Source of the DNA: Phycisphaerales bacterium
GTDB taxonomy: Bacteria; Planctomycetota; Phycisphaerae; UBA1845; UTPLA1
Length of the DNA stretch: 53,333 nucleotides
Reading direction: 5' to 3'
Assembly: GCA_022360095.1 (NCBI GenBank)
Contig: JAKSDK010000795.1
Coordinates: 1 to 53,333, forward strand
The translations under genes were made by a program, and so were the position numbers. The notes beneath the pieces were generated by a model, which did no database searches, was not told where the DNA came from, and saw only the letters and a list, made by a program, of their open reading frames with translations. This document shows positions 1-53,333 of this stretch, in pieces; the stretch's first letter is position 1; each line of letters starts with the position of its first letter.

Positions 1-124
1 GGAATCCTTTCCTGTCTTTTGCTCGCTCCAGCTATGCACGTTTTTGTTCTCCGCAACGAATACATGGGAAGTGATTCCCATGGAGATGGGACCGAGAAAG
101 GATTCTCGGTCCAGCACAGCATAG

Positions 125-547
125 TTACCAATCTGTACAGTCATCAAATGTCGATAGTGGTGCCGTGTTCCCTTCAAATCCTTTAGAGAGCAAAAGCGAT
201 TCGACTTTCTTCGCGAAATCCAGATCGATTTTTATGGAACCGAACTGCAAATGCACGATATATTTTCTTTCGGACAACCACATTGACTGAAGTGATACCA
301 TCGCCTTATCTTTTTTGATGGTCAAAAAAATAGATTGGAAATCGCTTGGCGTGTCTTTCTGCGTAGTGTAGTTTACGATTTCGATCTCTGCATCAAGAGA
401 TTCGAGAATCGAGGGCCAACTGCCGAGAAACTCATGAGGGAGGTTGAAACCCCTGCCGAGACGTTTGAATGGTACGCGTTTTTTATTCATCTTGGTTAGA
501 ATCCAATAATGCCCCTCAGTATCTCCCTGAGCATAACTTTGAAACAA
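125..547 (-). CDS. Hypothetical small protein directly downstream of the Rhs toxin C-terminus; putative cognate immunity protein. An in-frame ATG at 490 (MNKKRVPF...) is a likely alternative start that would not overlap the toxin stop at 496.
   Basis: ORF track (140 aa). It sits on the same strand immediately 3' of the Rhs CT domain. The region is strikingly AT-rich relative to the rest of the window. No recognisable family. Confidence 0.4.
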   Translation of the reverse strand: MFQSYAQGDTEGHYWILTKMNKKRVPFKRLGRGFNLPHEFLGSWPSILESLDAEIEIVNYTTQKDTPSDFQSIFLTIKKDKAMVSLQSMWLSERKYIVHLQFGSIKIDLDFAKKVESLLLSKGFEGNTAPLSTFDDCTDW

Positions 548-2594
548 CTACCCGTACAGAGCGCACCTGCACCAGACACTCTGCCAGTAAACAAAGCTGG
601 GATTGGAATTCCTTGAAACCAGCGAGGGGCCCAACCAGATGCTGCAAGAGCAATTCTACCGTAGAAGGGATTCCCGAAAAACCAAGTCGGTCGCAAGCCG
701 ACACCGTAGAAAAACGATCCTCCTCGATAACCCATCCACATAACACCTGGCGACAAACACGGTGCACCGAATTGAAAAGCCAAGCCCGCGCCGATGACAA
801 CAGTGCCCGCCTTACCAACTGCGATGAGTTGCTCTTCGTTCAGTTTCGTCGTTGCTAACGCCCACCGGTCCCACCAGATATCAGGAGCCAGTCCCGATGG
901 ATCGACATTCATCGCAGGTGAATTATCAATGTATACGTAAACATTTGCTCCACCTTTGATCCCGATAGGATCGCGCTGCATAAAACGTCCAGAGTAAGGA
1001 TCATAGTAGCGCGCCCCAACGTGCAACCAGCCGAGTTCAGCCAAGGGGTCGCACCAGCCACTGCCGGAAAGGCCGCCGCTGTTGTAGCAACCTGCCGATT
1101 GGTAGCCATACGCGCCTACGTAGCCGTAACGAGAATCAACGCTGCCTTGCGAATTCAAACGCTCGCCGAATGCGGAGTAGGCGACTTCTTGTAGAATTGG
1201 CGGATTGCCTACATCACTGCCGAGGATTTGTCGTGTGCTGCCGATCTGGTTGTCGGCAATATAGGCTGGCATATCGGTCTCACTCGGATCGGCGAAGCCG
1301 AGCTCGGAGAGATACGCTGTGCCTTCTGTCACTACGCCGTTGGAATCGACGGTGTAGTCGCTGTAGATGTCGTCGCCGAGATACTCTCGCCATTGCGCAC
1401 CGGGCAGAACGGCGAAGTTGTCGTTCGGATCGCGCGGGCGAATCATGTAACGCTGGCGACCGGATTGGTGACGATACTCGGCAGCGCCGTCCCAGACGAC
1501 ATTGGTCAGGTCGCCTGTGACCGAGTCGTAGTTGCCCGATCCGGAAACGGCCAGCCAGAGCTGGCCCGACGTGGTGTAATAGAACCAATAGGCGCGCGTT
1601 TCCGGTGTTGGCTGCAATGTTTCTTGCACCAGCCGGGCGATGTTGCCTTCGGCGCCGTAGAGATACCATCTCCGTTCGATCGTCTCGCCCGTGAAGGCCA
1701 CGACGTCGGACGACAGCAGACGGTTGTTGTGCTGGTCACCGTCGTCGGGCTCGGTGATGTCGTAGTGGTAATAGGTCGTGTGCCCGGCGATGAAATTGGT
1801 CTTTGTTAAACGATTGCCGCCCTGGTCGTAGGTGTAGGCAAAGTCGTACGTCAGCGGCGCGCCGCGCATTTCGTAGACCAGCCGGTTGCGAAAGTCGTAT
1901 TCGAACAACCGCGTCTCGCTCGAACCCTGCGAATCCGTCTCGGTGATCGCCTCCAGTAAACCATCGGCCGTGTAAGTGTAGCCCAGTTGCAATTGGGTTT
2001 GTCCCGTTGCGCACTCTCGCCCTCAATGACGATCCCACCGGCATTCAGAACGGAACCGACCGAGATCGTCGGCCAGAAGGCCAGCGTCGTCTGGGCCAGC
2101 GGGTCCGGCGGATTCTCGGTTTCGCGACTCTGTTGGCCCCACTCGTCGTACTCGTATTCCGTGACCACGCCGTTCGGGCCCGTCACGCGATACACCTGAC
2201 CGTTCCAGTCGTCGGGATCAGAGCCGGTGAACTCGTTGGCGCCGTAATAGTCGATCGTCGTGACCGCTTCGAAGTTGCCGTAGCCGTCCGCCGGTTCGAT
2301 GATGCTGGTCGGGCTCGTGGGGTGATCGTTGTTCTCGTACCGAATCTCCACCAGCTTGAACGGATTGCTCGTGCCCGGCACGAGGTCGTCGGGCGGGGCC
2401 ATGGTTCGAAGGTTGTTCAACGCGTCGTAGGTGAAGGTCGTGACGTGACCCAGTTGCTGAAAAAAGACGCCCCGCCGTTCTCGGTGGAGAAGGCGAGGCG
2501 TGCGAGGGAGTGGTGAATCGGGCGCTACCGTAGAGGAGACAAAGAAATCACTCCTCACCATCGTCATGGGCGGGAGGAATGAAATAGCGTCCAC
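496..2594 (-). CDS. Rhs/YD-repeat polymorphic toxin fragment, an orphan rhs-CT module. It is split into two frames (ORFs 1851..2594 and 496..1992) by a frameshift near 2005-2025. No convincing translational start.
   Basis: Repeated YD motifs (TFTYDALNNL, VTEYEYDEWG, LTYDFAYTYDQGGN, YYHYDITEPDD). RHS core-end signature ...GARYYDPYSGRFMQRDPIGIKGG... is followed by a ~130-aa non-repetitive C-terminal tail. The two ORFs join in sense (..GGIVIEGE / GQTQLQLGYTY..) if one indel is assumed. The annotated N-terminus reads through a terminator hairpin at 2468-2497. Confidence 0.6.
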
Positions 2595-2677
2595 ACTCCG
2601 GACAACGGTTTTCGACCAAGCCTGTTAGATCGTATCCGCAGAAATAACAAGCGTTGGCCGATTTTGAAACTTTTCTC
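2461..2677. repeat. Copy A of a ~215-bp direct repeat, ~93% identical to 3040..3256. It holds the 3' end of a zinc-ribbon gene plus a near-perfect palindromic hairpin with a T-tract on the minus strand (a terminator-like element).
   Basis: Direct comparison of the two stretches. The hairpin core is gccccgccgttctcNgtggagaaggcgNggc. Confidence 0.8.
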
Positions 2678-2856
2678 GGGTAAAACCAAGACAACGCGAT
2701 TCCTGATAGCCCAAGAGCGACACTCATCACCCAACAAAGAATCCACGAGGTGCCAAGCTGGTGGCGAACGCTATATACCCACAAAGATCCAAAGACTCCG
2801 AGACCGACGAAGAAAACCAAGTATATCACCCTCGCGATGAGTAACAACGTCTTCAA
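2548..2856 (-). CDS. Small membrane protein with two predicted TM helices and a C-terminal zinc-ribbon (CYFCGYDLTGLVENRCPECG). Paralog of 3112..3456.
   Basis: ORF track. Hydrophobic N-terminal half. The C-terminal 36 aa are identical to those of ORF 3112..3456. Confidence 0.6.
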   Translation of the reverse strand: MKTLLLIARVIYLVFFVGLGVFGSLWVYSVRHQLGTSWILCWVMSVALGLSGIALSWFYPRKVSKSANACYFCGYDLTGLVENRCPECGRYFIPPAHDDGEE

Positions 2857-3039
2857 TGATTACCTCCTAAGGAGCGCCTTCAGGTTCGGAGGAGTCGTTT
2901 GATGAATTAAATTTACACTGCAAAGCGTATTGCGTGCTGAACCGCGAATCCTTTCTCGGTCTCTATGCGTCACAGGAATCTTTTCCTGATCGGTTTCCTC
3001 GCGACGGCGAATGCGCTCTCTTGAAGAAAGAGGCCCCGC

Positions 3040-3256
3040 CGTTCTCCGTGGAGAAGGCGGGGCGTGCGAGGGAGTGGTGAATCGGGTGCTACCGTAGAGG
3101 AGACGAAGAAATCATTCCTCACCATCATCATGGGCGGGAGGAATGAAATAGCGCCCACACTCCGGACAACGGTTCTCGACCAAGCCTGTTAGATCGTATC
3201 CGCAGAAATAACAAGCGTTGGCCGGTTTTGAAATCTTTTTCGGGTAGTTCCAAGTC
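3040..3256. repeat. Copy B of the ~215-bp direct repeat (see 2461..2677). Its hairpin at 3047-3075 is followed on the minus strand by tctttcttc.
   Basis: Direct sequence comparison. The ORF 2970..3158 (MGAISFLPPMMMVRNDFFVSSTVAPDSPLPRTPRLL...) mirrors the start of ORF 1851..2594 because both lie inside the repeat. Confidence 0.8.
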
Positions 3257-3456
3257 AATAATATTGCCAATATTCCTGGGATTGCTATCGCCCAGAGCAG
3301 CATAATCGAGATGGGCTTGATACCAAGGCTGTACTCCCAGATTGACGCGGCGATCAAACCGCCGATGGTGACAACAAGGTACGATGCCTTAACGATATGC
3401 GGCAGCATCCTCACTGGACGTCTCCTAAGGGGTATGTTCCAGTCCGGAGGAATCAT
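3112..3456 (-). CDS. Small membrane protein with two predicted TM helices and a C-terminal zinc-ribbon (CYFCGYDLTGLVENRCPECG). Its start overlaps the 3' end of the upstream secreted-protein gene.
   Basis: ORF track. Same architecture as 2548..2856 with a diverged N-terminus. It overlaps gene 3425..4828 by 32 nt. Confidence 0.6.
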   Translation of the reverse strand: MIPPDWNIPLRRRPVRMLPHIVKASYLVVTIGGLIAASIWEYSLGIKPISIMLLWAIAIPGILAILLTWNYPKKISKPANACYFCGYDLTGLVENRCPECGRYFIPPAHDDGEE

Positions 3457-4828
3457 CAGGTGAATTACAGTTTATACTGCAAGGTATGTCACCGTCGCAC
3501 GGGCATTCCAGTGCGGTCACGCATGCACACCAATTCTGCTGTATTTGATCCAGCAATTCTTGTAGCGCCTCCGAAAGCCGGTCGATTTTCTTTTGCGCCT
3601 CTTTGATAGCAATTTCGGTCAGGTCCTTGGCTTCCGCCTTTGCGTCGGCGATTGTGATTTCTGCAAGCGCCGTGGCTGCATACATGGCAATAGCATAGGT
3701 GGCCGCCGCCGTCACGGCGCAACCAATCGCTGCCCACTGACCTACAGGTGGGGGGATGAGCAAAAATCTTCCGCAAACACCTGTAGCTACAACCCACGCC
3801 AATGTTGCGGCTAACATTTGCATTTCCATTGTCTTCAATGCTGTATTGATCTTCCGATCGCGCGCTCGATTTATCTTTTCCCGTTCCAGCTTGAGATCCT
3901 CATTGATGTCATCTACGGCCTCATTGTAATCCTCCCACGCTTTGTTCTCCGCTTGGGCAGAATTATTATGGCAGTCATCGCAGTCTACTGAGTTTGGGAT
4001 CGCAAGGATATCATCAATGGCGTCGAGCAAGTCGGCCACTGAGGACGGCTGAAAATCGATATCATCGGACGGCGCCTGTTGATCGCCATCGTCGGCAGCC
4101 TGTTCCGGTTCGTCGGGAATCTCGATGAGATCCTGGAAGAGAACGCCGCACTGATCGACTTGGCCCTGGATCAGAAGATACGACACACTCGTGCCTGTCT
4201 CTGCGTCGATTCCATGTGTCGCTTCGCCGTAGATCGAAAGCTCGGCCGTCCCGGTGGAGATCGTGCCGCCGACCTGGGCCTTGGAAACCTGGTCTGCTTC
4301 GATTAGCTCCGCGTAGTCTTCCTCGGATATCGCGTTGTCCGTCAATGATTGAATAAGTTGGCTGGCCGTCGCAGTGTCCTCCACCAGATCGGAGACCTCG
4401 GCGATGAGCAATTGCTGCTCGACTGATCCAGCGATGAGCTGTCGAAGATTGACGGGCCGGTAGGTCGTGATCTCCAGCGTGAACGCGAAGCCGTGTCGCG
4501 TTGTCCCCTGGTAGACACCGTTGCCGGTCACCGGGTCATTCAACGGAAAGAGGAGGTCCCGATCGGCGTAGTTTGGAAGCTCCGTGTCCGGGTCAACATA
4601 ATCCATCCACGGTTCATCGACGCCGAAGAGTGTCTTGAAGATGTCCCGTTGTTCGTCGAGATAGGTCCAGTTTTCAGAAAGCTGTGAATAGTCTGTGTTC
4701 TCGCAAATCGGAACGGCGTCTCCGGGGGTGAACGAAAGCGGCTGGTCTCCTAGCACCACGACAGGCGTCCACAACATCAGGATCATACATAAGACGGCGG
4801 TTGCTTTTTGGTTGAATCTTTGAATCAT
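3425..4828 (-). CDS. Secreted/membrane hypothetical protein. It has a signal peptide, an acidic linker, coiled-coil segments, two TM helices and a Cys-rich C-terminus.
   Basis: The ORF track gives 3425..5047. The start is refined to ATG 4828 (MIQRFNQKATAVLCMILMLWTPVVVLG = signal peptide), preceded by AAGGAGA 7 nt upstream on the minus strand. Confidence 0.6.
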   Translation of the reverse strand: MIQRFNQKATAVLCMILMLWTPVVVLGDQPLSFTPGDAVPICENTDYSQLSENWTYLDEQRDIFKTLFGVDEPWMDYVDPDTELPNYADRDLLFPLNDPVTGNGVYQGTTRHGFAFTLEITTYRPVNLRQLIAGSVEQQLLIAEVSDLVEDTATASQLIQSLTDNAISEEDYAELIEADQVSKAQVGGTISTGTAELSIYGEATHGIDAETGTSVSYLLIQGQVDQCGVLFQDLIEIPDEPEQAADDGDQQAPSDDIDFQPSSVADLLDAIDDILAIPNSVDCDDCHNNSAQAENKAWEDYNEAVDDINEDLKLEREKINRARDRKINTALKTMEMQMLAATLAWVVATGVCGRFLLIPPPVGQWAAIGCAVTAAATYAIAMYAATALAEITIADAKAEAKDLTEIAIKEAQKKIDRLSEALQELLDQIQQNWCACVTALECPCDGDIPCSINCNSPDDSSGLEHTP

Positions 4829-5102
4829 CTCTTTCTCCTTCGTTTCACTTTCCTTAGAAATGCACCGCATTGTCCAATTCTTTTTTGGTCCATCATCATG
4901 TGAATCCACTTGTGAACATGCCGACCCGATGAATACGGTTTTGATTGTCGTCGCGGAGTTCCGACCCGGATATAGACCAGAATAGACAATATAAGAGAAG
5001 AAATGCAAACACATTTTTTCTTGGATGTGCCATGCAGTGTGGCACACTTAGAGAAAAAACTTACAGAAATGATATTTTGATGTGGCGCGCGGACTTTGCG
5101 TT

Positions 5103-5132
5103 CACCAAAACCCCGGGCAGGCCTGCCCGGGG
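5103..5132 (-). terminator. Rho-independent terminator of pilT.
   Basis: Perfect GC-rich inverted repeat ccccgggcagg/cctgcccgggg (5111-5132) with a 3' tract ttttggt on the minus strand, 40 nt after the pilT stop. Confidence 0.7.
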
Positions 5133-5172
5133 CTTTGGGAGTTGTGACAACTACGCAGGTGCGTTTCCAGAT

Positions 5173-6306
5173 TCAGGAATTCATTTCTTCGATGAACGCG
5201 CCGGGATTGTTGGCCCATTTCTCCGCTTCAAGGGGCGTGATCACGCCGCTCTTGGCCAGGTGTGCCAAGGAACGTTCCAACGTAATCATGCGCTCGTCGG
5301 GCGTGTTCTTGGTGCGCGTTTGCAACTGGCTGTAGATCTGCTCGATCTTGGAAAGACGGATGAGGTTCGAGACCGAGTAAATGTTGTTCAACACTTCCAT
5401 CGCCACGACACGGCCGCTGCCGTCCGCACGGGGAATCAGCTTTTGCGAAATGATGTGACTGAGTCCCAGAGAAAGCTGGCTCGCGACCTCGTCCTGTTGG
5501 TTGGGGGGGAACATGTCCAGGACGCGAGTGACCGTGCCCCGAGCATCGCGTGTATGCAACGTGGAGAAGACCAGGTGGCCCGTTTCCGCGGCGGTCAGTG
5601 TCCAGGTCGTCGAATCGCGATCGCGCATCTCACCGACGAAGATCACGTCGGGGTCCTCGCGCAGGCAGTCGCGCAGGCCGCGCTCATAGCTGAGCACGTC
5701 GCGTCCCACTTCTCGCTGGGAAATCAGCGCAGCCTTGCTCTTCAACCGATACTCCACCGGATCTTCGAGCGTGATGATGCGGCAGGCACGGGTTTCCGCG
5801 ATGCGATCGAGCATGGATGCGATGGTCGTCGACTTTCCGGCGCCGGTGACGCCTGTCACCAGAACGAGACCCTGCTGCTTTTGGATGATGTCCCGCCATA
5901 CGTCGTTGGGAAACCCAATCGCTTCGACGGACGGCGGCGTAGACTCCAGTGCGCGCACGGCAATCGCCAGGCCGTCATTTTCGTGAAAACAGTTTAGTCG
6001 AAACTGCATCTTCTCCGTAAAGCAGGAGCTGTCGGCAGAGCGATGCTCCTCCAAGTGTTCCAGCTCCGTTTCGCTAAGCAGGCATTCAACCAGTGCGCGA
6101 ACGGTCTCTTCGTCCAGCGGCGGGCCTTTCATTTTTTGCAGGAGGCCGTCCACACGGTAGATCGGCGGGTTGCCGGCTTTAAGATGCAGATCGGACACAC
6201 GCATCGAACCTGCCTTGACGAAGTAGTCGAGCAGGTCGAGCATGCTCAGCTTGCTGTCCGGTCCGACGGCATAGACTTTGGAATCGAGTTCGTATTTGGA
6301 AGACAT
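5173..6306 (-). CDS. pilT: Type IV pilus retraction ATPase PilT (PilT/PilU family).
   Basis: Walker A GVTGAGKSTT, GEMRD Asp box, FSTLHT His box. The ORF track gives 5173..6429; the ATG at 6306 (MSSKYELD...) is the likely start. Confidence 0.85.
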   Translation of the reverse strand: MSSKYELDSKVYAVGPDSKLSMLDLLDYFVKAGSMRVSDLHLKAGNPPIYRVDGLLQKMKGPPLDEETVRALVECLLSETELEHLEEHRSADSSCFTEKMQFRLNCFHENDGLAIAVRALESTPPSVEAIGFPNDVWRDIIQKQQGLVLVTGVTGAGKSTTIASMLDRIAETRACRIITLEDPVEYRLKSKAALISQREVGRDVLSYERGLRDCLREDPDVIFVGEMRDRDSTTWTLTAAETGHLVFSTLHTRDARGTVTRVLDMFPPNQQDEVASQLSLGLSHIISQKLIPRADGSGRVVAMEVLNNIYSVSNLIRLSKIEQIYSQLQTRTKNTPDERMITLERSLAHLAKSGVITPLEAEKWANNPGAFIEEMNS

Positions 6307-6394
6307 CGCGCTTTCCTGGTGGGCAAATCGGAATGATCGTTGCAGGTCGCTCTTAATAGAATACGCAATCAGCGACAAAAAGGCCAGTCGTTCG

Positions 6395-6700
6395 TCAGGG
6401 TTCGATCGCCGACTGATAACAAGTGACACAGAGTCGCCGCCCGTCCGAAAGGTGATGGACTTGGGGAAACACGCTTCCGCACTTATGACAGATCCCGGGC
6501 GCGCTGGGCGGGATGGGACGACCGTCGAGATGGAACTTGCGTCGACGCGTTTCCATGTCGCTTTGTTTTTGCCTGCGCCTCAATAACATGATCTTCACGC
6601 CGGTCCAGAAAGCGATGAGCAGCATGAAGCAGAAGCCCACGAATACAAGGACCCCGAGAAGAAAGATGATGTTCAGACCGAAACCTTGAAGCTGGTCCAT
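6395..6700 (-). CDS. Small membrane protein with one TM helix and a C-terminal Cys4-type zinc finger (CHKCG...CVTC).
   Basis: ORF track. Hydrophobic N-terminus, basic stretch, CxxC...CxxC. On the same strand upstream of pilT. Confidence 0.4.
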   Translation of the reverse strand: MDQLQGFGLNIIFLLGVLVFVGFCFMLLIAFWTGVKIMLLRRRQKQSDMETRRRKFHLDGRPIPPSAPGICHKCGSVFPQVHHLSDGRRLCVTCYQSAIEP

Positions 6701-6869
6701 TGCTGTTGCCCACCCGGAGAGCCTGCGCTGTTTCTCGATCCCGTCGTCTGTTGAACGGCCGCCTACGTAAGGTGCATCATGTATCTATTACGGGAATGAG
6801 ATTTACGGGGCACAATTGTTTGGGGCGGTATGGTCCGGGGGGGCTTTGATCAACGTGCCCGTTCCCGGA

Positions 6870-8174
6870 TCAGCCGGGCTGAGTCGGCTCGGCCGCCGAA
6901 ATCGTTTTCCCAGCAGCTTTTTGGAGGTCCAGACACACGACCGTCTTATGATCACGGGCGTACAGCCTGCCGCGGCAAAGTACGGGCACGGTCCAACATC
7001 GAGGTCCTTGTTGCTGTCGTGTGAGCTTTTGCCATACCTCGAAGCTTTCGCCTTGAAACAGCTTGGCGACGGCCTTGGGTATGAAGTCTTTCGGAGACGC
7101 CTTGGCGATCTGAAGTTCGCCTTTTTCCGTCAGTAGAATCAAATGGCCGTCGGCAGCGACCAATGTGCCGTGTCGGATGCCGCCTTTTCGCCAGTGACGC
7201 TTTCCGGTCATGAAGCCTACGCATTTCAAGCCGTTCTCGTCGCTGGTGTAAAGATGGCCGTCGACCAGGACCGGCGACTGAAATTTGTTTCGTATTTTCT
7301 TGCTCCTCCACACCTCCGTGCTCACAAGACGATCGTCGCTCCGCGTCAATTTGAAGAGTCCTGCGCCGTAACCGTAGCCGGTGCAGACAAAGAGATGGCC
7401 GTCGTGAAAAATCGGTGTCGAGGCGTTGACGCCCGAGTGAGAAGGCCATGGGATTCGAAGCACTTGCTTCCCCGTTTCGATTTCGGCAACGATGGCGCTT
7501 TCCGCCATCATTCCGCACACGTAGCGGTGACCGTCCAGCGTGAACGGGTAGGGTGTTGCATACCCCGGAGGTTCATCGCCACATTTCCAGACCGTTTTGC
7601 CCGTGTTCTTGTTCATCGCGCAAAGCGAACCGTCTGATCCGCCTGCGGTGACGATGGCGAGATTGCCGTGGATCAAGACGGAGCCGCTATAGCCCCAATT
7701 GGGTTTGTTTGAGAAAGCGCGTTTCCAATGCTCTCGGCCGGTGGCGGCATCAAAACAAATGACGTTCGCATGCCCTCCCATGATATAGACGCGGCCGTTA
7801 TCGACCGTGGGGGTCGCGCGTGTGCCGTAAAGATGTTTGTCCGGGTCGGTCATTTCGGGCGCGAATTGCTGTTTCCAGAGGAGATTGCCGGTCGTCGCAT
7901 CGAGGCAGATCAGCGTCTGTTTTTTTTCTTCCGAACCGCAGGTATAAAGACGATCGCCTACAATTGCGAACGAGCTGAACGCGGCGCCGACGTTGCGTTG
8001 CCACGAAACGGCGGGGCCCTTGGAAGGCCAATCGGTTTGGAATCCGCCTTCGGGACTGACGCCGTCGTGATTCGGTCCTCGAAAATTAGGCCAGTCTGAT
8101 GCAAGCGAAGAAGAGACTGCGTTGACTGCGATGATCCATCCAAGCAGAACGACGGTTTTTGCGATGTGACGCAT
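6870..8174 (-). CDS. Secreted PQQ-repeat beta-propeller protein (BamB/PQQ enzyme repeat family).
   Basis: Signal peptide MRHIAKTVVLLGWIIAVNAVSS. Repeated W-x-G-x-ux-u propeller blades (DGHLY, DGRVYI, GNLLWK). Confidence 0.65.
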   Translation of the reverse strand: MRHIAKTVVLLGWIIAVNAVSSSLASDWPNFRGPNHDGVSPEGGFQTDWPSKGPAVSWQRNVGAAFSSFAIVGDRLYTCGSEEKKQTLICLDATTGNLLWKQQFAPEMTDPDKHLYGTRATPTVDNGRVYIMGGHANVICFDAATGREHWKRAFSNKPNWGYSGSVLIHGNLAIVTAGGSDGSLCAMNKNTGKTVWKCGDEPPGYATPYPFTLDGHRYVCGMMAESAIVAEIETGKQVLRIPWPSHSGVNASTPIFHDGHLFVCTGYGYGAGLFKLTRSDDRLVSTEVWRSKKIRNKFQSPVLVDGHLYTSDENGLKCVGFMTGKRHWRKGGIRHGTLVAADGHLILLTEKGELQIAKASPKDFIPKAVAKLFQGESFEVWQKLTRQQQGPRCWTVPVLCRGRLYARDHKTVVCLDLQKAAGKTISAAEPTQPG

Positions 8175-8343
8175 GCTTGACCCTTTCGCGCGCTTCTGAG
8201 GCCTTTGAGGACGTTGAAAATCAGGATAACGGATCGTCGTTGATTCGTCTTGTCCCGTGTCGTTTTCTTGAATTCAGTGTCGATTCTGGTTATCTTCGAG
8301 CTATGTTTTGGGCGAGCCCATTTCTAAGAGGAGGTTCTTTTTT

Positions 8344-9474
8344 ATGCGTCGAGGTCAAGACAGATACCCTCACTTCGGTTTTCTCATTCTGTCGTTTTTG
8401 GTCTTGACGAGAGTTGTACACGCGGGCGATTTGCTCGTGGCGAGTTTCCTTAACAGCAAAATAGCACGTTTTGCGGAGTCCAACGGCTTGTATCTGGGCG
8501 ATTTCGTGCCGGCAGGCAGCGGCGGTCTTACCACGCCGCATGCCCTCGGTTTCGGCCCGGACGGGCACCTGTACGTTGCGACTTTTGGGGGCGGCAGTGT
8601 TCTTCGGTATGACGCCACAACCGGCGCACCGCTGCCCAGTTCAACAGGCGCCCCGGGAACCGCGGAGTTTGTTGCATCCGGCGCCGGCGGTTTGGTCCAG
8701 GCAGCCGGGATGGATTTCGGGCCCGATGGCAATATTTATGTCAGTGATCACGCCACCAGTCGGGTGCTCCGCTATAACGGGACCACCGGTACGTTCATCG
8801 ATGTCTTTGTCCCCACAGGGAGCGGCGGACTCGACGACGTGGAGTTGATCAAGTTTGGTTCTGACGGGCATTTGTACGCTTGCAGCGCGGCCGACGGTTC
8901 GATCTTGCGCTACAAAGGAACCACGGGCGTGCCGTTGCCGGGCCCTCTTGGCGCATTGGGCACCGCTCAATTTGTAACACCGGGCAGCGGAGGGTTGAGC
9001 GACCCACATGATCTGGCATTCGGGCCGGATGGAGACCTGTATGTCGCATCGTTCGGCAGCAGCAGAGTGATTCAATATGACGGGACCACCGGAGCGCTCT
9101 TGAGTTTGTTCGTCTCAGCCGGCGTGCCTTCCGCGCACGGTATCGAGTTCGGAAACGACGGCGATCTTTATGTCGCCGCCTTCGGGTCCACCGGAATTCC
9201 CCATTTTGACGGGACGAACGGTTCTTCGTTGGGCAACTTCGTCAGCCCGGGCATCGGATCACTCAGTGGCCCTACGGACCTGCTCTTTTTTCCGCTGTTG
9301 CTCGGCGACATTGACGGAGACGGCGATGTTGACTTGAATGACGTCGGACCGTTTGTCGATGCGCTGCTTGGTTCGCCGCAGGCCCCGATTCATCTCAGCC
9401 GGTCGGACCTCGACGACAATGGTGCAGCCGACGGTAACGACATCGCGGAGTTTATCGCGATCCTGTTGGACTAG
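8344..9474 (+). CDS. Secreted NHL-type beta-propeller repeat protein with a C-terminal dockerin-like Ca-binding repeat pair.
   Basis: Five to six ~45-aa repeats (HLYVATFGGGSVLRYDATTG, NIYVSDHATSRVLRYNGTTG ...). The C-terminus is GDIDGDGDVDLNDV ... SDLDDNGAADGNDI. The ATG at 8344 is preceded by AGGAGG. The signal-like segment is FGFLILSFLVLTRVVHA. Confidence 0.65.
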   Translation: MRRGQDRYPHFGFLILSFLVLTRVVHAGDLLVASFLNSKIARFAESNGLYLGDFVPAGSGGLTTPHALGFGPDGHLYVATFGGGSVLRYDATTGAPLPSSTGAPGTAEFVASGAGGLVQAAGMDFGPDGNIYVSDHATSRVLRYNGTTGTFIDVFVPTGSGGLDDVELIKFGSDGHLYACSAADGSILRYKGTTGVPLPGPLGALGTAQFVTPGSGGLSDPHDLAFGPDGDLYVASFGSSRVIQYDGTTGALLSLFVSAGVPSAHGIEFGNDGDLYVAAFGSTGIPHFDGTNGSSLGNFVSPGIGSLSGPTDLLFFPLLLGDIDGDGDVDLNDVGPFVDALLGSPQAPIHLSRSDLDDNGAADGNDIAEFIAILLD

Positions 9475-9525
9475 GTGTATTGAGCTTCCGGCCACAAGTC
9501 CAACCGGCTTTGGCAGGAGTTTAGT

Positions 9526-10014
9526 ATGAATGAATCCGTCCAACCTCCAATCCTGCGCCGGGTCGAGGACAAGCTTTCGGATGAACGCATCACCGAAGCC
9601 GTGTTGCTCGATGTTCTCGACCTGGCGCTGGAACATTTTGGTTGTGTCGTCGGCACGATTCATCGACTCAATCGGGCCAATGGTCTGTTGGAGATCGCCG
9701 CCCAGCGCGGCATTCCCGACGCGATCATGGGCAGGGTCCGGATCATCCCGATCGGCAAAGGCATGGCCGGGTTGGCCGCGGAACGTCGCGAGCCGGTTCA
9801 GGTCTGTAATCTTCAGACGGATGAATCGGGCGTTGCAAAGCCCGGCGCGAAGCTGACTGAAATGGAAGGCTCGATCGCAGCACCGGTGTTGGTCGGCGAT
9901 TCCCTGCGCGGAACCATCGGCGTGGCCAAACCGCAGGCCTATGAATTCACGAAGGATGAGCAGGCGCTCCTGCTGGAAATCGGTTCGATGATCGGTAGAA
10001 GACTTGACGAATAG
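9526..10014 (+). CDS. GAF domain protein.
   Basis: 162 aa. The SD AGGAG precedes the start. The fold pattern is consistent with GAF (IPIGKGMAGLAAERREPVQV, SIAAPVLVGDSLRGTIGV). Confidence 0.55.
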   Translation: MNESVQPPILRRVEDKLSDERITEAVLLDVLDLALEHFGCVVGTIHRLNRANGLLEIAAQRGIPDAIMGRVRIIPIGKGMAGLAAERREPVQVCNLQTDESGVAKPGAKLTEMEGSIAAPVLVGDSLRGTIGVAKPQAYEFTKDEQALLLEIGSMIGRRLDE

Positions 10015-10746
10015 ATGGCCGACCTAAGACTGAATGATTTCAAAGCATTGACCTTTGATTGCTACGGCACGCTGATCGACTGGGAACGTGGCATTCTCTC
10101 GGTGTTGCGATCATGGGCGGTCCGACGTTCGCTCGACGTTGCCGATGATGAACTCCTCGATGCGTTCAGCAAGGCCGAACATCGTTGCCAGGAAGCGGAA
10201 CCGGGCGCGCTTTATCCGGATGTCCTGCGTGCCGTGCACCGACGTCTCGCAGATCACTTTGACGTATCGAATATGGAAGAGGATGCGAATGCATTAGCCG
10301 GTTCGATCAAGGACTGGCCGGCATTCGACGATTCGCCCGCGGCGCTTGAGGTGCTCAAGCGGCACTACAAGTTGGTGATTCTATCCAACATCGACAAAGC
10401 CTCCTTCGCTCATTCCAACGCGAAGCTCGGCATCGAATTCGACGCGATCATCACGGCGGAGGACGTGGGCCGCTACAAACCTGACCACGGGCACTTTCTA
10501 CAAGCCTTCGACGTGCTGGCGAAGATGGGGATCGCCAGGCATGAGATTCTTCATGTAGCTCAGAGTCTGTTTCATGATCATGTTCCGGCCAAGGCGTTGG
10601 GACTGTGCACGGTCTGGGTCGACCGTCGTCATGGTCAAAGCGGCTGGGGCGCGACGCCTCCACCGTCTTCGGAGGTTCGCCCGGACCTCGTTGTTACGAC
10701 GCTTGCCGAACTCGCCCGACAAGTCATGCAGGCGAAAAGCGTCTAG
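10015..10746 (+). CDS. HAD-superfamily hydrolase, 2-haloacid dehalogenase type II-like.
   Basis: N-terminal motif I FDCYGTLIDWE. Downstream SNID and K...D motifs. Its start codon abuts the stop of the GAF gene. Confidence 0.7.
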   Translation: MADLRLNDFKALTFDCYGTLIDWERGILSVLRSWAVRRSLDVADDELLDAFSKAEHRCQEAEPGALYPDVLRAVHRRLADHFDVSNMEEDANALAGSIKDWPAFDDSPAALEVLKRHYKLVILSNIDKASFAHSNAKLGIEFDAIITAEDVGRYKPDHGHFLQAFDVLAKMGIARHEILHVAQSLFHDHVPAKALGLCTVWVDRRHGQSGWGATPPPSSEVRPDLVVTTLAELARQVMQAKSV

Positions 10747-11540
10747 TCATGGGCAAAAGCGGGCGTCTGTGCGAGGGGTGTTGTTTTTTTCCGGTTTCTC
10801 AACTTCTCTTGGACTGCCGGCTGGTCAGGATCGATCTGCAAGGAGCGGCGGAGATGCACGAGGGCTGTATCGCCATTGCGAATGTCTTTATAGATGTCCG
10901 CGAGTTCATTATGGACTCGGGCCGAGACCGGATTGAGTCGTTCCGCCTCCAACAACGTTTTGATGGCCGAGTCATAGGCCCCCATGCGGCGATAGCAAAT
11001 GCCCAGCTTTAATGCCGCTGAAAAGTTCTTGGGGTCCTGAGACCGCGCATGGCGATAGGACTTCACCGCGGCGTCAAAAAGTCGTTGGCGGTGGAATGAG
11101 GTCATCGCCCGGTTCGACAGGCAATCTCCCAAACCGAGTGAATAGTTCACGTTGTCGGGAGTGTATTTTAAAGCCTCTCGATAATGCTCGCAGGCCCGTT
11201 CGTCTTCGCCTTTTTTGGCAAGGATTTTGGCCAGGTAGGCGTGTGCGGACGAATTCCGCGGGTCGAATTTAAGGGCTCGTCTGAAGACGGCTTCGGCCTC
11301 GGCGTTTTCCGCCTCGACGAGAAGCCGTTCGCCGTGCTTGACTTCCTGTCTGGCGATCGATCGCTGGATGGCGTTCGCCGGTGCCGACCGTGAGGCATAA
11401 CAGCCGGTATTGAAGAGGGCGAAGATTGTCAGGAGGGTCACGGTACGTCCACATGAAGTCGACCGATCCAGACCTCGAGGCGGCCTCGGGATGGCGGGAC
11501 TCGGCTCCGACGGGTCTATTTCCATGGGTTGAGCTGGCAT
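10743..11540 (-). CDS. TPR-repeat lipoprotein. The start is uncertain; GTG 11441 would give a signal (VTLLTIFALFNTGC) with a lipobox-like Cys.
   Basis: Multiple TPR-like helices (AHAYLAKILAKKGEDERACEHYREALKY..., AALKLGICYRRMGAYDSAIKTLLEAERLNP). Its stop overlaps the HAD gene stop by 4 nt on the opposite strand. Confidence 0.55.
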   Translation of the reverse strand: MPAQPMEIDPSEPSPAIPRPPRGLDRSTSCGRTVTLLTIFALFNTGCYASRSAPANAIQRSIARQEVKHGERLLVEAENAEAEAVFRRALKFDPRNSSAHAYLAKILAKKGEDERACEHYREALKYTPDNVNYSLGLGDCLSNRAMTSFHRQRLFDAAVKSYRHARSQDPKNFSAALKLGICYRRMGAYDSAIKTLLEAERLNPVSARVHNELADIYKDIRNGDTALVHLRRSLQIDPDQPAVQEKLRNRKKTTPLAQTPAFAHD

Positions 11541-11698
11541 ATGCCTTATATCGGCAAATTGCGGGCTTTGGCGACGCAGAACCGGCTCTGAAACGGCGAG
11601 AATTGACTCTGAAGATTCCGAACTTATGATCCCCTGATGTCGGCAGCCCTGCCAATCTATGATCCGGGAACTTTCGATATGGATTAAGGAACGAAAAG

Positions 11699-12448
11699 AT
11701 GCAGGTTTTGATTGCGCTTCCCGTTTTCAACGAAGAACGCTATGTGCAAGACGTACTCGGCCGAATTCGTCTTTTGACCGATCATGTTCTCGTGGTGGAC
11801 GACGGCTCCACCGATGCCACGCCGCAGATACTAAGCAAGATACCTGCAATCACGGTGATCCGGCATCCGGAAAATCGAGGCTATGGTCAAAGTCTTATTG
11901 ATGCTTTCGATTATTCGGACCGTCACAACTACGATTGGGTCATCACCATCGACTGCGACGATCAACATGAACCGGCGCAAATCCCGGCCTTCCTCGAACG
12001 TGCGGCCAGAGGTGATGTTGACGTTGTTTCCGGGTCTCGATATCTGCAGGACTTTCCCGGCAACACGGCCGCGCCGAGCGACCGGCGGCGCATCAATCGG
12101 CAGATCACGGAACTGCTGAATTCGACACTCGGTCTCGAGTTGACCGACGCCTTTTGCGGCTTCAAGGCTTACCGCGTATCCGCCGTTTCCCGATTGACCT
12201 TGTCCATCCCGGGGTATGCGTTTCCGCTGCAATTCTGGGCCCAGGCGGCATGCCACCGTTTGCGAATCTCTGAGCTTCCAGTGCCTCTTGTTTATCACGA
12301 TCCGACACGGCACTTCGGCGGGATGCTCGACGAGCCGGATTCGCGCCTGGAACATTACCTTGACGTCTTCCGCGCGGAACTCGCTCGGTTGCAGCCTTGT
12401 TTGGGAACAAACCATGCCCCATGCGAATCGCCTTGTCCGGATGCATGA
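11699..12448 (+). CDS. Family-2 glycosyltransferase, polyprenyl-phosphate sugar synthase (DPM1/GtrB)-like.
   Basis: ALPVFNEERYV, VVDDGSTDAT, DCDDQHEP (DXD region). SD AAGGAA upstream. Confidence 0.7.
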   Translation: MQVLIALPVFNEERYVQDVLGRIRLLTDHVLVVDDGSTDATPQILSKIPAITVIRHPENRGYGQSLIDAFDYSDRHNYDWVITIDCDDQHEPAQIPAFLERAARGDVDVVSGSRYLQDFPGNTAAPSDRRRINRQITELLNSTLGLELTDAFCGFKAYRVSAVSRLTLSIPGYAFPLQFWAQAACHRLRISELPVPLVYHDPTRHFGGMLDEPDSRLEHYLDVFRAELARLQPCLGTNHAPCESPCPDA

Positions 12449-12481
12449 GCCTTCCGAGAGGCACGTTCACATGCGCTCGCA

Positions 12482-14074
12482 ATGACCAAACGACTTCAAT
12501 CAGACATTGATTCCTTGACGGCGCCCACTGCCGACGGTGAGATCCTGATCTGGCCGGAGGCGGGGGATCTTGTTTCGTTGGCGGAAAAGAACCGGCGTCG
12601 TCGCGAGCGTGATGAGTTCATGCTCCTCGATCGTCCCGCGCATCAATGGCGCTCTGATGGCGTAGAGGCCGGTCTCGTGTTCATGTCCGGCCATCAACCC
12701 GATTTCTTTCATGCCGGCGTGTGGGCCAAGAACGTGGTCACTTCCGTTCTGGCCGGCCGAACCGGCGGTGCGGCCCGTTTTCTGGTGGTCGACAGTGATG
12801 TGCCGGACCGAATCGCAATTCAGTGGCCGGACAATCGCGGCGAGTATTGCCGCATGCGAAGTGCCCTGGCCACCGCTTCGGTGAATCGGCAGTCTTATGA
12901 ATACCTGACCGACCGGAGTTCACTGGATTTTGGCGGCATGTTCAGGGCCATTCCGGAAACCATGCGATCGGATGACGCGCCGATGGGCGCTTTTGAAAAT
13001 GGGTTCATGCAACCGAGGGCCGACGATGATCGGGGCGGCGAGGGTTATGTTGACCGGTGGACCGCAGGAGTACGTTCGATCGAAGAGGGAATCGGCGTTC
13101 CATCGCCGGGGTTTCTCCGAATCAGTCAGGTGTTCGGGCATGGCGCGAATCGCGGCAATGAGTCCGCTGCGGCATTCGTGGCGCATTTATTTCTTCAGGC
13201 CAGGGCGTTCGCTGCCGCCTACAACCATGCCATCGCCAACTATCGCGAAAGGCGAGGAATCCGTGGTCAGCAACATCCCATTCCCGACCTGGTTGCCACG
13301 GACGATCGCGTCGAGGTTCCGTTCTGGGCGCTTCATGCCGGCGAATCCAGACAGCGCCTGTCGGTTTCATGGGACGAAGCGGATCGCATCACGCTCTGGG
13401 TGGGGGCGGACAAGGTCTGCAACCTGGGACGCGACGAACTTCGAGCGAAGCCGAGAGCAACGCTCGAGGAATGCTTGAATCCATGGCAGGTTCGCCCGCG
13501 TGCGCTGGCCCAAACGATGTACGCGAGGCTGTTCACGTGTGACCTGTTTGTTCATGGCATCGGGGGGGCCAAGTACGATCAGATTACGGACGATATCATC
13601 CGCGTTTTTTTTGGCGTCGAGCCGCCCGCGTATGCCGCTGTTTCGGCGACGATGTGGCTCCCCCTGAAGCGTTTTGGTATACGTCCATCGGACCTCCGGA
13701 TTGGTCGGCACAAGGCCCGTGATCTTCGATACAATCCTCAACGCTACCTTGTCGACGGTGGCGATGTTCAGGTGCTGAAAGCCATTATTGAGAGGCGTGA
13801 ACAGGCGATCCGAGATTCGGAGCGTCTGCGTGCGGAACGGAGGCGAGATCGGGCGGCTCGCCGCGTGGCTTATGATCAAATCCACCGGGCCAACACCGAT
13901 TTGCTCAATGCGGTCCCGGAAATCGCCGTGGAGACCGATCGCAGCATTGCCGAAATCAGCGCCCGGTTGGATCATGACAAGGTCACGAAGTCGCGTGAAT
14001 GGTTCTTCGCATTGCACCCCAAAGCCAGGTTGATTCGGCTTCACGGTCTCCTGAAAGACAAGCTGGGAGACTAG
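12482..14074 (+). CDS. Hypothetical 530-aa protein, possibly BshC-like (YllA/DUF2317, a putative cysteine-adding enzyme), with a C-terminal coiled coil.
   Basis: Its size, the C-terminal coiled coil, an N-terminal GHQPDFFHAGVWAKN segment resembling the G-Q-Q-P-x-L-F-x-G-P...K motif I recall for BshC, and its position immediately upstream of rsmH as in Bacillus yllA. This is a recollection, not a search result. Confidence 0.35.
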   Translation: MTKRLQSDIDSLTAPTADGEILIWPEAGDLVSLAEKNRRRRERDEFMLLDRPAHQWRSDGVEAGLVFMSGHQPDFFHAGVWAKNVVTSVLAGRTGGAARFLVVDSDVPDRIAIQWPDNRGEYCRMRSALATASVNRQSYEYLTDRSSLDFGGMFRAIPETMRSDDAPMGAFENGFMQPRADDDRGGEGYVDRWTAGVRSIEEGIGVPSPGFLRISQVFGHGANRGNESAAAFVAHLFLQARAFAAAYNHAIANYRERRGIRGQQHPIPDLVATDDRVEVPFWALHAGESRQRLSVSWDEADRITLWVGADKVCNLGRDELRAKPRATLEECLNPWQVRPRALAQTMYARLFTCDLFVHGIGGAKYDQITDDIIRVFFGVEPPAYAAVSATMWLPLKRFGIRPSDLRIGRHKARDLRYNPQRYLVDGGDVQVLKAIIERREQAIRDSERLRAERRRDRAARRVAYDQIHRANTDLLNAVPEIAVETDRSIAEISARLDHDKVTKSREWFFALHPKARLIRLHGLLKDKLGD

Positions 14075-14078
14075 GAGG

Positions 14079-14999
14079 ATGAATTCGTTGAGCGAACCGG
14101 CTCCAATTCATATGCCGGTCCTGGCAGAGCAGGTTGTCGAGCATTTTTCGGGCGACCGGCTGAGCATTGTCGTGGACTGCACCCTTGGCCTGGGGGGGCA
14201 TTCCAGGCTTTTGTTGGAACGACATCCGCAAATGAGACTCATCGGCCTGGACATGGACGATCAGAACCTGTCGCATGCGCGGGAAATTCTGGCGGATCAT
14301 GCAGGCCGGATTCGATTGGTTCGGGCAGATTTTGCCGATCTGGATAGCGTTCTGGCCGATCTCGAAGTCCGCGGGGTCGACGCAATCCTTGCCGATCTCG
14401 GGGTCAGCAGCAATCAAATCGCGGATCCGGATCGAGGCCTGAGTTTTGATTTGGACGGGCCTTTGGACATGCGGCTCGATCGTCGTCGGAAGACGACGGC
14501 GGCTGACCTGGTGAACACTTTGTCCGAAGGCGAACTGTCGGACCTACTTTACTTTCAGAGTCAGGAGCGACACAGCCGAAAGATTGCTAGACGAATCTGT
14601 CAGGTTCGCCGACAAGGCCGTATCAACAGCACTGTGGCGTTGGCCCGGCTGGTGGCGTCGGCGGTCGGTGAGAACCCGGACTCGCATCGCGGGCGAATTC
14701 ATCCGGCAACCCGGACGTTCATGGCACTACGCCGGTCGGTCAACCGGGAAACGGAGTCGTTGCAGCGGCTTTTGGGTTTGGTGCCCGGGCTTCTCCGTGA
14801 AGAGGGTCGCGTGGCGATCATCAGCTTCCATAGTGGAGAAGATTCGCTGGTCAAGAAGGACTTTCGCGGGCGTTCTCGTGAAGGCATCTACCGTATTTTG
14901 ACGAAAAAACCAATTGTCGCGGATGAATCGGAACGGCTGGCGAATCCTCGCAGCCGCTCCGCCAAAATGCGGGTCGCCGAACGCATGTCGGGGCCTTGA
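14079..14999 (+). CDS. rsmH: 16S rRNA (cytosine1402-N4)-methyltransferase RsmH (MraW).
   Basis: VDCTLGLGGHS SAM motif, DLGVSS, ISFHSGED. SD AGGAGG upstream. First gene of the dcw cluster. Confidence 0.9.
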   Translation: MNSLSEPAPIHMPVLAEQVVEHFSGDRLSIVVDCTLGLGGHSRLLLERHPQMRLIGLDMDDQNLSHAREILADHAGRIRLVRADFADLDSVLADLEVRGVDAILADLGVSSNQIADPDRGLSFDLDGPLDMRLDRRRKTTAADLVNTLSEGELSDLLYFQSQERHSRKIARRICQVRRQGRINSTVALARLVASAVGENPDSHRGRIHPATRTFMALRRSVNRETESLQRLLGLVPGLLREEGRVAIISFHSGEDSLVKKDFRGRSREGIYRILTKKPIVADESERLANPRSRSAKMRVAERMSGP

Positions 15000-15049
15000 G
15001 AGTTCTTTAGTTTGTGTTAACATAGCAGTCGCACACGGAGGTGCTTCAA

Positions 15050-16198
15050 GTGACCAAGGAAACCAAAATCGGTCTGGTGGTGGGGCTCGCGTTTATCATT
15101 CTCTTCGCCATCATCCTTTCTGAAAAAGGGGCCAACACGGGCAGCAAGGTGCCCTCCCATTTAACAGTGGTGGATTCCGGTGAGTCTCCGACAACCGGTG
15201 CTGAGAAGCCGTTTCATAACGCCGGGCGGGTTGCGGTGGAAGAGTCGTTGCCGGACCCCATGGAGAACGACACGACGACACCCACGAGCATTGTGATGCT
15301 CGAGGAGCCGGTCGGTCAGCCGATTCCGGGTGAGGACGAGCCGATCGATCCGTTGCCGGATGCGGTGGTCAACGGGTTGAATATTCCTCTGATTGAATCT
15401 GAAATCCCGGTCAACGCCCCGAGTACGCCTGAGACGGATTCGATGTCTTTGAGAGAGGCGCTGACGGTGGCCTTGAACGCGCCGCCATCGGATGAAGGCG
15501 CTCTGGTGATCGACGATGAGTTTCCGATCACGCCGGAGATGTCACGTGCGAGCCTTCTGGACCGGACGGCGGCGGAACAAAAACCGAAGTCTTCGATGAA
15601 GATCATCGCCGTCCACAAGGTCCGGTCGGGCGAGAGCCTAGGCAAGATTGCGGCCAAGCACTACGGTCGATCGACGCCTTCGCGAATCGCCGCGATCTTT
15701 GATGCCAATCGGGATCGTTTGAGTTCGATTCATAGCGTTCGAGCCGGCTCCAAGCTGAACATCCCGAAGCTTGACGCGGAGCAGGACATCGCGTTTGAAC
15801 CCGTGACTCACTTCGCCCCGGCCGAAATTGTTTCGCACACGAGGCCGACGCGGGATTCATCGGTTCGGATTCCAATTCCTGTCGACGACCGGCTAACGAG
15901 ATCAATCCCGTCGAATGCGGCGCCCTTTGCCTCGGCGCCCGATACGACCAGAGCCAGTCGGGCTCCCGTGAACTTTAAATGGTACAAAGTCCGCGACCGT
16001 GACACGTTGAGCCGCATCGCCAAGCGGGAACTCGGCAATGAAAAGCTCTTCCTCGACATCTACAAGCTCAACAAGGACATCATCACCAATAAGCATAAGA
16101 TCAAGCCCGGTATGAAGATTCGCCTGCCTATTCAAGTGAGTTCCGCTCCTCCGATGGCCACGGTGTTGTCGGCTCTGGGCGAGCCTTCGGAACCGTGA
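15050..16198 (+). CDS. Membrane-anchored protein with two C-terminal LysM (peptidoglycan-binding) domains, inserted between rsmH and ftsL.
   Basis: TM IGLVVGLAFIILFAIIL. LysM 1: HKVRSGESLGKIAAKHYG...SKLNIP. LysM 2: YKVRDRDTLSRIAKRELG...GMKIRLP. GGAGGTG sits 6 nt before GTG 15050. The ORF track starts at 15041. Confidence 0.6.
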   Translation: MTKETKIGLVVGLAFIILFAIILSEKGANTGSKVPSHLTVVDSGESPTTGAEKPFHNAGRVAVEESLPDPMENDTTTPTSIVMLEEPVGQPIPGEDEPIDPLPDAVVNGLNIPLIESEIPVNAPSTPETDSMSLREALTVALNAPPSDEGALVIDDEFPITPEMSRASLLDRTAAEQKPKSSMKIIAVHKVRSGESLGKIAAKHYGRSTPSRIAAIFDANRDRLSSIHSVRAGSKLNIPKLDAEQDIAFEPVTHFAPAEIVSHTRPTRDSSVRIPIPVDDRLTRSIPSNAAPFASAPDTTRASRAPVNFKWYKVRDRDTLSRIAKRELGNEKLFLDIYKLNKDIITNKHKIKPGMKIRLPIQVSSAPPMATVLSALGEPSEP

Positions 16199-16208
16199 GA
16201 CGCATGAT

Positions 16209-16463
16209 ATGACGACGTTCCGAGCTCTTCTGGTTCTTTTTATGATGGTGACGGTGGGTGTTGTCATCGTCGTGATTCGTCAGGAATCCGCCAAGGCGGC
16301 GAATCGCATTCAGGGGCTTCATCACCAAAAGATCACGCTGGAGCAGAGCCTCTGGACGCGCGAACTTGAATTGGCCAGGCTACGTGGCCCTGAGGCCATA
16401 CGACACCGTGCAGATGCGCTCGGATTTGAGGTTGTCCCTCCGGCTGCGAATCGGGACCCGTAG
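16209..16463 (+). CDS. ftsL: FtsL-like cell-division protein: small bitopic protein with one TM helix and a coiled coil.
   Basis: 84 aa. TM LLVLFMMVTVGVVIVVI then a heptad-like segment. Positioned directly before ftsI as in canonical dcw clusters. Confidence 0.5.
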   Translation: MTTFRALLVLFMMVTVGVVIVVIRQESAKAANRIQGLHHQKITLEQSLWTRELELARLRGPEAIRHRADALGFEVVPPAANRDP

Positions 16464-16547
16464 TGGGGTTGGTCCACCCCGGCAAACACTTGTCGTGCCA
16501 CAGGGCGTTGTCATCAAGAGCCGTCCTGATCACGACTGACTCAAGGA

Positions 16548-18308
16548 ATGGATGCCTTGCGGTCGCGCTCTTCCAATTTTGCGGCACACGCTCTCATTGG
16601 CACCGTCATGGTGGCTTTGCTCGTGCTGGTCGGCCGTCTCGTTTACATCAACACCTACCATGGGCCTCGCCTGATCGCCAAGGCTCATCGCCAGCAGCGT
16701 TCCCATGTGCCGCTTCAGCCGCGCCGAGGTTTCATCGTCGATGGTCGTGGCCGGATCATTGCCGGCACGATGCCTCGAAAAAGTGTTTTCGCCGATCCCA
16801 AAGTGATCCCGAACAAGGAGGCCGCCGCGCTTAAGCTTTCGGAAGTGCTTCAAATCGACCCCGGGGAAATCGTCCCTGATCTCCTTGCCGCCGGTGAGCA
16901 TCGTTTCTTCGTCATCCGACGCGGCGTCAGCGAAGAGGAGGCGGAACGCATTAAGCAGGCCGGCATCTACGGGCTCGGCGTTTTCACGGAGCCCTATCGC
17001 ACCTATCCCATGAACAGTCTTGCGGCCAGTTTGATCGGTTTCGTCTCACCGGACGGAGTCGGCGTCAGCGGCTTGGAGCATCAATGCGACTCCTGGCTGC
17101 GTGGCGAGAACGGCGCAAAAACGATTATTCGCGACGCCGGTCGCAAGGCTTTTTGGCTGGCCGACGGGGGTTATCGTCCGGCCAGGGACGGTTTTCATGT
17201 GGTGTTGACCATTGATCTGGAGGTCCAGGCAAAGGTCGAGCGCGAACTCGAGGCCACCGTTCAGAAGTATCAGGCCGAAAGTGCCGTCGCCATCGTGATG
17301 CACCCCATGACGGGCGCAATCTTGGCGATGGCCAACTATCCGGGCTACGATCCGAACAACTATCGCGACTTTAGCACGGTCCGTTACCGGAATCGGACCA
17401 TCACGGACCCGTATGAGCCGGGCAGCACCTTTAAGCCGTTTATCGCCGCGGCGGCGCTTGCCGAAGGCGTCGTGCGGCTAGGCGAGGTTTTCGATTGTGA
17501 GCGAGGCGCCTGGCAGGACGGCCCCCGGACTCTCCGTGATCATCATCCTCATGATTACCTCTCCTTCGAGGAGATTCTGATCAAGTCCAGCAACATCGGG
17601 ATGGGCAAGATCGGAAAACGGCTCGGCAACGAGCGCCTCCATCATTATGTGAAGGCGTTCGGCTTTGGAGAGAAGACTGGAATCGACCTTCAGGCGGAAG
17701 ATCCCGGCATCGTACGACGGTTGTCTCGTTGGAACACCTACTCGACGACCAGCATTCCCATGGGCCAGGAAATCGGGGTGACTCCAATGCAGTTGGCCAG
17801 AGCGTTTTGCACGTTTGCGAACGGCGGAAAGCTGGTCAAGCCTTATGTGATTCGTGCCGTGATGGATGCGGAAGGCAGGGTCATCAACGATTTCACGCCG
17901 TCGCCTCCGGAGCAGCAGGTGCTTCCGGAAGAGATCGTCGCGGTCATGAAGGACAAGATTCTCTGCGCGGTTGTGAACCAGGGCGGGGCCAGATCCGCCC
18001 GGCTCGCCAACTATCAGGTGTTCGGGAAAACCGGAACGGCCCAAATTGCCAAAAAAGGGGGTGGGGGCTATGAACCGAATGCATACGTCAGTTCGTTCGT
18101 GGCCGCAGCCCCAGCCGGTGATCCAGAATTGGTGGCTTTTGTCGCGGTTCGACGACCGAAGAAAGCTCTGGGCTATTACGGAGGAAAGGTCGCGGCGCCG
18201 GCCGTGCGAGGCATCCTAGGTCATGCCCTGGCCTATTTGCAGGTGACGCCGGAACCCATGAGTCAAGAGGCACTCACCGCGCTCTCGGAGGATGTTGACG
18301 CGGATTAA
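16548..18308 (+). CDS. ftsI: Peptidoglycan D,D-transpeptidase FtsI (PBP3).
   Basis: N-terminal TM. SxxK (STFKPF), SxN (KSSNIG), KTG (GKTGTA). SD AAGGAA upstream. Confidence 0.9.
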   Translation: MDALRSRSSNFAAHALIGTVMVALLVLVGRLVYINTYHGPRLIAKAHRQQRSHVPLQPRRGFIVDGRGRIIAGTMPRKSVFADPKVIPNKEAAALKLSEVLQIDPGEIVPDLLAAGEHRFFVIRRGVSEEEAERIKQAGIYGLGVFTEPYRTYPMNSLAASLIGFVSPDGVGVSGLEHQCDSWLRGENGAKTIIRDAGRKAFWLADGGYRPARDGFHVVLTIDLEVQAKVERELEATVQKYQAESAVAIVMHPMTGAILAMANYPGYDPNNYRDFSTVRYRNRTITDPYEPGSTFKPFIAAAALAEGVVRLGEVFDCERGAWQDGPRTLRDHHPHDYLSFEEILIKSSNIGMGKIGKRLGNERLHHYVKAFGFGEKTGIDLQAEDPGIVRRLSRWNTYSTTSIPMGQEIGVTPMQLARAFCTFANGGKLVKPYVIRAVMDAEGRVINDFTPSPPEQQVLPEEIVAVMKDKILCAVVNQGGARSARLANYQVFGKTGTAQIAKKGGGGYEPNAYVSSFVAAAPAGDPELVAFVAVRRPKKALGYYGGKVAAPAVRGILGHALAYLQVTPEPMSQEALTALSEDVDAD

Positions 18309-18448
18309 TCGGGCGGTGGGGCGGTTGTGAATTTCCGAACAAATCACAGGGGGCGAACGTAACGAAACCGTTTGAGCGAACCAGCGAGGCCAAAAGGTCG
18401 CAGTTTGGCTCACGGGCGAGTTCGCCTTCACGTTACAATGCGGCCGAC

Positions 18449-19996
18449 ATGACAACGACAAACGTTTCCCAACGGACAAATCAAGAATGCAGCCCGACTC
18501 GATTGCGCGAACTTTTGCGTCGGAGCCTCGACCTGGAATTCGGATCTGACCCGAAGTCGGACTTTGATATCACCGACATCTGCTGCGACTCTCGACAAGT
18601 GAAACCGGGTGCTTTGTTCGTTGCCGTCACGGGGACCTCGGTTGACGGCGCATCGTTCGCGTCCGACGCGGCCCGACGCGGGGCCGTTGCCATCGTAGCA
18701 GATCGTGAACTGGGACAACCGCTCACCATTCCGGTCGTGAAGGTTCCTAATGCGCGGGATGCCGTTTCACGTCTGGCGGCGGTGTTTTTTGGTTTGGACG
18801 TTATTCAAGCGAAGGGCGAATTGACCGTGATCGGGATCACCGGCACGAACGGCAAGAGCACGACGGCCTACATGCTGCGAGAAATCCTTCGATTTGCGGG
18901 TCGTCCGACCGCCATGCTCGGCACGATTGAATATGATCTGCTCGCTGAGAAGCTCACCGCACAGCTCACCACGCCTGATCCGGTCACCCTGGTCAGGCAC
19001 CTCGTTCAGGCACACGAAGCCGGGGCGAGGTTTGCGGTAATGGAGGTTTCGTCTCATAGTCTTGATCAACGTCGCGTTGCCGGCATCAAGTTCTCCACCG
19101 CGATCTTTACCAATCTGACTCAGGATCATTTGGATTACCACGGAACGTTTGAGGATTATTCGCGAGCAAAGCGCCGGCTGTTCGACGGGTTGTCGAGCCG
19201 TGCGGTCGCGGTCGTTAACGCTGATGAAGCTGCAACGGATTCAATTCTGAAGAATTGTGCGGCGAGGGTCATTCGCTATGGGATGGCCCCGTTGTCGGAC
19301 GTCCGGGCCCATCTTGTTTCCGAAACCAAAGCCGGCAGCCGCTTCATTCTAAATTATGAAGATCGACGAACTGAAATGGAAACAGCGCTCGTTGGCCGCC
19401 ATAACATCTCCAACGCGCTGGCGGCCGTCGCTGCCGCGTTGGAACTCGGGTTGGGTCTTGACACGATAAGGCAAGGGTTGGCTGAACTGAGCGATGTCCC
19501 CGGTCGTTTGCAGCGAGTTGACACCGGGGGGCTCGGTTTTGACGTGTTTGTCGACTATGCACACACCGATGACGCATTGCGAAACGTGCTACGAGCCCTG
19601 CGGCCGTTGACTTCGGGAAAATTGTTGTGCGTATTCGGTTGTGGTGGTGACCGTGATCGCACGAAGCGACCTTTGATGGCTCGTGCCGTTGCTGACGGCG
19701 CGGATGCCTTCGTGATGACAAGCGACAATCCTCGAACCGAGGACCCGATGGCCATCATCACGGACATTGAAAACGGGCTGACTTCTGAGAGCCGCCAGCG
19801 TGGTGTGACGGAGGTGGACCGCAGGAAAGCGATCACCAGGGCGATCGAGCGCGTGGCCCCCGGCGATACGCTGCTGATCGCCGGCAAGGGCCATGAGGAC
19901 TACCAGATTCTCGGCAATGAAAAGGTCCATTTCGACGATGTGGAGATTGCGAGTGGTGTCATTGAAAAGATGAGGGGGATTCGCAAGGAGTCATGA
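18449..19996 (+). CDS. murE: UDP-N-acetylmuramoyl-L-alanyl-D-glutamate--2,6-diaminopimelate ligase MurE.
   Basis: GITGTNGKSTT P-loop, DYAHTDDAL, DNPR motif (MTSDNPRTEDP). Confidence 0.9.
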   Translation: MTTTNVSQRTNQECSPTRLRELLRRSLDLEFGSDPKSDFDITDICCDSRQVKPGALFVAVTGTSVDGASFASDAARRGAVAIVADRELGQPLTIPVVKVPNARDAVSRLAAVFFGLDVIQAKGELTVIGITGTNGKSTTAYMLREILRFAGRPTAMLGTIEYDLLAEKLTAQLTTPDPVTLVRHLVQAHEAGARFAVMEVSSHSLDQRRVAGIKFSTAIFTNLTQDHLDYHGTFEDYSRAKRRLFDGLSSRAVAVVNADEAATDSILKNCAARVIRYGMAPLSDVRAHLVSETKAGSRFILNYEDRRTEMETALVGRHNISNALAAVAAALELGLGLDTIRQGLAELSDVPGRLQRVDTGGLGFDVFVDYAHTDDALRNVLRALRPLTSGKLLCVFGCGGDRDRTKRPLMARAVADGADAFVMTSDNPRTEDPMAIITDIENGLTSESRQRGVTEVDRRKAITRAIERVAPGDTLLIAGKGHEDYQILGNEKVHFDDVEIASGVIEKMRGIRKES

Positions 19997-21474
19997 GACC
20001 GTTAACGTTACAGGAAACAGCTTCGGCTCTGGGCGGTCGCGCCTACGGAGAGATCGCGACGAGGCGCGTAACAAATGTGTCTACAGACTCCCGTAGGGTT
20101 CAGGATGGAACACTCTTCGTCGCCATCAAAGGCGAGCGGTTTGACGGCCACGATTTCGTCGAGGCGGCTCTGGAGCGCGGCGCGACGGCCGCCGTGGTTC
20201 ATGACGCCGCAAAAATGGGCGAGGCTTATCGAAATAGCGGCCGGCTGATCGAGGTCAAAGACACGATCGTTGCATTGGGTAAGCTTGCCGGCTGGTACCG
20301 TCGTCAATTCGCTGCCCAGGTGGTTGCTGTCATCGGGAGTAACGGCAAGACGACGGTCAAGGACCTGATCGCATCCGTTTTGGGTTCGCGCCTTTCAGGC
20401 CGGGCTGCGCCGGCGAGCTACAACAACGCGATCGGAGTGCCGTTGACGCTTTTGTCGGTTGAGCCGTCCGATCAGTTTATTGTTGTGGAGATCGGAACGA
20501 ACTATCCGGGCGAGGTGACGTCCCTCGCTCGAATCGCGCGTCCTGACATGGCGGTCGTCACGAGCATCGGTGAGGAGCATTTGGCTGCCTTGGGCGATTT
20601 GAACGGCGTCGCGCGGGAGGAATTTTCATTCCTCTCCAATATGCAGGATCGTGCCTTTGCGGCTATCAGTGACCAAGCCGGTCAATACGCACCACGTTAC
20701 TTGCAGAATCAAATCAAGTATGCCTCGACGCGTCGTCGAGACGATCAAAACTATTCGTTGCTGATTTACGGCTTCAGCGAAAGTGCTGATCTGCGAGCGG
20801 TCTCTGTCAAACGAACCAAAAACGGTCAACATTTTCGGGTCAACGATCGTTTCGAATACTCGTTGCCGCTGCTGGGCCGCCATAACATTCTGAATGCCCT
20901 GGCGGCGATCGCCATCGGCACACGGTTTCGACTCAGTCATGAGGACATCGCAGCGGCGCTGGCGAAGGTTCAAGGGCCGCCGATGCGATTGCAGCGGACG
21001 CAACTCGGTTCCATGACGGTGATCAACGACGCTTACAATGCGAATCCCGGTAGCATGCGTGCCGCGTTCTCGGCGATGGACGATCTTTCCGGGGTCGGGC
21101 GGAAAGTCTTCATCCTCGGCGACATGCGTGAACTGGGCAGCCAGGCTACGCGCTGTCATCTGGCGGTCGGTGAAGAGGCCGGTCGTTCGACGGCACAAGT
21201 CATCATCGCCGTCGGTGCCTATGCGAGGATTGTGGCGGACGGTGCGACGATCACAGCGGGGACAAGCAAGCGGATCTACACATGTCCTTCGATTGAGGCC
21301 CTTGTTGAAAAGCTTCCGGCATGGCTGGAGCCGGGGGATGCGGTGTTGCTCAAAGCATCCCGAGGTGTGCAGCTTGAGCGGATTATTCCGGCGATGGAGG
21401 AGAGCCGTGCGCTGCGCATTCATCATGGATCGAGGAACGGAGGACGGAAAGTCCGGAATCAGGGGATCGGCTGA
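19993..21474 (+). CDS. murF: UDP-N-acetylmuramoyl-tripeptide--D-alanyl-D-alanine ligase MurF.
   Basis: GSNGKTT P-loop, ILGDMRELG. ATGA start/stop overlap with murE. Confidence 0.9.
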   Translation: MRPLTLQETASALGGRAYGEIATRRVTNVSTDSRRVQDGTLFVAIKGERFDGHDFVEAALERGATAAVVHDAAKMGEAYRNSGRLIEVKDTIVALGKLAGWYRRQFAAQVVAVIGSNGKTTVKDLIASVLGSRLSGRAAPASYNNAIGVPLTLLSVEPSDQFIVVEIGTNYPGEVTSLARIARPDMAVVTSIGEEHLAALGDLNGVAREEFSFLSNMQDRAFAAISDQAGQYAPRYLQNQIKYASTRRRDDQNYSLLIYGFSESADLRAVSVKRTKNGQHFRVNDRFEYSLPLLGRHNILNALAAIAIGTRFRLSHEDIAAALAKVQGPPMRLQRTQLGSMTVINDAYNANPGSMRAAFSAMDDLSGVGRKVFILGDMRELGSQATRCHLAVGEEAGRSTAQVIIAVGAYARIVADGATITAGTSKRIYTCPSIEALVEKLPAWLEPGDAVLLKASRGVQLERIIPAMEESRALRIHHGSRNGGRKVRNQGIG

Positions 21475-21477
21475 GAC

Positions 21478-22605
21478 GTGATTTACCACCTGCTTAAGTA
21501 TCTGATTGCAGGCCATTATGGCTACGAGAACCCCTTGTTTCGCGGCACGATTGCCATTCTCATCGCTTTCCTGGTGGTTTGGGGACTGGGTCCGCTGATG
21601 ATTCGCTGGCTGGTCCGAAAGAAATGCGGCGATGTCCCGGACTTCGACCACGCCGAGCTTAACGAACTCACGAATCACAAGAAAAATGTCCCAACGATGG
21701 GCGGGCTGTTGATCCTCTTCGGAGTAACGACGGCTGTCTTATTATTGGCGGACTTGACCGTCTATTACATCCATCTCGCGTTTTTCTGTATGGTCTGGCT
21801 GGGCGCGCTGGGTTTCTGGGACGATTGGTTCAAGCTCATGGCCAAGGGAAAAAGCAGCCGCGACGGGCTCAAGTTTTATCAAAAGCTTCTTTTTCAGATC
21901 GGTCTGGGTGTGGTTTTGGGCATGTTCATCTATCAGCGGGGACAGGCCACGTTTCAGGGTGAAGAGAACGAACTCTTCCGTGCGCTCAGTCTCCCTTTTT
22001 TCAAGGGCGATCCGGCCCAACCCATTCTCCTGTCCTGGGTCACCTTCAGTTTGATCACGATCGTCGTCGTCGCAGGAACGTCCAATGCCGTGAACCTGAC
22101 CGACGGCATGGATGGTTTGGCAAGTGGGTGTGTGGCCATGTGCTGCCTGGTATTCATGTTGTTGGCCTTCGCCGTAGGGGACGAGGACGTCGCTGCCTAT
22201 TTGCAGTACACCCATATTCCCAGGGCGGGGGAATTGTCCGTGTTATGCGGAGCCATGCTGGGGGCCTCGCTGGGATTTCTCTGGTACAACAGCAATCCGG
22301 CACAAGTGTTCATGGGAGACACGGGCTCTCTGCCGTTGGGGGGGCTCATCGGTTTTGTGGCGATCGTGATCCGCCAGGAGCTGATGCTCTTTATCGTGGG
22401 CGGGGTTTTCGTGATCGAGGCACTCTCCGTCATGTTGCAGGTGGGTTTTTTCAAACTGACGGGGGGCAAACGCCTTTTCCTGATTGCCCCGATTCACCAT
22501 CATTTTCACCTCAAAGGCTGGAAGGAAAACCAGGTTGTCGTGCGATTCTGGCTGCTTTCGGCGTTGTTCGCGGTGATTGCGCTCGCAACCACGAAACTCC
22601 GTTAG
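21478..22605 (+). CDS. mraY: Phospho-N-acetylmuramoyl-pentapeptide transferase MraY.
   Basis: NLTDGMDGLA motif, 10 predicted TM helices, GTG start 4 nt after the murF stop. Confidence 0.9.
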   Translation: MIYHLLKYLIAGHYGYENPLFRGTIAILIAFLVVWGLGPLMIRWLVRKKCGDVPDFDHAELNELTNHKKNVPTMGGLLILFGVTTAVLLLADLTVYYIHLAFFCMVWLGALGFWDDWFKLMAKGKSSRDGLKFYQKLLFQIGLGVVLGMFIYQRGQATFQGEENELFRALSLPFFKGDPAQPILLSWVTFSLITIVVVAGTSNAVNLTDGMDGLASGCVAMCCLVFMLLAFAVGDEDVAAYLQYTHIPRAGELSVLCGAMLGASLGFLWYNSNPAQVFMGDTGSLPLGGLIGFVAIVIRQELMLFIVGGVFVIEALSVMLQVGFFKLTGGKRLFLIAPIHHHFHLKGWKENQVVVRFWLLSALFAVIALATTKLR

Positions 22606-22635
22606 AGCGGTTCGCCGATACTGACAATAAGTGGA

Positions 22636-23961
22636 TTGAAAGATCCAGGATCGCCGTTCGGAAAAAACGACTCGGTTATGGCCGAACGCTCGACAATGTT
22701 TCGTTTGGACAGTCGTCCTACCGCGTGTAGCACGACCATCACCATCGCCGCCGCAACCTTGCTCGGTCTCGGTGTTGTCATGGTGTTTTCCGCCAGCGCG
22801 AGCCTGACAGCCCCTGCAATCACGGAGAGGCCGTTACAGAACAGCTCGGTTCGCCAGGCGGCGTACACCTTTGTGGCCATGGTTGCCTTGTTGATGGTGG
22901 GTTTGTGCCCGTATGAATCCTGGCGGATTCGTGGAAAATCGCTGGTTCAGCCCTCCATTTTCCTTCTCCTTTTGACCATCGGGCTACTTGCGGTCGTGCT
23001 GGTTCCCGGCATTGGGGAAGAGCGCAACGGCGCTCGGCGATGGCTGTCGCTCGGTCCGATGGCCATGGGGCTTGGCTTTCAGCCTTCGGAAGTGGCCAAG
23101 CTCGCGCTCACGGTTTTCCTGGCGGCTTTTTGCAGCCATTGGGGTGAACGAATGCGCAGGTTTTGGACCGGTTTTCTGCCCGCGATCGTGATTCTCGGAA
23201 TCGTTGTCGGTCTCGTGGGGGTCGAGGATTTCGGGACGGGCGCATTACTTGCGCTGGTTGGCGGCTGCGTTCTGTTGGGGGCAGGTGCGAGGATCTGGCA
23301 TTTGATGCTGGCGGCGTTGCCGGCGGTCGGCGGATTGGTCTATCTGATTATTTTGAAGCCATACAGACTTGAGCGGCTGGTCTCATTCCTGAATCCGGAG
23401 GCCGATCCACAGGGAGCGGGCTATCATCAGATTCAATCTCTTCTGACCATTGTGTCCGGCGGTTGGTGGGGCCGCGGGCTCGGGGCTGGAATTCAGAAAT
23501 ACGGCTATTTGCCTGAGGGTCGAACAGACTTCATTTTTGCATTGATTTGTGAGGAGTTGGGGATTATCGGGGGAGGGGCTGTCATCACGCTCTTTGGCGT
23601 TTTGCTGTGGCAGGGCAAACGGGCCATGGATTCTTCTACGACGGAGTTTGGTCGGCTTTTGGCGCTTGGGGCTTCGCTCACGATCAGTCTACAGGCCGCG
23701 ATGAATGTCGCGGTTGTCACGGTGTCGATCCCGACCAAAGGCATCAGTCTTCCGCTGGTTTCAGCTGGTGGGACAGGTGTGATTTTTTTCAGTATCCTGG
23801 TGGGGCTGCTGGTCAATGTGGCCAGGGCCAGAACTCCCGCCACGGAAGGGGATGGTCGATGCGGTTTATCGAACTCAAGGTCCGGCACTGCTTCGTCGGA
23901 GGCTTCCTCTCAGGAGACCGGCGTTTTGCCTCTGATGCCCTCGAATGTTCGTCCTGCTTAG
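22636..23961 (+). CDS. ftsW: SEDS-family peptidoglycan glycosyltransferase FtsW.
   Basis: Polytopic. GYLPEGRTDFIFALICEELG signature. Position in the dcw cluster. The true start may be an internal Met (22678 or 22696). Confidence 0.85.
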   Translation: MKDPGSPFGKNDSVMAERSTMFRLDSRPTACSTTITIAAATLLGLGVVMVFSASASLTAPAITERPLQNSSVRQAAYTFVAMVALLMVGLCPYESWRIRGKSLVQPSIFLLLLTIGLLAVVLVPGIGEERNGARRWLSLGPMAMGLGFQPSEVAKLALTVFLAAFCSHWGERMRRFWTGFLPAIVILGIVVGLVGVEDFGTGALLALVGGCVLLGAGARIWHLMLAALPAVGGLVYLIILKPYRLERLVSFLNPEADPQGAGYHQIQSLLTIVSGGWWGRGLGAGIQKYGYLPEGRTDFIFALICEELGIIGGGAVITLFGVLLWQGKRAMDSSTTEFGRLLALGASLTISLQAAMNVAVVTVSIPTKGISLPLVSAGGTGVIFFSILVGLLVNVARARTPATEGDGRCGLSNSRSGTASSEASSQETGVLPLMPSNVRPA

Positions 23962-23982
23962 CTTCTCGATATCGAGGGTTTC

Positions 23983-25101
23983 ATGGCCGAAGATAAACCT
24001 TGGTTTGTCATCGCCGGCGGCGGCACGGGGGGGCATCTTTATCCTGGATTGGCCGTGGCTCAGGCGTTGCTCGCCCTCCAACCCGAGTTCGATGTCACGA
24101 TCTTCGGCACGCCGCGTCCAATCGATGAGCAACTGACCGGGCCCCGCGGTTATGAATTGGTCAAGCAGGAGGTCTGCGCTTTTCCGAGGAAACCTTGGCA
24201 TATTTTTCGGTTCTTGTCGGCCTGGCATCGCTCGGTCAAGTATGCGAAGGAACGGTTCAAGACGCGGCGTCCCGCGGTCGTGCTCGGACTCGGAGGTTAT
24301 GCTGCAGGTCCGCCTGTCATTGCGGCCGCGAAACTCAAAGTGCCGACGGCCTTGTTCAACCCGGATGCGATGCCGGGGTTGGCCAATCGGTATTTGGCCT
24401 CGAAGGTCGATCGCATTTTCATTCAATGGCGTGAGACCGCTGATCATTTCAATCGGCGCCCCAACATCAAATGCACGGGTTGCCCGATTCGCCTGGATTT
24501 CATCCGCGTCGATCGTGAGGAGGCGATTCGCGCGTTGAAACTTAATCCGAGAAAGAAGACGCTCCTGATTACCGGCGCTTCGCAAGGAGCCTGGTCCATC
24601 AACGCGGCCGTGATGGAATTGGTTGATTTCTGGAAGGAAAACGATGCCTGGCAGATTCTCCATCTGACGGGAACGGCCGATCTGGCGATGTGTCGCGAGA
24701 AGTACAAAAAGGCCGGTGTTCCCGCCCGGACTCTGGCCTTTACGGAACACATGCCGTATTGCATGGCCGCGGCGGACCTTGTCATCTCACGCGCGGGGGC
24801 CTCGACCCTTGCGGAAATTATCGCGTTGGGTCTGCCGTCGGTCCTGATGCCGTATCCGTTCGATCGGAAAAAGCACCAACTCGCCAATGCGAAGCTGCTT
24901 GCGGACTGCAATGCGGCCGAGTTGCTGGAAGATGCGAACGACGTCGAGAAGAACGCGAAGAATCTGCGTGAGTTGCTCACGGGACTGATGAACTCTGAGG
25001 CTCGCCGTCGGCACCTGAGCGAGGTGGCCGGGGCGATGGGGCGCCACGACGCGGCTCAGGCGATTGCCGAGGAATTGTGGGAAATGGGACGCACGGGTTA
25101 G
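23983..25101 (+). CDS. murG: UDP-GlcNAc:undecaprenyl-PP-MurNAc-pentapeptide GlcNAc transferase MurG.
   Basis: GGGTGGHLYPGLAVAQAL N-terminal motif. GT28 architecture. Confidence 0.9.
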   Translation: MAEDKPWFVIAGGGTGGHLYPGLAVAQALLALQPEFDVTIFGTPRPIDEQLTGPRGYELVKQEVCAFPRKPWHIFRFLSAWHRSVKYAKERFKTRRPAVVLGLGGYAAGPPVIAAAKLKVPTALFNPDAMPGLANRYLASKVDRIFIQWRETADHFNRRPNIKCTGCPIRLDFIRVDREEAIRALKLNPRKKTLLITGASQGAWSINAAVMELVDFWKENDAWQILHLTGTADLAMCREKYKKAGVPARTLAFTEHMPYCMAAADLVISRAGASTLAEIIALGLPSVLMPYPFDRKKHQLANAKLLADCNAAELLEDANDVEKNAKNLRELLTGLMNSEARRRHLSEVAGAMGRHDAAQAIAEELWEMGRTG

Positions 25102-25423
25102 GCTGGCGCCGGTTCCGGGTTCCCAGCTTTTTCCCCCTCAAGAAAATCGAAACTCCAACCCGATATGGTGACGGAGTCCATGAACATTCGCCCGGCACAT
25201 TTTGCGCTCTAACGCAAACGTGAAAAATCACAGCGATTCAGCCGTCCCCATAAAACGGCTCAGGGTGAACTTCTTGCGACGCGCTGGCGTATGCGTGTAG
25301 GATCGACTCTGCTAAGGACGGCACGGCCCTCCCGGGCTGTATGGCTGGCTCCAGCCGGCCAGGGGAATTTGCCCGGGGTGAGATGAGCTTAGGGCCGCGA
25401 CTTCACACGGAGGTGAACTCCCC

Positions 25424-26902
25424 ATGTCGCGAATCGTAACCCCTTCGGACACGGCTCTTCAATCCGATCTTTTTCGTCGCGACACGCGTACTTCAGGTCA
25501 TCCGCGTCAACAACATTGGAGCAGTCCCTACGCGGCGAGACGGATTCACCTGATCGGCATCGGCGGTTGCGGTATGACAAGCCTCGGCGGCGTGTTGCTT
25601 CGTTGCGGAGCGATCGTCAGCGGTTCGGACCGGGTCGAGTTCAATGCTCAAGGCCAGCTGGAAGAAATGGGCGCGGTCATTCGCATCGGCCAGGCCCCGA
25701 TCAACGTGTCTTCCGATTGTGAGCTGGTGGTCTATTCCGCCGCTGTCGGAGACGACAATCCGGAATTGCTCGAAGCCAGACGTCGGGGTGTGAAATGCCT
25801 CAAATATGCCGAGATGCTCGGTCAGGTGATGCAGTTGCGAACCGGCATCGCGATCGCCGGCACGCATGGCAAAAGCACGACCACGGCCATGCTGGCTTAT
25901 ATTTTGCGTCAAGCCAAAGCCGACCCGACGTTCGTGGTCGGCGCCGGCGTTCGGCAACTGGAGGGCAGTTCCGGGGTCGGCGACGGGCCTCACTTTCTGG
26001 TCGAGGCATGCGAATATGCACAATCATTTTTGAACCTCTCGCCTTTCTATTCCGCGATTCTGAACATCGAAGAAGACCACCTCGATTGTTACAACGGCAT
26101 CGAGGCCATCATGGAGGCGTTTCGTTCGTTCATTTCGCTGGTTCCGCCGGAGGGAACGATTCTGGCCAACGGTGAAGATCGTAACGTGGTCAAGGCCGTC
26201 GAGAATGCACGAGCATCGGTGGAAACTTTCGGCGAGTCGGAGGGCATGACGTGGCGTGCCCTCAATGTTCGTCACGACCATGGTTGTTACTCATTTGATG
26301 TGCTGTACAACGATGCCTTATTCCTCCGGGCCGATCTGAAGAGTCTCCCGGGCAGGCACCAGGTTTTCAATGCGCTGGTCGCGACGGCGCTGGCCAAGCA
26401 TTGTGGGATCTCCGCAGAGGCCGTCGCGGAGGCGCTTTCGGAGTTTGCCGGCGCCGACCGTCGCCTGACCCAGCGCGGGGATGTGGGTGGCGTCATCCTG
26501 CTCGACGACTACGGGCATCATCCCACTGAGATTCAAGTGACGCTTCGAGCGGTTCGAGAGCACTATCCCAATCGGCGGCTTTGGGTCATCTTTCAGCCGC
26601 ATCAGCATTCGCGTACCAGGTTCTTGTTGAATGATTTCGCTCGGAGTTTCGGGTTGGCGGATCATTTGCTGGTTCCGGACATTTACTTTGTGCGCGATTC
26701 CGCGTCGGAGCGGGCCGCTGTTTGCAGCAGCCACCTCGTGGAACGGGTCCGGGCCAATGGTGGGGATGCGCTCTATTTACCCAAGCATGAACAGATTGTG
26801 GAACATATGGTGACCCACGCCGCCGCCGGCGACGTGATCCTGACCATGGGCGCCGGTGACGTGTGGAAGATTGCCGATGAACTTGTTCGACGACTTGCCT
26901 GA
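25424..26902 (+). CDS. murC: UDP-N-acetylmuramate--L-alanine ligase MurC.
   Basis: IAGTHGKSTTTAMLA P-loop, LLDDYGHHPTEI. SD GGAGGTG upstream. Confidence 0.9.
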   Translation: MSRIVTPSDTALQSDLFRRDTRTSGHPRQQHWSSPYAARRIHLIGIGGCGMTSLGGVLLRCGAIVSGSDRVEFNAQGQLEEMGAVIRIGQAPINVSSDCELVVYSAAVGDDNPELLEARRRGVKCLKYAEMLGQVMQLRTGIAIAGTHGKSTTTAMLAYILRQAKADPTFVVGAGVRQLEGSSGVGDGPHFLVEACEYAQSFLNLSPFYSAILNIEEDHLDCYNGIEAIMEAFRSFISLVPPEGTILANGEDRNVVKAVENARASVETFGESEGMTWRALNVRHDHGCYSFDVLYNDALFLRADLKSLPGRHQVFNALVATALAKHCGISAEAVAEALSEFAGADRRLTQRGDVGGVILLDDYGHHPTEIQVTLRAVREHYPNRRLWVIFQPHQHSRTRFLLNDFARSFGLADHLLVPDIYFVRDSASERAAVCSSHLVERVRANGGDALYLPKHEQIVEHMVTHAAAGDVILTMGAGDVWKIADELVRRLA

Positions 26903-27761
26903 ACCTGCTTGCCGCCGGAATGTCCCTCTCGCCCCGCTGACGTGGTTCAAGCTGGGCGGACCGGCGGAGTATCTTGTCGAGCCGCAATCTGAGCAACAGC
27001 TGGCGACCGTCCTTCGTCGATGCCACGAGACCGGCACCCTCGTTCACATTCTCGGACTCGGAGCCAATGTCCTCGTCCCGGACGAAGGCGTTTCAGGCGT
27101 CGTTGTTCGTCTTAATTCTCCCGCGTTTACGGAGGTCACTTTCGAAGAGGGGACTTTGAATGTCGGCGGCGGCATGGATATGACCAAGCTGGTCCGCACC
27201 TGCGTGCGTCAAGGGATGGCCGGATTGGAACAACTGGCAGGCATTCCAGGTACGGTCGGCGGGGGAATCTGCATGAACTGCGGCGGCCGTTACGGCGAAA
27301 TCGCGACGGCCATTCTTCGTGTTCGGGTGATGAGACCGGACGGGAAGATCGAGGAGCGCAGGCAGGAGGAATTGAGTTTCGATTACCGGCGGTGCAACCT
27401 TGACGACGGTTTCGTCGTCAGCGCCGCATTTCAACTTCACGAGACTGATCCCGAACAGCTTCGGGAGCGCTTCCACGAAATCTGGACGTACAAACAGAAT
27501 TCGCAGCCCGCCATGGGGGGGCAAAGCGTCGGCTGTATTTTTCGAAATCCCAATGGTCAATCGGCGGGGCAATTGATCGATCTCGCCGGTTTGAAGGGGT
27601 TTCGTGTCGGTAGTGCCTACATTTCAGAACGTCATGCGAACTTCGCCATGTCGGACAAAGGAGGGCGGTCCGCAGATGTTCTTAACCTGATTCATACAGT
27701 TGCAGATCGTGTCATCGAACGTTTCGGGGTTCGTCTGGAACCTGAAGTGAAGATTTGGTAG
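26877..27761 (+). CDS. murB: UDP-N-acetylenolpyruvoylglucosamine reductase MurB.
   Basis: FKLGGPAEYLV FAD-binding start. The ORF track begins at 26856; ATG 26877 is more likely. It overlaps the murC 3' end. Confidence 0.85.
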   Translation: MNLFDDLPEPACRRNVPLAPLTWFKLGGPAEYLVEPQSEQQLATVLRRCHETGTLVHILGLGANVLVPDEGVSGVVVRLNSPAFTEVTFEEGTLNVGGGMDMTKLVRTCVRQGMAGLEQLAGIPGTVGGGICMNCGGRYGEIATAILRVRVMRPDGKIEERRQEELSFDYRRCNLDDGFVVSAAFQLHETDPEQLRERFHEIWTYKQNSQPAMGGQSVGCIFRNPNGQSAGQLIDLAGLKGFRVGSAYISERHANFAMSDKGGRSADVLNLIHTVADRVIERFGVRLEPEVKIW

Positions 27762-27774
27762 ATCCACCGGCGAG

Positions 27775-28776
27775 GTGCAGCGCTCGCCGGACGACTGGAG
27801 CCTTGCCGTGAGTGTCACGCATTCGAAAACGAAGCCGAGAGAACATGACGCTACGTCGACAGACCGGAAGTTGGCGATCACCGTTTTGGCCGGAGGGCCC
27901 AGTGGAGAGCGCGAAGTCAGTCTTGAAAGCGGTCAGGCGGTCGTGGCAGCGCTTGAAACTCTGGGCCATGAGGTTCAACTGGAAGACATCGCGCCGAATG
28001 ATCTGACCGCGTTGGCTCGGGAGGTCGATTGTGTGTTCATTGCTCTGCACGGCACATTCGGCGAGGACGGTCAGGTCCAATCCATTCTCGAAGAGCGCGG
28101 CCTATGCTATTGCGGCTCCGGGCCAAGCGCATGTTCATTGGCCATGAACAAAGCGGAAGCCAAGGCAAAATTTGCCGATCTTGGCTTGAAGACACCGCGT
28201 TTCGCGGTCGTGACTGCGGAAACGACCGGCAAGATCACGTCGGCAGACTGGCCTGTGCCGGTGGTCGTCAAGCCGATTCAGGAAGGTAGCAGTCTGGCGT
28301 GTCATATCGTGCGAGACGTCGCACAGTTTCAACCGGCCGTTGACGCCGTCGTTCGCGAATACGGCCGATGCATGATCGAGGAATACGTCCCCGGCAGAGA
28401 AATCACGGTCAGCATCCTGGGAGATACGGCGTTGCCGCCGATTGAGATTCGGACTCGGCGTGAATTCTACGACTACGAGGCCAAGTATGTCGATGAAGAT
28501 ACGGAGTTCGTGTTCGACATCGACTTGCCGCAGAAACTGCTGGAACAAATCTCCGAGATGAGCCTGGCAGCCCATCGCGGCTTGGGCTGCCGTGATTTCT
28601 CCCGAGTGGACTGGCGGGTGGATGACAAGCGATTAAGTCCCGGCCTGCTGGAAGTGAACGTGATTCCCGGTCTGACGTCCCATTCATTGTTTCCCAAGGC
28701 CGCTCAACACGCAGGCTGGAGCCTGCCGATGATGTATCAACATCTCGTGGAACTGGCGATGACACGAGGCCTCTGA
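27775..28776 (+). CDS. ddl: D-alanine--D-alanine ligase Ddl.
   Basis: ATP-grasp (IALHGTFGEDGQVQSILEERGLCYCGSG, EVNVIPGLT). The true start is probably downstream of the listed one. Confidence 0.85.
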   Translation: MQRSPDDWSLAVSVTHSKTKPREHDATSTDRKLAITVLAGGPSGEREVSLESGQAVVAALETLGHEVQLEDIAPNDLTALAREVDCVFIALHGTFGEDGQVQSILEERGLCYCGSGPSACSLAMNKAEAKAKFADLGLKTPRFAVVTAETTGKITSADWPVPVVVKPIQEGSSLACHIVRDVAQFQPAVDAVVREYGRCMIEEYVPGREITVSILGDTALPPIEIRTRREFYDYEAKYVDEDTEFVFDIDLPQKLLEQISEMSLAAHRGLGCRDFSRVDWRVDDKRLSPGLLEVNVIPGLTSHSLFPKAAQHAGWSLPMMYQHLVELAMTRGL

Positions 28777-28811
28777 ATGAAACTTGGCTGAATCTGAGCG
28801 ACCTTCCTACG

Positions 28812-29759
28812 TTGGCAAAGAAAAAAACCAAAAGCAACAAGAACATCCAACAGGATGCCGATGAACGACGACGCTGGTGGTCTCCGATGTCATGGTCGGT
28901 GAGCCCACGGCTCAAACGCAACCTGATCATGACCGGACTCGTGGCGGCGCTGGTCTCGGGGCTCTGTATCGGCTTGACGTCCTTGGAAAGCCATGTTCAC
29001 ACGATGCCGCGATACGCCGAAGTGTTGGCCCTCGAGTGGGACAACCTCCCGGACTGGTTGCGCTTGAGAGAGAATCGGCATATTCTGAAAACGCTCACTC
29101 GCAGGGTGAATCTCAAACGCAGCGACCATCGGCTCGACCCCCAACTTGCCGAACGGTTGGGCACGACGCTGCTGGACCCCGGTCTCGGTTGGGTCAAGTC
29201 GGTGAACCGTGTGATGGTTCGCCCCGACGGGCGCGTGTCCATGCGTTGCCAGTTTCGCCGTCCCGCCGCCTGGATTCAGTACGATCGTTATTGCTATCTC
29301 GTCGATGCGGAAAGCGTTCGACTTCCGGGCCGTTACGATTTCAACGAGTGCATTAACAGCTCGCTTCTGATGATCTCGGGTGTTGACAGCAGACCACCTG
29401 CCGTCGGCCAGGTCTGGTCCGGAGCGGATCTGAACTCCGGTCTTAAATTGGCATCCCTAATCTCGGAACGGCCTTTTCGTAACCAGGTGGATCGAATCAT
29501 CGTCGCCAACCACGACGGCCGAAAAGAGCGGAATCGGCCTCACATTGAGTTGGCCACGGATCGTCGCGGGTCGCGTATCTGGTGGGGTCGTCCGCCGGAG
29601 GAGGAATACGGCATCGAAATCACGGCCAATCAGAAGCTCACGCTGATGGAGACGCTGTTTCGCCAATGGGGGCGGATCGATCTGAATCGAGCCTACGTCG
29701 ATGTTCGTACACACCCCGATTCCGTGGTTCTTCCCGCACAGATGAGTTCCGGAACATAA
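28812..29759 (+). CDS. ftsQ: FtsQ/DivIB-like cell-division protein: bitopic, with a periplasmic POTRA-like region.
   Basis: Basic N-terminus, single TM (LIMTGLVAALVSGLCIGL), ~250-aa periplasmic part. It is the last gene of the dcw cluster, immediately after ddl. Confidence 0.5.
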   Translation: MAKKKTKSNKNIQQDADERRRWWSPMSWSVSPRLKRNLIMTGLVAALVSGLCIGLTSLESHVHTMPRYAEVLALEWDNLPDWLRLRENRHILKTLTRRVNLKRSDHRLDPQLAERLGTTLLDPGLGWVKSVNRVMVRPDGRVSMRCQFRRPAAWIQYDRYCYLVDAESVRLPGRYDFNECINSSLLMISGVDSRPPAVGQVWSGADLNSGLKLASLISERPFRNQVDRIIVANHDGRKERNRPHIELATDRRGSRIWWGRPPEEEYGIEITANQKLTLMETLFRQWGRIDLNRAYVDVRTHPDSVVLPAQMSSGT

Positions 29760-29829
29760 TTGGGACTGGTCCAGGCGTTACAATGAGGCTATGCTTACGT
29801 TGTAGTGGCCTAGGGTACATCGTTCGATT

Positions 29830-30687
29830 TTGGTTGACCGGGATAACTGGATGTTGGCCGCCAATACAAGTCAAGAGGCCTGGCTCGAGACCTTCCGGCA
29901 ACTCTTGCATCATCATCTTGAGCCGCTTCAGAGCACGCCTGCGGTAAATGTCGGGAGCCTTGTGGCCGTTGCGGTCGGATTGTTTCTGGTTTTTCGAGGC
30001 GGTAAGTTCGAGCGATTTCTGGTTTGTGCATTTGCGCTCGTGCTCGGCGGTTGGCTGGGGCATTACCTCTCCGTTTTGATTGACGTGCCTGGACCCATTA
30101 CGATCGCGATTTCAGGCATTGTCTTTTCGGTCGTCGCGTACAAGAGCTACCGCGCCTGGCTCGCGGCCGGTTCCGTCATCGTGCTGTTCGGGCTCGCGGT
30201 GATCTTCCAGCTCGGTCGTGGAGACCTTGAACGGTATCTGCCGACCGCGTCGAACCAGAAAGTCGTCGACGACAAGGTGACGTTGCCCAGCAAAGAGGTT
30301 CAATTGAAGAACCTGTATCCCGAATGGAAAGAGCAGATGAGCAACGTCGGTGAAAAGGCCATGGCCCAGCTGAGGGAATTCAAGATCTCAGGGTGGTTGA
30401 TTCCCGTGGCCGCCGCCATCGTCGGCGGGTTATTGGCCTATTGGGCGCTTCGTGCCTTTGCCATTGTCTGGATCGGTTTTCTCGGTTCCGGTATGGCGGT
30501 GCTGGGCGGTTCCACCGTGCTTTGCGCAAATTGGCCTGATTTTCGGGATTCGCTGTTCACCAATCCGCAGTATCCGGCGGCGATCATCGTCGGACTCTGG
30601 CTCCTTGGTCTTATATGGCAGGCTAAAGAAGCCCGTTTCCCCAAAAAAACCGCGCGTGAATCTGACGGCGACGCCTCCAAATCGTAG
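29830..30687 (+). CDS. Polytopic membrane protein of unknown function, in the position where ftsA/ftsZ normally sit.
   Basis: 285 aa, at least 6 hydrophobic segments, central soluble loop. Confidence 0.5.
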   Translation: MVDRDNWMLAANTSQEAWLETFRQLLHHHLEPLQSTPAVNVGSLVAVAVGLFLVFRGGKFERFLVCAFALVLGGWLGHYLSVLIDVPGPITIAISGIVFSVVAYKSYRAWLAAGSVIVLFGLAVIFQLGRGDLERYLPTASNQKVVDDKVTLPSKEVQLKNLYPEWKEQMSNVGEKAMAQLREFKISGWLIPVAAAIVGGLLAYWALRAFAIVWIGFLGSGMAVLGGSTVLCANWPDFRDSLFTNPQYPAAIIVGLWLLGLIWQAKEARFPKKTARESDGDASKS

Positions 30688-30756
30688 ATTCATCAAAACG
30701 AGTCTGAATGTTGTTTATCCACCCTGTACGGATGGCGGCCGTCGGAGTGGAACAAA

Positions 30757-31386
30757 ATGCAGGCTGTTTTTGCGAGACTTGGACAGCTGGACCCGGACAT
30801 CGCGGTCCTTCTGGTCATTGCAGGTTTGATCTACGGTCTTTTCGGCTGGCGCATCGTACGCTACTTGGCCTTCACGGACGCGCTTGTGATGGGCATCATC
30901 CTGGCGCTTGGTGTCTTTGAGTACGACAAGCGGGCCGCTTATCTCCTGCCCGCGTTTCCGGTCGCGACGGTGTTGGTCATTGGTCTGCCCTGGCTGGCCT
31001 GGCGATTTGCCAGATGGTCGGTGGCCATCATGTGCGGCGTGGCGGGATTTCTGGTCGTCCAGATTGTGCTGATGCAATATGAAACGCCGCTGGCGGTTCG
31101 ACTTTCGCTGGGCTTTCTCGGTGCCGGCGCGGCCATGGCCTTGAAAATGACGTTGACCCGTGAAACAGCAATCGTGGTGACCGCTTTGCACGGGGGATGG
31201 CTGTTCATGGGCGCTTTGGCGATCATGGCCGTTCATCCCGATAGCTTCGCGGGTCGCTTGTTCAACTCGCTCTATGAAACTCACGCGCTGCTTATTCCGA
31301 TTGTTGCGACGGGTCTATCGGCCATCCTGATTGCCGTCCAATGGGCGGATATGGAACGCGACATGAACCCGATCTATAACGGCTGA
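30757..31386 (+). CDS. Polytopic membrane protein of unknown function.
   Basis: 209 aa, 6 hydrophobic segments. Confidence 0.5.
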   Translation: MQAVFARLGQLDPDIAVLLVIAGLIYGLFGWRIVRYLAFTDALVMGIILALGVFEYDKRAAYLLPAFPVATVLVIGLPWLAWRFARWSVAIMCGVAGFLVVQIVLMQYETPLAVRLSLGFLGAGAAMALKMTLTRETAIVVTALHGGWLFMGALAIMAVHPDSFAGRLFNSLYETHALLIPIVATGLSAILIAVQWADMERDMNPIYNG

Positions 31387-31403
31387 CGGCGATGGATACG
31401 GGC

Positions 31404-34400
31404 TCAAACACCGACGAGTTTCCCGGATTTCGACGCTTCGCCGGGCGGAGGCGTTCGAGTCGGCACAGAAGGCTTTATCCTGCGGCGGCCCACCCGGTCG
31501 ACGGCATGTTTGCCGAGAAGCGTTTCGACCTCGCTTACGAACTTTTCATCGGGTCGAACCGAAAGCGCGGCCCCGCAGCGAATGAGCGTGGTCGCCGCAT
31601 CGGACGTTTGAATCTGAATGAAGAAAGTACGGTCGCCGGGGTGGGCCCTGCAAATCTCATGGAGTCGTTCCAGCGAGGACGATTCCTGACCGGCCGAGAC
31701 TCTAATAATGATCGCTTCGGACAACTCGATGGGACCGTCTTCGAGACTGATCACCTCAGAGACCCTCAACGAGGGCTCTTCACGTTTTCGATCGACCTGA
31801 CCTTTCAGAAACAAAATGTTGTCGGGGGCAATCAGGTCACGGTGTTTTTCCAGCTCTTCGCTGAAGACGACCGCCTCGATCGAACCGGTGAGGTCCTCAA
31901 ACGTGAGTACGGCCAGTTTGGAACCGGCGTTACGACCGTTTTTCGTCGTAACCATGCGCACGCGGCTGATCATCCCCCCGATGACGGCCTCGCCCGGATC
32001 AATTTCACTCCGTACCAGGTCTCGGCAGTTCGCGGTTGCGTATTTTTCCAAGACCTCCACCTGGGCGGTTAGCGGATGGCTGGTCACGTAAAAACCGAGC
32101 ACGGATTTCTCATGGGCCAGCATTTCGGCTTCGGTCCATTCCTCATTGGAAATTGCCGGATGGTCCTCGGACGAATCGTTCGTACCGAACGCGTCAAACA
32201 TACTCATCTGCCCCGACTCGCGATCTCGCTGAGTTTCGCTACCCACCTGAAGGGCCTTCTCCAGCACGTTGGTCAGGGCCTTGCGCATGGCCCCGGTGGA
32301 ATCGAACGAGCCGGCTTTGATCAATGCTTCAGACACGCCTCGGTTCACGACCGTTAGATCGATCCGCTCGCAAAAATCATACAGGTCTTTGAAGGGACCT
32401 TCTTTCTCCCTCGCATCGACGACGCACTGGACCGCTTTTTCGCCGACGCCCTTGATTGCCGCGAGGCCGAAACGCAAATAGTTCTTTCCGTTTTCCGGAT
32501 AGACTGTGGTAAAGCTCACATTGCTGGTATTGATATCCGGGGGTTTGACGTCGATCCCGAGACGGGCGCACTCTTCGCGATATTCCACGATTTTGTCAGT
32601 GTCGCCCATGTCGTAGGTCATCAGGGCGGCCATGAACTCCAATGGATAATATGTTTTTAGATAGGCGGTTTGGAAAGCCACGAGGGCGTAACCCGTCGAG
32701 TGCGCTTTGTTAAAAGCGTATTCACCGAAGGGCAAAATCTGATTGAAGATGTCTTCCGTCACCTTCTTGCGGACGCCTTGCTTGACCGCGCCTTCAATGA
32801 ACGGTTCGCGTTCCGCTTCAATGGCGGCGGTCTTCTTCTTGCTGATGGCCTTGGCGAGTCGGAAAGCCCGTTTCCGTTCGATCCCACCAAGCTGGATGGC
32901 CAGTCGGGCGACCTGTTCCTGATAGACAATGATGCCGTAGGTTTCGGCCAGCACGTCGTCCATGATCGGATGCGGGGTGGACCACTTTTCGCCGTGCTTG
33001 CGTGCGACGTAGGCATCGATGTTGACCATGGGGCCGGGTCGATATAGAGCGTTGGCTGCAATCAGATCTTCGATCCGGTTCGGCCGCATTTTCATCAGCA
33101 CGTTTCGCATGCCGCCTGACTCAAACTGGAAGATGCCCTTTGTTTCGCCGGCGGCGAATAACTTGTAGGCCTTCAGGTCGGAGAGATCGAGTCTTTCGAG
33201 GTCGAGTTTGATGCCGTGGTTCCTCTCAACCAACTTGCAGGCCAACGCCAGCACGCTCAACGTCCGCAAGCCTAAGAAGTCCATTTTCAGCAGACCGACC
33301 TTCTCAACCGTCGGTCCTTCGTATTGTGTGATCACGGCCTCGGAATTCGGCGCCTGATATAGGGGAAGGAGTTCGTCAAGCGGCTGCTCGGCAATCACGA
33401 CGCCCGCGGCATGGACGCTGGCGTTTCGTGCCATGCCTTCCAGGCGCTTGCCAATGTCGATGACCTTGCGAACGCGCTCATCTGTCTGGTAAAGCGTCTT
33501 AAGCTCAGGTTCCCGGGCCAGTGCTTTGTCCAGAGTCATTTTCAATTCTTCCGGCACCAGCTTGGCCAGCCGATCCGCCTCCGCCAGACTGACGCCGGTC
33601 ACACGGCAGACGTCTCGAATCGCCGCCCTTGCCTTCAGCGTGCCGAACGTGATGATCTGTGCCACGTGACCATATTTTTCACGGACGTATCGAATAATCT
33701 CCTCTCGTCCGTCCTGACAGATATCAATATCAATGTCGGGCATTTCGTCACGGTCAGGGTCCATGAACCGTTCGAAGTACAATCCGTAGTGGAGGGGGTC
33801 GGGCTGGGAAAGGAACAAGCAGAACGCCACGATCGAGGAGCATCCGCTGCCGCGCGCGCCGCACGGGATTTCCTTCGATCGCGCATAGTGCACGAAATCC
33901 CAGCAGATCAGAAAGTAACTCGAAAAGCCTTTGCTCTGAATCACCTCCAGCTCATAATCGATACGATCTCGGATATCGGTCGTGATTTCGCCGTAGCGTT
34001 CCTCGGCGCCCTGATAGACCAATTCGCGCAGATAATCTTCCGCTGTCTTCTCTTCGGGCGGGTGGTAGACCGGCGTGTAACGCTTGTTGAAATCGAACTC
34101 CACGTTGCAACGCTCGGAAATGGCGATCGTGTTCGAGACCGCCTCGGGCAGCTTTGGAAACAACGAAGCCATTTCTTCGGACGACTTGAGATAGAACTGG
34201 TCAGTCGGAAATTTGAACCGATTCTCCTCGTCTTGTAGGGCCCGCGTTGAAATGCAGCACAAAACGTCATGCGCCTCGACGTCTTCATGAGTCAGATAGT
34301 GAGCATCATTGGTGACCACCATTCCGATGCCTCTTCGATTTGCGATTTCGATCAGCTCGGGATTGATCATGCGTTGCTCGTCGATCCCGTGATCCTGCAA

Positions 34401-34940
34401 TTCGATGAAGAAACGGTCGACGCCGAAGACTTTTAGGTACCAATCCGCGATGTCCTCGGCCGTAGCGCGATCGTGCTTAATGAGCGCCTGTGGGATTTCC
34501 GCGCCGAGACAGGTGCTCGTACAAATCAATCCCTGGCTGAACTGCTCCAGGACTTCTCGATCGATTCGCGGCTTATAGTAAAAGCCCTCTCGGTAGCCGA
34601 TGGACGTCAATTTCAGAAGATTTCGATATCCGACCTGATCCATCGCCAGCAGAAGCAAGTGATAGCTGGCGTCCTTCACGCTCGTCGCGTCCTTGTTCCG
34701 ACGGTCGCCAGGCGCAATGTAGGCCTCCATTCCAATGATCGGCTTGACCCCGGCGTCGACCGCGGCCTGATAGAATTCGATCGCGCCGAACATGTTGCCG
34801 TGGTCGGTAATCGCCACTGCCGGCTGGTCCAATGCCTTGGCCCGTGCGACGAGTTCATCAATGCGATTTGCTCCGTCGAGCAGGCTGTAGTGGGTGTGGA
34901 CGTGGAGATGAGCGAAAGGAACCGTACGATCTTCCGGCAT
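31404..34940 (-). CDS. dnaE: DNA polymerase III alpha subunit DnaE.
   Basis: 1178 aa. N-terminal PHP domain FAHLHVHTHYSLLDG. Polymerase core and OB-fold regions. Confidence 0.95.
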   Translation of the reverse strand: MPEDRTVPFAHLHVHTHYSLLDGANRIDELVARAKALDQPAVAITDHGNMFGAIEFYQAAVDAGVKPIIGMEAYIAPGDRRNKDATSVKDASYHLLLLAMDQVGYRNLLKLTSIGYREGFYYKPRIDREVLEQFSQGLICTSTCLGAEIPQALIKHDRATAEDIADWYLKVFGVDRFFIELQDHGIDEQRMINPELIEIANRRGIGMVVTNDAHYLTHEDVEAHDVLCCISTRALQDEENRFKFPTDQFYLKSSEEMASLFPKLPEAVSNTIAISERCNVEFDFNKRYTPVYHPPEEKTAEDYLRELVYQGAEERYGEITTDIRDRIDYELEVIQSKGFSSYFLICWDFVHYARSKEIPCGARGSGCSSIVAFCLFLSQPDPLHYGLYFERFMDPDRDEMPDIDIDICQDGREEIIRYVREKYGHVAQIITFGTLKARAAIRDVCRVTGVSLAEADRLAKLVPEELKMTLDKALAREPELKTLYQTDERVRKVIDIGKRLEGMARNASVHAAGVVIAEQPLDELLPLYQAPNSEAVITQYEGPTVEKVGLLKMDFLGLRTLSVLALACKLVERNHGIKLDLERLDLSDLKAYKLFAAGETKGIFQFESGGMRNVLMKMRPNRIEDLIAANALYRPGPMVNIDAYVARKHGEKWSTPHPIMDDVLAETYGIIVYQEQVARLAIQLGGIERKRAFRLAKAISKKKTAAIEAEREPFIEGAVKQGVRKKVTEDIFNQILPFGEYAFNKAHSTGYALVAFQTAYLKTYYPLEFMAALMTYDMGDTDKIVEYREECARLGIDVKPPDINTSNVSFTTVYPENGKNYLRFGLAAIKGVGEKAVQCVVDAREKEGPFKDLYDFCERIDLTVVNRGVSEALIKAGSFDSTGAMRKALTNVLEKALQVGSETQRDRESGQMSMFDAFGTNDSSEDHPAISNEEWTEAEMLAHEKSVLGFYVTSHPLTAQVEVLEKYATANCRDLVRSEIDPGEAVIGGMISRVRMVTTKNGRNAGSKLAVLTFEDLTGSIEAVVFSEELEKHRDLIAPDNILFLKGQVDRKREEPSLRVSEVISLEDGPIELSEAIIIRVSAGQESSSLERLHEICRAHPGDRTFFIQIQTSDAATTLIRCGAALSVRPDEKFVSEVETLLGKHAVDRVGRRRIKPSVPTRTPPPGEASKSGKLVGV

Positions 34941-35010
34941 GCGATTGAAGCCTCCTTGCGACGATGAGAGAACTGGATGATACCAAACTCGTTACGGATT
35001 GGGTAGGCGG

Positions 35011-36135
35011 CTACAGATCGATTCTTGTTGGAGAATTCACAGGGGACGTGGTCGTCACCATCCTGCGTTTCGGGCGAGCCCAACACTTGATCGATCTGCG
35101 AACAAGCGAAGGACCCACGGCAATCAGCGAGGCCAGTGAAATGCCGATCGTAAGAACAAATTTGGGAGAAATCGGTTTTGGCTTCGACAGATGCGCGTGG
35201 TCGGGCGATCGTGATTCATGAGTTGCATAGACCAGGCCCGTCGGAAGTTTGGCGAGAACGAACGCGCCCGGTCTTGCGCCAGGCTTCCAGCAGCGAGGAC
35301 AGCGGCCCGTGACGCACAGGTATTTGCCGTCCCAGTTATAGCGACGACCTCTGGACAATCTTGTCCAAAGGACACCCTTATGTTGGTTGAGCGGCTTGAG
35401 GACTTGGACGCCTTCCTGTGATCTCACGGCGGCGATGATTTGAGTCGGTGCGGAAGAACGAGCGTAATAACACACGAGGAGCGTCACGGCGAGGATCAAG
35501 ACTGCCAGGGTCAATCTGCCGTAACGTAAGGCACGGCGTATGTAGGCCGACAATGGGACTCGATAATTCGTTTGCACACCGCATTCCGGACAAGTGCCGC
35601 TCACGTTGCCGGCCAGGTCGTAACCACAACGCTGGCAGTGGCCTTTGGGAATCCGTCGGCCCATGAAGAATAGGATGACGGTTGGACAAAACGCGGCCGG
35701 CCAAAGCAGCCACATCGGAAAGGCCGTATGTCGCAAGAAAGGGAAATCATCGAACTCGCTGTAGAAGGCGAGCGTGGTGAGGGTGCCTGGAGGACCACCG
35801 ACTCGTTGCTGAATTTTCCAGTTCGTCGATGGATTGGGAGGTCGAAACCAACCCTCTGACTCCATTGCTTGCCGGGCATTGACGCCGGATTCCAGCTCGA
35901 TGTCGGCCGTCCACATGCAATAGAAAGTTGCCCCTTCGGCACCGCAAGCACCCCATCTCCAGTAATATACGATGTCGTAGTTCCAAATGAATGCCCAAAG
36001 ACCGGTTAATAGAAAGACGCTACTGAAACCGATCCATTTGAGCGTTTGAAGCCGAGGAAATCGGAGGCGCATCTGAACAGAATAACGAGTTCTATGCTCG
36101 GTGTTTTCACCAGGGTTTGAACGTCTCCCGCACAC
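35011..36135 (-). CDS. Membrane protein with an internal zinc-ribbon of the same CxxCGYDLxG-x5-CPECG type as the two small proteins at 2.5-3.5 kb. The start is uncertain (possibly Met at 36072).
   Basis: TM segments flank GHCQRCGYDLAGNVSGTCPECG. Its 5' end overlaps a Uma2 remnant. Confidence 0.45.
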   Translation of the reverse strand: MCGRRSNPGENTEHRTRYSVQMRLRFPRLQTLKWIGFSSVFLLTGLWAFIWNYDIVYYWRWGACGAEGATFYCMWTADIELESGVNARQAMESEGWFRPPNPSTNWKIQQRVGGPPGTLTTLAFYSEFDDFPFLRHTAFPMWLLWPAAFCPTVILFFMGRRIPKGHCQRCGYDLAGNVSGTCPECGVQTNYRVPLSAYIRRALRYGRLTLAVLILAVTLLVCYYARSSAPTQIIAAVRSQEGVQVLKPLNQHKGVLWTRLSRGRRYNWDGKYLCVTGRCPRCWKPGARPGAFVLAKLPTGLVYATHESRSPDHAHLSKPKPISPKFVLTIGISLASLIAVGPSLVRRSIKCWARPKRRMVTTTSPVNSPTRIDL

Positions 36136-36173
36136 GGACGAGATCGAGAACGAAGCCGGGTCTGGTGTTGCGG

Positions 36174-36263
36174 TTTTTGACTCGGTGACATATGGACCAC
36201 TCCGTCGACGAGTTCGTAGTTGTAGCCGTCGTCGGGGAGTTGCATAAATTCGTCTGCCGACAT
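36174..36263 (-). pseudogene. Remnant of a Uma2-family (DUF820) endonuclease gene; only the N-terminal ~30 codons are recognisable.
   Basis: MSADEFMQLPDDGYNYELVDGVVHMSP matches the characteristic Uma2 N-terminus (M..EEY..LP.DG..YELIDG.L..MSP). The rest of ORF 36006..36365 is unrelated. Confidence 0.35.
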
Positions 36264-36404
36264 GCGCAGACCGCGGAAGGGGGCTTCGCCCGATTCATTG
36301 CCAAGCCAATCCGAGTGGTAACAGAAGCTTTCATGGCAAGCAGCTCCAATCTGACCTCGTATCATTATTACAAGCTGGAGTCTGTTTGTCTGAATGCTTC
36401 GGCT

Positions 36405-36614
36405 CTATTCTGTCGTCAGCAGCACGTTGACGGCCTTGACGATCGCCTGCGTCTGATCGCCTTCTTTCAGACCGAGTTCATTCAAAGAATCCAGGGTCAT
36501 CACGGATGATATGGTCACGCCATCGGCGATCTTCACTTTCACCTGGCACATTAGTGTGCCTTTCTTGATCTCGACGACCTCGCCTTTCAATTGGTTTCTT
36601 GCACCGTATTTCAT
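36405..36614 (-). CDS. Molybdate-binding TOBE/Mop-domain protein.
   Basis: MKYGARNQLKGEVVEIKKGTLMCQVKV...LKEGDQTQAIVKAVNVLL is a single TOBE domain of ~69 aa. The ORF track lists 36405..36632. Confidence 0.7.
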   Translation of the reverse strand: MKYGARNQLKGEVVEIKKGTLMCQVKVKIADGVTISSVMTLDSLNELGLKEGDQTQAIVKAVNVLLTTE

Positions 36615-36628
36615 GGTTGCTTCTCCGG

Positions 36629-37804
36629 TCAAACTGCAGCGCAGACTTTCTTCGCTGCGTCGGTGAGATCTGTTGCCGTGATGAGTTGTTCAATCGCCGC
36701 CTCTTTCAACATCTCGCGGGCACGTTCGACGTTGGTGCCTTCCAACCTGACGACGACAGGCACTTTGAACCCGACTTCCTTTGCCGCATGGATCAAGGCA
36801 TCGGCGATGACGTCGCATTTGGCGATTCCGCCGAAGATGTTGACCAGGATGCCTTTGACGTTCTGATCTGACAGGATTATTCGAAATGCCTCGACGGCCC
36901 CTTCTTTCGTGACGCTGCCGCCGACATCGAGAAAGTTTGCCGGCGAGCCGCCGTGAAGTTTGATGATGTCCATCGTGCTCATGGCCAGGCCGGCGCCGTT
37001 GACCAGACAGCCGATGTTGCCGTCCAGGGCGATGTAGCTGAGGTTATGCTCGGCCGCGCGAAGCTCGTTCGGGTTTTCTTCAGTTGCGTCGAACAATTCC
37101 TTGATGCTCGGATGCCTGAACAAGGCGTTGTCATCGAAATTGAACTTTGCATCGATGGCCAGGATTTCACCCGAGCCCGAGCCGTTGCCTTTGGTCAGGA
37201 CCATCGGGTTGATCTCAGCCAGGCTGCAATCCTTTTCCGCGAAGAGTTTCGCCACGGCCGCCATGACCTTCGAAGTCGCTTTGGCATGGTCTCCGGACAG
37301 GCCGAGGGCATCGCACAAGCGCCTTAACTGGTAGGGCTGAATTCCGAGGTGAGGGTGAATCCACTCTTTCACGATCGCATCGGGGGTCTTCGCGGCGACT
37401 TCTTCGATCTCGACGCCGCCTTCTTTCGAGACCATCATCACTGGGCAGCCCCGGGCGCGATCCACAACCATGCCGACGTAGTATTCCTTCTCGATCTCCA
37501 CCGCCGGGGCCAGGAGAATCTTCTTGACCTTGACACCTTCCGGCCCCGTTTGCTTCGAGACCATCGGCTCGGCGAACATCCGTTGACAATTTTGCTCGAT
37601 CTCAGAAGGATTGTCCGAGAGAATGACATATCCGGCCTTGCCCCGCCCGCCGGCATGGACCTGCGCCTTGACGACGAGCCTGCCGCCGCCGAGCGCCTTG
37701 ATCGCGGCCGACGCCTGATCGACCGAATCGATGACCTCAAACTTCGGCACGGGCGCTCCGGCCTCTTGCAAGAGCTTTCTGGCTTGATATTCATGTACTT
37801 TCAT
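36629..37804 (-). CDS. sucC: Succinyl-CoA synthetase beta subunit SucC.
   Basis: MKVHEYQARKLLQEAGAPVP ATP-grasp start. Full length, 391 aa. Confidence 0.9.
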   Translation of the reverse strand: MKVHEYQARKLLQEAGAPVPKFEVIDSVDQASAAIKALGGGRLVVKAQVHAGGRGKAGYVILSDNPSEIEQNCQRMFAEPMVSKQTGPEGVKVKKILLAPAVEIEKEYYVGMVVDRARGCPVMMVSKEGGVEIEEVAAKTPDAIVKEWIHPHLGIQPYQLRRLCDALGLSGDHAKATSKVMAAVAKLFAEKDCSLAEINPMVLTKGNGSGSGEILAIDAKFNFDDNALFRHPSIKELFDATEENPNELRAAEHNLSYIALDGNIGCLVNGAGLAMSTMDIIKLHGGSPANFLDVGGSVTKEGAVEAFRIILSDQNVKGILVNIFGGIAKCDVIADALIHAAKEVGFKVPVVVRLEGTNVERAREMLKEAAIEQLITATDLTDAAKKVCAAV

Positions 37805-37998
37805 TGGATTGTCTCCCGGGTGTGAATTGAACTTTTTACACGCCCAGCATCTCGGCGTGGGAAATTATCCTAACATCGGACTGCGTGGAGTCCAACCCCG
37901 TAGTTCTCGTCAAAACAACCGTTTTCAGATGTTCAAATCTCCGGTATGCTGCCATATCAGAAGTCTGTGGCACTTAGACCGGTTATCTTCACGAGGCA

Positions 37999-39204
37999 AT
38001 GACGATGGCGAAGTTCTTTGGCAGAATCGAGTTTCCATGCACGATTGAATTGGGCCGTGGGCTGGAAGGCGCGATCACCAACGTCACCCAAATCGGTTAC
38101 GTGGACGGTCAGGCAGGGGCTTTGATCTATCGCGGCTATTCGATCGAGGACCTTTGCGAGCACAGCAATTTTGAGGAGGTCGCTTACCTGTTGATGTTTG
38201 GCAAGTTGCCCACTGCTTCGGAACGAGCGGATTTCGAGACGAAGCTCCAGCAGGGGGGGACGTTGCCTGAGCCGGTTATGCACTTGATCGAAGCCAAGCC
38301 CAAGGACGCGCATCCGATGAACGTGCTTCAGTCGGCGGTTGCCGCCTTGGCTTGCTACGATGAGGAGAGCCTGGAGGTCACGCACAACGTTTCCGATCCG
38401 GCCGCGGCGATGAAGGCCGAGACCGACGTCGCAATTCGAATACTGGCGCGTACGCGAACCGTGGCCTCCGCGATTGCCAGGGCCCGTCTCGGTCGCCCGT
38501 TGATCCAGCCTGATCCCGAGTTGGATTTTACTTCGAATTATCTCTACATGATGACCGGCGAGAAGCCGGACGAGGTGACCCGTCGCGTGATGGATGTTTG
38601 CCTGATCCTTCAGGCGGACCACGGCATGAACGCGTCCACATTCACGGCCATGGTGGTCCACAGTTCATTGTCGGACATGTATTCGACCATTGCTGCCGCG
38701 ATCGGCTCACTGCGAGGCCCTTTGCACGGTGGGGCGAATGAGGCCGCGCTGGCCGATCTGCAGACGATCGGCAATCCTGAGAACGCCAAGACCTGGTCTC
38801 AGGAGAAGATGTCCAAGGGAGAGAAGATCATCGGTTTCGGCCATCGCGTCTATAAGGCGTTGGACCCACGTGCGACGGTTCTCAAGCGACACGCCGAGGT
38901 TCTCTGCAAACAGAAGGGATTTGAATCTCTCTTTGAGACGGCGAACACGGTCGAGCGCGAAGTTACGGCCGCGATGGAAGCCAAGGGCAAGAAGATTTAC
39001 CCGAACGTGGATTTCTACTCCGGGTTGGTCTATCACGCATTAGGGTTTCCGACGCCGTTGTTCCCGGTCATTTTCGCCGTTTCGCGCACGGCCGGTTGGT
39101 TGGCCCGCGTGCTGGAATACCTGCCTGAAAACCGCATCTTTAGGCCCCGTGCCGTATATAGCGGCCAGACGGACCAAACGTATGTTCCCATCGACCAGCG
39201 ATGA
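37999..39204 (+). CDS. gltA: Citrate synthase.
   Basis: GFGHRVYK motif. DFYSG, HALGFP and other citrate-synthase signatures. Divergent from sucC. Confidence 0.85.
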   Translation: MTMAKFFGRIEFPCTIELGRGLEGAITNVTQIGYVDGQAGALIYRGYSIEDLCEHSNFEEVAYLLMFGKLPTASERADFETKLQQGGTLPEPVMHLIEAKPKDAHPMNVLQSAVAALACYDEESLEVTHNVSDPAAAMKAETDVAIRILARTRTVASAIARARLGRPLIQPDPELDFTSNYLYMMTGEKPDEVTRRVMDVCLILQADHGMNASTFTAMVVHSSLSDMYSTIAAAIGSLRGPLHGGANEAALADLQTIGNPENAKTWSQEKMSKGEKIIGFGHRVYKALDPRATVLKRHAEVLCKQKGFESLFETANTVEREVTAAMEAKGKKIYPNVDFYSGLVYHALGFPTPLFPVIFAVSRTAGWLARVLEYLPENRIFRPRAVYSGQTDQTYVPIDQR

Positions 39205-39222
39205 CCCAATCGCATCGTCTTT

Positions 39223-40581
39223 TCAGCTCTGCTGAGTCGACTCACCGGACTTCGGCAGTTTTGCTCCATCCCCCTGATTGTTCCCGGCGATGTTACCCGC
39301 GATCGACTGCGTCAGTTCTTTCAAATCGACGCCGAGGACGCCTTCCAAAGTCGCTAACGACTCGGACAACATTCGAGCCCGGGTCAGCGCGGCACCTGTT
39401 GTGGCGTGGCCGTTGCCGCTGTCGATGACGGTGACGTCTCCGAGGTTGACGTTGGCGATGGTTTTTGTCATCTCCTCGACGACTTTGGGCATCATCTCAA
39501 CGAGCATTACCTTTAACGCATCCGGGTTCTTCTGAATCGCCTGTCCGATCTGTTGGATGGCTGCGGCCCGGGCTTTACCTTCTTCCAGAATTGACGCGGC
39601 ATCGCCCTCGGCCTCGGCGCGGGACACGTCACGAGCAGCGTTCGCTTTCGCGACGTCGGTTGCTTCGAGCCGGGCAGCCTCGGACTGGGCGGCGGCCTTG
39701 TTGCGTTCGGCCTCCTTCAGCGAAGCTTCGCGAGCGAGTTCGGCCTTACGGATGCGAAGGTCGTTGTCCGACTCGGCAATGGCCTTTTCCGCGGCCAGTC
39801 GTGCCTGTTCGGCTTTTTGGTGACCCATCGCCTCTGCCGTCTTGGCTTCGGCTTCGCGGACGGCCTGAGCCTGACGGGACTGTGCGTTGGCCTCGGCTTC
39901 CTTGATATCAGCGTCGGCCTTGCGTTGAGCTTCGAATTTGCGCGCGTCGGCGCGGACTTGCGCGGATGCCTTTCGCGCGATGGACTCCAAGTACTCTTCA
40001 TCGTCGTGGACGTTCTGGATGTTCACGCTGTCAATGACGAGGCCGAGCTTCCGGAAGTCGTCACTGACTTCATTCATCACGGTCGCAACAAACTTGTCAC
40101 GATCCTCGACGACCTCCTCCGGTGTGATCTTTCCAATGACGGCACGGATGCCGCCTTCCAGCGTTTCACGGGCAACACGTTGTAATTCAGCATAGGGTTG
40201 ATCCAGAAATCGCTCGATCGCGTTTCCGCGGACGTCGGGTTCAGACGAAACCTTGACATTGGCGACGCCCGTGACAGCAACGGGGATCATCGTTCCGCCG
40301 CCCGCCTGAGCCTTAACCTCCAAGCCGACCTGCATGTTGCGCAAGCTGAGTTTCGAGACTTTTTCAAGAACGGGGATGACTAAAGTGCGGCCGCCGATGA
40401 GTGTGCGGTAGCCACGGTCCGGACCCGCTTTCTTGCCGCTGATCACCAGCATCTCGCTGGGATTGCCGACGACCATGATTTTGGCGACCGCCACGATCAG
40501 GAAAAGGAACAGGAGGAGCAGACCGGCGCCAATAATAATATATTCAATAGAGTCATCTGCGAGTATCAATGCGGAATCCAT
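39223..40581 (-). CDS. Flotillin-like SPFH/band-7 protein (YqiK/FloA-like).
   Basis: N-terminal TM, SPFH domain, long Ala/Glu-rich coiled coil. Confidence 0.8.
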   Translation of the reverse strand: MDSALILADDSIEYIIIGAGLLLLFLFLIVAVAKIMVVGNPSEMLVISGKKAGPDRGYRTLIGGRTLVIPVLEKVSKLSLRNMQVGLEVKAQAGGGTMIPVAVTGVANVKVSSEPDVRGNAIERFLDQPYAELQRVARETLEGGIRAVIGKITPEEVVEDRDKFVATVMNEVSDDFRKLGLVIDSVNIQNVHDDEEYLESIARKASAQVRADARKFEAQRKADADIKEAEANAQSRQAQAVREAEAKTAEAMGHQKAEQARLAAEKAIAESDNDLRIRKAELAREASLKEAERNKAAAQSEAARLEATDVAKANAARDVSRAEAEGDAASILEEGKARAAAIQQIGQAIQKNPDALKVMLVEMMPKVVEEMTKTIANVNLGDVTVIDSGNGHATTGAALTRARMLSESLATLEGVLGVDLKELTQSIAGNIAGNNQGDGAKLPKSGESTQQS

Positions 40582-40596
40582 GTTATGCCTCCTTCA

Positions 40597-41349
40597 TCAT
40601 GATTCATTAAGAAATTCGTGCTCTTTCTGCGAGACGACCACGGCTGTTCCTGCCCGGAAACCGACGACGCCGACGGGCTGTCCCACATCAAACGTGTCGT
40701 CTTCCCGTCTGGCGACGGCCGCAACGAAACGTTCGTTGTCGCCGATCTGAATGGCCACTTCCCCGCGATCCGGTGGTTTGATCGCGATCGTGACTCGAGC
40801 GGGTTTGTTGAGGTAATCCTTTAACTTCGTCGCGCTATCCGAGCTGCTTCGCATGAGGTAGCGAAACACCTGATGAGCGATCTGTCCGACCAGAAGCCCG
40901 CCCGCCAGCGCGATAATCAGAATCGTCGTCGGGCCCGTCTCAGACATGTAGGTTAATACGATGCCGGTGAATCCGAACATGGCCGCAAAATAGATCAGAA
41001 ATCGAATCGAGAACCAATTCGCGAGCGAAAGGGCTTCTTCGGCGGAGTGGACGGACTCGCCTTCGACGGCGGCGTCCGTCTCCATGTCGGTGTCGGCCTC
41101 GATGTCGACGTCTCCCTCCATATCCGGGTCGAAATCGACCTCGGCATCTCCTCCCGTATCACTGCCGGTAAGCGTCGAGATTAACAGAAGCCCGCCGCCG
41201 ACGATCAAGCCGATCCAATACAGGCCGATCAGTGAAGGCATTTCCGCCAGCGCGGCTGAGTAACCCGATGGGTATGAAAACCAGTCGTTCATGGCGCACA
41301 CTCCGCAAAACCAGCCGGGGAGGGATATGATTCCACCCTTGCAGTCCAA
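40597..41349 (-). CDS. NfeD/YqiJ-like membrane protein partner of flotillin.
   Basis: Several TM helices, acidic loop, C-terminal OB-fold-like segment. Immediately upstream of the flotillin gene on the same strand. Confidence 0.6.
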   Translation of the reverse strand: MDCKGGIISLPGWFCGVCAMNDWFSYPSGYSAALAEMPSLIGLYWIGLIVGGGLLLISTLTGSDTGGDAEVDFDPDMEGDVDIEADTDMETDAAVEGESVHSAEEALSLANWFSIRFLIYFAAMFGFTGIVLTYMSETGPTTILIIALAGGLLVGQIAHQVFRYLMRSSSDSATKLKDYLNKPARVTIAIKPPDRGEVAIQIGDNERFVAAVARREDDTFDVGQPVGVVGFRAGTAVVVSQKEHEFLNES

Positions 41350-41466
41350 CAGTTTTCCGACCGCTTTATTTAAGTGTAACTCAGGAAAGACGCTTCGCCC
41401 ATTCTAATCTTGAGACGGTTTTATCATCATCATGGGTTTGTCGTGGTCTCAGGATGGAATTATTCT

Positions 41467-42837
41467 CTAAGACGGGCTCGATAGGCCCGTTTCGATGATT
41501 GCTCGTATTTCGGTATCGCGCACTGCGTCATCATTCGGCATGAGTGCCGCATCGCTGACGATACATGCACCGTATTGTTCCGGTGAATCTGCCGGAGCGC
41601 CGTGGCTGCCTTTGACGAGGGTTGCGTCCAGCGGCGTTTGTTTCGTTTCCATGTTGATGAACATCTCGACCGGATCGTAGCCGGGCTTGTTGTGAATATC
41701 GACCGTGTGGGCAAAGGGCGGGGCTTTGGCATCGTCGTGCCACCAATAATAGGCAAGCCAGGTGTCAGGCTCGCACACGAGGACGACTTCGCCGGAGCGG
41801 GGATGATCGATGAAATACCGGTCGTCTTCACGAACGGGAGCCTCCCTCTTTCCGCCAAGGGGAGATTGCGGGCAACGAACGTCGGCGATGCCGTCGAGGC
41901 CTTCAAAAATACCGGATACGGCATCGATGTCGGTTTTGTCTTTGACGTAGACGTGAGCAAACTGATGGTCTACGACGGCGAAGGCCAAGCTTTCTTTAAG
42001 ATTTATGAACTCAGTGCCTTCGCGTTCGTCGATCTTGACCATGCCGGCGTCGCGCAGCATTCGGTTCGGGTACAGAACCCGGGAGACGTCCGTCATGGCA
42101 TATTCACTGACGACCAGATACGCGGCCTCTTTGATGCCGATCGAATCCATGCCGTCGAAGAAACGGCCAAGTTGCTCATCGGCTTCTCTGCATGCAGCGA
42201 CTTGCTGCTCGCTGTTTGGACCGTGTTTCTGGGCCTGATAATCCAGGTGAGGAAAATAGAGATAGTTGAAGCGCGGGCGTTCGCGCTGAATCAGCCACAG
42301 CGCGGCATTGACGATCCATTCAGTGGACCTGACGTTCGCCATCGGGCCCCAGAAGTTCATCAGCGGAAAGTGGCCCAGGTCTTTCAGCAGTCTTTCGTAC
42401 AGGCCGTCGGGTTTGGAATAACACCATAGTTCGGTGCGCCCATCGGGATGGTGGATCGGTTCCGGCGTGACGATGAAGTCCGCCGCGGCGTCCTTGATGT
42501 TTTGTGGAATCCAGGCCGCTTGAGAAATGCCGCGCTCGGCCAGGCTGTCCCAAAGCTGACGGGATTCGATCAGCCCATTGCGGCCGACCCAGAGTTCCAC
42601 GTCCCCCTGATCGCGGAAGTAGAAGCCGTTTCCGATGATGCCGTGTTCGTTCGGTGTCTTGCCGGTGAGCATGTTGGCCTGAACGGGCGAGGTCACACAG
42701 GGAAACGTAGGGATCAATTCACGGACGGCGCCGTTTTTCGCGACGGCGCGGAGTCGTGGCATGTGTTCGAGGTCGCGTGTTCTCAGCCCTGGAATCGACA
42801 CGAAAATGAGGTGCTCGTATGACATATGTTGTTTCAC
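41467..42837 (-). CDS. Alkaline-phosphatase-superfamily enzyme, type I phosphodiesterase/nucleotide pyrophosphatase (NPP) family.
   Basis: LIFVSIPGLRTRDL...FPCVTSPVQANMLTGKTPNEHGIIGN (metal-ligand Asp and nucleophile Thr region). Confidence 0.7.
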   Translation of the reverse strand: MKQHMSYEHLIFVSIPGLRTRDLEHMPRLRAVAKNGAVRELIPTFPCVTSPVQANMLTGKTPNEHGIIGNGFYFRDQGDVELWVGRNGLIESRQLWDSLAERGISQAAWIPQNIKDAAADFIVTPEPIHHPDGRTELWCYSKPDGLYERLLKDLGHFPLMNFWGPMANVRSTEWIVNAALWLIQRERPRFNYLYFPHLDYQAQKHGPNSEQQVAACREADEQLGRFFDGMDSIGIKEAAYLVVSEYAMTDVSRVLYPNRMLRDAGMVKIDEREGTEFINLKESLAFAVVDHQFAHVYVKDKTDIDAVSGIFEGLDGIADVRCPQSPLGGKREAPVREDDRYFIDHPRSGEVVLVCEPDTWLAYYWWHDDAKAPPFAHTVDIHNKPGYDPVEMFINMETKQTPLDATLVKGSHGAPADSPEQYGACIVSDAALMPNDDAVRDTEIRAIIETGLSSPS

Positions 42838-43670
42838 CCGTTCAGTTTTGAAAGAAATTCGAAAGCCCTTTCGGCAGTGCGGACGGCATCGTGACTATGG
42901 CGGCTGAGTTCGACATTCACGGTGCCAGTATACTGCACGTCCCGGAGCGCTTCAAAAATCGGATCAAACGCCATTTCACCTTCTCCGAACATCAAATGAT
43001 CGTGGATGCCCGTTTTCATGTCTTCGATGTGGATGTTCAGAAGTTTCTTCCCGAACTCGCGAATTCTGTCCGACGGTGTGCCGTCTTCCAGGCAATGAAC
43101 ATGACCGACGTCAAGTGTAAGGCCGAATCGAGGATGACTGAGCTCATCCGCCAGGCGTTGAAATTGCGACAGGCGATCGACAAACATGTCGGGCTCCGGT
43201 TCGAAGGCCAGCCACACATCGTGTTGCACGGCTTTCGTCAGCAGTTCGTCACACATGTCCACCAGCAGCGTCCAGCAATCTTTCTCCGACATGGCCGAGT
43301 CGCGGGCACCCGACCAGAAGCTGACCGCTTCCGCATTGAGCCTCGCTGCGATTTCCATCGACCGGTCCAGGAAGTCCAGCCTTCGTTGTCGCTGCTCCGG
43401 GTCCGGTGTGAGCAATGTCGGCCAGTGTTTTTGACGAGAGTCCAGCAGGAACCGAGCGCCGGTTTCAACAACGCAGCTCATATTCCGGGTTTGGAGCAGC
43501 TCTACGATCGACGCCGTTTGTTCAAGAATGTCGTCATCGAAGGGGTTCAACGCACCGTAGTCCAGTGTAATCGCCACGGACTCGTAGCCGATTTCGGCAA
43601 GCACGTTGATCGCGTCCGCGAGACGGTGGTGGGCAAAGCCGTTGGTGTTGTAACCGAGTTCGAAAGGCAT
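42834..43670 (-). CDS. Sugar-phosphate isomerase/epimerase (xylose-isomerase-like TIM barrel).
   Basis: The ORF track merges this gene into a 630-aa artefact (42834..44726). The real gene starts at ATG 43670 (MPFELGYNTNGF...). Confidence 0.7.
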   Translation of the reverse strand: MPFELGYNTNGFAHHRLADAINVLAEIGYESVAITLDYGALNPFDDDILEQTASIVELLQTRNMSCVVETGARFLLDSRQKHWPTLLTPDPEQRQRRLDFLDRSMEIAARLNAEAVSFWSGARDSAMSEKDCWTLLVDMCDELLTKAVQHDVWLAFEPEPDMFVDRLSQFQRLADELSHPRFGLTLDVGHVHCLEDGTPSDRIREFGKKLLNIHIEDMKTGIHDHLMFGEGEMAFDPIFEALRDVQYTGTVNVELSRHSHDAVRTAERAFEFLSKLNG

Positions 43671-43705
43671 TTTGCTCTCTGTTTGAAGGGCTGCCGGTGG
43701 CCAAG

Positions 43706-44659
43706 CTAGGTTGAATATATCCAGCGACCGATGAGCAGCGTCGGAACGAGGAGTCCCAGCACGCAGACGCCCGCGATCCAGCCGGCAGTCGCCGAGGCCA
43801 GGATTGCATCGAACACGACGATCCCCAGAATAAACGTCTTCATCGCATACTGTACCTGTCGTGGAGAAGGATCTTTGATTGCTCGATGAATTCGCCTGGA
43901 TAGGAGGACGAGGAAGGCGAACCACAGAATCATCAGGAAGTTGTCCGAGACCATCGCCGGAAGCACGAGTGTTCCGAGCAGGAGAACGGCAGTGATAATG
44001 CCGAATCCTCCGGTCGCGAGTCGAAACTTCGTGCTTCGCCTCGCTTCCTCGAATCCGAAATAGGTCAAGGAGGCGACGTAATAGATCAATGCGATGATGA
44101 AGAACAGCCCTCCAAGATCCGTAAACCACCAACCGACCGACATCGCCATCAGGAGATTCAGCCCGCGGCAAAGCCCCATGAACACCAGACCGGAAAGCGT
44201 GCCTTTGAAAAGGAAGTTGTAGGCGATGATGGTTGCGAGCAACAGGACTCCCACCAGACCGGGGCGGAGTTTCCCGGGCAAAATGTAATCCGAATCGGTG
44301 ACTTCTCCCACGAAACCCGCAGCGCAGGCAAGCATGACCGCTATGATGGAGATTCCTGTGGCGATCAGGACCGCTTGCCTCTTTGGAATTCGGCCGGACG
44401 GCAGAGGTCGTTGCGGCCGTTCGCGACGATCCGTCTCGATGTCGCGAACATCGTTCAAGATGATTCCGGCTGCATAAAAGAATGCGGAGGCTGCCACGAG
44501 GCAGAGAAGTTGCCAGGACCAAAGTGACTGCCAGGAGCGGAGCAATTCCGAGGATCGGAGTTGGGCTGCGACAAGCCAGTAACCGGCGAATGCATCGGCC
44601 ATGGCCGTGAAGACATTGGGCAGACGAACAAGCTCGAAGTAGGCCTTGAGCGATTTCAT
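43706..44659 (-). CDS. UbiA-family membrane prenyltransferase.
   Basis: NDVRDIETDRRERPQRPLPSGRI (Asp-rich motif 1). 8-9 TM helices. 317 aa. Confidence 0.75.
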   Translation of the reverse strand: MKSLKAYFELVRLPNVFTAMADAFAGYWLVAAQLRSSELLRSWQSLWSWQLLCLVAASAFFYAAGIILNDVRDIETDRRERPQRPLPSGRIPKRQAVLIATGISIIAVMLACAAGFVGEVTDSDYILPGKLRPGLVGVLLLATIIAYNFLFKGTLSGLVFMGLCRGLNLLMAMSVGWWFTDLGGLFFIIALIYYVASLTYFGFEEARRSTKFRLATGGFGIITAVLLLGTLVLPAMVSDNFLMILWFAFLVLLSRRIHRAIKDPSPRQVQYAMKTFILGIVVFDAILASATAGWIAGVCVLGLLVPTLLIGRWIYST

Positions 44660-45501
44660 AGACTCGCCGCCACGCGATCAAGATATTGTTTGGCTTCCTG
44701 GCCGGCGGTATCCGGGTCCTCGACAAACGGATACAACTCTACAGTGAGCCAGCCGTCATAATCTGTTTCGCGAATGGCCTGCAGCGTCGCGCCAAAATCG
44801 ATGGCGCCGGTTCCGGGAACGAGGTGATGATGCACTCTGGAAGCTGCGATATCCTCCACGTGATAGTGACGAGTGTGTGAAGCCATCCTGGGAATCCACT
44901 CGGCCGGTTCCTCGGCAACGCAATAGGCGTGGCCGATGTCGAAGTTCAAGGCCATGAACGGCGAATCGATCCGGTCACGGAGTTCCAGATATTGGTCAAA
45001 ACGTTCGATGAGCAAGCCGGGCTCTGGTTCGATCAACAAAAGCACTTGTTCTCGTCCGGCGTGTTCAACAATCGGTTTGAGATTTTCGACAAACAGGTTC
45101 ATCGCCGTCGCATAACCCGATTCGGACTCGATCGGTCCTCCCGGTTCGGTCGTAATGCACGGCGCCCCCAGCCGTCGCGCCATGGTCAAAGCCGCCCTGG
45201 TGTGCTCGACACGGATCTGCCGATAGTCGGCGTCCGGTTCGATCCAGCTGGGATGCCAATAGGGCTGTCTGGAATCACCAATTTTGTTCATCATGAACGC
45301 ATTGATGTTTGAGATGGCCAGGCCATGTTGATCGAGCGCACGGCGAACGTCGTCGATCCGTGCATTCGATGTTTCGGCCGGCCAGAGATGCGGCACGTCC
45401 GCCATGAGCTCAACGCCTTTGTAGCCCAAGCGCGCGATGCGCGCCAGAGCTTCCTCGATTTCAAATCGCATGTAGGCATTGGTGCTGTAAGCCAGGCGCA
45501 T
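44656..45501 (-). CDS. Sugar-phosphate isomerase/epimerase (xylose-isomerase-like TIM barrel), second copy.
   Basis: MRLAYSTNAYMRF... Its stop overlaps the UbiA start by 4 nt. Confidence 0.7.
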   Translation of the reverse strand: MRLAYSTNAYMRFEIEEALARIARLGYKGVELMADVPHLWPAETSNARIDDVRRALDQHGLAISNINAFMMNKIGDSRQPYWHPSWIEPDADYRQIRVEHTRAALTMARRLGAPCITTEPGGPIESESGYATAMNLFVENLKPIVEHAGREQVLLLIEPEPGLLIERFDQYLELRDRIDSPFMALNFDIGHAYCVAEEPAEWIPRMASHTRHYHVEDIAASRVHHHLVPGTGAIDFGATLQAIRETDYDGWLTVELYPFVEDPDTAGQEAKQYLDRVAASL

Positions 45502-45523
45502 CTTCGTTCGTTATTCAAACGTT

Positions 45524-45680
45524 TCAGCGTTGTGTCTTTTCGACTTTTCGCCGTTTTGATTTTTTGTTTTGACGTCTTAATTTTTCGTCGTTTTGACGTT
45601 TTGATTTTTTGCCGTTTAGACGTTTTGATTTTTCGACGCTTCGATGTTTTGATTTTTTGACGTTTTGATTTTTTGACGTT
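45524..45680. repeat. Imperfect 18-bp tandem repeat array (~8 units; consensus on the plus strand ~ttgacgttttgatttttt). It encodes the K/R-rich tail of the inositol-phosphate synthase.
   Basis: Visible periodicity in the plus-strand sequence at 45530-45680. Confidence 0.75.
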
Positions 45681-46897
45681 TCCCCTGCGACATATCGATG
45701 CAGCATCTCAACCTGGGCCGCGAAACCGTGTTCGGAAACCCCCATGGGTGATTTGAAAAAACAGGCCAGGTGCTTCATGACACCGGTATGTCCCTGTTCG
45801 GCATGGTAGTCAGCCAGCCGGGCCAGGTCGATAATCAGAGGCGCCGCAAGGATTGAATCACAACCCTGCCAGACGAATTGCAGGCTCATCTTGGTCCCGA
45901 GGAAACCGCGAAAATGCACGTGATCCCAGGCCGTCTTCCAATCGTGGAGCGATTCCACGTACTCGATCGACGTGCGCGTCTGAGGAGGATAGCCCACGAG
46001 GGACGCGATGACCCCATTCTTGGTTTCAAGTTTGGCGGCCTTGTTCGGGGACGAATCCAGGACCATGCCGTCGCCGTTGCCAAGAACATTGTGACCGACC
46101 CAGCTTTCAATCTTCAGATGTCTTTCACGGAACATAGGCGCCAGGACGGTCTTCAAGAGAGTCTCACCGGTCTTGGCATCGGAGCCCATAAACGGGACAC
46201 CTTGCATCTCCGCTAACTCGTGAATTGCCGGGACTTCCACGCCTAACGAAGGCGTGAAGCTCACGAAAGGCATGTTTTCTTCAATGGCGGCCACGGCATA
46301 GAGACTGCTGGCGGGCAGGGGAGAAGTCCTTTGTGAAAGTGCTTTGTCGAGCTTCGACCAGTTTCGATGCGTGGCGGTAAGTTTATAGGCCGGCTCGGTC
46401 GACGCGACGTGCACAACGACGACGCGGTGGAGCCGGTGACGACGACGAAACAGGCGAAGGTCGTTGCGGAGCTGACCAATGATATGTCTGGCACTGGTCT
46501 TCTTACGGGCGCCTGACCGCGTCGCCAGCCTGCTGATGGCGTGGCCGCATCGGATGGCCGTACCTGTTCGGATGTTCTTTTCATATTTCGCAAGAGCCGG
46601 CTTGACGGCCCTGAGCATCAGCTCATCAAAGATCCCACTGTTACGGCGGAGTTCGTCTGCTGATTGGGCGACGCTCCGGCGGCTGATTTCATGTCCTCCA
46701 AGCGTGATATTAGAGAGGGGCGCCAGAAGGAGTTTGGCGAGCGGCGCCTGATCCGTGACAAGTCCAATGGGCGGCGTCAGCTTTTTTTGGAGGGCGGCAA
46801 GCCCTACGGCCACAGTTGTCGCAACATTGCCTGACGCGCCGATGAGCCAGATACCTAACTTTCTTTGAGATTTAGCCAAAGCGGATTGGTTCCCCAT
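45524..46897 (-). CDS. myo-Inositol-1-phosphate synthase with an unusual Lys/Arg-rich repetitive C-terminal tail.
   Basis: GIWLIGASGNVATT NAD-binding start, SWVGHNVLGNGDG. The tail is KNQNVKKSKHRSVEKSKRLNGKKSKRQNDEKLRRQNKKSKRRKVEKTQR. Confidence 0.8.
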   Translation of the reverse strand: MGNQSALAKSQRKLGIWLIGASGNVATTVAVGLAALQKKLTPPIGLVTDQAPLAKLLLAPLSNITLGGHEISRRSVAQSADELRRNSGIFDELMLRAVKPALAKYEKNIRTGTAIRCGHAISRLATRSGARKKTSARHIIGQLRNDLRLFRRRHRLHRVVVVHVASTEPAYKLTATHRNWSKLDKALSQRTSPLPASSLYAVAAIEENMPFVSFTPSLGVEVPAIHELAEMQGVPFMGSDAKTGETLLKTVLAPMFRERHLKIESWVGHNVLGNGDGMVLDSSPNKAAKLETKNGVIASLVGYPPQTRTSIEYVESLHDWKTAWDHVHFRGFLGTKMSLQFVWQGCDSILAAPLIIDLARLADYHAEQGHTGVMKHLACFFKSPMGVSEHGFAAQVEMLHRYVAGETSKNQNVKKSKHRSVEKSKRLNGKKSKRQNDEKLRRQNKKSKRRKVEKTQR

Positions 46898-47203
46898 ACG
46901 GCGATGGTCCGGAATCGACCCCTGACTTGTTGTCCATCGCCGGGATCATCACCCAATAGTCCTATCTACTAGCTACGGCCGGCTCGGGAAGGTATCGCAG
47001 TCTGTCTGCGATTCGCCTCTTTGGAATTGACTTCCTGTCCTGGACCCGATTCTAGGGCCAAGGAGCTTTCAGACGATTTGATGACGCGATTGAGAGGTCA
47101 TCGCGACAGCAACTCCGCCAATAGCGCTGCTTTACTTAGATAACAGAGAACAACGGCACCGTCAAGTTACCCGCCGGTTTATCGGTCATCATGAAAGTCA
47201 GCG

Positions 47204-49576
47204 TCAAGCTTTGGCCATCCGGGTCTGGGAATGTGCCTGGATCAGCTCAATCAGCTTCTTCCGATCGATCGGTTTGGTTGTGTAATCGTCGCAGCCCGCC
47301 TTGATGCACTTCTCACGGTCTCCGGTCATGGCGTGTGCAGTCAGTGCAATGATGGGGCCGGTGTATCCCTTGACACGGAGGAGGCTGGTCGCCGTGTATC
47401 CGTCCAACACGGGCATTTGCATATCCATAAGGATAACGTCGAAAGGGTTCCCCGCTTCGACGGCCGGCATCGCCTTGTCCAAGGCAATCTGACCGTTCTC
47501 CGCGACTTCGACATCGGCGCCCGCCTTTTTGAGGACGTGCGAAATGAGTCTCTGATTGTCCGGGCCGTCCTCCGCGAGAAGAATTCGACATCCCGCGAGG
47601 GCATTTGCGTTTGCGACGGCCTTCGGTTTCTTGGTCTTGACGACGTTCGTCGACCTGGGACTCTCGACCATTCGCACGCCGTCAAGAGGTCCTGTGGTGA
47701 CCGTTGCTCGGAATCGTGTGCCGACGCCCTCCTGGGTGTCCACAATGGAGATATCGCCGCCGAGCATTTCCGCGAATCGTTTGCTGATCGTGAGTCCGAG
47801 GCCGGTTCCGCCGAACTGGCGTGCCATTGATGTGTCGCCTTGACTGAAGGCCTGGAAGAGTTTCGTGGCCTTTTGCTCCGACATCCCGATTCCCGTGTCG
47901 ACGACGTCGAATTGCATCATGGGGCAGGAATCATTGTCCGTAAATCGGAGGATAAGGCGTACGCCGCCGACTTCAGTGAATTTCACGGAGTTGCCAACGA
48001 GATTAAGGAGAATCTGACGTACGCGTGTCGGGTCTGATTGAATGGACTCAGGGATCGCCCCGATCGTTTCGATGTTGAACTTAAGCCCCTTGGCTTCGAC
48101 GCGTACACGTATGAGCGAGGCGACCTCGGACGCGATCTCATGTGGTGAACAGGGAATTCGCTCGATGGTCATTTTCCCGGCTTCGATCTTTGAGAGGTCG
48201 AGAATATCGTTGATGATTCCCAGGAGATGTTCACCATTGCGCCGGATGATCTCGGTGGCTTCGATGGTCTCGGGTTCAGTGACGTTGTCTGCGATCGTTT
48301 CGGTGAAACCCAGAATGGCCGTCATCGGGGTTCGAATCTCGTGGCTCATGTTCGCCAGGAATTCGCTCTTGGCTCTTGTCGCAAGGATCGCTTTGGCCTG
48401 GGCGTCCTGGAGGTTGGCGTTGATGTGAATCAACTGGTCCTGTTGCTCCTGGAGTTTCTCCTGTTGCAGTTGATGTTCACGGTTGATCTGACTGAGTTTC
48501 TCCTCAATCTTCTTTAATTTTGTGACGTCGGTTCGAATGGCGACGTATTCGCGTATTTTTCCGTTTTCGTCCTTGAACGGGACAATGGTGGCATCCACCC
48601 AATAGAATGAGCCGTCTTTCCTGCGGTTCTTGAAGACGCCCTGCCAAACTTGTCCTTTGGAGATCGTTCGCCACATGGTTCGATAGAACTCCGCGGAGTG
48701 AACATCCGATTTGACAATGCGATGATTTTGGCCGATCAGTTCCTCGCGCGAGAATCCGCTGATTTCGCAGAACGTGTCGTTGACGTACGTGATGTCACCT
48801 TTGACGTTTGCAATACTGACGATGTTGTGCTTGTCCAGTGCGAACTTCTGTGCGCTCAGATCGTGGTTCACCTTGATTAATTTTGCATTCGCCTCGTCGA
48901 TTCGATTGAGAATGGGTGTGTAAACCCGGTAGGTAAGGCCGACGGCGATCGCAATGAGCAGGAGCACCGCTACGCTCATGATCAAGGCCGATTCAAAAAA
49001 AGGCGCACGGATTTCCGATAGGTCGAATTTGCTGACGATTCCGAACGGAAGCCCTCGCAAAGGCTCGTAGGCCGCCAAGACCGATTCGCCGCGATAGTCA
49101 AGCAGCACGGCACTTCCGGATTGTCCGGATAGCGCCCGTCGCATTGGCTCGGCTGCCTCGGAACTCCACGGGATCGATGAGGTTGCGGTCGGGGAGTCGT
49201 GGCGCCGGGACAAGAGAAAGACAATCTGATCGCCAACACGTTTTGCCAGCGTGAATTCTCCGGTCATGCCGAAGTCCGGATATGACTCGTGAGCTTCGAC
49301 GAGCTTTTCGAGCGTCAGCAACGTTGGGTCGTGAATATCGAGTCTGGCGGCAAATTCCTTGTCCGATTGCGCCATTGTTTCGATGAGCCTTGCCCGACTC
49401 CTGACGGAATAGGCCAAGATCTCACCGTGCTTCTCCACGGCGGCGCCGTATAGTGCAAATACCGCGACGACGGTAACGGCGATTGTCGAGCAGGCCGTGA
49501 TCAGCGCGGAGTAAAAGAGTAGTCGTCTTCGATGATTCACCTGAATCCGTCCAACAAGCAACGCCTCGGCGGCCAT
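47204..49576 (-). CDS. Hybrid sensor histidine kinase/response regulator: TM, periplasmic sensor, TM, PAS, HisKA, HATPase_c, REC.
   Basis: H-box SHEIRTPM. N/G1/G2 boxes (LNLVGNSVKFT, DTGIGM, GGTGLGL). Receiver ILLAEDGPDNQ...DVILMDMQMPVLDG...K. Confidence 0.85.
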   Translation of the reverse strand: MAAEALLVGRIQVNHRRRLLFYSALITACSTIAVTVVAVFALYGAAVEKHGEILAYSVRSRARLIETMAQSDKEFAARLDIHDPTLLTLEKLVEAHESYPDFGMTGEFTLAKRVGDQIVFLLSRRHDSPTATSSIPWSSEAAEPMRRALSGQSGSAVLLDYRGESVLAAYEPLRGLPFGIVSKFDLSEIRAPFFESALIMSVAVLLLIAIAVGLTYRVYTPILNRIDEANAKLIKVNHDLSAQKFALDKHNIVSIANVKGDITYVNDTFCEISGFSREELIGQNHRIVKSDVHSAEFYRTMWRTISKGQVWQGVFKNRRKDGSFYWVDATIVPFKDENGKIREYVAIRTDVTKLKKIEEKLSQINREHQLQQEKLQEQQDQLIHINANLQDAQAKAILATRAKSEFLANMSHEIRTPMTAILGFTETIADNVTEPETIEATEIIRRNGEHLLGIINDILDLSKIEAGKMTIERIPCSPHEIASEVASLIRVRVEAKGLKFNIETIGAIPESIQSDPTRVRQILLNLVGNSVKFTEVGGVRLILRFTDNDSCPMMQFDVVDTGIGMSEQKATKLFQAFSQGDTSMARQFGGTGLGLTISKRFAEMLGGDISIVDTQEGVGTRFRATVTTGPLDGVRMVESPRSTNVVKTKKPKAVANANALAGCRILLAEDGPDNQRLISHVLKKAGADVEVAENGQIALDKAMPAVEAGNPFDVILMDMQMPVLDGYTATSLLRVKGYTGPIIALTAHAMTGDREKCIKAGCDDYTTKPIDRKKLIELIQAHSQTRMAKA

Positions 49577-49826
49577 TTGCGCACGATGACGTAACCAACG
49601 ATCGCATCTTGGCCCGGCCCACTTCGTATTGGATTAATCGGTTGGCGAAATCGCCGAATTGAATCGATGCTTCCGACTTAACTGGAGTTCGTTAGCGGCG
49701 CGCAAAGGGAGTCCGATAGTCGCGAAATTGATAATAGGACTCCCAAGATCACGCGCCGAGCGCACGATCCGCAGATGGGTATTCGCTCGCCGATACGCAT
49801 TACGACGTCCGATTATCAGGGACTGA

Positions 49827-49870
49827 AAGGGACCCGGAGAAGGGCCATGAGACGATACCGTCCCCCGGGT
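49827..49870 (-). terminator. Possible terminator hairpin downstream of lipoprotein gene 49884..51056.
   Basis: Inverted repeat gggacccgg...ccgggtccc with a long loop; tttcag follows on the minus strand. Confidence 0.3.
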
Positions 49871-49883
49871 CCCTTGGGTTAAG

Positions 49884-51056
49884 CTAGTCGCCTGTTGAGA
49901 CTTTGGTCAGCATGCCGGCGTTCGTGCGGTAGTCCTTGCCGATCAGATAAAGACAGGAACCTACGACGGCGATGCCTCGCCATTCAATGTCCGAGTCCGG
50001 AACCTCATAGGTCGCCGTGGCCAGGAGAGTTTCCAGATCGATCTGAACGATGCGTTGTGGATAGGAAGTAATTGCCCACAAGAAACGACCCTCCGAGGCG
50101 ATGGACTTGAGCTCGTCGTCGAACTCCACCGAGTCAAGCAGCTTGTCGGGCTCCGGCCCTTCGGCGTTCACTTTCAGGAAACCATAATGATTGGTGTCCT
50201 TAAACTTGCCGTGGAGCCACAGCACTTTGGCCGCGTCATCGAAGGCAATGGCCGCGATCTCGAAGGAGTTTGCGGTGAGTCCGAGTTCGGTCTGAAATAC
50301 GGAATCCACGACTTGCCCGTTATCCTTTGTTCGACGTTGCGCAAGGGCCTTTTCCAGAACCACGGGGCATCCATCGCAGACCCCCCAGAAATCATCGCCC
50401 TGGATCGCGAAAACGTTCAAGGTCTGGTCCGATTGTATCGGGTTGCCGATTTTGCCGGAGTCGGGTTTGATTGGATAAAGCATCTTGGTCGCTTCATCTG
50501 TAACCCATAGCGACGTGCCGTCATAGGCAAGACCGGAGTCTCGGCGCGGAAAAACGGCGAGTTCATCGAAGGTTTGTTCCACGATGAGACTTTTGCACTG
50601 AGATTCGTCCGGCAGCGTCTTTTCCCGTCGGAAGGTCGTCTTTAGATCCACGTCTTCAATCAATTCAAGCGTTTCCGGATCGGGCATTGCGTACAGCATC
50701 ACACCTGCTCCCGCAAAGACCTGGCTCTGGAGACCGCCGTAACCCAGGACGAGAGCGTTATCACTGATCCGGGCATAAACGGTATCGGAGCAATGGATCA
50801 TGTTCGTCTTTTGATTTCGGAAGGTCATCTTCAGGGTGCCGCCTTCATCCAGAACCAGATAATCCAGTGTCTCCTCGGAGAAAGAGAGTAACTCTCCGGA
50901 CTCGCGTCGCCAGACGCCCGTAAGATCGGGTTCGCCATCGGGTTGACCCGGTCCGGGGCCCGGATCGAACGGTGTCGGAGTGTCGCAACCGCCGGATGTG
51001 AATATTGCACAGCTCAAAAGGGCCATAGCGGACCAGAATTTTTCTTGATTCGTCAT
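49884..51056 (-). CDS. Hypothetical lipoprotein.
   Basis: The ORF track gives 49884..51167. ATG 51056 gives MTNQEKFWSAMALLSCAIFTSGGC (signal plus lipobox-like Cys) with AAGGAAAA upstream. Confidence 0.55.
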   Translation of the reverse strand: MTNQEKFWSAMALLSCAIFTSGGCDTPTPFDPGPGPGQPDGEPDLTGVWRRESGELLSFSEETLDYLVLDEGGTLKMTFRNQKTNMIHCSDTVYARISDNALVLGYGGLQSQVFAGAGVMLYAMPDPETLELIEDVDLKTTFRREKTLPDESQCKSLIVEQTFDELAVFPRRDSGLAYDGTSLWVTDEATKMLYPIKPDSGKIGNPIQSDQTLNVFAIQGDDFWGVCDGCPVVLEKALAQRRTKDNGQVVDSVFQTELGLTANSFEIAAIAFDDAAKVLWLHGKFKDTNHYGFLKVNAEGPEPDKLLDSVEFDDELKSIASEGRFLWAITSYPQRIVQIDLETLLATATYEVPDSDIEWRGIAVVGSCLYLIGKDYRTNAGMLTKVSTGD

Positions 51057-51093
51057 TGATTTTCCTTGTTTATCAAAGGACTTGGTAGATATG

Positions 51094-52818
51094 TTACACC
51101 GATGACGCGCAGCGGCACTTTGCACGTGTGTTTGACCGGTTTTTTTGACGTCGGCGGAGGCGGCCAAGGCCCAGAAGTGTCATGGGCATGACGCTCATGC
51201 CGGTGCCTGAGGCGCAAGGCTCGCCCGCGGGTGGAGCGGTGCAGGCGTCACCGATACCGTCGTCGTCGCTGTCGGTCTGATCGGGATTGGCGACATTCGG
51301 ACAATTGTCGATACAGTCGGCCACGCCGTCGTTGTCACGGTCCTCGTCCACGACATCACAGCCGCAAAGGCCGGGAGCAACTTTGTCGGGATCGTCGGGG
51401 CAGCCGTCCTCGTCGTCGCAAACCCCGTCATTGTCACGATCGTTCGTGTTGGGAAGGCCGCCACAACCTTCGTCGACATCGCATACACCATTGTTGTCGA
51501 GATCGACGTCCGGGACACCACACCCGCAAAGACCGGGGCGTGTTTTACCGGGGTCGTCCGGACAATCATCACGGCAATCGGGTCTTCCATCCCCGTCAGA
51601 GTCGGTGTCGGGTGCTTCGCAACCGCAGGTGCCGGGATCGATCTTGTCAGGATTGTCAGGGCATCCATCCTCGTCGTCGCAGATGCCGTCGTTGTCCCGA
51701 TCGCCTTGTTTGCCGCATCCTTGGTCAAAATCGCACACACCATCGTCGTCGAGGTCGATGTCCGGGACGCCGCACCCGCAAAGGCCGGGATTGATCTTAT
51801 TGGGATCGTCAGGACAAGGATCACGGCAATCGGGTCTTCCGTCACCGTCAGAATCAGTGTCGGGCAACTCGCAGCCACAGGGGCCGGGATCGATCTTGTC
51901 GGGATTGTCGGGGCATCCGTCCTGCTCGTCGCAGACGCCGTCATTGTCACGGTCGTCCGTGTCTGGAATTCCGCAGCCGCACATGCCGGGCTCGGCCTTG
52001 TCGGGATCATCGGGGCAACCGTCAAGGCAGTCGGCGATACCGTCCTCATCACGGTCGAGCAAATTGGAGTCATCCGGACAGGGATCGTAGCAATCGGGAA
52101 TCTCGTCACCATCCTCATCCGGAAACGTGAAAGCAAGGCTCCAAGAGACCAGCATGCCGGAGTCGTTTGCGCGTTGATCATTGATTCTCAGTTGCCATTC
52201 ACCGGCGGGATCGATGAGGTCGAAGTCGCTGAGGGATCCAATCGGTTGAAAGGTTCCGCGACACTCCGAGTTCGGCCGGCTGCAACTTGACGTCAGAATA
52301 TCGATGGCCGCTTCGTCGTCGAGTGTGACGTCGATGTGCGATTCGTCGCTGTTCAAGCCTGAAATCAACACGATGATGGTTTCCGTCGGAACGTGGATCA
52401 GGAATACGTCCAGGCTGCCGCGATGGTGATGATAGATGTTTACGGAAATGTCGACGTCGTAAACGCCCTCGCACTCCGGCTGCGATTCCGGCACGAAGAT
52501 GCTCGAAGGATCCATTTGTCCTTCTGTTTGACCCGGATCCTCCGGAATACGATTCTCACAACCGTTTCCAAATTCTTCGCAATCGAACAGTATTATGGCG
52601 CTCATGGCAGAGGCGACATTCGGCGTGATCCATAACACGACCAACATCATCGGAAAAATGAAAAGACCGTTCCTCGATGGCGGGTGAATCCCGCCTCGTC
52701 TTTCCTTTTTCGATGGCATCCATCCCCGTGGCGTCGCCAAGGACAGAGGCGGAGTTCTCCATCCAGCGTGTCTTGTTTTCACGGCCCCTGACGGCCGATG
52801 TGATACGATGCGTCTCAT
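51094..52818 (-). CDS. Secreted Ca-binding thrombospondin-type-3 (TSP3) repeat protein with a C-terminal Cys/hydrophobic/Arg-rich sorting-like tail. The start is probably an internal Met (52719 or 52650).
   Basis: More than 15 repeats of D-x-D-x-D-G-x-x-D-C-x-D-x-C-P-D (DRDNDGVCDDEDGCPDNPDKIDPG...). The C-terminus is ...CASGTGMSVMPMTLLGLGRLRRRQKN. Confidence 0.7.
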   Translation of the reverse strand: MRRIVSHRPSGAVKTRHAGWRTPPLSLATPRGWMPSKKERRGGIHPPSRNGLFIFPMMLVVLWITPNVASAMSAIILFDCEEFGNGCENRIPEDPGQTEGQMDPSSIFVPESQPECEGVYDVDISVNIYHHHRGSLDVFLIHVPTETIIVLISGLNSDESHIDVTLDDEAAIDILTSSCSRPNSECRGTFQPIGSLSDFDLIDPAGEWQLRINDQRANDSGMLVSWSLAFTFPDEDGDEIPDCYDPCPDDSNLLDRDEDGIADCLDGCPDDPDKAEPGMCGCGIPDTDDRDNDGVCDEQDGCPDNPDKIDPGPCGCELPDTDSDGDGRPDCRDPCPDDPNKINPGLCGCGVPDIDLDDDGVCDFDQGCGKQGDRDNDGICDDEDGCPDNPDKIDPGTCGCEAPDTDSDGDGRPDCRDDCPDDPGKTRPGLCGCGVPDVDLDNNGVCDVDEGCGGLPNTNDRDNDGVCDDEDGCPDDPDKVAPGLCGCDVVDEDRDNDGVADCIDNCPNVANPDQTDSDDDGIGDACTAPPAGEPCASGTGMSVMPMTLLGLGRLRRRQKNRSNTRAKCRCASSV

Positions 52819-52999
52819 CGTGCACCTCCATTTTTCGTTTGGAACATGTATGCGACATGGAGATGACGCTATTCACGCTTTTTTTTCGGTGGGGGGGGCG
52901 GGGACGGTTTCGCCAGGCTCGGGTGAGGCTGGTGGTACGTGAATAGTGCGCTAATAACGAACCCGGAATGGCGGTCGGAGTCGCCGCGCCGCGTATGCA

Positions 53000-53333
53000 T
53001 TATTCGTCGTGAATCGCTCGGTCCGTGATGATCCACAGGTAATCGGTCCGAAGGAGCCCTTTGAGTGCCGGACTATTGGGTAGCACCTCGTGACGTCCGG
53101 ACGGCGAGTCATCGTAGGCGGCAAAATTGGTTTGGTCCGGGGGATGAAGCTGCTTCTCCTTAATAGGATAGCCCGCTCTCGCGTGGCAGTTCATGCAATT
53201 GGTGGGCATGGGATGGATCACCAGCTCGATGTAAGGATTGTATGCGACGTGCTCTGTTCCATCGTACTCCCGCGGTGTCACCTGATTGTAAGCTGTCGTC
53301 ATCAGGTAGTTTTGCCAAGGACCGGCAGGCAAA
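53000..53333 (-). CDS. Hypothetical protein, 5'-truncated by the window edge, with one CxxCH haem-binding motif.
   Basis: ORF open to the window end. NCMNCHARAG. Confidence 0.3.
   Translation of the reverse strand, partial: LPAGPWQNYLMTTAYNQVTPREYDGTEHVAYNPYIELVIHPMPTNCMNCHARAGYPIKEKQLHPPDQTNFAAYDDSPSGRHEVLPNSPALKGLLRTDYLWIITDRAIHDE

Follow-up and report, generated by a model that had tools for sequence, protein, structure and literature searches.

Organization of the locus

The window, that is the whole stretch of 53,333 nucleotides analysed here, which makes up an entire contig of a Phycisphaerales MAG, carries an Rhs module close to its first position, and all features of this module lie on the minus strand between 125 and 2457. 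Listed in the direction of transcription, the upstream-most feature is an ORF of 540 aa (5047..3425), followed by two small, paralogous membrane/zinc-ribbon genes (3456..3112 and 2856..2548) upstream of the Rhs remnant, all on the minus strand. A 237-nt repeat (2458..2694, minus strand), matching 3022-3258 at 92%, consists of the last 49 codons, i.e. the 3' end, of the zinc-ribbon gene together with its terminator. This intrinsic terminator of the upstream zinc-ribbon gene (2459..2501, minus strand; hairpin 2467-2501, U-run 2459-2466; dG -25.7 kcal/mol, z -4.85) is followed immediately by the Rhs remnant with its truncated 5' end.

The remnant comprises two core pieces. An internal piece of ~144 codons in the upstream frame (2026..2457, ~residues 496-652 of full-length relatives) is followed by a frame change at 2022..2031, which we interpret below as a deletion junction, and by a C-terminal core piece of 378 codons in the downstream frame (889..2022, ~residues 871-1306 of full-length relatives). 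The latter continues into a putative Rhs C-terminal toxin domain (CT) of 130 aa (499..888), which ends at the stop codon 498-496. A small ORF, the putative, rhsI-like immunity gene (125..490, 121 aa, ATG at 490), is intact. Directly downstream of it, at the contig end, lies a cut copy (1..117, minus strand) of a MITE-like element of ~159 nt with 28-nt terminal inverted repeats. A nearly identical metagenome contig (L002) continues 1.6 kb beyond the window edge and contains MITE-like repeats, a DUF2283 gene and another zinc-ribbon membrane protein. Scans of the window for Rfam families and tRNAs revealed nothing.

The upstream frame appears as an ORF of 247 aa (1851..2594) with a spurious open "N-terminus", which is read through the 237-nt repeat. 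An earlier reading of this DNA made from the sequence alone (the sequence-only reading) had derived the apparent N-terminus from a terminator hairpin within a 215-bp repeat. The source was correctly identified, the repeat being 237 nt long and not 215.

Rhs signatures and base composition

The identity of the remnant was examined with profile HMMs. YD repeats were recognized at ~2118-2204 by Pfam RHS_repeat (PF05593, E 2.4e-10) and by TIGR01643 (E 5.9e-6, above its cut-off). The core end was matched by TIGR03696 (Rhs_assc_core) with 62.8 bits (cut-off 32.5 bits; E 3.2e-17) over residues 318-368 of the 498-aa ORF, equivalent to 889-1041. This stretch contains GARYYDPYSGRFMQRDPIG...DPSGL, and the DPSGL autoproteolysis-type motif (PxxxxDPxGL type) at 889-903 marks the end of the core piece. 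HMM matches of the RHS/YD kind were thus obtained for both signatures, in agreement with the YD repeats and RHS core end that the sequence-only reading had claimed. As a member of the Rhs family the locus therefore has YD repeats and a core domain ending in a PxxxxDPxGL-type motif; it lacks a complete shell-forming core and an N-terminal export/plug region, and its two core pieces lie in different frames.

Altogether, ~144 and 378 core residues and the CT of 130 aa amount to ~650 aa, somewhat less than the ~700 aa estimated before. The predicted tail of ~130 aa proved to be exactly 130 aa after DPSGL, and the small ORF indeed starts 5 nt after the tail (stop 498-496, ATG 490).

The GC content is 58-62% in the core, 52.6% in the CT and 42.3% in the immunity gene, compared with a contig mean of 56.6% (sd 3.2%, 400-nt windows). 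GC3 falls along the gene from 0.82-0.87 at the 5' end to 0.43-0.55 in the tail and small ORF, the contig's other long ORFs having a value of 0.65. A GC-rich core joined to an AT-rich tip is the pattern described for enterobacterial rhs genes, and the gradient of the remnant matches this classical pattern. The drop in base composition across 1-900 noted from the sequence is hence real, although it is graded and not sharp.

The frame change is the scar of a large deletion

To delimit what is missing from the gene, the window was aligned by tblastn to FL6 and FL7, full-length relatives of 1536 aa (from the metagenome locus L006) and 1371 aa (from L007), and to the long partial sequences P0009, P0013 and P0014. 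Positions 2453-2028 match residues 496-652 of FL6 and positions 2031-883 match residues 871-1306, with equivalent results for the other four comparators. Relative to these proteins, ~495 N-terminal residues and ~200 internal residues are missing, and the retained pieces are out of frame. Rhs homology starts at 2453, only 1-5 nt past the end of the repeat and terminator, and this 5' boundary has no start codon. Within the junction region, positions 2025-2023 form a stop codon in the downstream frame.

Judged by the homologues, the frame change marks the place where a deletion has brought together, out of frame, two core pieces that are not adjacent in the relatives. A simple +1/-1 frameshift is excluded because ~200 codons are absent in comparison with the homologues, and a programmed frameshift was rejected for the same reason. 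The two pieces might alternatively stem from different genes fused at the junction, but GC3 shows no break there (0.82, then 0.75-0.82), which makes a deletion within one gene the simpler explanation. The frame switch that the sequence-only reading had placed near 2005-2025 is therefore present, at 2022-2031, but it is a deletion of ~200 codons rather than a frameshift.

Independent metagenome assemblies of different samples contain five contigs that are 99.9-100% identical to the window, and four of these (L001-L004) span both junctions. Of the four, three have the exact sequence of the window, and L002 shows 4 substitutions and no indel. Since four independent assemblies span both junctions, the structure is real and not a sequencing error. 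The proposal to re-sequence 1990-2030 as a check on the frameshift consequently leaves nothing to change, L001-L004 spanning this region without an indel. Nor is a continuous full-length ORF found, the junction being the same in all four assemblies.

L002 differs from the window by four SNPs in 3.95 kb. Three lie within the module, and all three are nonsynonymous and located in the upstream core piece (2026..2457); the chance of this placement is ~0.006 if SNPs are evenly spread. The clustering fits relaxed constraint on the upstream core piece, but an unseen paralogue may instead have introduced the SNPs by gene conversion.

The C-terminal domain and the downstream ORF are conserved as a pair

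The CT is rich in Gly, Ala and aromatic residues (G 16%) and net basic, with a single hydrophobic stretch at ~residues 27-45, whose hydropathy peaks at 1.55, a borderline value for a transmembrane helix. The sequence-only reading had recognized no family for the toxin tail, and profile and sequence searches of Pfam, NCBIfam and PDB were likewise all blank. An AlphaFold model made from the single sequence was unusable (pLDDT 38). When the CT was searched exhaustively with phmmer against 1.84 billion representatives, one credible relative emerged, P0082 (E 8e-4, 34% pairwise identity over 85 aa), which likewise forms the C-terminus of an Rhs fragment. When a profile of these two sequences was applied to the collected Rhs matches, P0062 (44.7 bits) and P0032 (30.4 bits) were added. 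All three relatives found are thus Rhs C-termini. Scans of metagenome contigs and of genome contigs from species representatives, a set that evidently does not include the source MAG, gave no relatives.

Two further matches were discarded. Yeast proteasome beta5 (E 0.0014), there the sole protein matched by the two-sequence profile, disappeared with the four-sequence profile. P0081 (E 1.6e-8) owes its score to 13-14 repeats in Ig-like ASH/DUF1573 domains, each contributing 1-4 bits.

In the four-member alignment of the CT twelve residues are invariant (F40, G48, G53, Y54, F59, W69, G72, P97, F100, G108, C115 and G126), and a conserved Asp, Glu or His of the kind expected in a hydrolase is absent. 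Because the domain is Gly/aromatic-rich, has no conserved acidic or His residues and has a partner predicted to be soluble, it may, as a weak inference from the sequence, be putatively non-enzymatic and perhaps membrane-interacting, neutralized by direct cytoplasmic binding of the partner.

The product of the 121-aa ORF is identical to the NCBI protein MCG8406622.1 (MI923_15615) from a MAG labelled "Phycisphaerales bacterium". It has no signal peptide and no transmembrane or hydrophobic segment, and is hence predicted to be cytoplasmic and soluble. No match was found in Pfam or PDB. A low-confidence model shows the order helix, four strands, helix, with uninformative structural neighbours.

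In all four loci that carry the CT (the window, L008, L009 and L010), the ORF directly following it is homologous, with a gap of 2-17 nt and a length of 110-121 aa. The homologues in L008, L009 and L010 are 22-34% identical to the ORF of the window and share the positions F-x2-P, WP, R-x-Y and A-x3-E; the invariant residues are F15, P18, W25, P26, R75, Y77, L81, A93 and E97. This co-occurrence of homologous CT and homologous downstream ORF gives comparative backing to the assignment as a putative immunity gene. Since two otherwise unmatched proteins are co-conserved in four diverged loci, sequence comparison provides good evidence that the CT and the 121-aa ORF constitute a genuine conserved cognate toxin/immunity pair.

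All four family members found are located on Rhs C-termini from metagenomes, with at least 2 of them on orphans and no example seen on a full-length Rhs. By these searches the CT/immunity family appears very rare and undescribed. Tentatively, and at clearly less than even odds, the pair may represent a new toxin/immunity family of four members with a non-enzymatic mode of action, such as membrane insertion from inside or target binding, that is blocked by the soluble partner.

Related orphan arrays and the search for a full-length partner

Apart from itself, the best matches of the downstream-frame ORF are only 41-54% identical in the core, and nearly all are 300-650 aa long. Inspection of the loci of such relatives in Planctomycetota metagenomes revealed arrays. 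In L006 three orphans of 561-574 aa, separated by small ORFs, lie behind the gene for an Rhs protein of 1536 aa, and L007, L009 and L010 carry similar arrays; the main rhs genes of the four arrays encode 1297-1536 aa. In L006, L007 and L009 the orphans have 1.3-1.5 kb of core in common with the main gene, at 78-92% nucleotide identity, the shared segment starting at main-gene residue ~820-900. In L010 no more than ~0.1-0.5 kb is shared. The two CT relatives P0062 and P0032 are members of such orphan arrays behind full-length rhs genes, and P0062 has 1.5 kb in common with its upstream main gene, at 92% nucleotide identity. Many CTs of related orphans are also Gly/Ala-rich. The intact core piece of the window begins ~30 codons inside the usual orphan boundary.

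Precomputed Pfam listings of four full-length relatives contain no PAAR/VgrG-associated domain. FL6, FL7 and the L009 gene have a basic and then a hydrophobic stretch near the N-terminus, which is read as a putative signal peptide.

The window shares two features with orphan modules: a 5'-truncated fragment that retains core end and CT and is devoid of initiation signals, and a small cognate ORF that follows the CT after 5 nt. A third, a position downstream of a full-length rhs sharing the core, was not found in the contig, in the 1.6 kb beyond it or through the protein database. The search for such a full-length gene, suggested by the sequence-only reading, came up empty in the 53-kb contig and in the 1.6 kb beyond its end, where no other Rhs-like sequence of any kind is present, and among 5.8 billion protein clusters no partner exceeds 54% identity in the core. 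A main rhs may be located elsewhere in the genome, which the MAG does not cover completely; only 124 nt of contig remain beyond the immunity gene.

A probable vestigial orphan rhs-CT/rhsI module

Taken together, we regard the locus as a vestigial orphan rhs-CT/rhsI module of a Phycisphaerales genome, with a probability of about 0.7. An Rhs polymorphic-toxin gene would have been stripped of ~495 codons at its 5' end, the region that specifies the putative signal peptide and the N-terminal portion of the YD shell in relatives, and in addition of ~200 internal codons, out of frame. Left over would be the two core pieces, an intact core end with the DPxGL cleavage motif, the intact 130-aa tip and the intact 121-aa cognate immunity gene. 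Since there is no start codon at the 5' boundary, a terminator lies upstream, the export region is absent and the shell is incomplete, the Rhs toxin is presumably neither made nor delivered. A simple E. coli-type consensus, which may not fit Phycisphaerae, predicted no sigma-70-like promoter on the minus strand of 490-2460. The immunity gene would be the sole part likely to work and would protect against relatives delivering the same CT, and, should the genome contain a homologous full-length rhs at another site, the intact core piece of 1.1 kb together with the CT could donate sequence for C-terminal displacement. As a point against the vestigial reading, neither the CT nor the immunity gene shows damage and more than 500 codons of the downstream frame remain open, so that decay is limited or recent. 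The central proposal of the sequence-only reading, namely that a C-terminal piece of an Rhs gene lies silent here without a start of its own, tipped by a polymorphic domain and followed by an immunity gene, is thus supported by the HMM matches, the 5' boundary and the co-conserved ORF. Between the two fates it had offered, an orphan cassette in need of recombination and a decaying pseudogene, the evidence leans to the latter, with neither a full-length rhs nor a partner above 54% identity found.

The first of these fates nevertheless has to be weighed. A maintained orphan would serve as a functional reserve and be expressed once the core piece 889-2022 recombines with a full-length rhs, replacing its tip and immunity gene. 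This core piece spans nearly the segment shared in the related arrays (start ~820-840 there, ~871 here), P0062 from the same CT family shares its 1.5 kb at 92% nucleotide identity with the upstream main gene, the downstream frame, CT and immunity gene of the window are undamaged, and orphan reservoirs have been discussed (PMC3150448). However, a full-length rhs is found neither within 53 kb upstream nor within 1.6 kb downstream, and the best core match among the 5.8 billion protein clusters, at 48-54%, is too diverged for homologous recombination. Moreover, because the upstream core piece is separated by the out-of-frame deletion, the crossover would have to fall downstream of ~2022 for the product to be in frame. 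We consider such a reserve function unlikely. Less probable by a wide step is a type II TA-like pair, in which an internal promoter and start (e.g. TTG 1992 or ATG 1869) would produce a cytoplasmic Rhs fragment or the CT along with the immunity protein. Salmonella rhs-CT/rhsI modules, an orphan included, do have internal promoters and TA-like behaviour (PMC7043789); in the window the downstream frame is open from 2022, with gene callers placing starts inside it (products of 457 and 470 aa), and the immunity protein is predicted to be cytoplasmic. Against this, the minus strand of 490-2460 contains no promoter-like site of the E. coli-type consensus, and inspection by eye revealed no obvious ribosome-binding-like sequence before TTG 1992.

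The locus lies at a contig end and beside repeats, where a chimeric MAG contig or a base-calling indel might have disrupted a gene that is in reality continuous. Yet L001-L004, from separate samples, span both junctions, three at 100% and one at 99.9% identity and without an indel, and the gap relative to homologues is ~200 codons and not one base. An assembly artefact is accordingly highly improbable.

The vestigial module documents the orphan-cassette arrangement, GC signature and decay path of Rhs toxins in Phycisphaerae, and illustrates how a large deletion may pass for a frameshift. Its most useful product are the four co-conserved CT/immunity pairs, which are candidates for a new toxic activity.

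Comparison with known systems

Orphan rhs-CT/rhsI modules and their proposed roles have been described in Enterobacteria, where orphan immunity genes are proposed to be useful and where C-terminal displacement has been described for rhs and cdi loci (PMC3150448). By analogy, the core sharing between orphans and main gene in L006, L007 and L009 would be the classical substrate for such displacement. The module of the window resembles the orphans of Dickeya, Yersinia, Salmonella and E. coli (PMC3150448, PMC7043789) in its 5' truncation, partial core, DPxGL boundary and polymorphic CT, as well as in the lack of translation initiation signals and the small immunity ORF within a few bases. The retained upstream core of enterobacterial orphans can also carry disruptions, one Yersinia orphan having an in-frame stop within it (PMC3150448). 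In contrast to these orphans, the module is not adjacent to a full-length rhs, has an out-of-frame internal deletion of ~200 codons, abuts the terminator of an unrelated gene and resides in a MAG of the Phycisphaerales (Planctomycetota). A further difference concerns its full-length relatives, with a putative signal peptide on FL6, FL7 and the L009 gene and no PAAR/VgrG domain listed for the four examined.

The Planctomycetota metagenome arrays (L006, L007, L009 and L010) are the closest sequence relatives and retain a similar extent of core, and P0062 and P0032 carry the CT/immunity family of the window. Their orphans are arranged in tandem behind a main gene, whereas the copy in the window is solitary and further damaged.

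Small Gly-rich or membrane-targeting polymorphic toxin tips, the glycine-zipper-type CTs, exist. The CT of the window resembles them in composition only (16% Gly, aromatics, one hydrophobic stretch, no conserved catalytic-type residues); it differs in having no sequence or profile match to described families and a hydropathy peak, 1.55, that is borderline. A soluble immunity partner is unusual for pore-forming toxins, and the predicted solubility of the immunity protein thus sets the pair apart from pore-forming CTs. As a pseudogenized polymorphic-toxin remnant, the element is of a well-known kind; new are only its CT/immunity family and the phylum in which it occurs.

Composition and strain variation of the Rhs core

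The DPxGL boundary separates the Rhs core from the C-terminal toxin tip (CT), and the fall in GC3 sets in some 400-600 nt upstream of it (window 1480-900). Because of this early onset, the low-GC and presumably exchanged segment may extend beyond the tip alone and reach ~130-200 codons back into the core. A comparison of the window with L002, a matching metagenome contig representing a second strain, revealed that three of the four SNPs lie close together in the upstream core piece, all within a 122-nt stretch (window 2078, 2113 and 2200). All three are nonsynonymous (G>D, N>T and F>V). Such a cluster could reflect relaxed constraint, or it could be a conversion tract derived from an unseen rhs paralogue.

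Repeats and genes flanking the Rhs remnant

Past the immunity gene, on its downstream side, the genes are flanked by copies of a MITE-like element of ~159 nt, with 28-nt terminal inverted repeats (GTGCTGGACCGAGAATCCTTTCTCGGTC). Copies were located at window 1-117 and 2934-2990, and at 3832-3990, 4375-4535 and 5350-5431 of L002. The MAG contig breaks inside this element, as do several metagenome contigs, and the element had no match in Rfam.

A family of small membrane proteins, closed by a zinc-ribbon motif (CxxCGYDLxG...CPECG), is encoded at L002 4599-5348 and, on the minus strand of the window, at 2548-2856, 3112-3456 and ~35637. The 3' ends of the two copies adjoining the Rhs remnant are 92% identical over 237 nt, terminator included, and this suggests gene conversion or a partial duplication. 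No member of the family was seen in the related Rhs arrays L006 and L007. An ORF of 540 aa (467 aa by gene callers) occupies window 3425-5047, minus strand. Judged by eye, its N-terminus resembles a signal peptide, the middle is strongly acidic and the C-terminal region is hydrophobic and possibly helical; no family matched convincingly, the hits to DUF6847 and PspM scoring under their cut-offs.

Toxin tips and arrays in related Planctomycetota

Several of the related Planctomycetota Rhs fragments (P0002, P0017, P0038, P0053, P0071 and others) have as toxin tips short hydrophobic tails, strongly Gly/Ala-rich (up to 50% Gly+Ala), which are not recognisable enzyme domains. In L009 (12233-13534 and 9758-11259), a metagenome contig with a related array, a DDE transposase is located between orphan modules. 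The L009 orphan carrying the CT family of the window has 1.5 kb in common with the upstream main rhs, at 92% nucleotide identity, a ready substrate for recombination.

Follow-up and report, generated by a model that had tools for sequence, protein, structure and literature searches.

In the window, that is, the whole 53,333-nt stretch of planctomycete DNA analysed here, two small neighbouring genes on the minus strand share a 237-nt direct repeat at their 3' ends. We interpret this repeat, with a probability of roughly three in four, as a tract of gene conversion or chimeric recombination between tandem paralogues in a small array. The two copies, located by repeat search and aligned with MAFFT, are 564 nt apart and 92.4% identical (Table 1). 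The first 30 nt form the most variable stretch, without which about 207 nt remain at 95% identity. In the window, a 21-mer and a 27-mer taken from the repeat have exactly two occurrences each, against none expected from shuffles. A repeat had already been reported here by a first-pass annotation, which gave it a length of 215 bp and placed it at 2461-2677 and 3040-3256. The repeat exists and the first interval fits, but the measured length is 237 nt and the second interval lies about 15 nt off register, the true partner being 3025-3241. In each copy, read along the minus strand, a small gene ends with its last ~45-49 codons, and a ~45-nt 3' UTR, a strong hairpin and a U-tract follow.

Table 1 Features of the repeat region and its surroundings in the window
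Feature	Position	Strand	Description and basis
Repeat copy A	2458..2694	-	3' end of gene A, 3' UTR and putative terminator; repeat search, alignment
Repeat copy B	3022..3258	-	3' end of gene B, 3' UTR and putative terminator; repeat search, alignment
Gene A	2548..2856	-	102 aa; MI923_15630 / MCG8406625.1; ORF list, exact NCBI protein match
Gene B	3112..3414	-	100 aa; MI923_15640 / MCG8406627.1; starts of other callers at 3456 or 3408
Leader of gene A	2857..2932	-	identity profile, five-way leader alignment
467-aa partner gene	3425..4828	-	MI923_15645; conserved, directly preceding the module array in the two lineages known
Hairpin A, intrinsic-terminator-like	2460..2501	-	15 bp, 1-nt bulge, loop CACC, U6; folding
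Hairpin B, intrinsic-terminator-like	3023..3063	-	13 bp, 1-nt bulge, loop CACG, interrupted U-tract; folding
RHS fragment, 5'-truncated	496..2457	-	PF05593 7e-11; TIGR03696 3e-17; two ORFs/frames
Low-GC ORF	125..547	-	140 aa (callers: 121 aa); follows the RHS tip
R element remnant	2933..2988	-	56 nt, right end; between terminator B and the gene A leader; repeat search, blastn
R element, partial	1..119	-	from a complete ~160-nt copy cut by the contig end

Genes A and B are adjacent paralogues with the same architecture, two hydrophobic helices (hydropathy windows of 2.55 and 1.87 in gene A) being followed by a C-terminal zinc ribbon. The ribbon has the motif CxxC-x14-CxxC, its four cysteines are invariant in A and B, and it probably lies on the cytoplasmic side. 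Gene A uses a TTG start located 7 nt downstream of AGGAGG. The two proteins are 59% identical overall. As described before, their last 36 residues are the same (ANACYFCGYDLTGLVENRCPECGRYFIPPAHDDGEE) and their N-terminal parts are diverged, sharing only 17 of 57 residues. The leader of gene A is 60-77% identical to the corresponding stretch before gene B, where the 467-aa gene has its 3' end, and it forms a mosaic with the leader of module M3 from the related locus introduced below (L071). Since the leaders are more alike than the N-terminal coding regions, either constraint or a second exchange is needed to explain their identity.

The palindromes with a minus-strand U-tract noted in the first reading of the sequence proved to be real hairpins, located 47-49 nt past the stop codon in both copies. 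Hairpin A folds with -25.7 kcal/mol (z -5.0 against shuffles) and carries the 3' tail UCUUUUUU, and hairpin B folds with -25.9 kcal/mol (z -5.2) and carries the interrupted tail CUCUUUCUUC. A simple terminator scanner picked up neither of them, probably owing to the bulge in the stem. The features of a Rho-independent terminator, namely a GC-rich stem-loop and a U-tract just past the stop codon, are present in both copies, and judging from these sequence features both hairpins would work as terminators.

The similarity between A and B ends abruptly. The maximum chi-square test places a breakpoint at ~2683-2695 with a value of 110.8, which was reached in none of 2000 permutations, and the test restricted to third codon positions and UTR likewise gives 0/2000. 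At these restricted sites, mismatches amount to 30/52 (58%) left of the breakpoint and 12/139 (8.6%) right of it. The N-terminal half is saturated at synonymous sites (pS 0.68, pN 0.48), whereas the last 36 codons differ by four synonymous and no non-synonymous changes (pS 0.17), and the 3' UTR with the terminator differs at 6 of 90 positions (6.7%). The hallmark of gene conversion, a sharply bounded segment of low divergence that includes silent and non-coding sites, is present. That all four tail changes are synonymous has P = 0.002 under neutrality. Both tails have been under purifying selection since the event, and thus A and B are probably two functional genes with separate terminators.

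Further evidence comes from the only known relative of the array, a locus from TARA/Logan marine metagenomes (L070-L072). This locus is composed of a 468-aa gene, a 10-nt gap, the fused modules M1-M2 (P0005), a leader, M3, a terminator and a convergent peptidase, and it is free of RHS sequence. The partner gene is thus followed by three TM/zinc-ribbon modules there and by two in the window. The tails of the three modules clearly differ from each other, and the A/B-type tail with its terminator is found on the last module only. Copy A of the window repeat matches the 3' end and terminator of M3 with 77% identity and copy B with 73.6%, the match of copy B running 60 nt farther upstream than that of copy A, and the hairpin stem is unchanged between the two lineages. 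In the C-terminal parts, A and B share 40/43 residues and each of them is closest to M3 (31-33/42) among the modules of the relative. In the N-terminal halves, the A-B pair shows the lowest identity of all pairs (30%), below the 26/57 (46%) of B and M3, which indicates that the N-terminal parts split before the lineages did. B and M3 are 60% identical over the full length, comparable to 59% for the neighbouring 467-aa gene, and gene B is likely the ortholog of M3 by sequence. The orthology assignments are nevertheless weak, since there is a single outgroup locus and the N-terminal identities are as low as 30-46%.

The divergence between the lineages sets a scale for the A-B tails. It reaches pS 0.64 in the 467-aa gene and 0.48 in the B-M3 tail, and ~30-40% of the non-coding spacer differs between orthologous tails. 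The A-B tail divergence lies well below these values instead of equalling or exceeding them. With this one outgroup locus, the tails coalesce within the genome, while their flanks coalesce before the lineage split. The sharp breakpoint, the pS contrast and this segment-wise incongruence substantiate the recombination or gene-conversion signature proposed in the first-pass annotation.

The 467-aa protein starts with a signal or anchor, continues with a long helical hairpin that includes hydrophobic segments, and is Cys-rich at the C-terminus. Only two homologs are known, the gene is an ORFan recorded so far in two marine lineages, and a scan of the JGI metagenomes with a profile of the protein gave no match. 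An AlphaFold (AF2) model built from the two-sequence alignment has a pLDDT of 47.8 and is unusable. A weak PADLOC match of its coiled-coil/TM part to LeoBC (21 bits) was treated as compositional.

These observations are consistent with a lineage-restricted operon, found in marine Phycisphaerales, in which the 467-aa gene precedes a short tandem array of units that each comprise a leader, a two-TM segment and a zinc ribbon. In A and B, the transmembrane halves would be old paralogues whose divergence dates from before the split from the relative. After that split, the 3' end of one gene may have been overwritten by that of the other through non-reciprocal homologous recombination, either as a gene-conversion tract or as an unequal crossover yielding a chimera. 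The exchange probably started in the conserved coding sequence of the juxtamembrane and zinc-ribbon region and would have carried the terminator along. Gene B, which corresponds to the terminal module M3, is most likely the ancestral owner of the tail. We infer the direction and the exact type of the event; the 18 A/B differences polarised with L071 split about evenly and so single out neither gene as donor. Flanking homology is found on the 5' side, in the juxtamembrane and leader regions; beyond the U-tract none exists today to anchor the 3' end of a conversion tract, which could be explained by an unequal crossover or by later insertion of the RHS fragment. Moreover, the M3-like gene B comes first and gene A lies beyond the terminator of B, so that extra rearrangements such as module loss and duplication have to be assumed.

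The repeat is reproducible among assemblies. Eight independently assembled contigs (L001-L008) from at least seven samples carry the region, and the copy-specific differences agree wherever these contigs overlap. Comparison of 2458-3456 among the eight assemblies, all seemingly from one population, revealed no SNP. A collapsed or chimeric repeat might be suspected, because the window comes from a MAG, its contig terminates in a cluster of repeats and the second copy is where several short contigs break off. The base-for-base agreement of contigs from different samples and assemblers, four of which span both copies completely, and the 18 fixed differences between the copies leave a negligible probability for such an artefact.

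Two other histories would produce similar tails with no exchange between old paralogues. If the whole 564-nt unit had been duplicated in tandem recently and the TM half alone had then diverged very fast under positive or relaxed selection, this would explain why the spacing equals one full unit and why the leaders are still similar, and TM segments do accept many substitutions. Selection on the protein, however, cannot raise the N-terminal pS to 0.68 while the tail stays at 0.17 or produce the 58% versus 8.6% of silent and UTR mismatches, and the N-terminal split appears older than the lineage split; such a duplication is very improbable. The second history starts from an old duplication, after which purifying selection on ribbon and terminator alone would have kept the tails similar. 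The ribbon is the most conserved part family-wide, the terminator stem does not vary between lineages, and codon identity in the B-M3 tail (26/34) exceeds that in the neighbouring 467-aa gene (148/275, P = 0.016), all of which this history accommodates. It is very unlikely all the same, because the orthologous tails have diverged to pS 0.48 with a spacer divergence of ~30-40%, against 0.17 and 6.7% between A and B, and because the three modules of the relative have kept clearly different tails.

The surroundings of copy A raise a further alternative. The RHS fragment contains YD repeats, a Rhs-associated core and a C-terminal tip of ~130 aa. It directly abuts the U-tract of terminator A, and RHS similarity is seen only after position 2457. 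A frameshift near 1992-2010 is identical in all assemblies. The N-terminal piece aligns from residues 1-2 of longer homologs, which themselves seem incomplete at the N-terminus, so this comparison says nothing about the truncation point. The low-GC ORF downstream of the tip gave no match in a family search and is, by its position, a candidate immunity gene. The first-pass annotation had linked the repeat to the mechanism of rhs orphan arrays. On such a reading, the 237-nt unit would be a handle for swapping membrane-protein cassettes, perhaps immunity cassettes, at toxin loci. This reading draws on the truncated RHS fragment, which starts right where copy A ends and has a candidate immunity gene with it, on the short, arrayed RHS pieces that are common among the homologs of this fragment on metagenome contigs, and on the recombination of tandem immunity paralogues via conserved blocks (PMC9484751). 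In addition, contig L004, which reaches past position 1 of the window, contains downstream small genes with a repeated element between them, including another TM + double-Zn-ribbon protein. We nevertheless consider cassette shuffling highly improbable. There is no rhs sequence in the repeat and no RHS at the locus of the orthologous array, and the conserved part here is 3', whereas it is 5' in Rhs/CdiA exchange. A search of 5.8 billion protein clusters returned no further protein with the A/B tail, and a scan of the JGI metagenomes with a 35-nt pattern from the repeat found no match to the tail DNA. Three other family members lie in non-toxin surroundings (housekeeping or mixed), and PADLOC gave no match for A or B. 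The annotation had stated that its idea would fail if the repeat occurred only here and the proteins did not vary among strains. As far as public data allow, and for this MAG within the window, both are the case, so that cassette shuffling is largely refuted on its own terms. The RHS fragment is probably an unrelated, decaying insertion or rearrangement, a lineage-specific neighbour with its break at the end of terminator A.

The element that separates the small genes on L004, termed R, lies outside the 237-nt repeat. It begins with GTGCTGGACC and ends with GGTCCAGCAC, and L004 carries three copies. R resembles REP/BIME-like or MITE-like repeats in being short, palindromic and dispersed, with ~30 loci in one MAG, often at contig ends and sometimes stacked in tandem. 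We rejected the idea that the R-separated genes are integron cassettes with attC sites; inspection by eye revealed no GTTRRRY at the right-hand boundaries of R, and R is spread over dozens of contigs per genome. No integrase was seen among the inspected ORFs of the window. Rfam matches of R on L004 to plant miRNA precursors, scoring 33.9 bits where the gathering score is 107, reflect its long hairpin and no family membership.

Genes A and B belong to a large family with the signature CxxCGY(D/N)LxG-x5-CPECG, which comprises ~940 representative clusters at E <= 1e-3. They share the CxxC-x14-CxxC motif with DZR (PF12773), Zn_ribbon_3 (PF13248) and Zn_ribbon_15 (PF17032) but score under every curated threshold; in NCBIfam and Pfam they matched nothing beyond generic zinc-ribbon models below threshold, the matches to Zn_ribbon_3/DZR reaching 17.5-20.7 bits against cut-offs of 27-27.3. 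Multi-module relatives exceed the DZR threshold (P0007, 46.5 bits). The two-TM hairpin joined to a C-terminal ribbon, a combination that often recurs in tandem, is not represented by any curated family in Pfam or NCBIfam, and a literature search for the motif returned no paper with 'CPECG' and none that describes it. Two or more zinc-ribbon modules are found in 90 of the 149 best family matches, and in four of these 90 the modules are at least 80% identical. The MAG loci inspected from the family have a Phycisphaerae and planctomycete background. A more far-reaching, and in our view unlikely, interpretation takes the 467-aa gene and the modules as a self-contained lineage-restricted system, in which conversion would keep the tail uniform for docking to one common partner, the TM halves would diversify into a membrane-adaptor or immunity-like repertoire, and the 3' block with its terminator would serve as recombination handle. 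If so, the multi-module and sometimes near-identical architecture over the ~940 clusters would reflect the same process family-wide.

In Rhs orphan arrays, rhs core DNA is shared on the 5' side of toxin tips that vary, and upstream there is a full-length rhs gene (PMC3967940, PMC3150448). The window is similar in that a 5'-truncated rhs fragment with a small downstream ORF lies beside the repeat and in that recombination between repeats is the common theme, but its repeat consists of the 3' ends of small membrane-protein genes unrelated to rhs and the window harbors no full-length rhs. The adjacency of the RHS fragment does not place the repeat in a toxin-shuffling system. The mechanism is ordinary tandem-paralogue evolution in an uncharacterised, lineage-restricted gene family. 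Our analysis draws attention to a large, uncharacterised family of zinc-ribbon modules (CxxCGYxLxG...CPECG) that are membrane-anchored and prone to tandem duplication, and to an ORFan 467-aa partner gene recorded so far in two marine lineages.

The tufA/tufB pair is the classical bacterial case of gene conversion and concerted evolution of paralogues. Tandem arrays are exemplified by the T7SS immunity genes esaG and tipC (PMC9484751). The array described here differs from both examples: it has one homology block only, which is 3' and runs through the terminator, it shows no copy-number or sequence variation in the sampled population, and it has no demonstrated toxin partner. It resembles gene conversion between tandem paralogues in its chimeric genes, in its sharply bounded identity block that includes silent and non-coding sites, and in a module number that varies between lineages (3 vs 2). 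The repeat is of little mechanistic import in itself; it represents a clean and datable case of partial gene conversion in which the terminator is dragged along.

The window is a complete MAG contig at NCBI (53,333 bp), labelled Phycisphaerales bacterium, in which locus tags MI923_15630, MI923_15640 and MI923_15645 denote gene A, gene B and the 467-aa gene; the gap in the numbering implies an annotated feature, MI923_15635, between A and B (window 2857-3111). A repeat search of the first 8 kb recovers one long direct repeat, whose copies A and B form the 3' ends of the two small genes of the same letters. MAFFT alignments confirm the register of the copies, and diagnostic 21-mers and 27-mers from the repeat occur exactly twice in the window, against 0 expected by chance. 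The first-pass annotation had located the first copy accurately (repeat search and MAFFT); its second copy exists but was placed about 15 nt out of register (MAFFT), and the tract slightly exceeds the 215 bp claimed. The same repeat structure appears, base for base wherever they overlap it, in eight contigs that were assembled independently and come from seven or more samples (ENA CARD22-1 SAMN242928xx, ERZ273142xx, Logan SRR18532244); four of the eight span both copies. Several short contigs break off within copy B, as a true repeat would cause them to do. The repeat as a whole is confirmed by repeat search, alignment, k-mers and independent assemblies.

Features of the array and its surroundings (window positions unless a contig is named)
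Feature	Position	Strand	Remarks
Repeat copy A	2458-2694	minus (coding)	237 nt
Repeat copy B	3022-3258	minus (coding)	237 nt; 92% identical to copy A; spacing 564 nt
Gene A	2856..2548	minus	102 aa
Gene B	3414..3112	minus	100 aa; start at 3456 or 3408 in some gene callers
467-aa ORFan gene	3425-4828	minus	
5'-truncated RHS fragment	496-2457	minus	YD repeats, Rhs-associated core, C-terminal tip
R element sites	1-119; 2933-2988		
R element sites, L004	3832-3992; 4375-4535; 5350-5431		

Genes A and B each encode two hydrophobic segments (Kyte-Doolittle 19-residue maxima 1.9-2.6) and a C-terminal CxxC-x14-CxxC ribbon. The way charges are distributed would place the two termini, and hence the zinc ribbon, in the cytoplasm. 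The ribbon is generic, scoring below curated thresholds in Pfam and NCBIfam profile searches, and PADLOC gives no defence-system match for either protein. Each stop codon is followed by a spacer of about 45 nt and a hairpin, the putative terminator, which in copy A has 15 bp with a 1-nt bulge (-25.7 kcal/mol, z about -5) before U6, and in copy B 13 bp with a 1-nt bulge (-25.9 kcal/mol, z about -5) before an interrupted U-tract. The repeat runs from juxtamembrane codons (W-x-YP-x-K) to the U-tract, past which alignment of the copies detects no present-day A/B homology.

The final 36 residues of the two proteins are identical, and only 17 of the first 57 aligned residues are shared. Along the 564-nt units, identity is 60-77% in the leader (~75 nt), falls to about 50% in the transmembrane (TM)-coding half and reaches 93-100% from about 2680 to 2460. 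A maximum chi-square scan places the breakpoint at 2683-2695 (0/2000 permutations reach the observed value), and it holds with third codon positions and UTR alone (mismatches 30/52 left vs 12/139 right). Nei-Gojobori estimates are pS 0.68 (saturated) and pN 0.48 for the N-terminal half, and pS 0.17 and pN 0 for the last 36 codons (4 synonymous, 0 non-synonymous differences); the 3' UTR and terminator differ at 6/90 positions. All tail changes are synonymous (4/4, P = 0.002), which suggests that purifying selection has acted on both tails since the recombination event. Divergence at silent sites differs four-fold between the TM half and the tail, a pattern that neither such selection nor rapid evolution of the TM half at the protein level can explain.

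HMMER, run exhaustively against 1.84 billion representatives, returns 938 clusters at E <= 1e-3, among which the sole close relative is P0005, a 200-aa protein of two fused modules; no further protein with this tail occurs among 5.8 billion clusters, and a 35-nt repeat pattern of the tail DNA has no match in JGI metagenomes. P0005 lies on contigs L070-L072 of a marine lineage (one TARA (ENA) assembly, two assemblies of sequencing runs in Logan), in the order 468-aa gene, 10 nt, fused TM/zinc-ribbon modules M1-M2, leader, third module M3, the same terminator hairpin and a convergent peptidase S9 gene, with no RHS within the locus. Among the 5.8 billion clusters, the window's 467-aa protein has a single homolog, this 468-aa protein (59% identity), and the modules follow both genes after 10 nt. 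The 467-aa protein has a signal/anchor and an acidic stretch, together with a long helical hairpin that includes hydrophobic segments; its end is rich in Cys (WCxCVTALECxCDG..PCSxNCNS). The gene for it starts in a low-GC patch (41-47%). In the marine lineage, M1 and M2 are joined as one 200-aa ORF via a degenerate former leader, and a 1-nt deletion in M3 (ATTTCAAAA to ATTCAAAA) cuts the TM half off from the zinc ribbon (L071 6588-6887); the 74-aa M3 gene call is identical in all three contigs.

The window repeat matches the M3 3' end and terminator at 77% (copy A) and 73.6% (copy B), the copy B match reaching 60 nt farther upstream. In the tails, A and B share 40/43 residues, and each is nearest to M3 (31-33/42), then M2 (25-26/40), then M1 (19-20/41). 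Among N-terminal halves, A-B is the lowest of all pairs and B-M3 the highest (26/57). Gene B is likely the M3 ortholog, because whole-length B-M3 identity (60%) equals that of the neighbouring 467/468-aa gene (59%). The lineages differ from each other at pS 0.64 in the 467-aa gene and at pS 0.48 in the B-M3 tail, far more than the A and B tails do within one genome (0.17). Module identities and this pS ordering indicate that the A and B TM halves split before the lineage split, and that their tails and terminators coalesced after it. In the related locus, the M3-type tail and terminator are limited to the last module.

We therefore regard non-reciprocal recombination inside the tandem array as the best reading, with a probability of about 0.75. 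The sharp breakpoint, the silent-site contrast and the module incongruence with the related locus support the recombination or gene conversion proposed at first pass. The event may have been gene conversion, or an unequal crossover yielding a chimera. The 3' end of one module would have been replaced by that of an M3-type module, duplicating the terminator as a consequence. Extra loss or duplication events would be needed, because gene B comes first and gene A second. The 18 A/B differences polarise evenly and so do not identify the donor. The gene A leader is mosaic: in its 5' part it is similar to the 467-aa gene's 3' end, and in its 3' part to the M3 leader.

In the second zinc knuckle, 42 nt of copy B (3133-3174, CGAGAACCGTTGTCCGGAGTGTGGGCGCTATTTCATTCCTCC) are 100% identical to L071 6823-6864, although the two loci agree at only ~75% of positions as a whole. 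Where residues are conserved, codons match in 26/34 cases in the tail and in 148/275 in the neighbouring gene (Fisher P = 0.016). The 42-nt identity and the codon excess may reflect nucleotide-level constraint, or chance. Tandem multiplication is typical of the zinc-ribbon module family: at least two ribbon motifs occur in 90 of the 149 best family matches, and in four the modules are 80% or more identical to one another. More TM + CxxCGY(N/D)LxG...CPECG proteins, 248 aa long with two ribbons and 151 aa long with one, occur near R-type repeats (L043 1082-1828 and 2569-3024; L052 ~6270-6338), and an L043 ORF nearby resembles, by eye, a MazF/PemK-type toxin. The family thus seems to be a frequent constituent of the accessory regions in these genomes.

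RHS similarity begins directly after the copy A U-tract (YD repeats, PF05593 7e-11) and, across a frameshift near 1992-2010 found in every assembly, runs into the Rhs-associated core (TIGR03696 3e-17). The glycine-rich, hydrophobic tip (~130 aa after DPSGL) has no family match in profile searches, and a low-GC ORF of 121-140 aa lies downstream. The best non-self homologs of the fragment reach at most 54% identity. SNPs among assemblies are few and fall in the RHS fragment (6/9 at 2078-2200) and the 467-aa gene, none in genes A or B; 2458-3456 shows no strain variation among eight assemblies. We read the fragment as a probable decaying orphan, inserted or rearranged at the array end in this lineage only.

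The palindromic element R beside the repeat is ~160 nt long with perfect 28-nt terminal inverted repeats (GTGCTGGACCGAGAATCCTTTCTCGGTC ... GACCGAGAAAGGATTCTCGGTCCAGCAC), each arm itself a hairpin; its most frequent unit measures ~56-60 nt (window 59-117). Just past the contig end, on L004, R separates small genes, one encoding a protein with DUF2283 and another a 249-aa TM + double Zn-ribbon protein. A search with the 28-nt arm and an unconstrained loop gives exact matches at 61 loci, spread over six MAGs that carry the labels Phycisphaerae, Planctomycetaceae, Planctomycetales or, in one case, Acidobacteriota; ~30 of the loci are within one MAG, often at contig ends. This dispersal points to a REP/BIME- or MITE-like repeat.

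The Rhs-type cassette shuffling suggested at first pass is not borne out, as the locus lacks what defines Rhs orphan arrays (PMC3967940, PMC3150448). Unlike in those arrays, the repeated DNA is something other than rhs, conservation is at the 3' and not the 5' side, no full-length rhs lies upstream, and the related locus has no RHS association. In addition, three other family members have contexts that are not toxin-linked. Nor do the 5.8 billion clusters contain extra copies of the tail, the JGI metagenomes a match to its 35-nt pattern, or the eight assemblies any strain variation in the repeat region. The proposed mechanism instead matches concerted evolution of tandem paralogues. Tandem T7SS immunity genes recombine via conserved blocks (PMC9484751), and recombination here would likewise be among tandem paralogues. 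The array would be one more case of a well-known process, in a gene family that is lineage-restricted and uncharacterised.

Follow-up and report, generated by a model that had tools for sequence, protein, structure and literature searches.

A dcw gene cluster in two conserved units from an FtsZ-less planctomycete of the class Phycisphaerae, with a LysM membrane protein as candidate divisome component

[quoted passage not shown] What the cell-wall/division (dcw) gene cluster of such a bacterium holds, and which of its contents are kept in relatives, is the question raised by a 53,333-nt stretch of DNA (the window), whose proteins are named 'MAG: ... [Phycisphaerales bacterium]' at NCBI with locus tags MI923_*. 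The locus is the dcw cluster of an uncultured FtsZ-less planctomycete of this class, and an earlier note that pointed to an FtsZ-less lineage such as Planctomycetes is borne out by the protein names and by the literature. ftsZ and ftsB are missing from all Planctomycetota and ftsA from most, and in the Phycisphaerae the dcw losses are limited to ftsZ, ftsB, ftsA and alr, the other dcw genes being kept (PMC12283558, PMC12673574). Since the source is a Phycisphaerae metagenome-assembled genome (MAG), the loss of ftsZ and ftsA here is published biology, already known phylum-wide and no finding in itself.

Surveys of planctomycetal and PVC dcw genes (Rivas-Marin 2016, 2020, 2023; Henriques 2025; FEMS Rev 2025; and Pilhofer 2008 as represented in a citing paper) report FtsZ, FtsB and FtsA absent with peptidoglycan-synthesis and fts genes retained in Phycisphaerae, a pattern that the present locus fits exactly. 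They score known COGs as present or absent, and in the dcw literature searched neither the LysM gene nor the BshC-like/GT2 head, the TM1/TM2 tail or the relocation of murD was found to be mentioned. What is new is this conserved accessory content of the cluster, above all a strictly conserved peptidoglycan-binding membrane protein with LysM domains.

Gene order and content

The cluster lies on the forward strand. rsmH (mraW; 14079..14999), for the 16S rRNA m4C1402 methyltransferase (PF01795 1.5e-88; TIGR00006 274 bits, above cut-off), is followed by the LysM gene, an ftsL-like gene, and ftsI (16548..18308) for a class B PBP transpeptidase (PF00905 4e-77; PF03717 2.6e-18; NCBIfam SpoVD, PBP2 and FtsI models). 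Then come murE (18449-19996; NF001126 5.3e-165, above cut-off), murF (19993-21474; TIGR01143 7.3e-113, above cut-off), mraY (21478..22605; PF00953 1.6e-31), ftsW (22636-23961; PF01098 1.1e-86, its best match being TIGR02614 ftsW at 308 bits versus 246 for rodA) and murG (23983-25101; PF03033 and PF04101). After a gap of 322 bp (25102-25423) the order continues with murC (25424-26902; TIGR01082 7.1e-126, above cut-off), murB (26856-27761; PF02873 and PF01565), ddl (27775-28776; PF07478 and PF01820), an ftsQ-like gene and two genes for multi-pass membrane proteins, TM1 and TM2. dnaE (31404..34940, reverse strand; PF07733, PF02811, PF17657) is convergent with the cluster and forms its 3′ boundary. 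The non-canonical order from rsmH to dnaE had been described beforehand, together with a gap of about 320 bp between murG and murC; the gap is as described and every gene call holds by Pfam and NCBIfam, with a qualification for the ftsQ-like one.

Order and orientation of rsmH, ftsL, ftsI, murE, murF, mraY, ftsW, murG, murC, ddl and ftsQ are shared with the canonical dcw cluster. The present locus differs from it in having no mraZ, murD, ftsA or ftsZ, in placing murB between murC and ddl, in the insertion of the LysM gene between rsmH and ftsL, in a GT2 and BshC-like pair at its head and two seemingly DUF4203-like membrane proteins at its tail, and in a putatively promoter-bearing gap that divides it into two conserved units.

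The ftsL-like gene (16209..16463, forward strand) encodes 84 aa with a TM helix and a coiled coil, matches NF053549 (FtsL_Actino, 2.4e-7) and NF049847 (4.6e-3), both below cut-offs, shows a C-terminal LG..VPP motif in alignment with E. coli FtsL and is kept after the LysM gene in relatives. The 315-aa bitopic product of the gene after ddl (28812..29759, forward strand), with a basic N-terminal tail, one TM helix and POTRA-like and beta domains, is probably a divergent FtsQ, by sub-threshold assignment. The window protein has no Pfam, NCBIfam or PDB-profile match; PF03799 appears below threshold in 2/15 orthologues and 1/10 distant homologues, and hhalign sets the protein in register with E. 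coli FtsQ over the POTRA and beta region (probability 28%, E 6e-4). The family is large (1397 representatives at E<=1e-3). The gene always follows ddl in the loci examined, and this position and the bitopic topology also fit FtsQ; the evidence for the name ftsQ-like given earlier is nevertheless weak.

mraZ, murD, ftsA and ftsZ are found nowhere in the 53 kb window by Pfam, and tblastn with the E. coli proteins likewise detects none of them, either in the window or in related loci that add up to about 0.46 Mb, the MurD query giving cross-matches to murC and murE only. The claimed absence of murD, ftsA and ftsZ from the cluster therefore holds. At the canonical murD site the mraY-ftsW junction is only 30 bp (22606..22635) with no murD remnant, so murD is truly skipped there, as had been proposed. 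The same direct junction is present in other loci (L004, L009, L010, L015, L024, L025, L033, L036, L038-L040, L044, L053, L055, L057), and murD is missing from it in at least 15 independent assemblies; inserted on the opposite strand at this junction are a PIN and a 68-aa gene in L029 and GNAT and DUF1801 genes in L030. Because the junction is without murD in the relatives examined, murD was most probably relocated rather than lost: it would have been excised from this junction in the class and would now be encoded elsewhere. Published surveys find mur genes including murD in Phycisphaerae reference genomes (PMC12283558), and it is on such surveys of cultured Phycisphaerae that the status of murD, ftsA and ftsZ beyond the window rests. 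The reported lack of mraZ is true of the window and its sub-clade but not of more distant Phycisphaerae with the same LysM gene, where mraZ lies upstream of rsmH (L053, L055, L057, L059, L061); in the present sub-clade it may have been lost or replaced.

The LysM protein

The gene between rsmH and ftsL (15050..16198, forward strand, GTG start) encodes a bitopic protein of 382 aa, with one LysM domain at residues 192-242 (PF01476, 1.4e-12) and a second at residues 300-364. A cytoplasmic tail of 6 residues and an invariant TM helix precede a low-complexity periplasmic linker of about 160 aa, which carries short conserved motifs, and the two LysM domains (alignment A6). There are 161 full-length homologues, and the gene lies between rsmH and ftsL/ftsI in 36/36 loci examined (4/4 for the window and three MAG genomes, and 32/32 metagenome loci), Phycisphaeraceae-level relatives included. 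In these relatives the remainder of the protein is only 25-35% identical. The 27-residue N-terminus, made up of tail and TM helix, hardly varies at all even though synonymous sites change freely: T2, E4, T5, K6, G8, L9, V11, G12, I16 and I21 are invariant in 36 sequences with 2-4 synonymous codons each. Judged from these codons, the N-terminal 27 residues are under purifying selection at the protein level. The gene, taken at first for an extra component of the cluster, is thus integral and conserved, and the synteny comparison then proposed finds it next to dcw in every locus. Synteny, topology and conservation make its product a candidate lineage-specific divisome component.

The layout is that of FtsN and other SPOR-domain divisome proteins of Proteobacteria, which likewise begin with a short cytoplasmic segment, cross the membrane once and continue through an extended, flexible periplasmic linker bearing short conserved motifs to a peptidoglycan-binding domain at the C-terminus. 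In contrast to FtsN, however, the module for peptidoglycan binding is here a pair of LysM domains in place of SPOR, the sequences show no similarity, the cytoplasmic tail has just 6 residues with no FtsA to bind, and the gene is inside the dcw cluster whereas ftsN is outside.

Two conserved units

Conserved promoter-like boxes lie in the murG-murC gap, and murC–ftsQ–TM1 also occurs detached, so the cluster is shown to consist of two conserved units. Unit A would run from a promoter-like box through GT2, the BshC-like ligase, rsmH, LysM, ftsL, ftsI, murE, murF, mraY and ftsW to murG, and unit B, from boxes in the 322-bp gap, through murC, murB, ddl and the divergent ftsQ to TM1 and TM2. In L006, L017, L018, L023 and L027 the series murC-murB-ddl-ftsQ-like-TM1 is by itself, preceded by unrelated genes; an opposite-strand methylase follows murG in L028, and L030 and L027 are one MAG with units A and B on different contigs.

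Support for the promoter-like boxes is cross-species conservation only, a promoter/terminator scan of the whole region giving no enrichment over shuffles. Upstream of GT2, a sigma-70-like box on the forward strand (TTGACT, 16 nt spacer, TATGAT; 11603..11630; 10/12 matches), which L029 and L030 share both in its place and in its letters (alignment A9), is probably the start of unit A. Two boxes lie on the forward strand in the gap (alignment A7, 9 loci). One, at 25137..25166, reads CTCAAGAAA, about 18 nt and CCCGATAT, with the conserved form TCAAG...CCCGATAT; the other, sigma-70-like at 25274..25303 (TTGCGA, 18 nt, TAGGAT), is probably the promoter of unit B and is found as well in L006, a locus in which murC and murG are apart. 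The ribosome-binding region CACACGGAGGTG (25404..25415, forward strand), a Shine Dalgarno sequence 8 nt before the murC ATG, falls in invariant columns of the same alignment. Upstream of TM1 there is a further forward-strand box (CTGGTC, 18 nt, TATGCT; 29766..29795; alignment A8), the second element of which has the consensus GCTATCCT and is present also where TM1 is away from dcw (L013, L019, L020).

Head and tail of the cluster

Left out of the earlier note was a conserved gene pair at the place of mraZ. GT2 (11699..12448, forward strand; PF00535 2e-29) is a glycosyltransferase resembling polyprenyl-phosphate sugar synthases of the PpgS, DPM1 and ArnC type (best NCBIfam match NF058614 PpgS, 3.4e-29, below cut-off), and it is directly upstream of a gene for a 530-aa protein (12482..14074, forward strand) in L028-L030 and about 17 metagenome loci. 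The latter gene ends 4 bp before rsmH. Its product, with a class I aminoacyl-tRNA-synthetase-type Rossmann fold and a C-terminal coiled coil, has no match in Pfam, NCBIfam or PDB sequence profiles and is a putative BshC-like ligase, substrate unassigned. It is 9% identical to BshC (YllA; PDB 4WBD), which in Firmicutes is the putative cysteine ligase of the bacillithiol pathway and has BshA (GT4) and BshB as its partners, not a GT2.

At the tail, TM1 (29851..30687, forward strand; 278 aa) has about 7 TM helices, with TM4 and TM5 joined by a loop of about 55 aa, and ends in the basic tail QAKEARFPKK; TM2 (30757..31386, forward strand; 209 aa; alignment A3) has about 6. Both look like remote DUF4203-like integral membrane proteins: the TM7S3/TMEM198-like domain (PF13886, formerly DUF4203), the only Pfam match for TM2, has the same multi-pass topology and recurs in 15/37 TM1 and 4/13 TM2 members (best for TM2 5.7e-4), none of the scores reaching the gathering threshold of 29.2 bits. 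No bacterial function is known for the PF13886 family, and a solved structure resembling the TM1 model was not found. TM2 is possibly a remote paralogue of TM1 (hhalign probability 9.5%, E 0.0034). The TM1 clade is narrower, with 92 homologues, all of at least 43% identity.

Alternative readings

A Phycisphaerae dcw cluster in two units, with the LysM protein as an FtsN-like divisome candidate, is the joint explanation that we consider likely. As the window derives from a MAG, its odd gene content might be an artefact of assembly or binning, but the probability is negligible: order, junctions and extra genes are found again in over 50 contigs that were assembled independently (NCBI, ENA, JGI, Logan), some of them 1-6 Mb long, which in effect refutes it. 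True absence of murD, with its ligase step or another stem-peptide step taken over by an enzyme that is no orthologue, for instance the BshC-like ligase, would fit with the lack of murD from every dcw locus examined and with the conservation, in the same operon, of an ATP-dependent ligase-fold protein of unassigned substrate. It is nevertheless improbable. Class I synthetase-type enzymes activate the carboxylate of the incoming amino acid, a polarity opposite to that of MurD chemistry. Relatives that have mraZ where the BshC-like gene is found here are also without murD in the cluster, and COG profiling gives a near-complete dcw set in Phycisphaerae references with only ftsZ, ftsB, ftsA and alr lost (PMC12283558), so that murD is not among the losses and its relocation is preferred.

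The accessory genes are less easily settled. The LysM protein could serve the envelope in general as a peptidoglycan binder, for instance by tethering wall to membrane or by regulating hydrolases, co-expressed with wall genes and outside the division machine. LysM is a generic peptidoglycan-binding module, common in many envelope proteins without a division role; the protein's weak NCBIfam matches are LysM (YgaU), MltD, YneA and FimV, none of them core divisome, and the JGI label for homologues is 'YgaU'. Such a role is possible though doubtful, given the strictly internal position across the class and that the TM helix and tail are conserved most, above the LysM domains, which suggests that it has a particular partner in the membrane and does more than bind the wall. 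For TM1 and TM2, which had also been put forward as candidate divisome components, the balance is even: they may equally be housekeeping DUF4203-like proteins unrelated to division and beside ftsQ through conserved gene order alone. Synteny in relatives finds TM1 usually linked, within 3 kb of ftsQ in 15/20 genomes, and unlinked from dcw in 5/20 (L013, L014, L019, L020, L022), with ABC transporter, PPDK and EngA genes as neighbours. Between the ftsQ-like gene and TM1, L016 carries genes for an IS200 transposase and a phage tail collar domain protein, and L027 carries one for a beta-propeller protein; TM2 comes after TM1 in 13 loci and is missing there in 7; adjacency to dnaE is likewise conserved in several loci; and no domain or fold was found that ties either protein to wall or division. 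On the other side, TM1 is with ftsQ in 8 loci that have no adjacent dnaE, only 1 locus has it beside dnaE but away from ftsQ, and it travels along where unit B is detached from unit A. The case for them is much weaker than that for the LysM protein because TM1 has its own promoter-like box, kept even when unlinked, and because of the unlinked and missing copies; often but not always co-located with ftsQ, the two are at most accessory.

A possible role in division without FtsZ

The LysM protein would work like FtsN or a SPOR protein in the divisome. Its invariant six-residue tail and TM helix would dock in the membrane onto the conserved FtsQ/FtsL or FtsW/FtsI core, and beyond the flexible, motif-bearing periplasmic linker the two LysM domains would bind peptidoglycan. 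A link would thus run from new septal wall back to the synthase in the absence of an FtsZ/FtsA ring, and the protein is a good new candidate for how FtsZ-less planctomycetes divide.

Gene order and identity of the cluster

The locus is a real, well-conserved dcw cluster of the Phycisphaerae, with rsmH, ftsL, ftsI, murE, murF, mraY, ftsW, murG, murC, ddl and ftsQ collinear on one strand. ORF listing, together with Pfam and NCBIfam scans, reproduced exactly the order given in the earlier note. On the plus strand rsmH (14079–14999) is followed by the gene for a 382-aa LysM protein (15050–16198, GTG start), an FtsL-like protein of 84 aa (16209–16463), ftsI, murE, murF, mraY (3′ end at 22605), ftsW (start at 22636) and murG (3′ end at 25101), then, after a gap of 322 bp, by murC (start at 25424), murB, ddl, a 315-aa bitopic FtsQ-like protein (28812–29759) and two multi-pass membrane proteins, TM1 (29851–30687) and TM2 (30757–31386). 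The minus-strand dnaE lies 3′ of TM2. The FtsL-like protein scores 30.6 bits against NF053549 (cut-off 55), and its transmembrane and coiled-coil layout and its place before ftsI fit FtsL.

The cluster as first observed is thus confirmed, its sole soft spot being the label ‘ftsQ-like’. That label holds for position and topology, as the protein is bitopic, in the size range of ~250–330 aa and encoded directly after ddl (where the gene is always found in the loci examined); domain profiles support it weakly. The window protein matches neither PF08478 (POTRA_1) nor PF03799 (FtsQ_DivIB_C), and formal support stays below threshold, PF03799 reaching E 0.013 in two of 15 orthologues and E 0.0023 in one of ten distant homologues. 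The family, which counts 1397 representatives at E≤1e-3, combines a basic tail and a single transmembrane helix with the POTRA-like consensus PWV..V..V...G...V.C.FR.P.A.V....YLVD..GVRLP. Its hhalign comparison with E. coli FtsQ gave a probability of 28% and E 6e-4, in register with residues 96–190; PDB sequence and profile searches with the family gave nothing meaningful. From sequence and position, the 315-aa protein is probably a divergent FtsQ.

The DNA is of Phycisphaerae origin, as source names at NCBI show for exact matches to the window proteins, recorded as ‘MAG: ... [Phycisphaerales bacterium]’ with locus tags MI923_*, and for homologues; all 20 related genome loci come from uncultured Phycisphaerae or Planctomycetota MAGs. 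No close sequenced relative shares 8-mers with this lineage, which made alignments necessary, and window MurG alone as query in a genome scan found no relative. The contexts of TM1 and LysM protein homologues were fetched and annotated by tblastn with the window proteins. Relatives in JGI enrichment metagenomes include contigs of near-complete-genome size (L004 from 3300001596, 5.94 Mb, and L039 from JGI12316J15309, 1.08 Mb).

Outside the cluster, a 374-aa ORF adjoining dnaE (35011–36135, minus strand) has no Pfam or NCBIfam match and weak zinc-ribbon-like matches only; it recurs with dnaE only in locus L001, whose sequence is 100% identical to that of the window. In a same-strand run at 41467–46897 (minus), myo-inositol-1-phosphate synthase is accompanied by a type I phosphodiesterase/nucleotide pyrophosphatase and by two proteins with TIM barrels like that of xylose isomerase, of which one, 630 aa long, has an N-terminal region lacking a Pfam match. 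These genes may form a pathway for an inositol-derived metabolite. Four further minus-strand ORFs are without Pfam match: 496–1992 (498 aa, adjoining an RHS-repeat protein fragment at 1851–2594), 3425–5047 (540 aa), 40597–41349 (250 aa) and 49884–51167 (427 aa).

Genes missing from the cluster

The earlier note had the cluster lacking mraZ, murD, ftsA and ftsZ, and Pfam finds none of these in the remaining ORFs of the 53 kb: there is no mraZ at the 5′ end, no murD between mraY and ftsW and no ftsA–ftsZ at the 3′ end. The E. coli MraZ, MurD, FtsA and FtsZ proteins (locus L031), used as tblastn queries, detected none of these genes in the window or in ~0.46 Mb of related loci, MurD giving weak cross-matches to murC and murE only. 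Absence of ftsZ and ftsA across the genome is reported for FtsZ-less Planctomycetota, and the only dcw losses in Phycisphaerae are ftsZ, ftsB, ftsA and alr (PMC12283558; PMC12673574). The proposal of an FtsZ-less planctomycete lineage is supported by these surveys and by the Phycisphaerae source of the DNA, and since loss of ftsZ and ftsA is documented for the lineage, the headline absences are to be expected. Because the same surveys place murD in Phycisphaerae genomes (PMC12283558, PMC12673574), murD is most likely relocated and encoded elsewhere in this one. Loss of ftsZ and ftsA is thus known biology and no news in itself, and the same probably goes for the absence of murD.

The skipping of murD is as described, the junction of mraY and ftsW being 30 bp long (22606–22635). 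Direct abutment of the two genes was found in at least 15 independent assemblies by tblastn annotation of related loci (genome and JGI loci L004, L009, L010, L015, L024 and L025; metagenome contigs L033, L036, L038, L039, L040, L044, L053, L055 and L057). From this arrangement the junction looks like an old breakpoint where murD was excised. It is also a recurrent insertion site: in two of the related MAG genomes it holds opposite-strand genes, a PIN-domain gene and a 68-aa gene in L029 (17531–18238), and a GNAT acetyltransferase and DUF1801 in L030 (17910–19045).

The absence of mraZ is true of the window, but it is not class-wide. Five more distant loci that carry the LysM gene (L053, L055, L057, L059 and L061) have an mraZ homologue upstream of rsmH, in the position of the gene pair described in the next section; lack of mraZ is therefore a feature of a sub-clade, and the LysM insertion is older.

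The operon head and the two units

The cluster reaches further 5′ than the limits first set for it, and most relatives share two genes upstream of rsmH. A GT2 glycosyltransferase gene (11699–12448, plus strand), most similar among NCBIfam families to polyprenyl-phosphate sugar synthases, is followed by one for a protein of 500–550 aa without Pfam match (530 aa in the window; 12482–14074, plus strand), which ends 4 bp before rsmH. The pair heads the cluster where mraZ normally sits, in the window (11699–14074), in the three MAG genomes L028–L030 and in ~17 of the metagenome contigs L032–L056. It is preceded by a divergent TPR gene and by a TTGACT-N16-TATGAT box (11603–11630) that is conserved in L029 and L030.

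Fold comparison, by which alone BshC was identified, gives the 530-aa protein the Rossmann core, the CP1 and CP2 inserts and the coiled-coil dimerisation domain of BshC, and it is thus predicted to be a BshC-fold ligase of class-I-synthetase type with a C-terminal coiled coil. Its invariant residues lie in the motifs GHQP..H.G.W.K, VDSD, HPIPDL, RPRAL, HGIGGAKYDQ and YNPQR. In sequence it differs from BshC: there is no Pfam or NCBIfam BshC match even at E≤10, and no PDB sequence or profile match to 4WBD. Its partner is a GT2, not BshA or BshB, and it has no GT4 neighbour. Given the failed sequence membership and the GT2 partner, it is named BshC-like. (BshC activity itself has never been demonstrated in vitro; PMC4360819.) In S. 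aureus, bshC is immediately upstream of mraZ–rsmH (PMC8572050), so that genes of BshC type stand at the head of dcw in two phyla that are very far apart. That the BshC-like ligase substitutes for MurD is unlikely, as the reaction polarity is wrong and the mraZ-bearing relatives are also without a clustered murD.

Several arrangements show that the gap between murG and murC is a boundary between two units, one from the GT2 gene through murG, the other from murC through TM2. The murC–murB–ddl–ftsQ-like–TM1 series stands alone, preceded by unrelated genes, in L006, L017, L018, L023 and L027; in L028 an opposite-strand methylase follows murG; and in GCA_003576905.1 the two halves are on separate contigs (L030 and L027). 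When the regions 5′ of murC were aligned for nine loci, three conserved elements emerged: CTCAAGAAA-N~18-CCCGATAT (25137–25166), TTGCGA-N18-TAGGAT (25274–25303) and an invariant CACACGGAGGTG directly before the murC ATG. As all three are also kept at one locus in which murC and murG are separated, the simplest reading of the gap is an internal promoter region, with a putative leader of ~120 nt. This leader runs from the TAGGAT box to the ribosome-binding site of murC (25304–25403, ~100–120 nt). It contains a GC-rich palindrome, GGCTGGCTCCAGCCGGCC (~25344–25361), and its length and sequence differ among relatives. Rfam, at gathering thresholds, found no known RNA in the window, the 322-bp gap included (no riboswitch or leader). 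A consensus promoter and terminator scan of the whole region was not enriched relative to shuffled sequences, so it is cross-species conservation that carries the promoter-like boxes, and only boxes conserved in this way were retained.

The membrane proteins after ftsQ

Against PF13886 (TM7S3/TMEM198-like, formerly DUF4203) window TM1 (278 aa) scores 14.4 bits, below the gathering threshold of 29.2, and sub-threshold matches occur in 15 of 37 TM1 members (best E 6.5e-5) and 4 of 13 members of the family of TM2 (209 aa in the window; best 5.7e-4). BLASTP detects no similarity between TM1 and TM2, and their hhalign match is weak; it is the shared sub-threshold PF13886 matches which suggest paralogy, and the two may be remote paralogues in the uncharacterised DUF4203 superfamily.

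The earlier note had offered both as divisome candidates. In favour, TM1 is directly 3′ of the ftsQ-like gene in 12 of the 20 genome loci (L008–L027) and in the JGI contigs L004 and L006, is within 3 kb of it in two further genome loci, and accompanies the murC unit when that is detached. Against, TM1 is away from ftsQ in five loci (L013, L014, L019, L020 and L022, with ABC transporter, PPDK and EngA genes as neighbours), seven loci have no TM2 downstream of TM1, and a -10 box of the GCTATCCT type stands before TM1 also at loci where TM1 is unlinked. A link of the pair to division is suggestive at best. In two relatives, other genes are inserted between ftsQ-like and TM1: L016 (2655–4914) has a phage tail collar domain gene there together with an IS200-type transposase, and L027 (7721–9607) a beta-propeller protein.

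The LysM protein

In the LysM protein, PF01476 matches residues 192–242 at 47.8 bits (cut-off 20.9), with a second copy at 300–364, and 161 full-length homologues are 33–70% identical. Its gene is conserved within dcw in relatives, directly after rsmH and before ftsL/ftsI in 36 of 36 loci (the window, three MAG genomes and 32 metagenome contigs), including contigs whose rsmH and ftsI are only 42–52% and 35–38% identical to those of the window. NCBI places two of the distant proteins, from L060 and L063, in Phycisphaeraceae and Phycisphaerae respectively. [quoted passage not shown] The invariant residues are each specified by 2–4 synonymous codons among the 36 sequences, so the constraint is on the peptide and not on DNA or RNA. 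By these comparisons, purifying selection on the transmembrane segment is extreme. A long, compositionally biased linker of variable length follows, with the short conserved motifs PL..AGRLPV and EEPVGQ.IP..EPI.PLP.SVV..LN, and then, in order, LysM-1, an FEP motif, a RIPIP motif and LysM-2.

The plan resembles that of FtsN and other SPOR proteins: bitopic with the N-terminus inside (a topology deduced from there being one hydrophobic helix, at the N-terminus, and from the periplasmic location that LysM requires), a disordered periplasmic linker with short motifs, and a C-terminal peptidoglycan-binding module. It differs from FtsN in that the module is LysM, Pfam giving only LysM and no C-terminal SPOR, and in that there is no FtsA to bind. 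The role inferred from this layout is that of a divisome component, which would tie septal peptidoglycan to the FtsQL/FtsWI core via its transmembrane helix. The main rival explanation is that it is a general peptidoglycan-binding envelope protein, co-expressed with wall synthesis. A bolder proposal, to which well under an even chance is given, is that this double-LysM protein with an invariant transmembrane segment acts throughout the class like FtsN, organising or activating the FtsZ-independent binary fission of Phycisphaerae; the LysM domains would sense nascent septal peptidoglycan and the membrane segment would recruit or switch on FtsW/FtsI.

Implications for division without FtsZ

Division without FtsZ is a recognised puzzle of planctomycete biology. 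The identity of the protein driving binary fission in the FtsZ-less Phycisphaerae is explicitly asked in PMC6952346. Published work scored only known COGs; a literature search combining dcw cluster, LysM and Planctomycet had no match, and no reference to LysM turned up in the essential-gene paper on P. limnophila. The conserved accessory set is not described in the literature searched, and the LysM/TM protein is its strongest element. The set offers three testable candidates: the class-wide LysM/TM protein inside the operon core, then the pair of BshC-fold ligase and polyprenyl-phosphate GT2 at the operon head, an echo of the unexplained bshC–mraZ linkage in Firmicutes, and lastly the DUF4203-like membrane protein pair linked to ftsQ. 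The LysM/TM protein is a concrete candidate for FtsZ-independent division machinery and, if the FtsN-like role proposed for it is true, would be a piece of the machinery that replaced the Z-ring.

Follow-up and report, generated by a model that had tools for sequence, protein, structure and literature searches.

What would a bacterium make with an inositol-phosphate synthase (MIPS), two TIM barrels (TIM1 and TIM2), a UbiA-type prenyltransferase and an alkaline-phosphatase-family hydrolase (AlkP) encoded side by side? Five such open reading frames occupy 41467–46897 of the window—a 53-kb stretch of DNA from a Phycisphaerales bacterium—all on the minus strand. The original prediction held that no characterised pathway has this composition. 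That statement is out of date, as the block is probably a planctomycetal version of the ebo (or EDB) gene set with an inositol synthase: an inositol-synthase form of ebo has been described for Actinomycetota (2026 preprint) and can also be seen at loci of Bacillus, haloarchaea, and Nonomuraea. In 2016, the ebo operon was suggested to yield an isoprenoid–cyclitol compound (PMC5133447), and thallusin—a prenylated, sugar-ring-derived growth signal of seaweeds—was recently reported as its product (2026 preprint). Of the product originally guessed, the prenylated, cyclitol-derived part is reasonable and equals the 2016 hypothesis, but the inositol-lipid head group is not supported.

Gene order and conservation

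All five proteins have Pfam matches that agree with the domains first predicted, and the operon-like packing is borne out as well. As read from the sequence, 22 nt separate the MIPS stop codon from the TIM1 ATG, TIM1 and UbiA overlap by 4 nt (ATGA), and 35 nt lie between the UbiA stop codon and the TIM2 ATG at 43670. The last junction is a 4-nt overlap if AlkP starts at GTG 42837 or an 8-nt gap if it starts at ATG 42825, the start picked by gene callers on identical metagenome contigs.

The order MIPS–TIM1–UbiA–TIM2–AlkP is found again in about 12 other Phycisphaerae genomes (loci L009, L011, L013, L015, L017, L019, and L022 among them) and is hence not a chance arrangement, while the TIM1–UbiA(–TIM2–AlkP) core occurs throughout Planctomycetota. 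TIM1 lies 0–40 nt upstream of UbiA at all 14 loci of the closest UbiA relatives and at 44 of 61 distant loci; TIM2 lies downstream of UbiA at 10 of 12 close and 20 of 50 distant loci. The co-conservation predicted for the MIPS–UbiA pair is seen in the same close set, where MIPS is upstream in nine out of nine loci with a flank of at least 4.5 kb. The genes flanking the block in the window—for a hybrid histidine kinase, an NfeD-like protein, and flotillin—have no counterparts at the related five-gene loci, which sets the limits of the unit. The five-gene block is thus real and conserved.

Spacing and conserved order suggest that the five genes are co-transcribed. Scans for sigma-70 promoters and terminators inside the cluster gave nothing over background. 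The sole long non-coding gap adjoining the cluster is the 306-nt intergenic region upstream of MIPS (46898..47203, minus strand), whose position makes it the presumed promoter region; no sigma-70-like site and no Rfam family were found in it.

The prenyltransferase

UbiA (43706..44659, minus strand; 317 aa; Pfam UbiA, 52.5 bits) is a membrane prenyltransferase of the UbiA superfamily with about eight to nine hydrophobic segments in its hydropathy profile. Its top NCBIfam match is EboC (NF035940) at 169.7 bits, followed by the SCO3242 family at 116.6 bits, with every other UbiA family at or below 56 bits. The EboC score stays under the cut-off of 250, which counts against the ebo reading. All ten other planctomycetal members tested fall below this cut-off as well (145–225 bits). 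NCBI does not give the name EboC to the UbiA of the canonical A-B-F-D-E-C operon in Azospirillum either, and the sub-cut-off score therefore says little. NDxxDxxxD, ERPxRPxP, Y62, Y147, K152, MGxCR, T199, E205, and a C-terminal T are common to the window protein, the eboC-named genes of Aureibacter and Bacillus, and the cluster UbiA genes of Azospirillum, Nonomuraea, and Haladaptatus.

The same scores bear on a membrane-lipid pathway, in which UbiA would attach a polyprenyl chain through an ether bond to inositol phosphate or glycerol/inositol phosphate, and AlkP would dephosphorylate the product to yield an unusual lipid head group of planctomycetes. MIPS would supply the inositol phosphate, planctomycetes have unusual lipids, and archaeal ether-lipid enzymes belong to the UbiA superfamily, with GGGP/DGGGP-type prenyltransferases ranking third among the matches (56 and 52 bits). 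However, 56 bits compare with an ether-lipid cut-off of 296 and lie far under the EboC score, and the cluster holds no CDP-alcohol phosphatidyltransferase, glycerol-phosphate enzyme, or polyprenyl synthase. Moreover, annotated eboC genes with the same neighbours occur in bacteria and archaea of quite different membrane lipids, and the characterised EboC enzymes farnesylate hydroxyquinoline-2-carboxylates (PMC9235831), not inositol. We regard the lipid pathway as very improbable.

The synthase and the TIM barrels

MIPS (45524..46897, minus strand; 457 aa) belongs to the Ino1-like myo-inositol-phosphate synthase family (Pfam NAD_binding_5, 177 bits; Inos-1-P_synth, 110 bits) and is named inositol-3-phosphate synthase at NCBI (MCG8406666.1). 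Its nearest solved relative is the Archaeoglobus fulgidus enzyme (1u1i; 267 bits, full length). The counterparts of N255, L257, K274, K278, K306, D332, and K367 are all kept, leaving the catalytic residues intact; residues ~404–457 form a Lys/Arg-rich tail that is absent from homologues. The enzyme presumably takes the cyclitol-forming first step in place of EboD.

TIM1 (44656..45501; 281 aa; Pfam AP_endonuc_2, 151 bits) and TIM2 (42834..43670; 278 aa; 140 bits), both on the minus strand, are xylose-isomerase-like TIM barrels and paralogues of each other (26% identity, hhalign probability 100%). TIM1, 58–78% identical among Planctomycetota, is no more than distantly homologous to EboE (hhalign probability, 96.8%; NCBIfam TIM_EboE, 27 bits with a cut-off of 250) and is proposed as its functional stand-in. 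TIM2 is the counterpart of "X", the unexplained gene of the C-X-F arrangement in planctomycetes.

Could the barrels instead be IolE/IolI/IolO enzymes of inositol catabolism, or the block serve respiratory quinone synthesis through a MenA, UbiA, or MqnP enzyme? TIM1 and TIM2 do show weak matches to IolO, IolE, and related epimerases or isomerases (29–67 bits), and IolI and AsbF are among the weak PDB matches, but the family cut-offs of 290–305 bits are far higher. For inositol, the block encodes a synthase but neither a dehydrogenase nor a transporter, and the window bears no other iol and no men, mqn, or ubi genes. The prenyltransferase, for its part, reaches 24 bits on ubiA_proteo (cut-off 275) against 170 on EboC and has no MenA or MqnP match in NCBIfam, which sets it apart from the quinone enzymes. 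Such a role is, if anything, slightly less probable than the lipid pathway.

The hydrolase and the EboB-like TatD protein

AlkP (41467..42837, minus strand; Pfam Phosphodiest, 177 bits) measures 452 aa from the ATG or 456 aa from the GTG start and is an EboF-like hydrolase of the alkaline-phosphatase/NPP family. Full-length alignments link it to alkaline-phosphatase-family proteins in the EboF position at 254–271 bits (Aureibacter, 31% identity and 256 bits; Azospirillum, 36% and 271 bits; Nonomuraea, 41%) and, at 327 bits (40%), to the protein of the Bacillus cluster. Invariant residues shared with all of these include T45, H61, D195, D286, H287, H291, and H408. No signal peptide is found and the N-terminus is not hydrophobic; the protein is hence probably cytoplasmic.

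An EboB-like TatD hydrolase is found within a few kilobases of the cluster at 17 planctomycetal loci, including L015 and L022 of Phycisphaerae. It is 75–91% identical throughout the phylum and 41% identical to the EboB-position TatD of Aureibacter. The window holds no homologue of EboB, EboE, EboA, or EboD, and EboA, EboD, and EboE are absent within 10 kb of UbiA at all 85 planctomycetal loci examined (80 genomes and five metagenome contigs of the same sequence as the window). A TatD copy, MCG8403822.1, shares one NCBI accession block with MCG8406664–6 of the window; of the five samples containing the window UbiA, four have this copy as well. This accession proximity and co-occurrence—in the setting of a genome that is not closed—make it very probable that TatD resides on another contig of the same organism.

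Relation to known ebo systems

Canonical eboABCDEF operons are found in Bacteroidota, Cyanobacteria, Proteobacteria, and eustigmatophyte plastids, and correspond to the EDB cluster of Pseudomonas fluorescens. The window shares with them an EboC-clade UbiA, the full-length EboF-type hydrolase, the TatD tied to the cluster in relatives, and the overall logic—a sugar-phosphate cyclase, TIM barrels, and a prenyltransferase, with C followed by a TIM barrel and F. It differs in lacking EboA and EboE, in bearing a MIPS-family cyclase for the DHQS-like EboD and two 280-aa AP_endonuc_2 barrels related to EboE at profile level only, in the sub-cut-off UbiA, in the TatD outside the cluster, and in an EboF-like protein without an insertion of ~23 residues. 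This insertion is present in the proteins of EboE-carrying clusters and missing from those of all TIM1-type clusters.

MIPS in place of EboD is also a feature of Actinomycetota-type ebo clusters and of Bacillus cereus-group megaplasmids. The former type, which lacks eboD and has ino1-3 instead (2026 preprint), includes Saccharomonospora sp. CNQ-490, Nonomuraea gerenzanensis L089, and the NCBIfam SCO3242 family, whose namesake adjoins the MIPS gene SCO3243 in S. coelicolor. The Nonomuraea order is MIPS-UbiA-TIM~EboA-EboB-EboE-EboF. Like the window, this cluster bears MIPS (41% identity), a TIM2 orthologue (47%), an EboC-like UbiA, and an EboF-like protein (41%). Unlike the window, it keeps EboE, EboB, and EboA in the operon—the latter fused to the TIM2-like domain—and shows a long EboF, another gene order, and no TIM1 in the 9 kb examined.

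The Bacillus megaplasmid order is TIM-TatD-TIM-eboC-AlkP-MIPS, with the UbiA gene named eboC by NCBI; grouped with it are the haloarchaeal clusters of Haladaptatus (AlkP..TatD-TIM-UbiA-TIM), Natronococcus, and Haloferax. These share with the window a TIM1 orthologue immediately 5′ of or overlapping UbiA (42–43% in Bacillus and Haladaptatus), a second TIM barrel, a short EboF-like AlkP (39–40%), MIPS in Bacillus (34%), and no annotated EboD, EboE, or EboA. They differ in that TatD lies inside the cluster, in gene order, in a second barrel of another orthologous group (TIMa, not that of TIM2), and in being plasmid-borne, whereas the window has a chromosomal housekeeping context.

Within the phylum, Blastopirellula marina is given as "ba//CXF//E" without eboD (Yurchenko 2016 Table S2, PMC5133447), and eboD is missing from two of three planctomycetal genomes of that survey (PMC5133447). 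By this published arrangement, C-X-F matches UbiA–TIM2–AlkP. B. marina and Stieleria maiorica resemble the window in phylum and in a TatD away from the cluster; the window genes are tightly clustered with MIPS and TIM1, whereas eboB/C/E/F of S. maiorica are scattered. The planctomycetal ebo sets of the preprint, likened here by description, are unclustered and contain eboD.

Functionally, ebo genes track thallusin production, and deletions of eboB/C/E/F in S. maiorica abolish thallusin, with eboE and eboB individually essential (2026 preprint, non-peer-reviewed). This main functional source being a preprint, and the absence of EboE, EboA, EboD, and EboB from the window, both count against the ebo reading. 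A further point against it is that the planctomycetes with demonstrated thallusin production are Pirellulaceae and Saltatorellus, reported with scattered genes and eboD (2026 preprint), and that the assays covered neither Phycisphaerae nor a TIM1-type cluster.

TIM1-type clusters—those of Planctomycetota, the Bacillus cereus group, and haloarchaea, with a short EboF and no EboE, EboD, or EboA—might then use the same enzyme families for a distinct pathway to a different prenylated, inositol-derived product, for example a prenylated polyhydroxybenzene/hydroquinone or a prenyl-cyclitol rather than a thallusin-like quinoline meroterpenoid. The replacement of EboE by a distantly related barrel, the missing insertion in the EboF-like proteins, and the UbiA score would fit this, as would a conservation of TIM1 and TatD that is unusually strong for secondary metabolism; so far, no TIM1-type cluster has been assigned a product. 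Yet MIPS replaces EboD in the Actinomycetota type as well, and CNQ-490 reportedly produces both saccharoquinoline and thallusin; one and the same quinoline substrate was accepted by EboC enzymes of three phyla (2026 preprint); and the canonical Azospirillum UbiA lacks the EboC name, too. A distinct pathway seems rather unlikely, though a good deal less so than a lipid or quinone role.

Proposed route and product

For the ebo variant, homology to these systems suggests the following route. The MIPS-family enzyme would cyclise glucose-6-phosphate to inositol-3-phosphate, which TIM2 and perhaps TIM1 might isomerise or dehydrate to a keto- or deoxy-cyclitol. TIM1, standing in for EboE, would act with the EboF-like phosphohydrolase and the EboB-like TatD, encoded elsewhere in the genome, to form the acceptor, a hydroxylated aromatic or quinoline compound; L-aspartate takes part in this step in the published model. 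At the membrane, the EboC-like UbiA would finally add a farnesyl group to give a meroterpenoid. The likely product of the block would be a cyclitol-derived metabolite with a farnesyl chain, of the thallusin/saccharoquinoline class.

A conserved five-gene unit

All five genes lie on the minus strand, and the domain calls of the original prediction were borne out by Pfam for every open reading frame (NCBI protein records for the window genes: MCG8406664-6). A homologue of inositol-phosphate synthase (MIPS, 45524-46897; NAD_binding_5, 177 bits, and Inos-1-P_synth, 110 bits) is followed by a xylose-isomerase-like TIM barrel (TIM1, 44656-45501; AP_endonuc_2, 151 bits), a prenyltransferase (UbiA, 43706-44659; Pfam UbiA, 52.5 bits), a second xylose-isomerase-like TIM barrel (TIM2, 42834-43670; AP_endonuc_2, 140 bits) and an AlkP-family hydrolase (AlkP, 41467-42837; Phosphodiest, 177 bits). 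The successive junctions are a gap of 22 nt, a 4-nt overlap, a gap of 35 nt up to the TIM2 start at 43670 and, between TIM2 and AlkP, a 4-nt overlap if AlkP starts at GTG 42837 or an 8-nt gap if it starts at ATG 42825. The UbiA protein bears about eight to nine hydrophobic segments; MIPS, TIM1, TIM2 and AlkP are soluble-looking and carry no signal peptide. Promoter, terminator and Rfam scans across the cluster gave nothing over background, and an AlphaFold2 model of TIM1 from its single sequence was unusable (mean pLDDT 37).

Relatives of the UbiA protein were sought with one genome per species, which gave 80 loci, mostly from Planctomycetota-labelled genomes and metagenome-assembled genomes (MAGs), and the window proteins were compared with these by tblastn. 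Among the 14 closest relatives—with UbiA proteins 42–61% identical and labels that are mostly Phycisphaerae—TIM1 stands 0–40 nt upstream of UbiA in all 14 loci, MIPS is found upstream wherever the flank is long enough (9/9 loci at ≥4.5 kb), and TIM2 lies downstream in 10 of 12. AlkP follows TIM2 in L009, L011, L013, L015, L017 and L019 of these related loci, and also in the more distant L022 (UbiA 39% identical). For the 66 more distant relatives, from Pirellulales, Gemmatales and Isosphaerales, the counts are 44/61 loci for TIM1, 20/50 for TIM2, 21/46 for AlkP and 7/45 for MIPS. The genes flanking the cluster in the window—a hybrid histidine kinase, an NfeD-like gene, a flotillin and citrate synthase—have no tblastn counterparts in the related loci, which sets the five genes apart as a discrete unit. 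The objection that they might not be co-conserved fails on these tblastn counts, and they are confirmed as a genuine conserved unit.

The wider surroundings are those of an ordinary chromosome. Upstream of the block, a dcw-type cell-wall and division cluster on the plus strand (18449-28776; three Mur ligases, an MraY-type glycosyltransferase, FtsW/RodA, MurG, MurB and Ddl) is followed by dnaE (31404-34940), an ATP-grasp succinyl-CoA-ligase-like gene (36629-37804) and the citrate synthase gene (37999-39204); given these housekeeping neighbours, the block is chromosomal. Three contigs with planctomycete-like UbiA clusters (L020, L032 and L085) are labelled 'Candidatus Nealsonbacteria' or 'uncultured Alcaligenaceae', which are probably binning errors and not occurrences outside Planctomycetota.

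An EboC-like prenyltransferase

The best NCBIfam match of the UbiA protein is 'UbiA-like protein EboC' (NF035940), the prenyltransferase of the ebo gene set, with 169.7 bits versus an equivalog cut-off of 250. Ten other planctomycetal members scored 145–225 bits, all below this cut-off as well. The cut-off is conservative, because the UbiA protein of a bona fide ebo operon—the canonical one on Azospirillum pAB510b, in the order A-B-F-D-E-C—does not bear the name EboC at NCBI either. The 'SCO3242 family prenyltransferase' comes second with 116.6 bits. Its namesake SCO3242, annotated 'putative transferase', adjoins the MIPS gene SCO3243 in S. coelicolor, so that the second-best family is also a MIPS-linked UbiA; this adjacency was all that the literature on BE-40644 and SCO3242 yielded.

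Ether-lipid, chlorophyll, haem O and quinone prenyltransferase families score at most 56 bits. For a quinone prenyltransferase (UbiA, MenA or MqnP), ubiA_proteo reaches only 24.4 bits versus a cut-off of 275, and no MenA or MqnP family is among the NCBIfam matches at E ≤ 0.001. Because of this score gap (169.7 bits for EboC versus 24 for ubiA_proteo), the protein stands outside the MenA/UbiA/MqnP group, clustering with which had been the other way in which the original prediction could fail. An archaeal-type ether-lipid enzyme (GGGPS/DGGGPS) fares no better, its best match of 56 bits versus a cut-off of 296 covering residues 2-116 only; the gene context also speaks against it, and the inositol-lipid product once proposed for this cluster is not supported.

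We aligned the protein with the UbiA proteins of the Aureibacter and Bacillus clusters (both annotated eboC) and of the Azospirillum, Nonomuraea and Haladaptatus clusters. Invariant are NDxxDxxxD, ERPxRPxP, Y62, Y147, K152, MGxCR, T199, E205 and a C-terminal T. Y62, seven residues ahead of the Asp-rich motif, presumably corresponds to the tyrosine highlighted for EboC/UbiA-297 (PMC9235831). A profile search with three Pirellulaceae UbiA proteins did not reach the assayed Stieleria or Rhodopirellula EboC, its best 120 matches being unnamed or MAG-derived.

A probable variant of the ebo gene set

The genes eboA–F were defined by Yurchenko et al. (2016, PMC5133447), who proposed an 'isoprenoid-cyclitol-derived compound' as product and noted that eboD is missing in two of three planctomycetes. 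EboC homologues farnesylate hydroxyquinoline-2-carboxylates (PMC9235831). Across 35 strains, according to a May 2026 preprint (10.64898/2026.05.21.724671), thallusin production goes together with ebo genes; deletion of eboB, C, E or F abolishes thallusin in Stieleria maiorica, and L-aspartate is incorporated. The same preprint describes planctomycetal ebo genes as scattered and EboA as missing from most Planctomycetota, and finds that Actinomycetota lack eboD and bear ino1 (MIPS), ino2 and ino3 instead. No Phycisphaerae are among its tested strains; thallusin- or saccharoquinoline-type products are known only from Bacteroidota, Saccharomonospora, Stieleria and other cultured strains (10.64898/2026.05.21.724671; PMC9235831).

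Reference clusters were obtained by tblastn of plasmid records. Aureibacter pAT1 bears the canonical order of an EboA-domain protein, TatD, eboC, a '3-dehydroquinate synthase' in the EboD position, eboE and an alkaline-phosphatase-family protein in the EboF position. A Bacillus cereus-group megaplasmid has TIM, TatD, TIM, eboC (NCBI's name), AlkP and inositol-3-phosphate synthase, and a Haladaptatus plasmid has AlkP and, further on, TatD-TIM-UbiA-TIM. An unannotated locus of Nonomuraea carries MIPS, UbiA, a TIM barrel fused to EboA, EboB, EboE and EboF. The 'hypothetical protein' at the edge of the Bacillus cluster was ruled out as EboA; it is probably a membrane protein, since its sequence is strongly hydrophobic.

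AlkP aligns over its full length with the EboF-position proteins of Aureibacter (31% identity, 256 bits), Azospirillum (36%, 271 bits) and Nonomuraea (41%), and is 40% identical to the Bacillus cluster protein. It also fits the definition of EboF as a PF01663 hydrolase linked to eboC, standing one gene downstream of UbiA. EboA, EboD and EboE, on the other hand, have no tblastn homologue in the window, nor within 10 kb of the UbiA gene in 85 planctomycetal loci (the 80 genomes and five metagenome contigs identical to the window; EboE was queried with the Aureibacter and Azospirillum proteins). A similar arrangement is the ino-type ebo cluster of Actinomycetota, in which MIPS (Ino1) and sugar-phosphate isomerase-like TIM barrels (Ino2/3) are linked to eboC in place of eboD. 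In the window, MIPS and two AP_endonuc_2 barrels flank UbiA, and MIPS and TIM2 have close counterparts in the Nonomuraea cluster (41% and 47% identity); eboA, eboB, eboE and eboF are retained in the operon of the Actinomycetota type, while the window bears only the EboF-like gene. Within Planctomycetota, Blastopirellula marina was listed as 'ba//CXF//E' (Table S2 of PMC5133447), and its C-X-F matches the UbiA-X-AlkP order of the window, TIM2 explaining X.

The cluster is probably an ebo variant and not a categorically new system. Of the original prediction, prenylated cyclitol-derived chemistry stays plausible; what it missed was the membership of a known family. The variant is marked by the clustering itself, in a phylum described as unclustered, and by the apparent replacement of EboD by MIPS and of EboE by TIM1.

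Proposed replacement of EboD and EboE

In the window, the cyclase role of EboD is presumably filled by a MIPS-family enzyme. It aligns with Archaeoglobus fulgidus MIPS (1u1i) over residues 15-388 with 267 bits, versus a much weaker 54 bits for the five-membered-cyclitol-phosphate synthase 6k96, and is 41% identical to the Nonomuraea and 34% to the Bacillus cluster MIPS. GxxGxxxT and the counterparts of N255, L257, K274, K278, K306, D332 and K367 are kept; as these are all the catalytic residues of the Archaeoglobus enzyme, the homologue likely cyclises hexose-6-phosphate. Its C-terminal tail of about 55 residues (~404-457; window 45519-45676) is 42% Lys/Arg with KSKR-like repeats and is encoded by 6.7 copies of a 24-nt tandem repeat (75% matches), reaching as far as the stop codon. 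The tblastn matches of MIPS in other loci stop well short of this tail, which could be a repeat expansion or a nucleic-acid- or membrane-binding element.

The two TIM barrels of the window are paralogous to each other (26% identity, hhalign probability 100%). TIM1 shares 42–43% identity with the barrel that directly precedes the UbiA gene in the Bacillus and Haladaptatus clusters; TIM2 is 47% identical to the Nonomuraea TIM domain that is fused to EboA. On NCBIfam EboE (NF035939, a TIM barrel of ~380–400 aa) TIM1 scores 27 bits versus a cut-off of 250 and TIM2 has no match, so that their kinship with EboE is visible at profile level only (hhalign 96.8% and 94.3%, respectively). Inositol (iol) catabolism was rejected for both barrels: IolO gives 63 bits for each versus a cut-off of 300, IolE 51 and 29 bits versus 290, and no inositol dehydrogenase or other iol gene is present in the window neighbourhood. 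The quinone, ether-lipid and iol readings were all rejected on NCBIfam scores and gene context.

In Actinomycetota and Planctomycetota, the absence of EboD goes with MIPS and a TIM2-type barrel; in Planctomycetota, Bacillus and haloarchaea, the absence of EboE goes with TIM1. This comparative pattern suggests two modules, in which MIPS with a TIM2-type barrel would stand in for EboD and TIM1 for EboE. The EboF-position proteins of the EboE-bearing clusters (L087, L090 and L089: Aureibacter, Azospirillum and Nonomuraea) share an insertion of about 23 residues, which is missing from the EboF-like proteins of all clusters with TIM1 in place of EboE (window, other planctomycetes, Bacillus and Haladaptatus). 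EboE and EboF may vary together, which would hint at a physical or functional link between them.

EboB-like TatD and other neighbours

The window holds no TatD (EboB) gene. In 17 planctomycetal loci, the Phycisphaerae L015 and L022 among them, an EboB-like TatD stands no more than a few kb from the cluster; it is 41% identical to the TatD in the EboB position of Aureibacter and 44% to that of the Bacillus cluster. In the complete chromosome CP030884.1 (the source of L012), TatD is encoded away from the cluster. A close homologue, MCG8403822.1, is annotated as Phycisphaerales bacterium and carries an accession number about 2,800 away from those of the window proteins. Of the five metagenome samples with the window's UbiA, four also contain this homologue. 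From this accession proximity and sample co-occurrence, we infer that the window's organism encodes EboB on another contig.

The EboB-like TatD is unusually conserved and abundant: with the L015 protein as query, the best 120 matches are mostly 75–91% identical, and E ≤ 1e-40 holds for 7,986 of the 8,000 candidates scored. Across the phylum, TIM1 shows 58–78% identity and UbiA only 32–61%. Judging from these identities, the constraint on TatD and TIM1 is stronger than usual for secondary-metabolite enzymes.

Directly upstream of this TatD (13 nt in L091) stands an 86-aa protein without Pfam match, found beside TatD in 16 planctomycetal loci with 32–55% identity and an invariant LDR...AA.LDR motif. 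Examples are L091:340-600 (on another contig assigned to the window's organism), L015:7133-7390, L022:14612-14851, L040:14482-14703 and L073:15530-15769. A short EboA was rejected (hhalign probability 0.2%, again no Pfam match); the protein may belong to the planctomycetal ebo set as a so far unrecognised member.

Other lineages add further genes. About a dozen loci with Pirellulales, Thermoguttaceae or Planctomycetaceae labels have an ABC-2 exporter, made up of an ABC_tran ATPase and a pair of ABC2_membrane_6 permeases, immediately upstream of TIM1/UbiA and in the same orientation (L040:7283-9990, with equivalents in L024, L039, L041, L042, L043, L052, L056, L060, L072 and L083), which suggests that the product is exported in those lineages. 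A protein of ~640 aa follows AlkP in seven loci (L025:12351-14291, L020, L026, L027, L046, L060 and L083); it has a predicted N-terminal signal and a weak, below cut-off C-terminal match to heparinase II/III (22.7 bits). The window contains neither the exporter nor the heparinase-like gene.

Proposed pathway and implications

In the best-supported model, MIPS and TIM2 would supply a keto- or deoxy-cyclitol, which TIM1, the EboF-like hydrolase and the distal EboB-like TatD might turn into an aromatic acceptor to be farnesylated by the EboC-like UbiA. The route builds on the module pattern—MIPS and TIM2 for EboD, TIM1 for EboE—with every chemical step deduced from sequence comparison.

The main rival holds that clusters with TIM1 in place of EboE make a different prenylated product. 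None of them has been characterised so far, and EboE and EboB are both essential for thallusin in Stieleria. These clusters of Planctomycetota, Bacillus cereus-group plasmids and haloarchaea combine TIM1 and another TIM barrel with an EboC-like UbiA, a short EboF, TatD and, where one was seen, a MIPS; TatD is paired with the 86-aa protein in planctomycetal loci, and EboA, EboD and EboE are lacking. We consider it rather unlikely that they form a separate, widespread pathway from inositol phosphate to a prenylated metabolite other than thallusin. If they did, their very high conservation across Planctomycetota would point to a core physiological role—in metal handling, redox chemistry or envelope traffic—as opposed to a niche secondary metabolite.

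Few uncharacterised biosynthetic gene sets are as widespread in bacteria as the ebo genes, which have only just been linked to thallusin, a farnesylated meroterpenoid that acts as a picomolar morphogen for green seaweeds. The locus is a compact, clustered version of this set in Phycisphaerae, and the comparison explains the unnamed gene 'X' of the planctomycetal C-X-F arrangement from 2016. If a thallusin-class product holds true, the likely producers would extend to uncultured Phycisphaerae, and the locus would define a minimal gene set, organised as an operon and well suited to heterologous reconstruction; if not, it would reveal a second product class inside the ebo family. Either way, the assignments can be tested: MIPS and TIM2 would equal EboD, and TIM1 would equal EboE. 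The value of the locus hence lies in these functional equivalences and in the extension of probable thallusin-type chemistry to uncultured Phycisphaerae.

Follow-up and report, generated by a model that had tools for sequence, protein, structure and literature searches.

The strongly basic tail at the C-terminus of an inositol-phosphate synthase (MIPS family, Ino1-like) encoded by a Phycisphaerales MAG is probably, with a likelihood that we put at roughly 0.6, a tolerated, frame-constrained by-product of the translation of a dispersed octamer array and not a device specific to MIPS. The gene lies in a stretch of 53,333 nt, referred to here as the window, and the array at its 3' end is to all appearances one copy of a (AAACGTCA)n family that is found mainly in the Planctomycetota, especially in the Phycisphaerae. 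In the mechanism that we propose, the array, which lies in a tightly packed operon after the catalytic core of the synthase and before the following gene, would, with no untranslated space at this position and no in-frame stop, be read through by the ribosome, with each three 8-nt units yielding one octapeptide (SKRQNVKT-like) and the whole array a 52-residue tail of net charge +18. Selection would chiefly hold the reading frame and the correct termination point beside the downstream start and, because these would be kept, the array would decay by point mutation and grow in steps of 24 nt. If the tail does anything of its own, for instance bind membrane or nucleic acid electrostatically, that role would be of secondary importance. 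On this reading, the basic C-terminus should not be taken as a sign that this metabolic enzyme carries a special localisation device.

Structure of the octamer array

The original prediction of a tandem repeat at 45524–45680 was right in that a repeat is present and is far above chance in both Tandem Repeats Finder (TRF) and shuffling analyses, but the 18-bp period assigned to it was rejected by autocorrelation and by TRF. Self-identity at a lag of 18 is 0.305, i.e. background, compared with 0.62–0.63 at lag 8, 0.63–0.65 at lag 16 and 0.70–0.73 at lag 24, and TRF reports periods of 24 (45519–45676, 6.7 copies, score 141) and 16 (45591–45681, 5.7 copies, score 98). The unit is 8 nt, with a higher-order period of 24 nt (three units) plus a 16-nt super-period, and the 18-mer described earlier corresponds to the 16-nt double unit plus two bases.

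The array (45534..45682, minus strand) consists of 19 head-to-tail units (GAAACGTC, AAAAAATC, AAAACGTC and so on) of the form (T)CAAAACG / (T)CAAAAAA. One of the 19 octamers is shortened to 5 nt, a loss of 3 nt that keeps the frame and is the sole indel in the array. When up to one mismatch is allowed, TCAAAANNTCAAAA occurs eight times between 45554 and 45676, always on the minus strand, against an expectation of 0.19, and none of 100 shuffles reached eight. The GC content of the array is 33 % versus approximately 56 % in its surroundings, and its A-rich strand is the coding (minus) strand, which is the sense strand for the gene on its 5' side. The array contains at least three consecutive units of TCAAAACG, the test that defines the family described below, and the pattern used in scans for that family (TCAAAACGTCAAAANNTCAAAA) is present. 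Its longest perfect stretch, made up of two 16-nt double units plus 2 nt (ACGTCAAAAAATCAAAACGTCAAAAAATCAAAAC; 34 nt, 45646..45679, minus strand), is the most slippage-prone part. No further octamer array was found in the window (53 kb) or in the scaffold that carries the gene of the nearest relative (L001, 21 kb) and, because these two sequences hold no others, the window genome may not be rich in octamer arrays, a point that weighs against the by-product view.

The encoded basic tail

The array is fully within the ORF, contains no stop codon in the frame that is used, and encodes a strongly basic tail, as had been proposed. The tail (residues 406–457, ETSKNQNVKKSKHRSVEKSKRLNGKKSKRQNDEKLRRQNKKSKRRKVEKTQR; 45527..45682, minus strand) includes 15 K, 8 R, 4 E and 1 D among its 52 residues. 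As a unit of 8 nt does not divide into whole codons, the octamer is read in all three frames and three units therefore make one octapeptide; a pure (TCAAAACG)n array translates as SKRQNVKT in every frame. The repeated peptide in the window is (K/E)KSKRxNx, an octapeptide which contains the K-S-K-R-x-N string that had been reported as a hexapeptide repeat. The charge is dictated by the unit at +3 per 8 aa, and the density in the tail (+18 over 52 aa) matches this value.

AlphaFold2, run with a 66-sequence alignment, predicted the MIPS core with confidence and drew residues 392–456 as one continuous helix (pLDDT 87–93), with only two rows of the alignment spanning the tail. Sequences rich in K, R, E and Q are often drawn as helices by predictors and, because of this composition and the two covering rows, the predicted helix is given little weight here. 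Only 5 of the 52 tail residues are hydrophobic, hence the tail does not qualify as an amphipathic membrane anchor and any binding would be electrostatic. Electrostatic binding to nucleic acid, polyphosphate or membrane is a possible, candidate role.

Two further events that an A-rich coding repeat might invite were considered and rejected. If the A_AAA_AAT heptamers, which lie in frame, caused programmed −1 frameshifting, the ribosome would move into a −1 frame that stays open across the array but enters the next gene out of frame, with no conserved product, and ribosome sliding on poly(A) was set aside as the runs of A are at most 6 long.

The synthase and its operon

The MIPS-family gene occupies 45524..46897 on the minus strand and encodes 457 aa (MCG8406666.1), of which the core, as delimited using Pfam, PDB and alignment, extends to approximately residue 405. 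The identification of the product as an inositol-phosphate synthase was confirmed. Both Pfam domains are present, namely PF07994 (NAD_binding_5; 7.5e-52, 177.2 bits against a gathering score of 25) and PF01658 (Inos-1-P_synth; 7.5e-32, 110.2 bits against a gathering score of 27), and the closest solved structure is the Archaeoglobus fulgidus MIPS 1u1i (2e-78, aligned over residues 15–388). Lys is kept at the positions aligned to A. fulgidus K274 and K278, and K289 and K293 of the window synthase are invariant in an alignment of 66 homologs. The NCBIfam model for the mycothiol-type INO1 gave 39 bits, far under its cut-off of 638. Judged on these matches, the gene call as a MIPS-family enzyme is correct. 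Relative to canonical MIPS (A. fulgidus 1u1i and Mycobacterium tuberculosis Ino1 1gr0), the window synthase shares the two domains and the aligned lysines but carries the extra 52-residue basic extension, and its gene is in an ino1 - TIM barrel - EboC-like - TIM barrel - phosphodiesterase operon whereas the canonical context is lipid or mycothiol.

The synthase gene is the first in this conserved operon, all of which is on the minus strand. Its TGA stop codon (45524..45526) is followed by AAACG, the stop plus AAACG signature that is also seen at array borders elsewhere, and a 22-nt spacer (45502..45523) separates the stop from the ATG of the next gene. This gene (44656..45501) encodes a xylose-isomerase-like TIM barrel (PF01261) and is found in the same order in L001 and in the sequences carrying the four next-closest orthologs examined (L233–L236). 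It is followed by a gene for a UbiA-family prenyltransferase (43706..44659), for which the closest model is EboC (NF035940; 8.9e-50, 169.7 bits, under the 250-bit cut-off) and the second-best match is the SCO3242 family, by a second xylose-isomerase-like TIM barrel (42834..43670; 278 aa from MPFELGY), and by a member of the type I phosphodiesterase/nucleotide pyrophosphatase family (41467..42837; PF01663, 9.7e-52) in an EboF-like position. The EboE model matched weakly in the window operon (27 bits against a cut-off of 250), no EboA or EboB (TatD) was found in the window cluster, and there is no eboD in the operons of the window, L001 or L236, where the MIPS-family gene sits first.

In a preprint (10.64898/2026.05.21.724671), ebo/ino clusters (prenylated cyclitol) were tied to thallusin biosynthesis, an eboD-less arrangement associated with inositol-3-phosphate synthase was reported in the Actinomycetota, and the ebo genes of the Planctomycetota were described as unclustered. 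The window resembles the ebo/ino clusters in grouping an EboC-like UbiA, xylose-isomerase-like TIM barrels and an alkaline-phosphatase-superfamily phosphodiesterase, and it resembles the arrangement in the Actinomycetota in having an inositol-3-phosphate synthase and no eboD. Unlike the unclustered planctomycete ebo genes of the preprint, the genes in the window form a compact operon and, unlike curated ebo clusters, the NCBIfam scores for EboC and EboE are under the cut-offs.

Orthologs with and without the array

The claim that such a tail is unusual on MIPS was borne out by a set of 120 homologs used for comparison, in which the number of residues after a conserved Tyr is 55 in the window synthase, 45 in its nearest relative (P0002) and 3–30 in the other 118. 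The synthase of the nearest relative shares 78 % identity with that of the window, and its gene is on a TARA scaffold (L001) and a Logan contig (L002). Its array, of approximately 15 units of the octamer TCAAAACN (TRF on L001: period 8, 9.5 copies), starts at the same codon as that of the window (...RETSKRQKV), and the net charge of the tail is +17. Tail length, which the original prediction had suggested comparing among orthologs, thus differs between the two array-bearing lineages.

The array is absent from the four next-closest orthologs examined (L233–L236), which share 70–72 % identity with the window synthase. These end in YVAEALPQRKARR or similar, with L233 ending YVAAN. In L233, L234 and L236, the synthase stop codon overlaps the start of the next gene (CGGTGA type); at the L234 junction (...CGCCGGTGA), the next gene starts at GTG and has an SD-like GAAAGG ahead of it, for which L235 and L236 have GGAAGG. 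L001 keeps the ...RR* / GTG overlap, with the array between YVxxE and RR*, whereas the window gene has acquired its own TGA and the 22-nt spacer. [quoted passage not shown] Because the stop codon of array-less synthase genes overlaps the next start and leaves no untranslated space, an array inserted at this position must be translated.

The short RKxRR* ending of orthologs might be taken to prove that the ancestral enzyme had a functional basic tail, but this argument is weakened because the ending overlaps the SD-like GGAAGG and the start of the next gene, and it is therefore not clean evidence of a need at the protein level. Some other orthologs have basic tails of 25–30 residues that are encoded by ordinary GC-rich DNA and have a net charge of +5 to +8, which could be a sign that this enzyme favours a basic C-terminus.

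Low-complexity repeats are prone to mis-assembly, and an array of this kind might be an assembly or sequencing artefact. This is hardly credible here. An independent ENA assembly from the window organism (L003) has an array identical in length, with 2 SNPs in 2167 nt, the TARA and Logan assemblies, which come from a related organism, have a homologous array at the same codon, and an array of approximately 150 nt can be spanned by reads.

A dispersed family of octamer arrays

Exact scans for TCAAAACGTCAAAANNTCAAAA returned at least 120 stretches from a public metagenome collection and at least 109 from a collection with one genome per species. The GC-rich metagenome matches listed are (AAACGTCA)n arrays in which 3 to >14 units stand in tandem. 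The genome matches listed (at least 109) comprise 51 from Phycisphaerae, 32 from other Planctomycetota, 10 from Opitutales and 16 from others, giving the Planctomycetota 83 of 109. Most of the 16 others are in low-GC DNA and look like unrelated microsatellites, as do the metagenome matches with a GC content of 0.34–0.49. Several single MAGs each contribute 6–12 array contigs among the matches listed. A search of the available literature library found no paper with the octamer sequence or describing planctomycete short tandem repeats, and the 8-nt repeat is seemingly common at planctomycete gene ends, polar in its placement and so far without a published description. One literature survey names Rhodopirellula baltica solely in a table of satellite counts.

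Position relative to genes was analysed for 156 de-duplicated arrays, among the matches listed, on loci with a GC content of at least 0.55, with genes called not by a gene finder but by a home-made ORF and GC3 filter (at least 150 aa and coding-like GC3). In 41 of these 156 listed arrays, a gene stops between 20 nt before and 5 nt after the start of the array with the A-rich strand as sense, while the equivalent for the T-rich strand was found in 2 of 156, or 43 of 156 for both strands together. The usual start of an array, among the matches listed, is 0–10 nt past the stop codon with the A-rich strand in the sense orientation, and the first unit is frequently degenerate and merged with the stop codon (TGAAACG|TCAAAACG or TAAACG|TC...). 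In a further 25 of the 156 listed arrays, the end that would otherwise follow a stop codon adjoins the start codon of an opposite-strand gene. The neighbour downstream of the 41 listed stop-anchored arrays runs in the same direction in 13 cases and converges in 15, and seven of the 13 co-directional genes start 15–50 nt past the array. In 17 of the 156 listed arrays, the stop codon is 6 nt or more into the array or beyond it; roughly a tenth of copies are thus read in frame, and the array in the window, which does not start after a stop codon, belongs to this minority class with the stop inside or after the array. Another array in inverted orientation lies within 250 nt of 17 of the 156 listed arrays; no such inverted partner, which could form a hairpin, was found at the window array, where all of the motif matches are on one strand.

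Translated copies in other proteins

The basic tail had been treated, by implication, as a feature of MIPS. This does not hold, as the octamer array is dispersed, is usually untranslated after stop codons and, where translated, is also found in unrelated proteins. Among the matches listed, peptides encoded by the array are present on at least nine unrelated protein families (verified using Pfam). They form C-terminal tails on UvrB (...GSGETSKRQNVKTSK), a zinc alcohol dehydrogenase (Zn-ADH; ...DCETSKRQNVKTSK), a Rieske ring-hydroxylating dioxygenase, a CoaC-like flavoprotein, an S41 peptidase, an AMP-binding enzyme, UvrA, and RibBA, where the ORF leaves the end of the contig and the stop lies off the contig. 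Internal inserts or linkers are found in RibD (inside RibD_C) and UvrA. In these other proteins, the array peptide is always outside domains or in a loop, and the junction ETSK(R/N)Q (...ETSKRQNV...) seen in the window synthase recurs. The 52-residue tail in the window is the longest translated copy among the matches listed. Octamer arrays thereby inflate predicted proteins with SKRQNVKT-type tails and linkers, and this affects annotation, the calling of domain boundaries and structure prediction. A search with a synthetic (SKRQNVKT)x6 protein query returned four tiny hypothetical proteins only, and low-complexity scoring makes this search uninformative.

These findings bear directly on whether the tail could be an adaptive polycationic appendage whose charge tethers Ino1 to the cytoplasmic membrane, in which the neighbouring EboC-like prenyltransferase is embedded, to nucleic acid or to polyphosphate, with the repeat supplying no more than the raw material. 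That the array is in frame in two lineages at 78 % identity and yields tails of +18 and +17, that AlphaFold2 predicts a long projecting helix, that several orthologs have basic tails of non-repeat origin and that the next-but-one gene encodes an integral-membrane UbiA enzyme are all consistent with such a role. However, the same peptide is carried by the unrelated families listed above, the charge is exactly that dictated by the DNA unit, and the orthologs at 70–72 % identity are without the tail array. In addition, the RKxRR* ending coincides with the SD-like GGAAGG and the overlapping next start, the scarcity of hydrophobic residues argues against an amphipathic membrane helix, and the confidence in the helix comes from two alignment rows. 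We therefore consider an adaptive appendage to be unlikely and prefer to regard the tail as a tolerated product of a translated array.

Frame constraint and phase variation

The units in the window array are more degenerate than those of other copies, with a lag-8 identity of 0.63 versus 0.80–0.95 in 17 long arrays elsewhere, most of which are untranslated. In the 17 other arrays, identity usually declines with increasing lag, whereas in the window lag-24 identity exceeds lag-8 identity by 0.10; an excess of this type was seen in only 2 of the 17 and was 0.01–0.03. In L001, the net insertion leaves the ancestral stop/start junction in frame. Coding-frame constraint fits the degeneracy, the lag-24 excess and the single 3-nt indel, and the simplest reading would be that selection removes frame-breaking changes, leaving this copy to decay by point mutation and to grow in three-unit steps. 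These features would show that the tail is translated and frame-constrained, and the usefulness of the tail does not follow from this.

The array has remained in frame across approximately 22 % protein divergence (window versus L001), which could mean that it is useful and in that respect stands against the by-product view.

Phase or copy-number variation, for which the original prediction considered the array a potential site, is not supported. As a contingency locus, gain or loss of units of 8 or 16 nt would switch between forms of the tail or alter downstream expression. The array does resemble the phase-variable simple sequence repeats of host-adapted bacteria in being a tandem repeat within an ORF with a unit that is not a multiple of three, and simulated slippage of +8 or −16 nt led to truncated proteins of 429 or 421 aa while slippage of −8 or +16 nt led to an open frame running into the next gene. 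Unit number also changes elsewhere in the octamer family: among the matches listed, 21 locus pairs have nearly the same flanking sequence, and in 2 of these the number of units differs by one or two. In contrast to contingency loci, the units in the window are degenerate, with the longest perfect stretch only 34 nt, and the array is at the extreme 3' end and follows the whole of the catalytic core, such that a shift of frame would not switch the enzyme off. Moreover, the length of the array is identical in two assemblies, and the differences between the window and L001 are net changes that keep the frame. A phase-variable locus is thus very improbable.

Comparison with published repeats and a possible role in RNA

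The heptamer repeats of Xanthomonas (GGGAATC) and of Nostoc/Anabaena (GGGGA(C/T)T, STRR-type) are reported to be abundant and mostly transcribed, and prefer positions up to 50 bp after stop codons (sense) or upstream of start codons (antisense), with some copies overlapping the end of an ORF (Rehm et al. 2015, PMC4692102). The short tandemly repeated repetitive (STRR) sequences of cyanobacteria are also 7-bp repeats, to which no function has been assigned, though roles in transcript stability or translational coupling were considered possible (PMC2670836).

The strand bias of the octamer family is strong (41 versus 2, among the matches listed) and therefore suggests a cause at the level of the transcript or of single strands rather than double-stranded DNA binding. 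One option is that the array acts in RNA, as an A-rich, G-poor and unstructured inter-cistronic element with a UC dinucleotide every 8 nt, and that the peptide is incidental. It might serve as a Rho-loading site, so that faltering translation of the synthase would have polar effects on the genes downstream, or as an unstructured leader that aids initiation of the next gene. Apart from the strand bias, this option draws on the anchoring of arrays at stop codons, or at opposite-strand starts in 25 of the 156 listed, on the co-directional genes that follow 13 of the 41 listed stop-anchored arrays, with seven starts 15–50 nt away, and on the predicted folding of the array RNA, which is essentially unstructured (−35 kcal/mol over 211 nt) with no significant structure (z −1.28). 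Against it, a search of Rfam with the array at a permissive threshold gave only a chance snoRNA match (E 0.72), and a scan for promoters and terminators found none above shuffles, the lone terminator-like match being antisense in the array and within chance. Furthermore, ribosomes translating the synthase would cover the window array, the same operon works in array-less orthologs, where stop and start overlap, and the C content of the array is only 25 %. A C content of 25 % is modest for a Rho site. The published heptamer repeats of the same geometry (PMC4692102) and the proposals made for the cyanobacterial STRRs (PMC2670836) lend some weight to a role in RNA, but we nevertheless regard it as unlikely to account for the array in the window.

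A broader proposal is that the arrays are a functional strand-specific RNA element of the Planctomycetota, anchored at stop and start codons (for example a Rho-loading, 3'-end or inter-cistronic element), whose repeated capture in frame has made polycationic helical appendages across the lineage, some of which have been put to use, in this case to anchor the first enzyme of a thallusin-type cyclitol pathway at the membrane beside the EboC-like prenyltransferase. We consider this to be quite unlikely and retain the view that the tail is a frame-constrained by-product. If the arrays do have a function in RNA, the Planctomycetota would be a good place to seek it.

In placement, the octamer family resembles the class of STRR and stop-proximal heptamer repeats but, on the features compared here, is not a member of it. 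Like the heptamers of Xanthomonas and Nostoc, the octamers form dispersed, multi-copy tandem arrays with a short unit (7–9 nt), adjoin stop codons (43 of 156 listed) and opposite-strand starts (25 of 156 listed), and include copies that overlap ORF ends and others that are found as inverted pairs. The unexplained rule that repeats of this type hug stop codons in the sense orientation is thus extended to a unit that is A-rich and not of the quadruplex type. Unlike the G-rich 7-nt heptamers, the octamer is 8 nt long and A-rich, contains one G and has no capacity to form a G-quadruplex, and its hosts are Planctomycetota and some Opitutales. The window array also differs from the heptamer parallels in that all 149 nt are translated.

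Octamer arrays

Arrays of the (AAACGTCA)n type, one of which forms part of the 3' coding end of the synthase (MIPS/Ino1) gene, are dispersed across the Planctomycetota and some Opitutales (loci L004–L232 from metagenomes and genomes; e.g. L006, L013, L021, L085, L132 and L194). Among the matches listed, which comprise 156 de-duplicated arrays on loci with a GC content of at least 0.55, the fixed end of the array adjoins, in 43 cases, the stop codon of a gene running in the same orientation and, in 25, the start codon of a gene on the opposite strand. A reverse-complement array lies approximately 20–250 nt beyond the octamer array in 17 of these 156 listed matches (among them those at L009, L011, L023, L024, L103 and L123), and such a pair would form a long intergenic A/U-rich hairpin. 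The window contains no inverted partner array.

In-frame array inserts were also found in the interior of proteins. They include a stretch of ~39 residues within the C-terminal domain of RibD (L062) and two inserts in one UvrA (L141), while in L046 an 1827-residue ORF contains two UvrA-like halves joined by an array-coded stretch.

Further short-unit tandem arrays, of the CATGACG, GTTAGATC, AGAAACAG, GTAGACT and ACGAGTT/ACGAATT types, share intergenic regions with the octamer arrays (L022, L026, L032, L101, L116 and L119), and a GC-rich palindrome (GGTGCCCCATCCTCGC...GCGAGGGTGGGG) recurs in L032, L090 and L122. The octamer-bearing genomes seem to be broadly prone to elements of these kinds.

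The synthase operon and its neighbours

The synthase gene belongs to a five-gene operon (41467–46897, minus strand) that is conserved in the nearest relative, the TARA scaffold L001 (10001–15349), and at the array-less ortholog locus L236 (4762–10018), with the order MIPS/Ino1, xylose-isomerase-like TIM barrel, EboC-like UbiA prenyltransferase, second TIM barrel and PF01663 phosphodiesterase. This operon resembles the 'ino' type of ebo cluster, without eboD, that is reported for Actinomycetota in a 2026 thallusin preprint (10.64898/2026.05.21.724671); there, the ebo genes of Planctomycetota are described as unclustered.

Immediately 5' of the operon, in both the window (47204–49576, minus strand) and L001 (7090–9699), lies a gene whose product is a hybrid PAS histidine kinase that includes a receiver domain; the gap to the synthase gene is ~300 nt, and this kinase could be a regulator of the operon. 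After the operon, the window has a membrane-protein gene followed by a flotillin-like SPFH/Band 7 gene (together 39223–41349, minus strand; L001 counterpart 16830–18887), with a GDSL-lipase-like gene on the opposite strand separating this pair from the operon in L001. The membrane protein gave no Pfam match and is possibly NfeD-like.

Other repeats

The window also includes a 252-bp tandem duplication (51460–51955; 2.0 copies, 82 % matches) inside an ORF (51094–52818, minus strand) for a 574-residue protein, in which Asp-rich calcium-binding repeats of a thrombospondin type 3-like kind occur together with a proprotein-convertase P-domain. Several distant Gemmataceae-type MIPS homologs from the 120-protein comparison (P0057, P0095, P0109, P0099 and P0078) carry C-terminal TTETQRHRED- or TTDEHR-like strings, which may represent another repeated DNA element translated through at the gene end.
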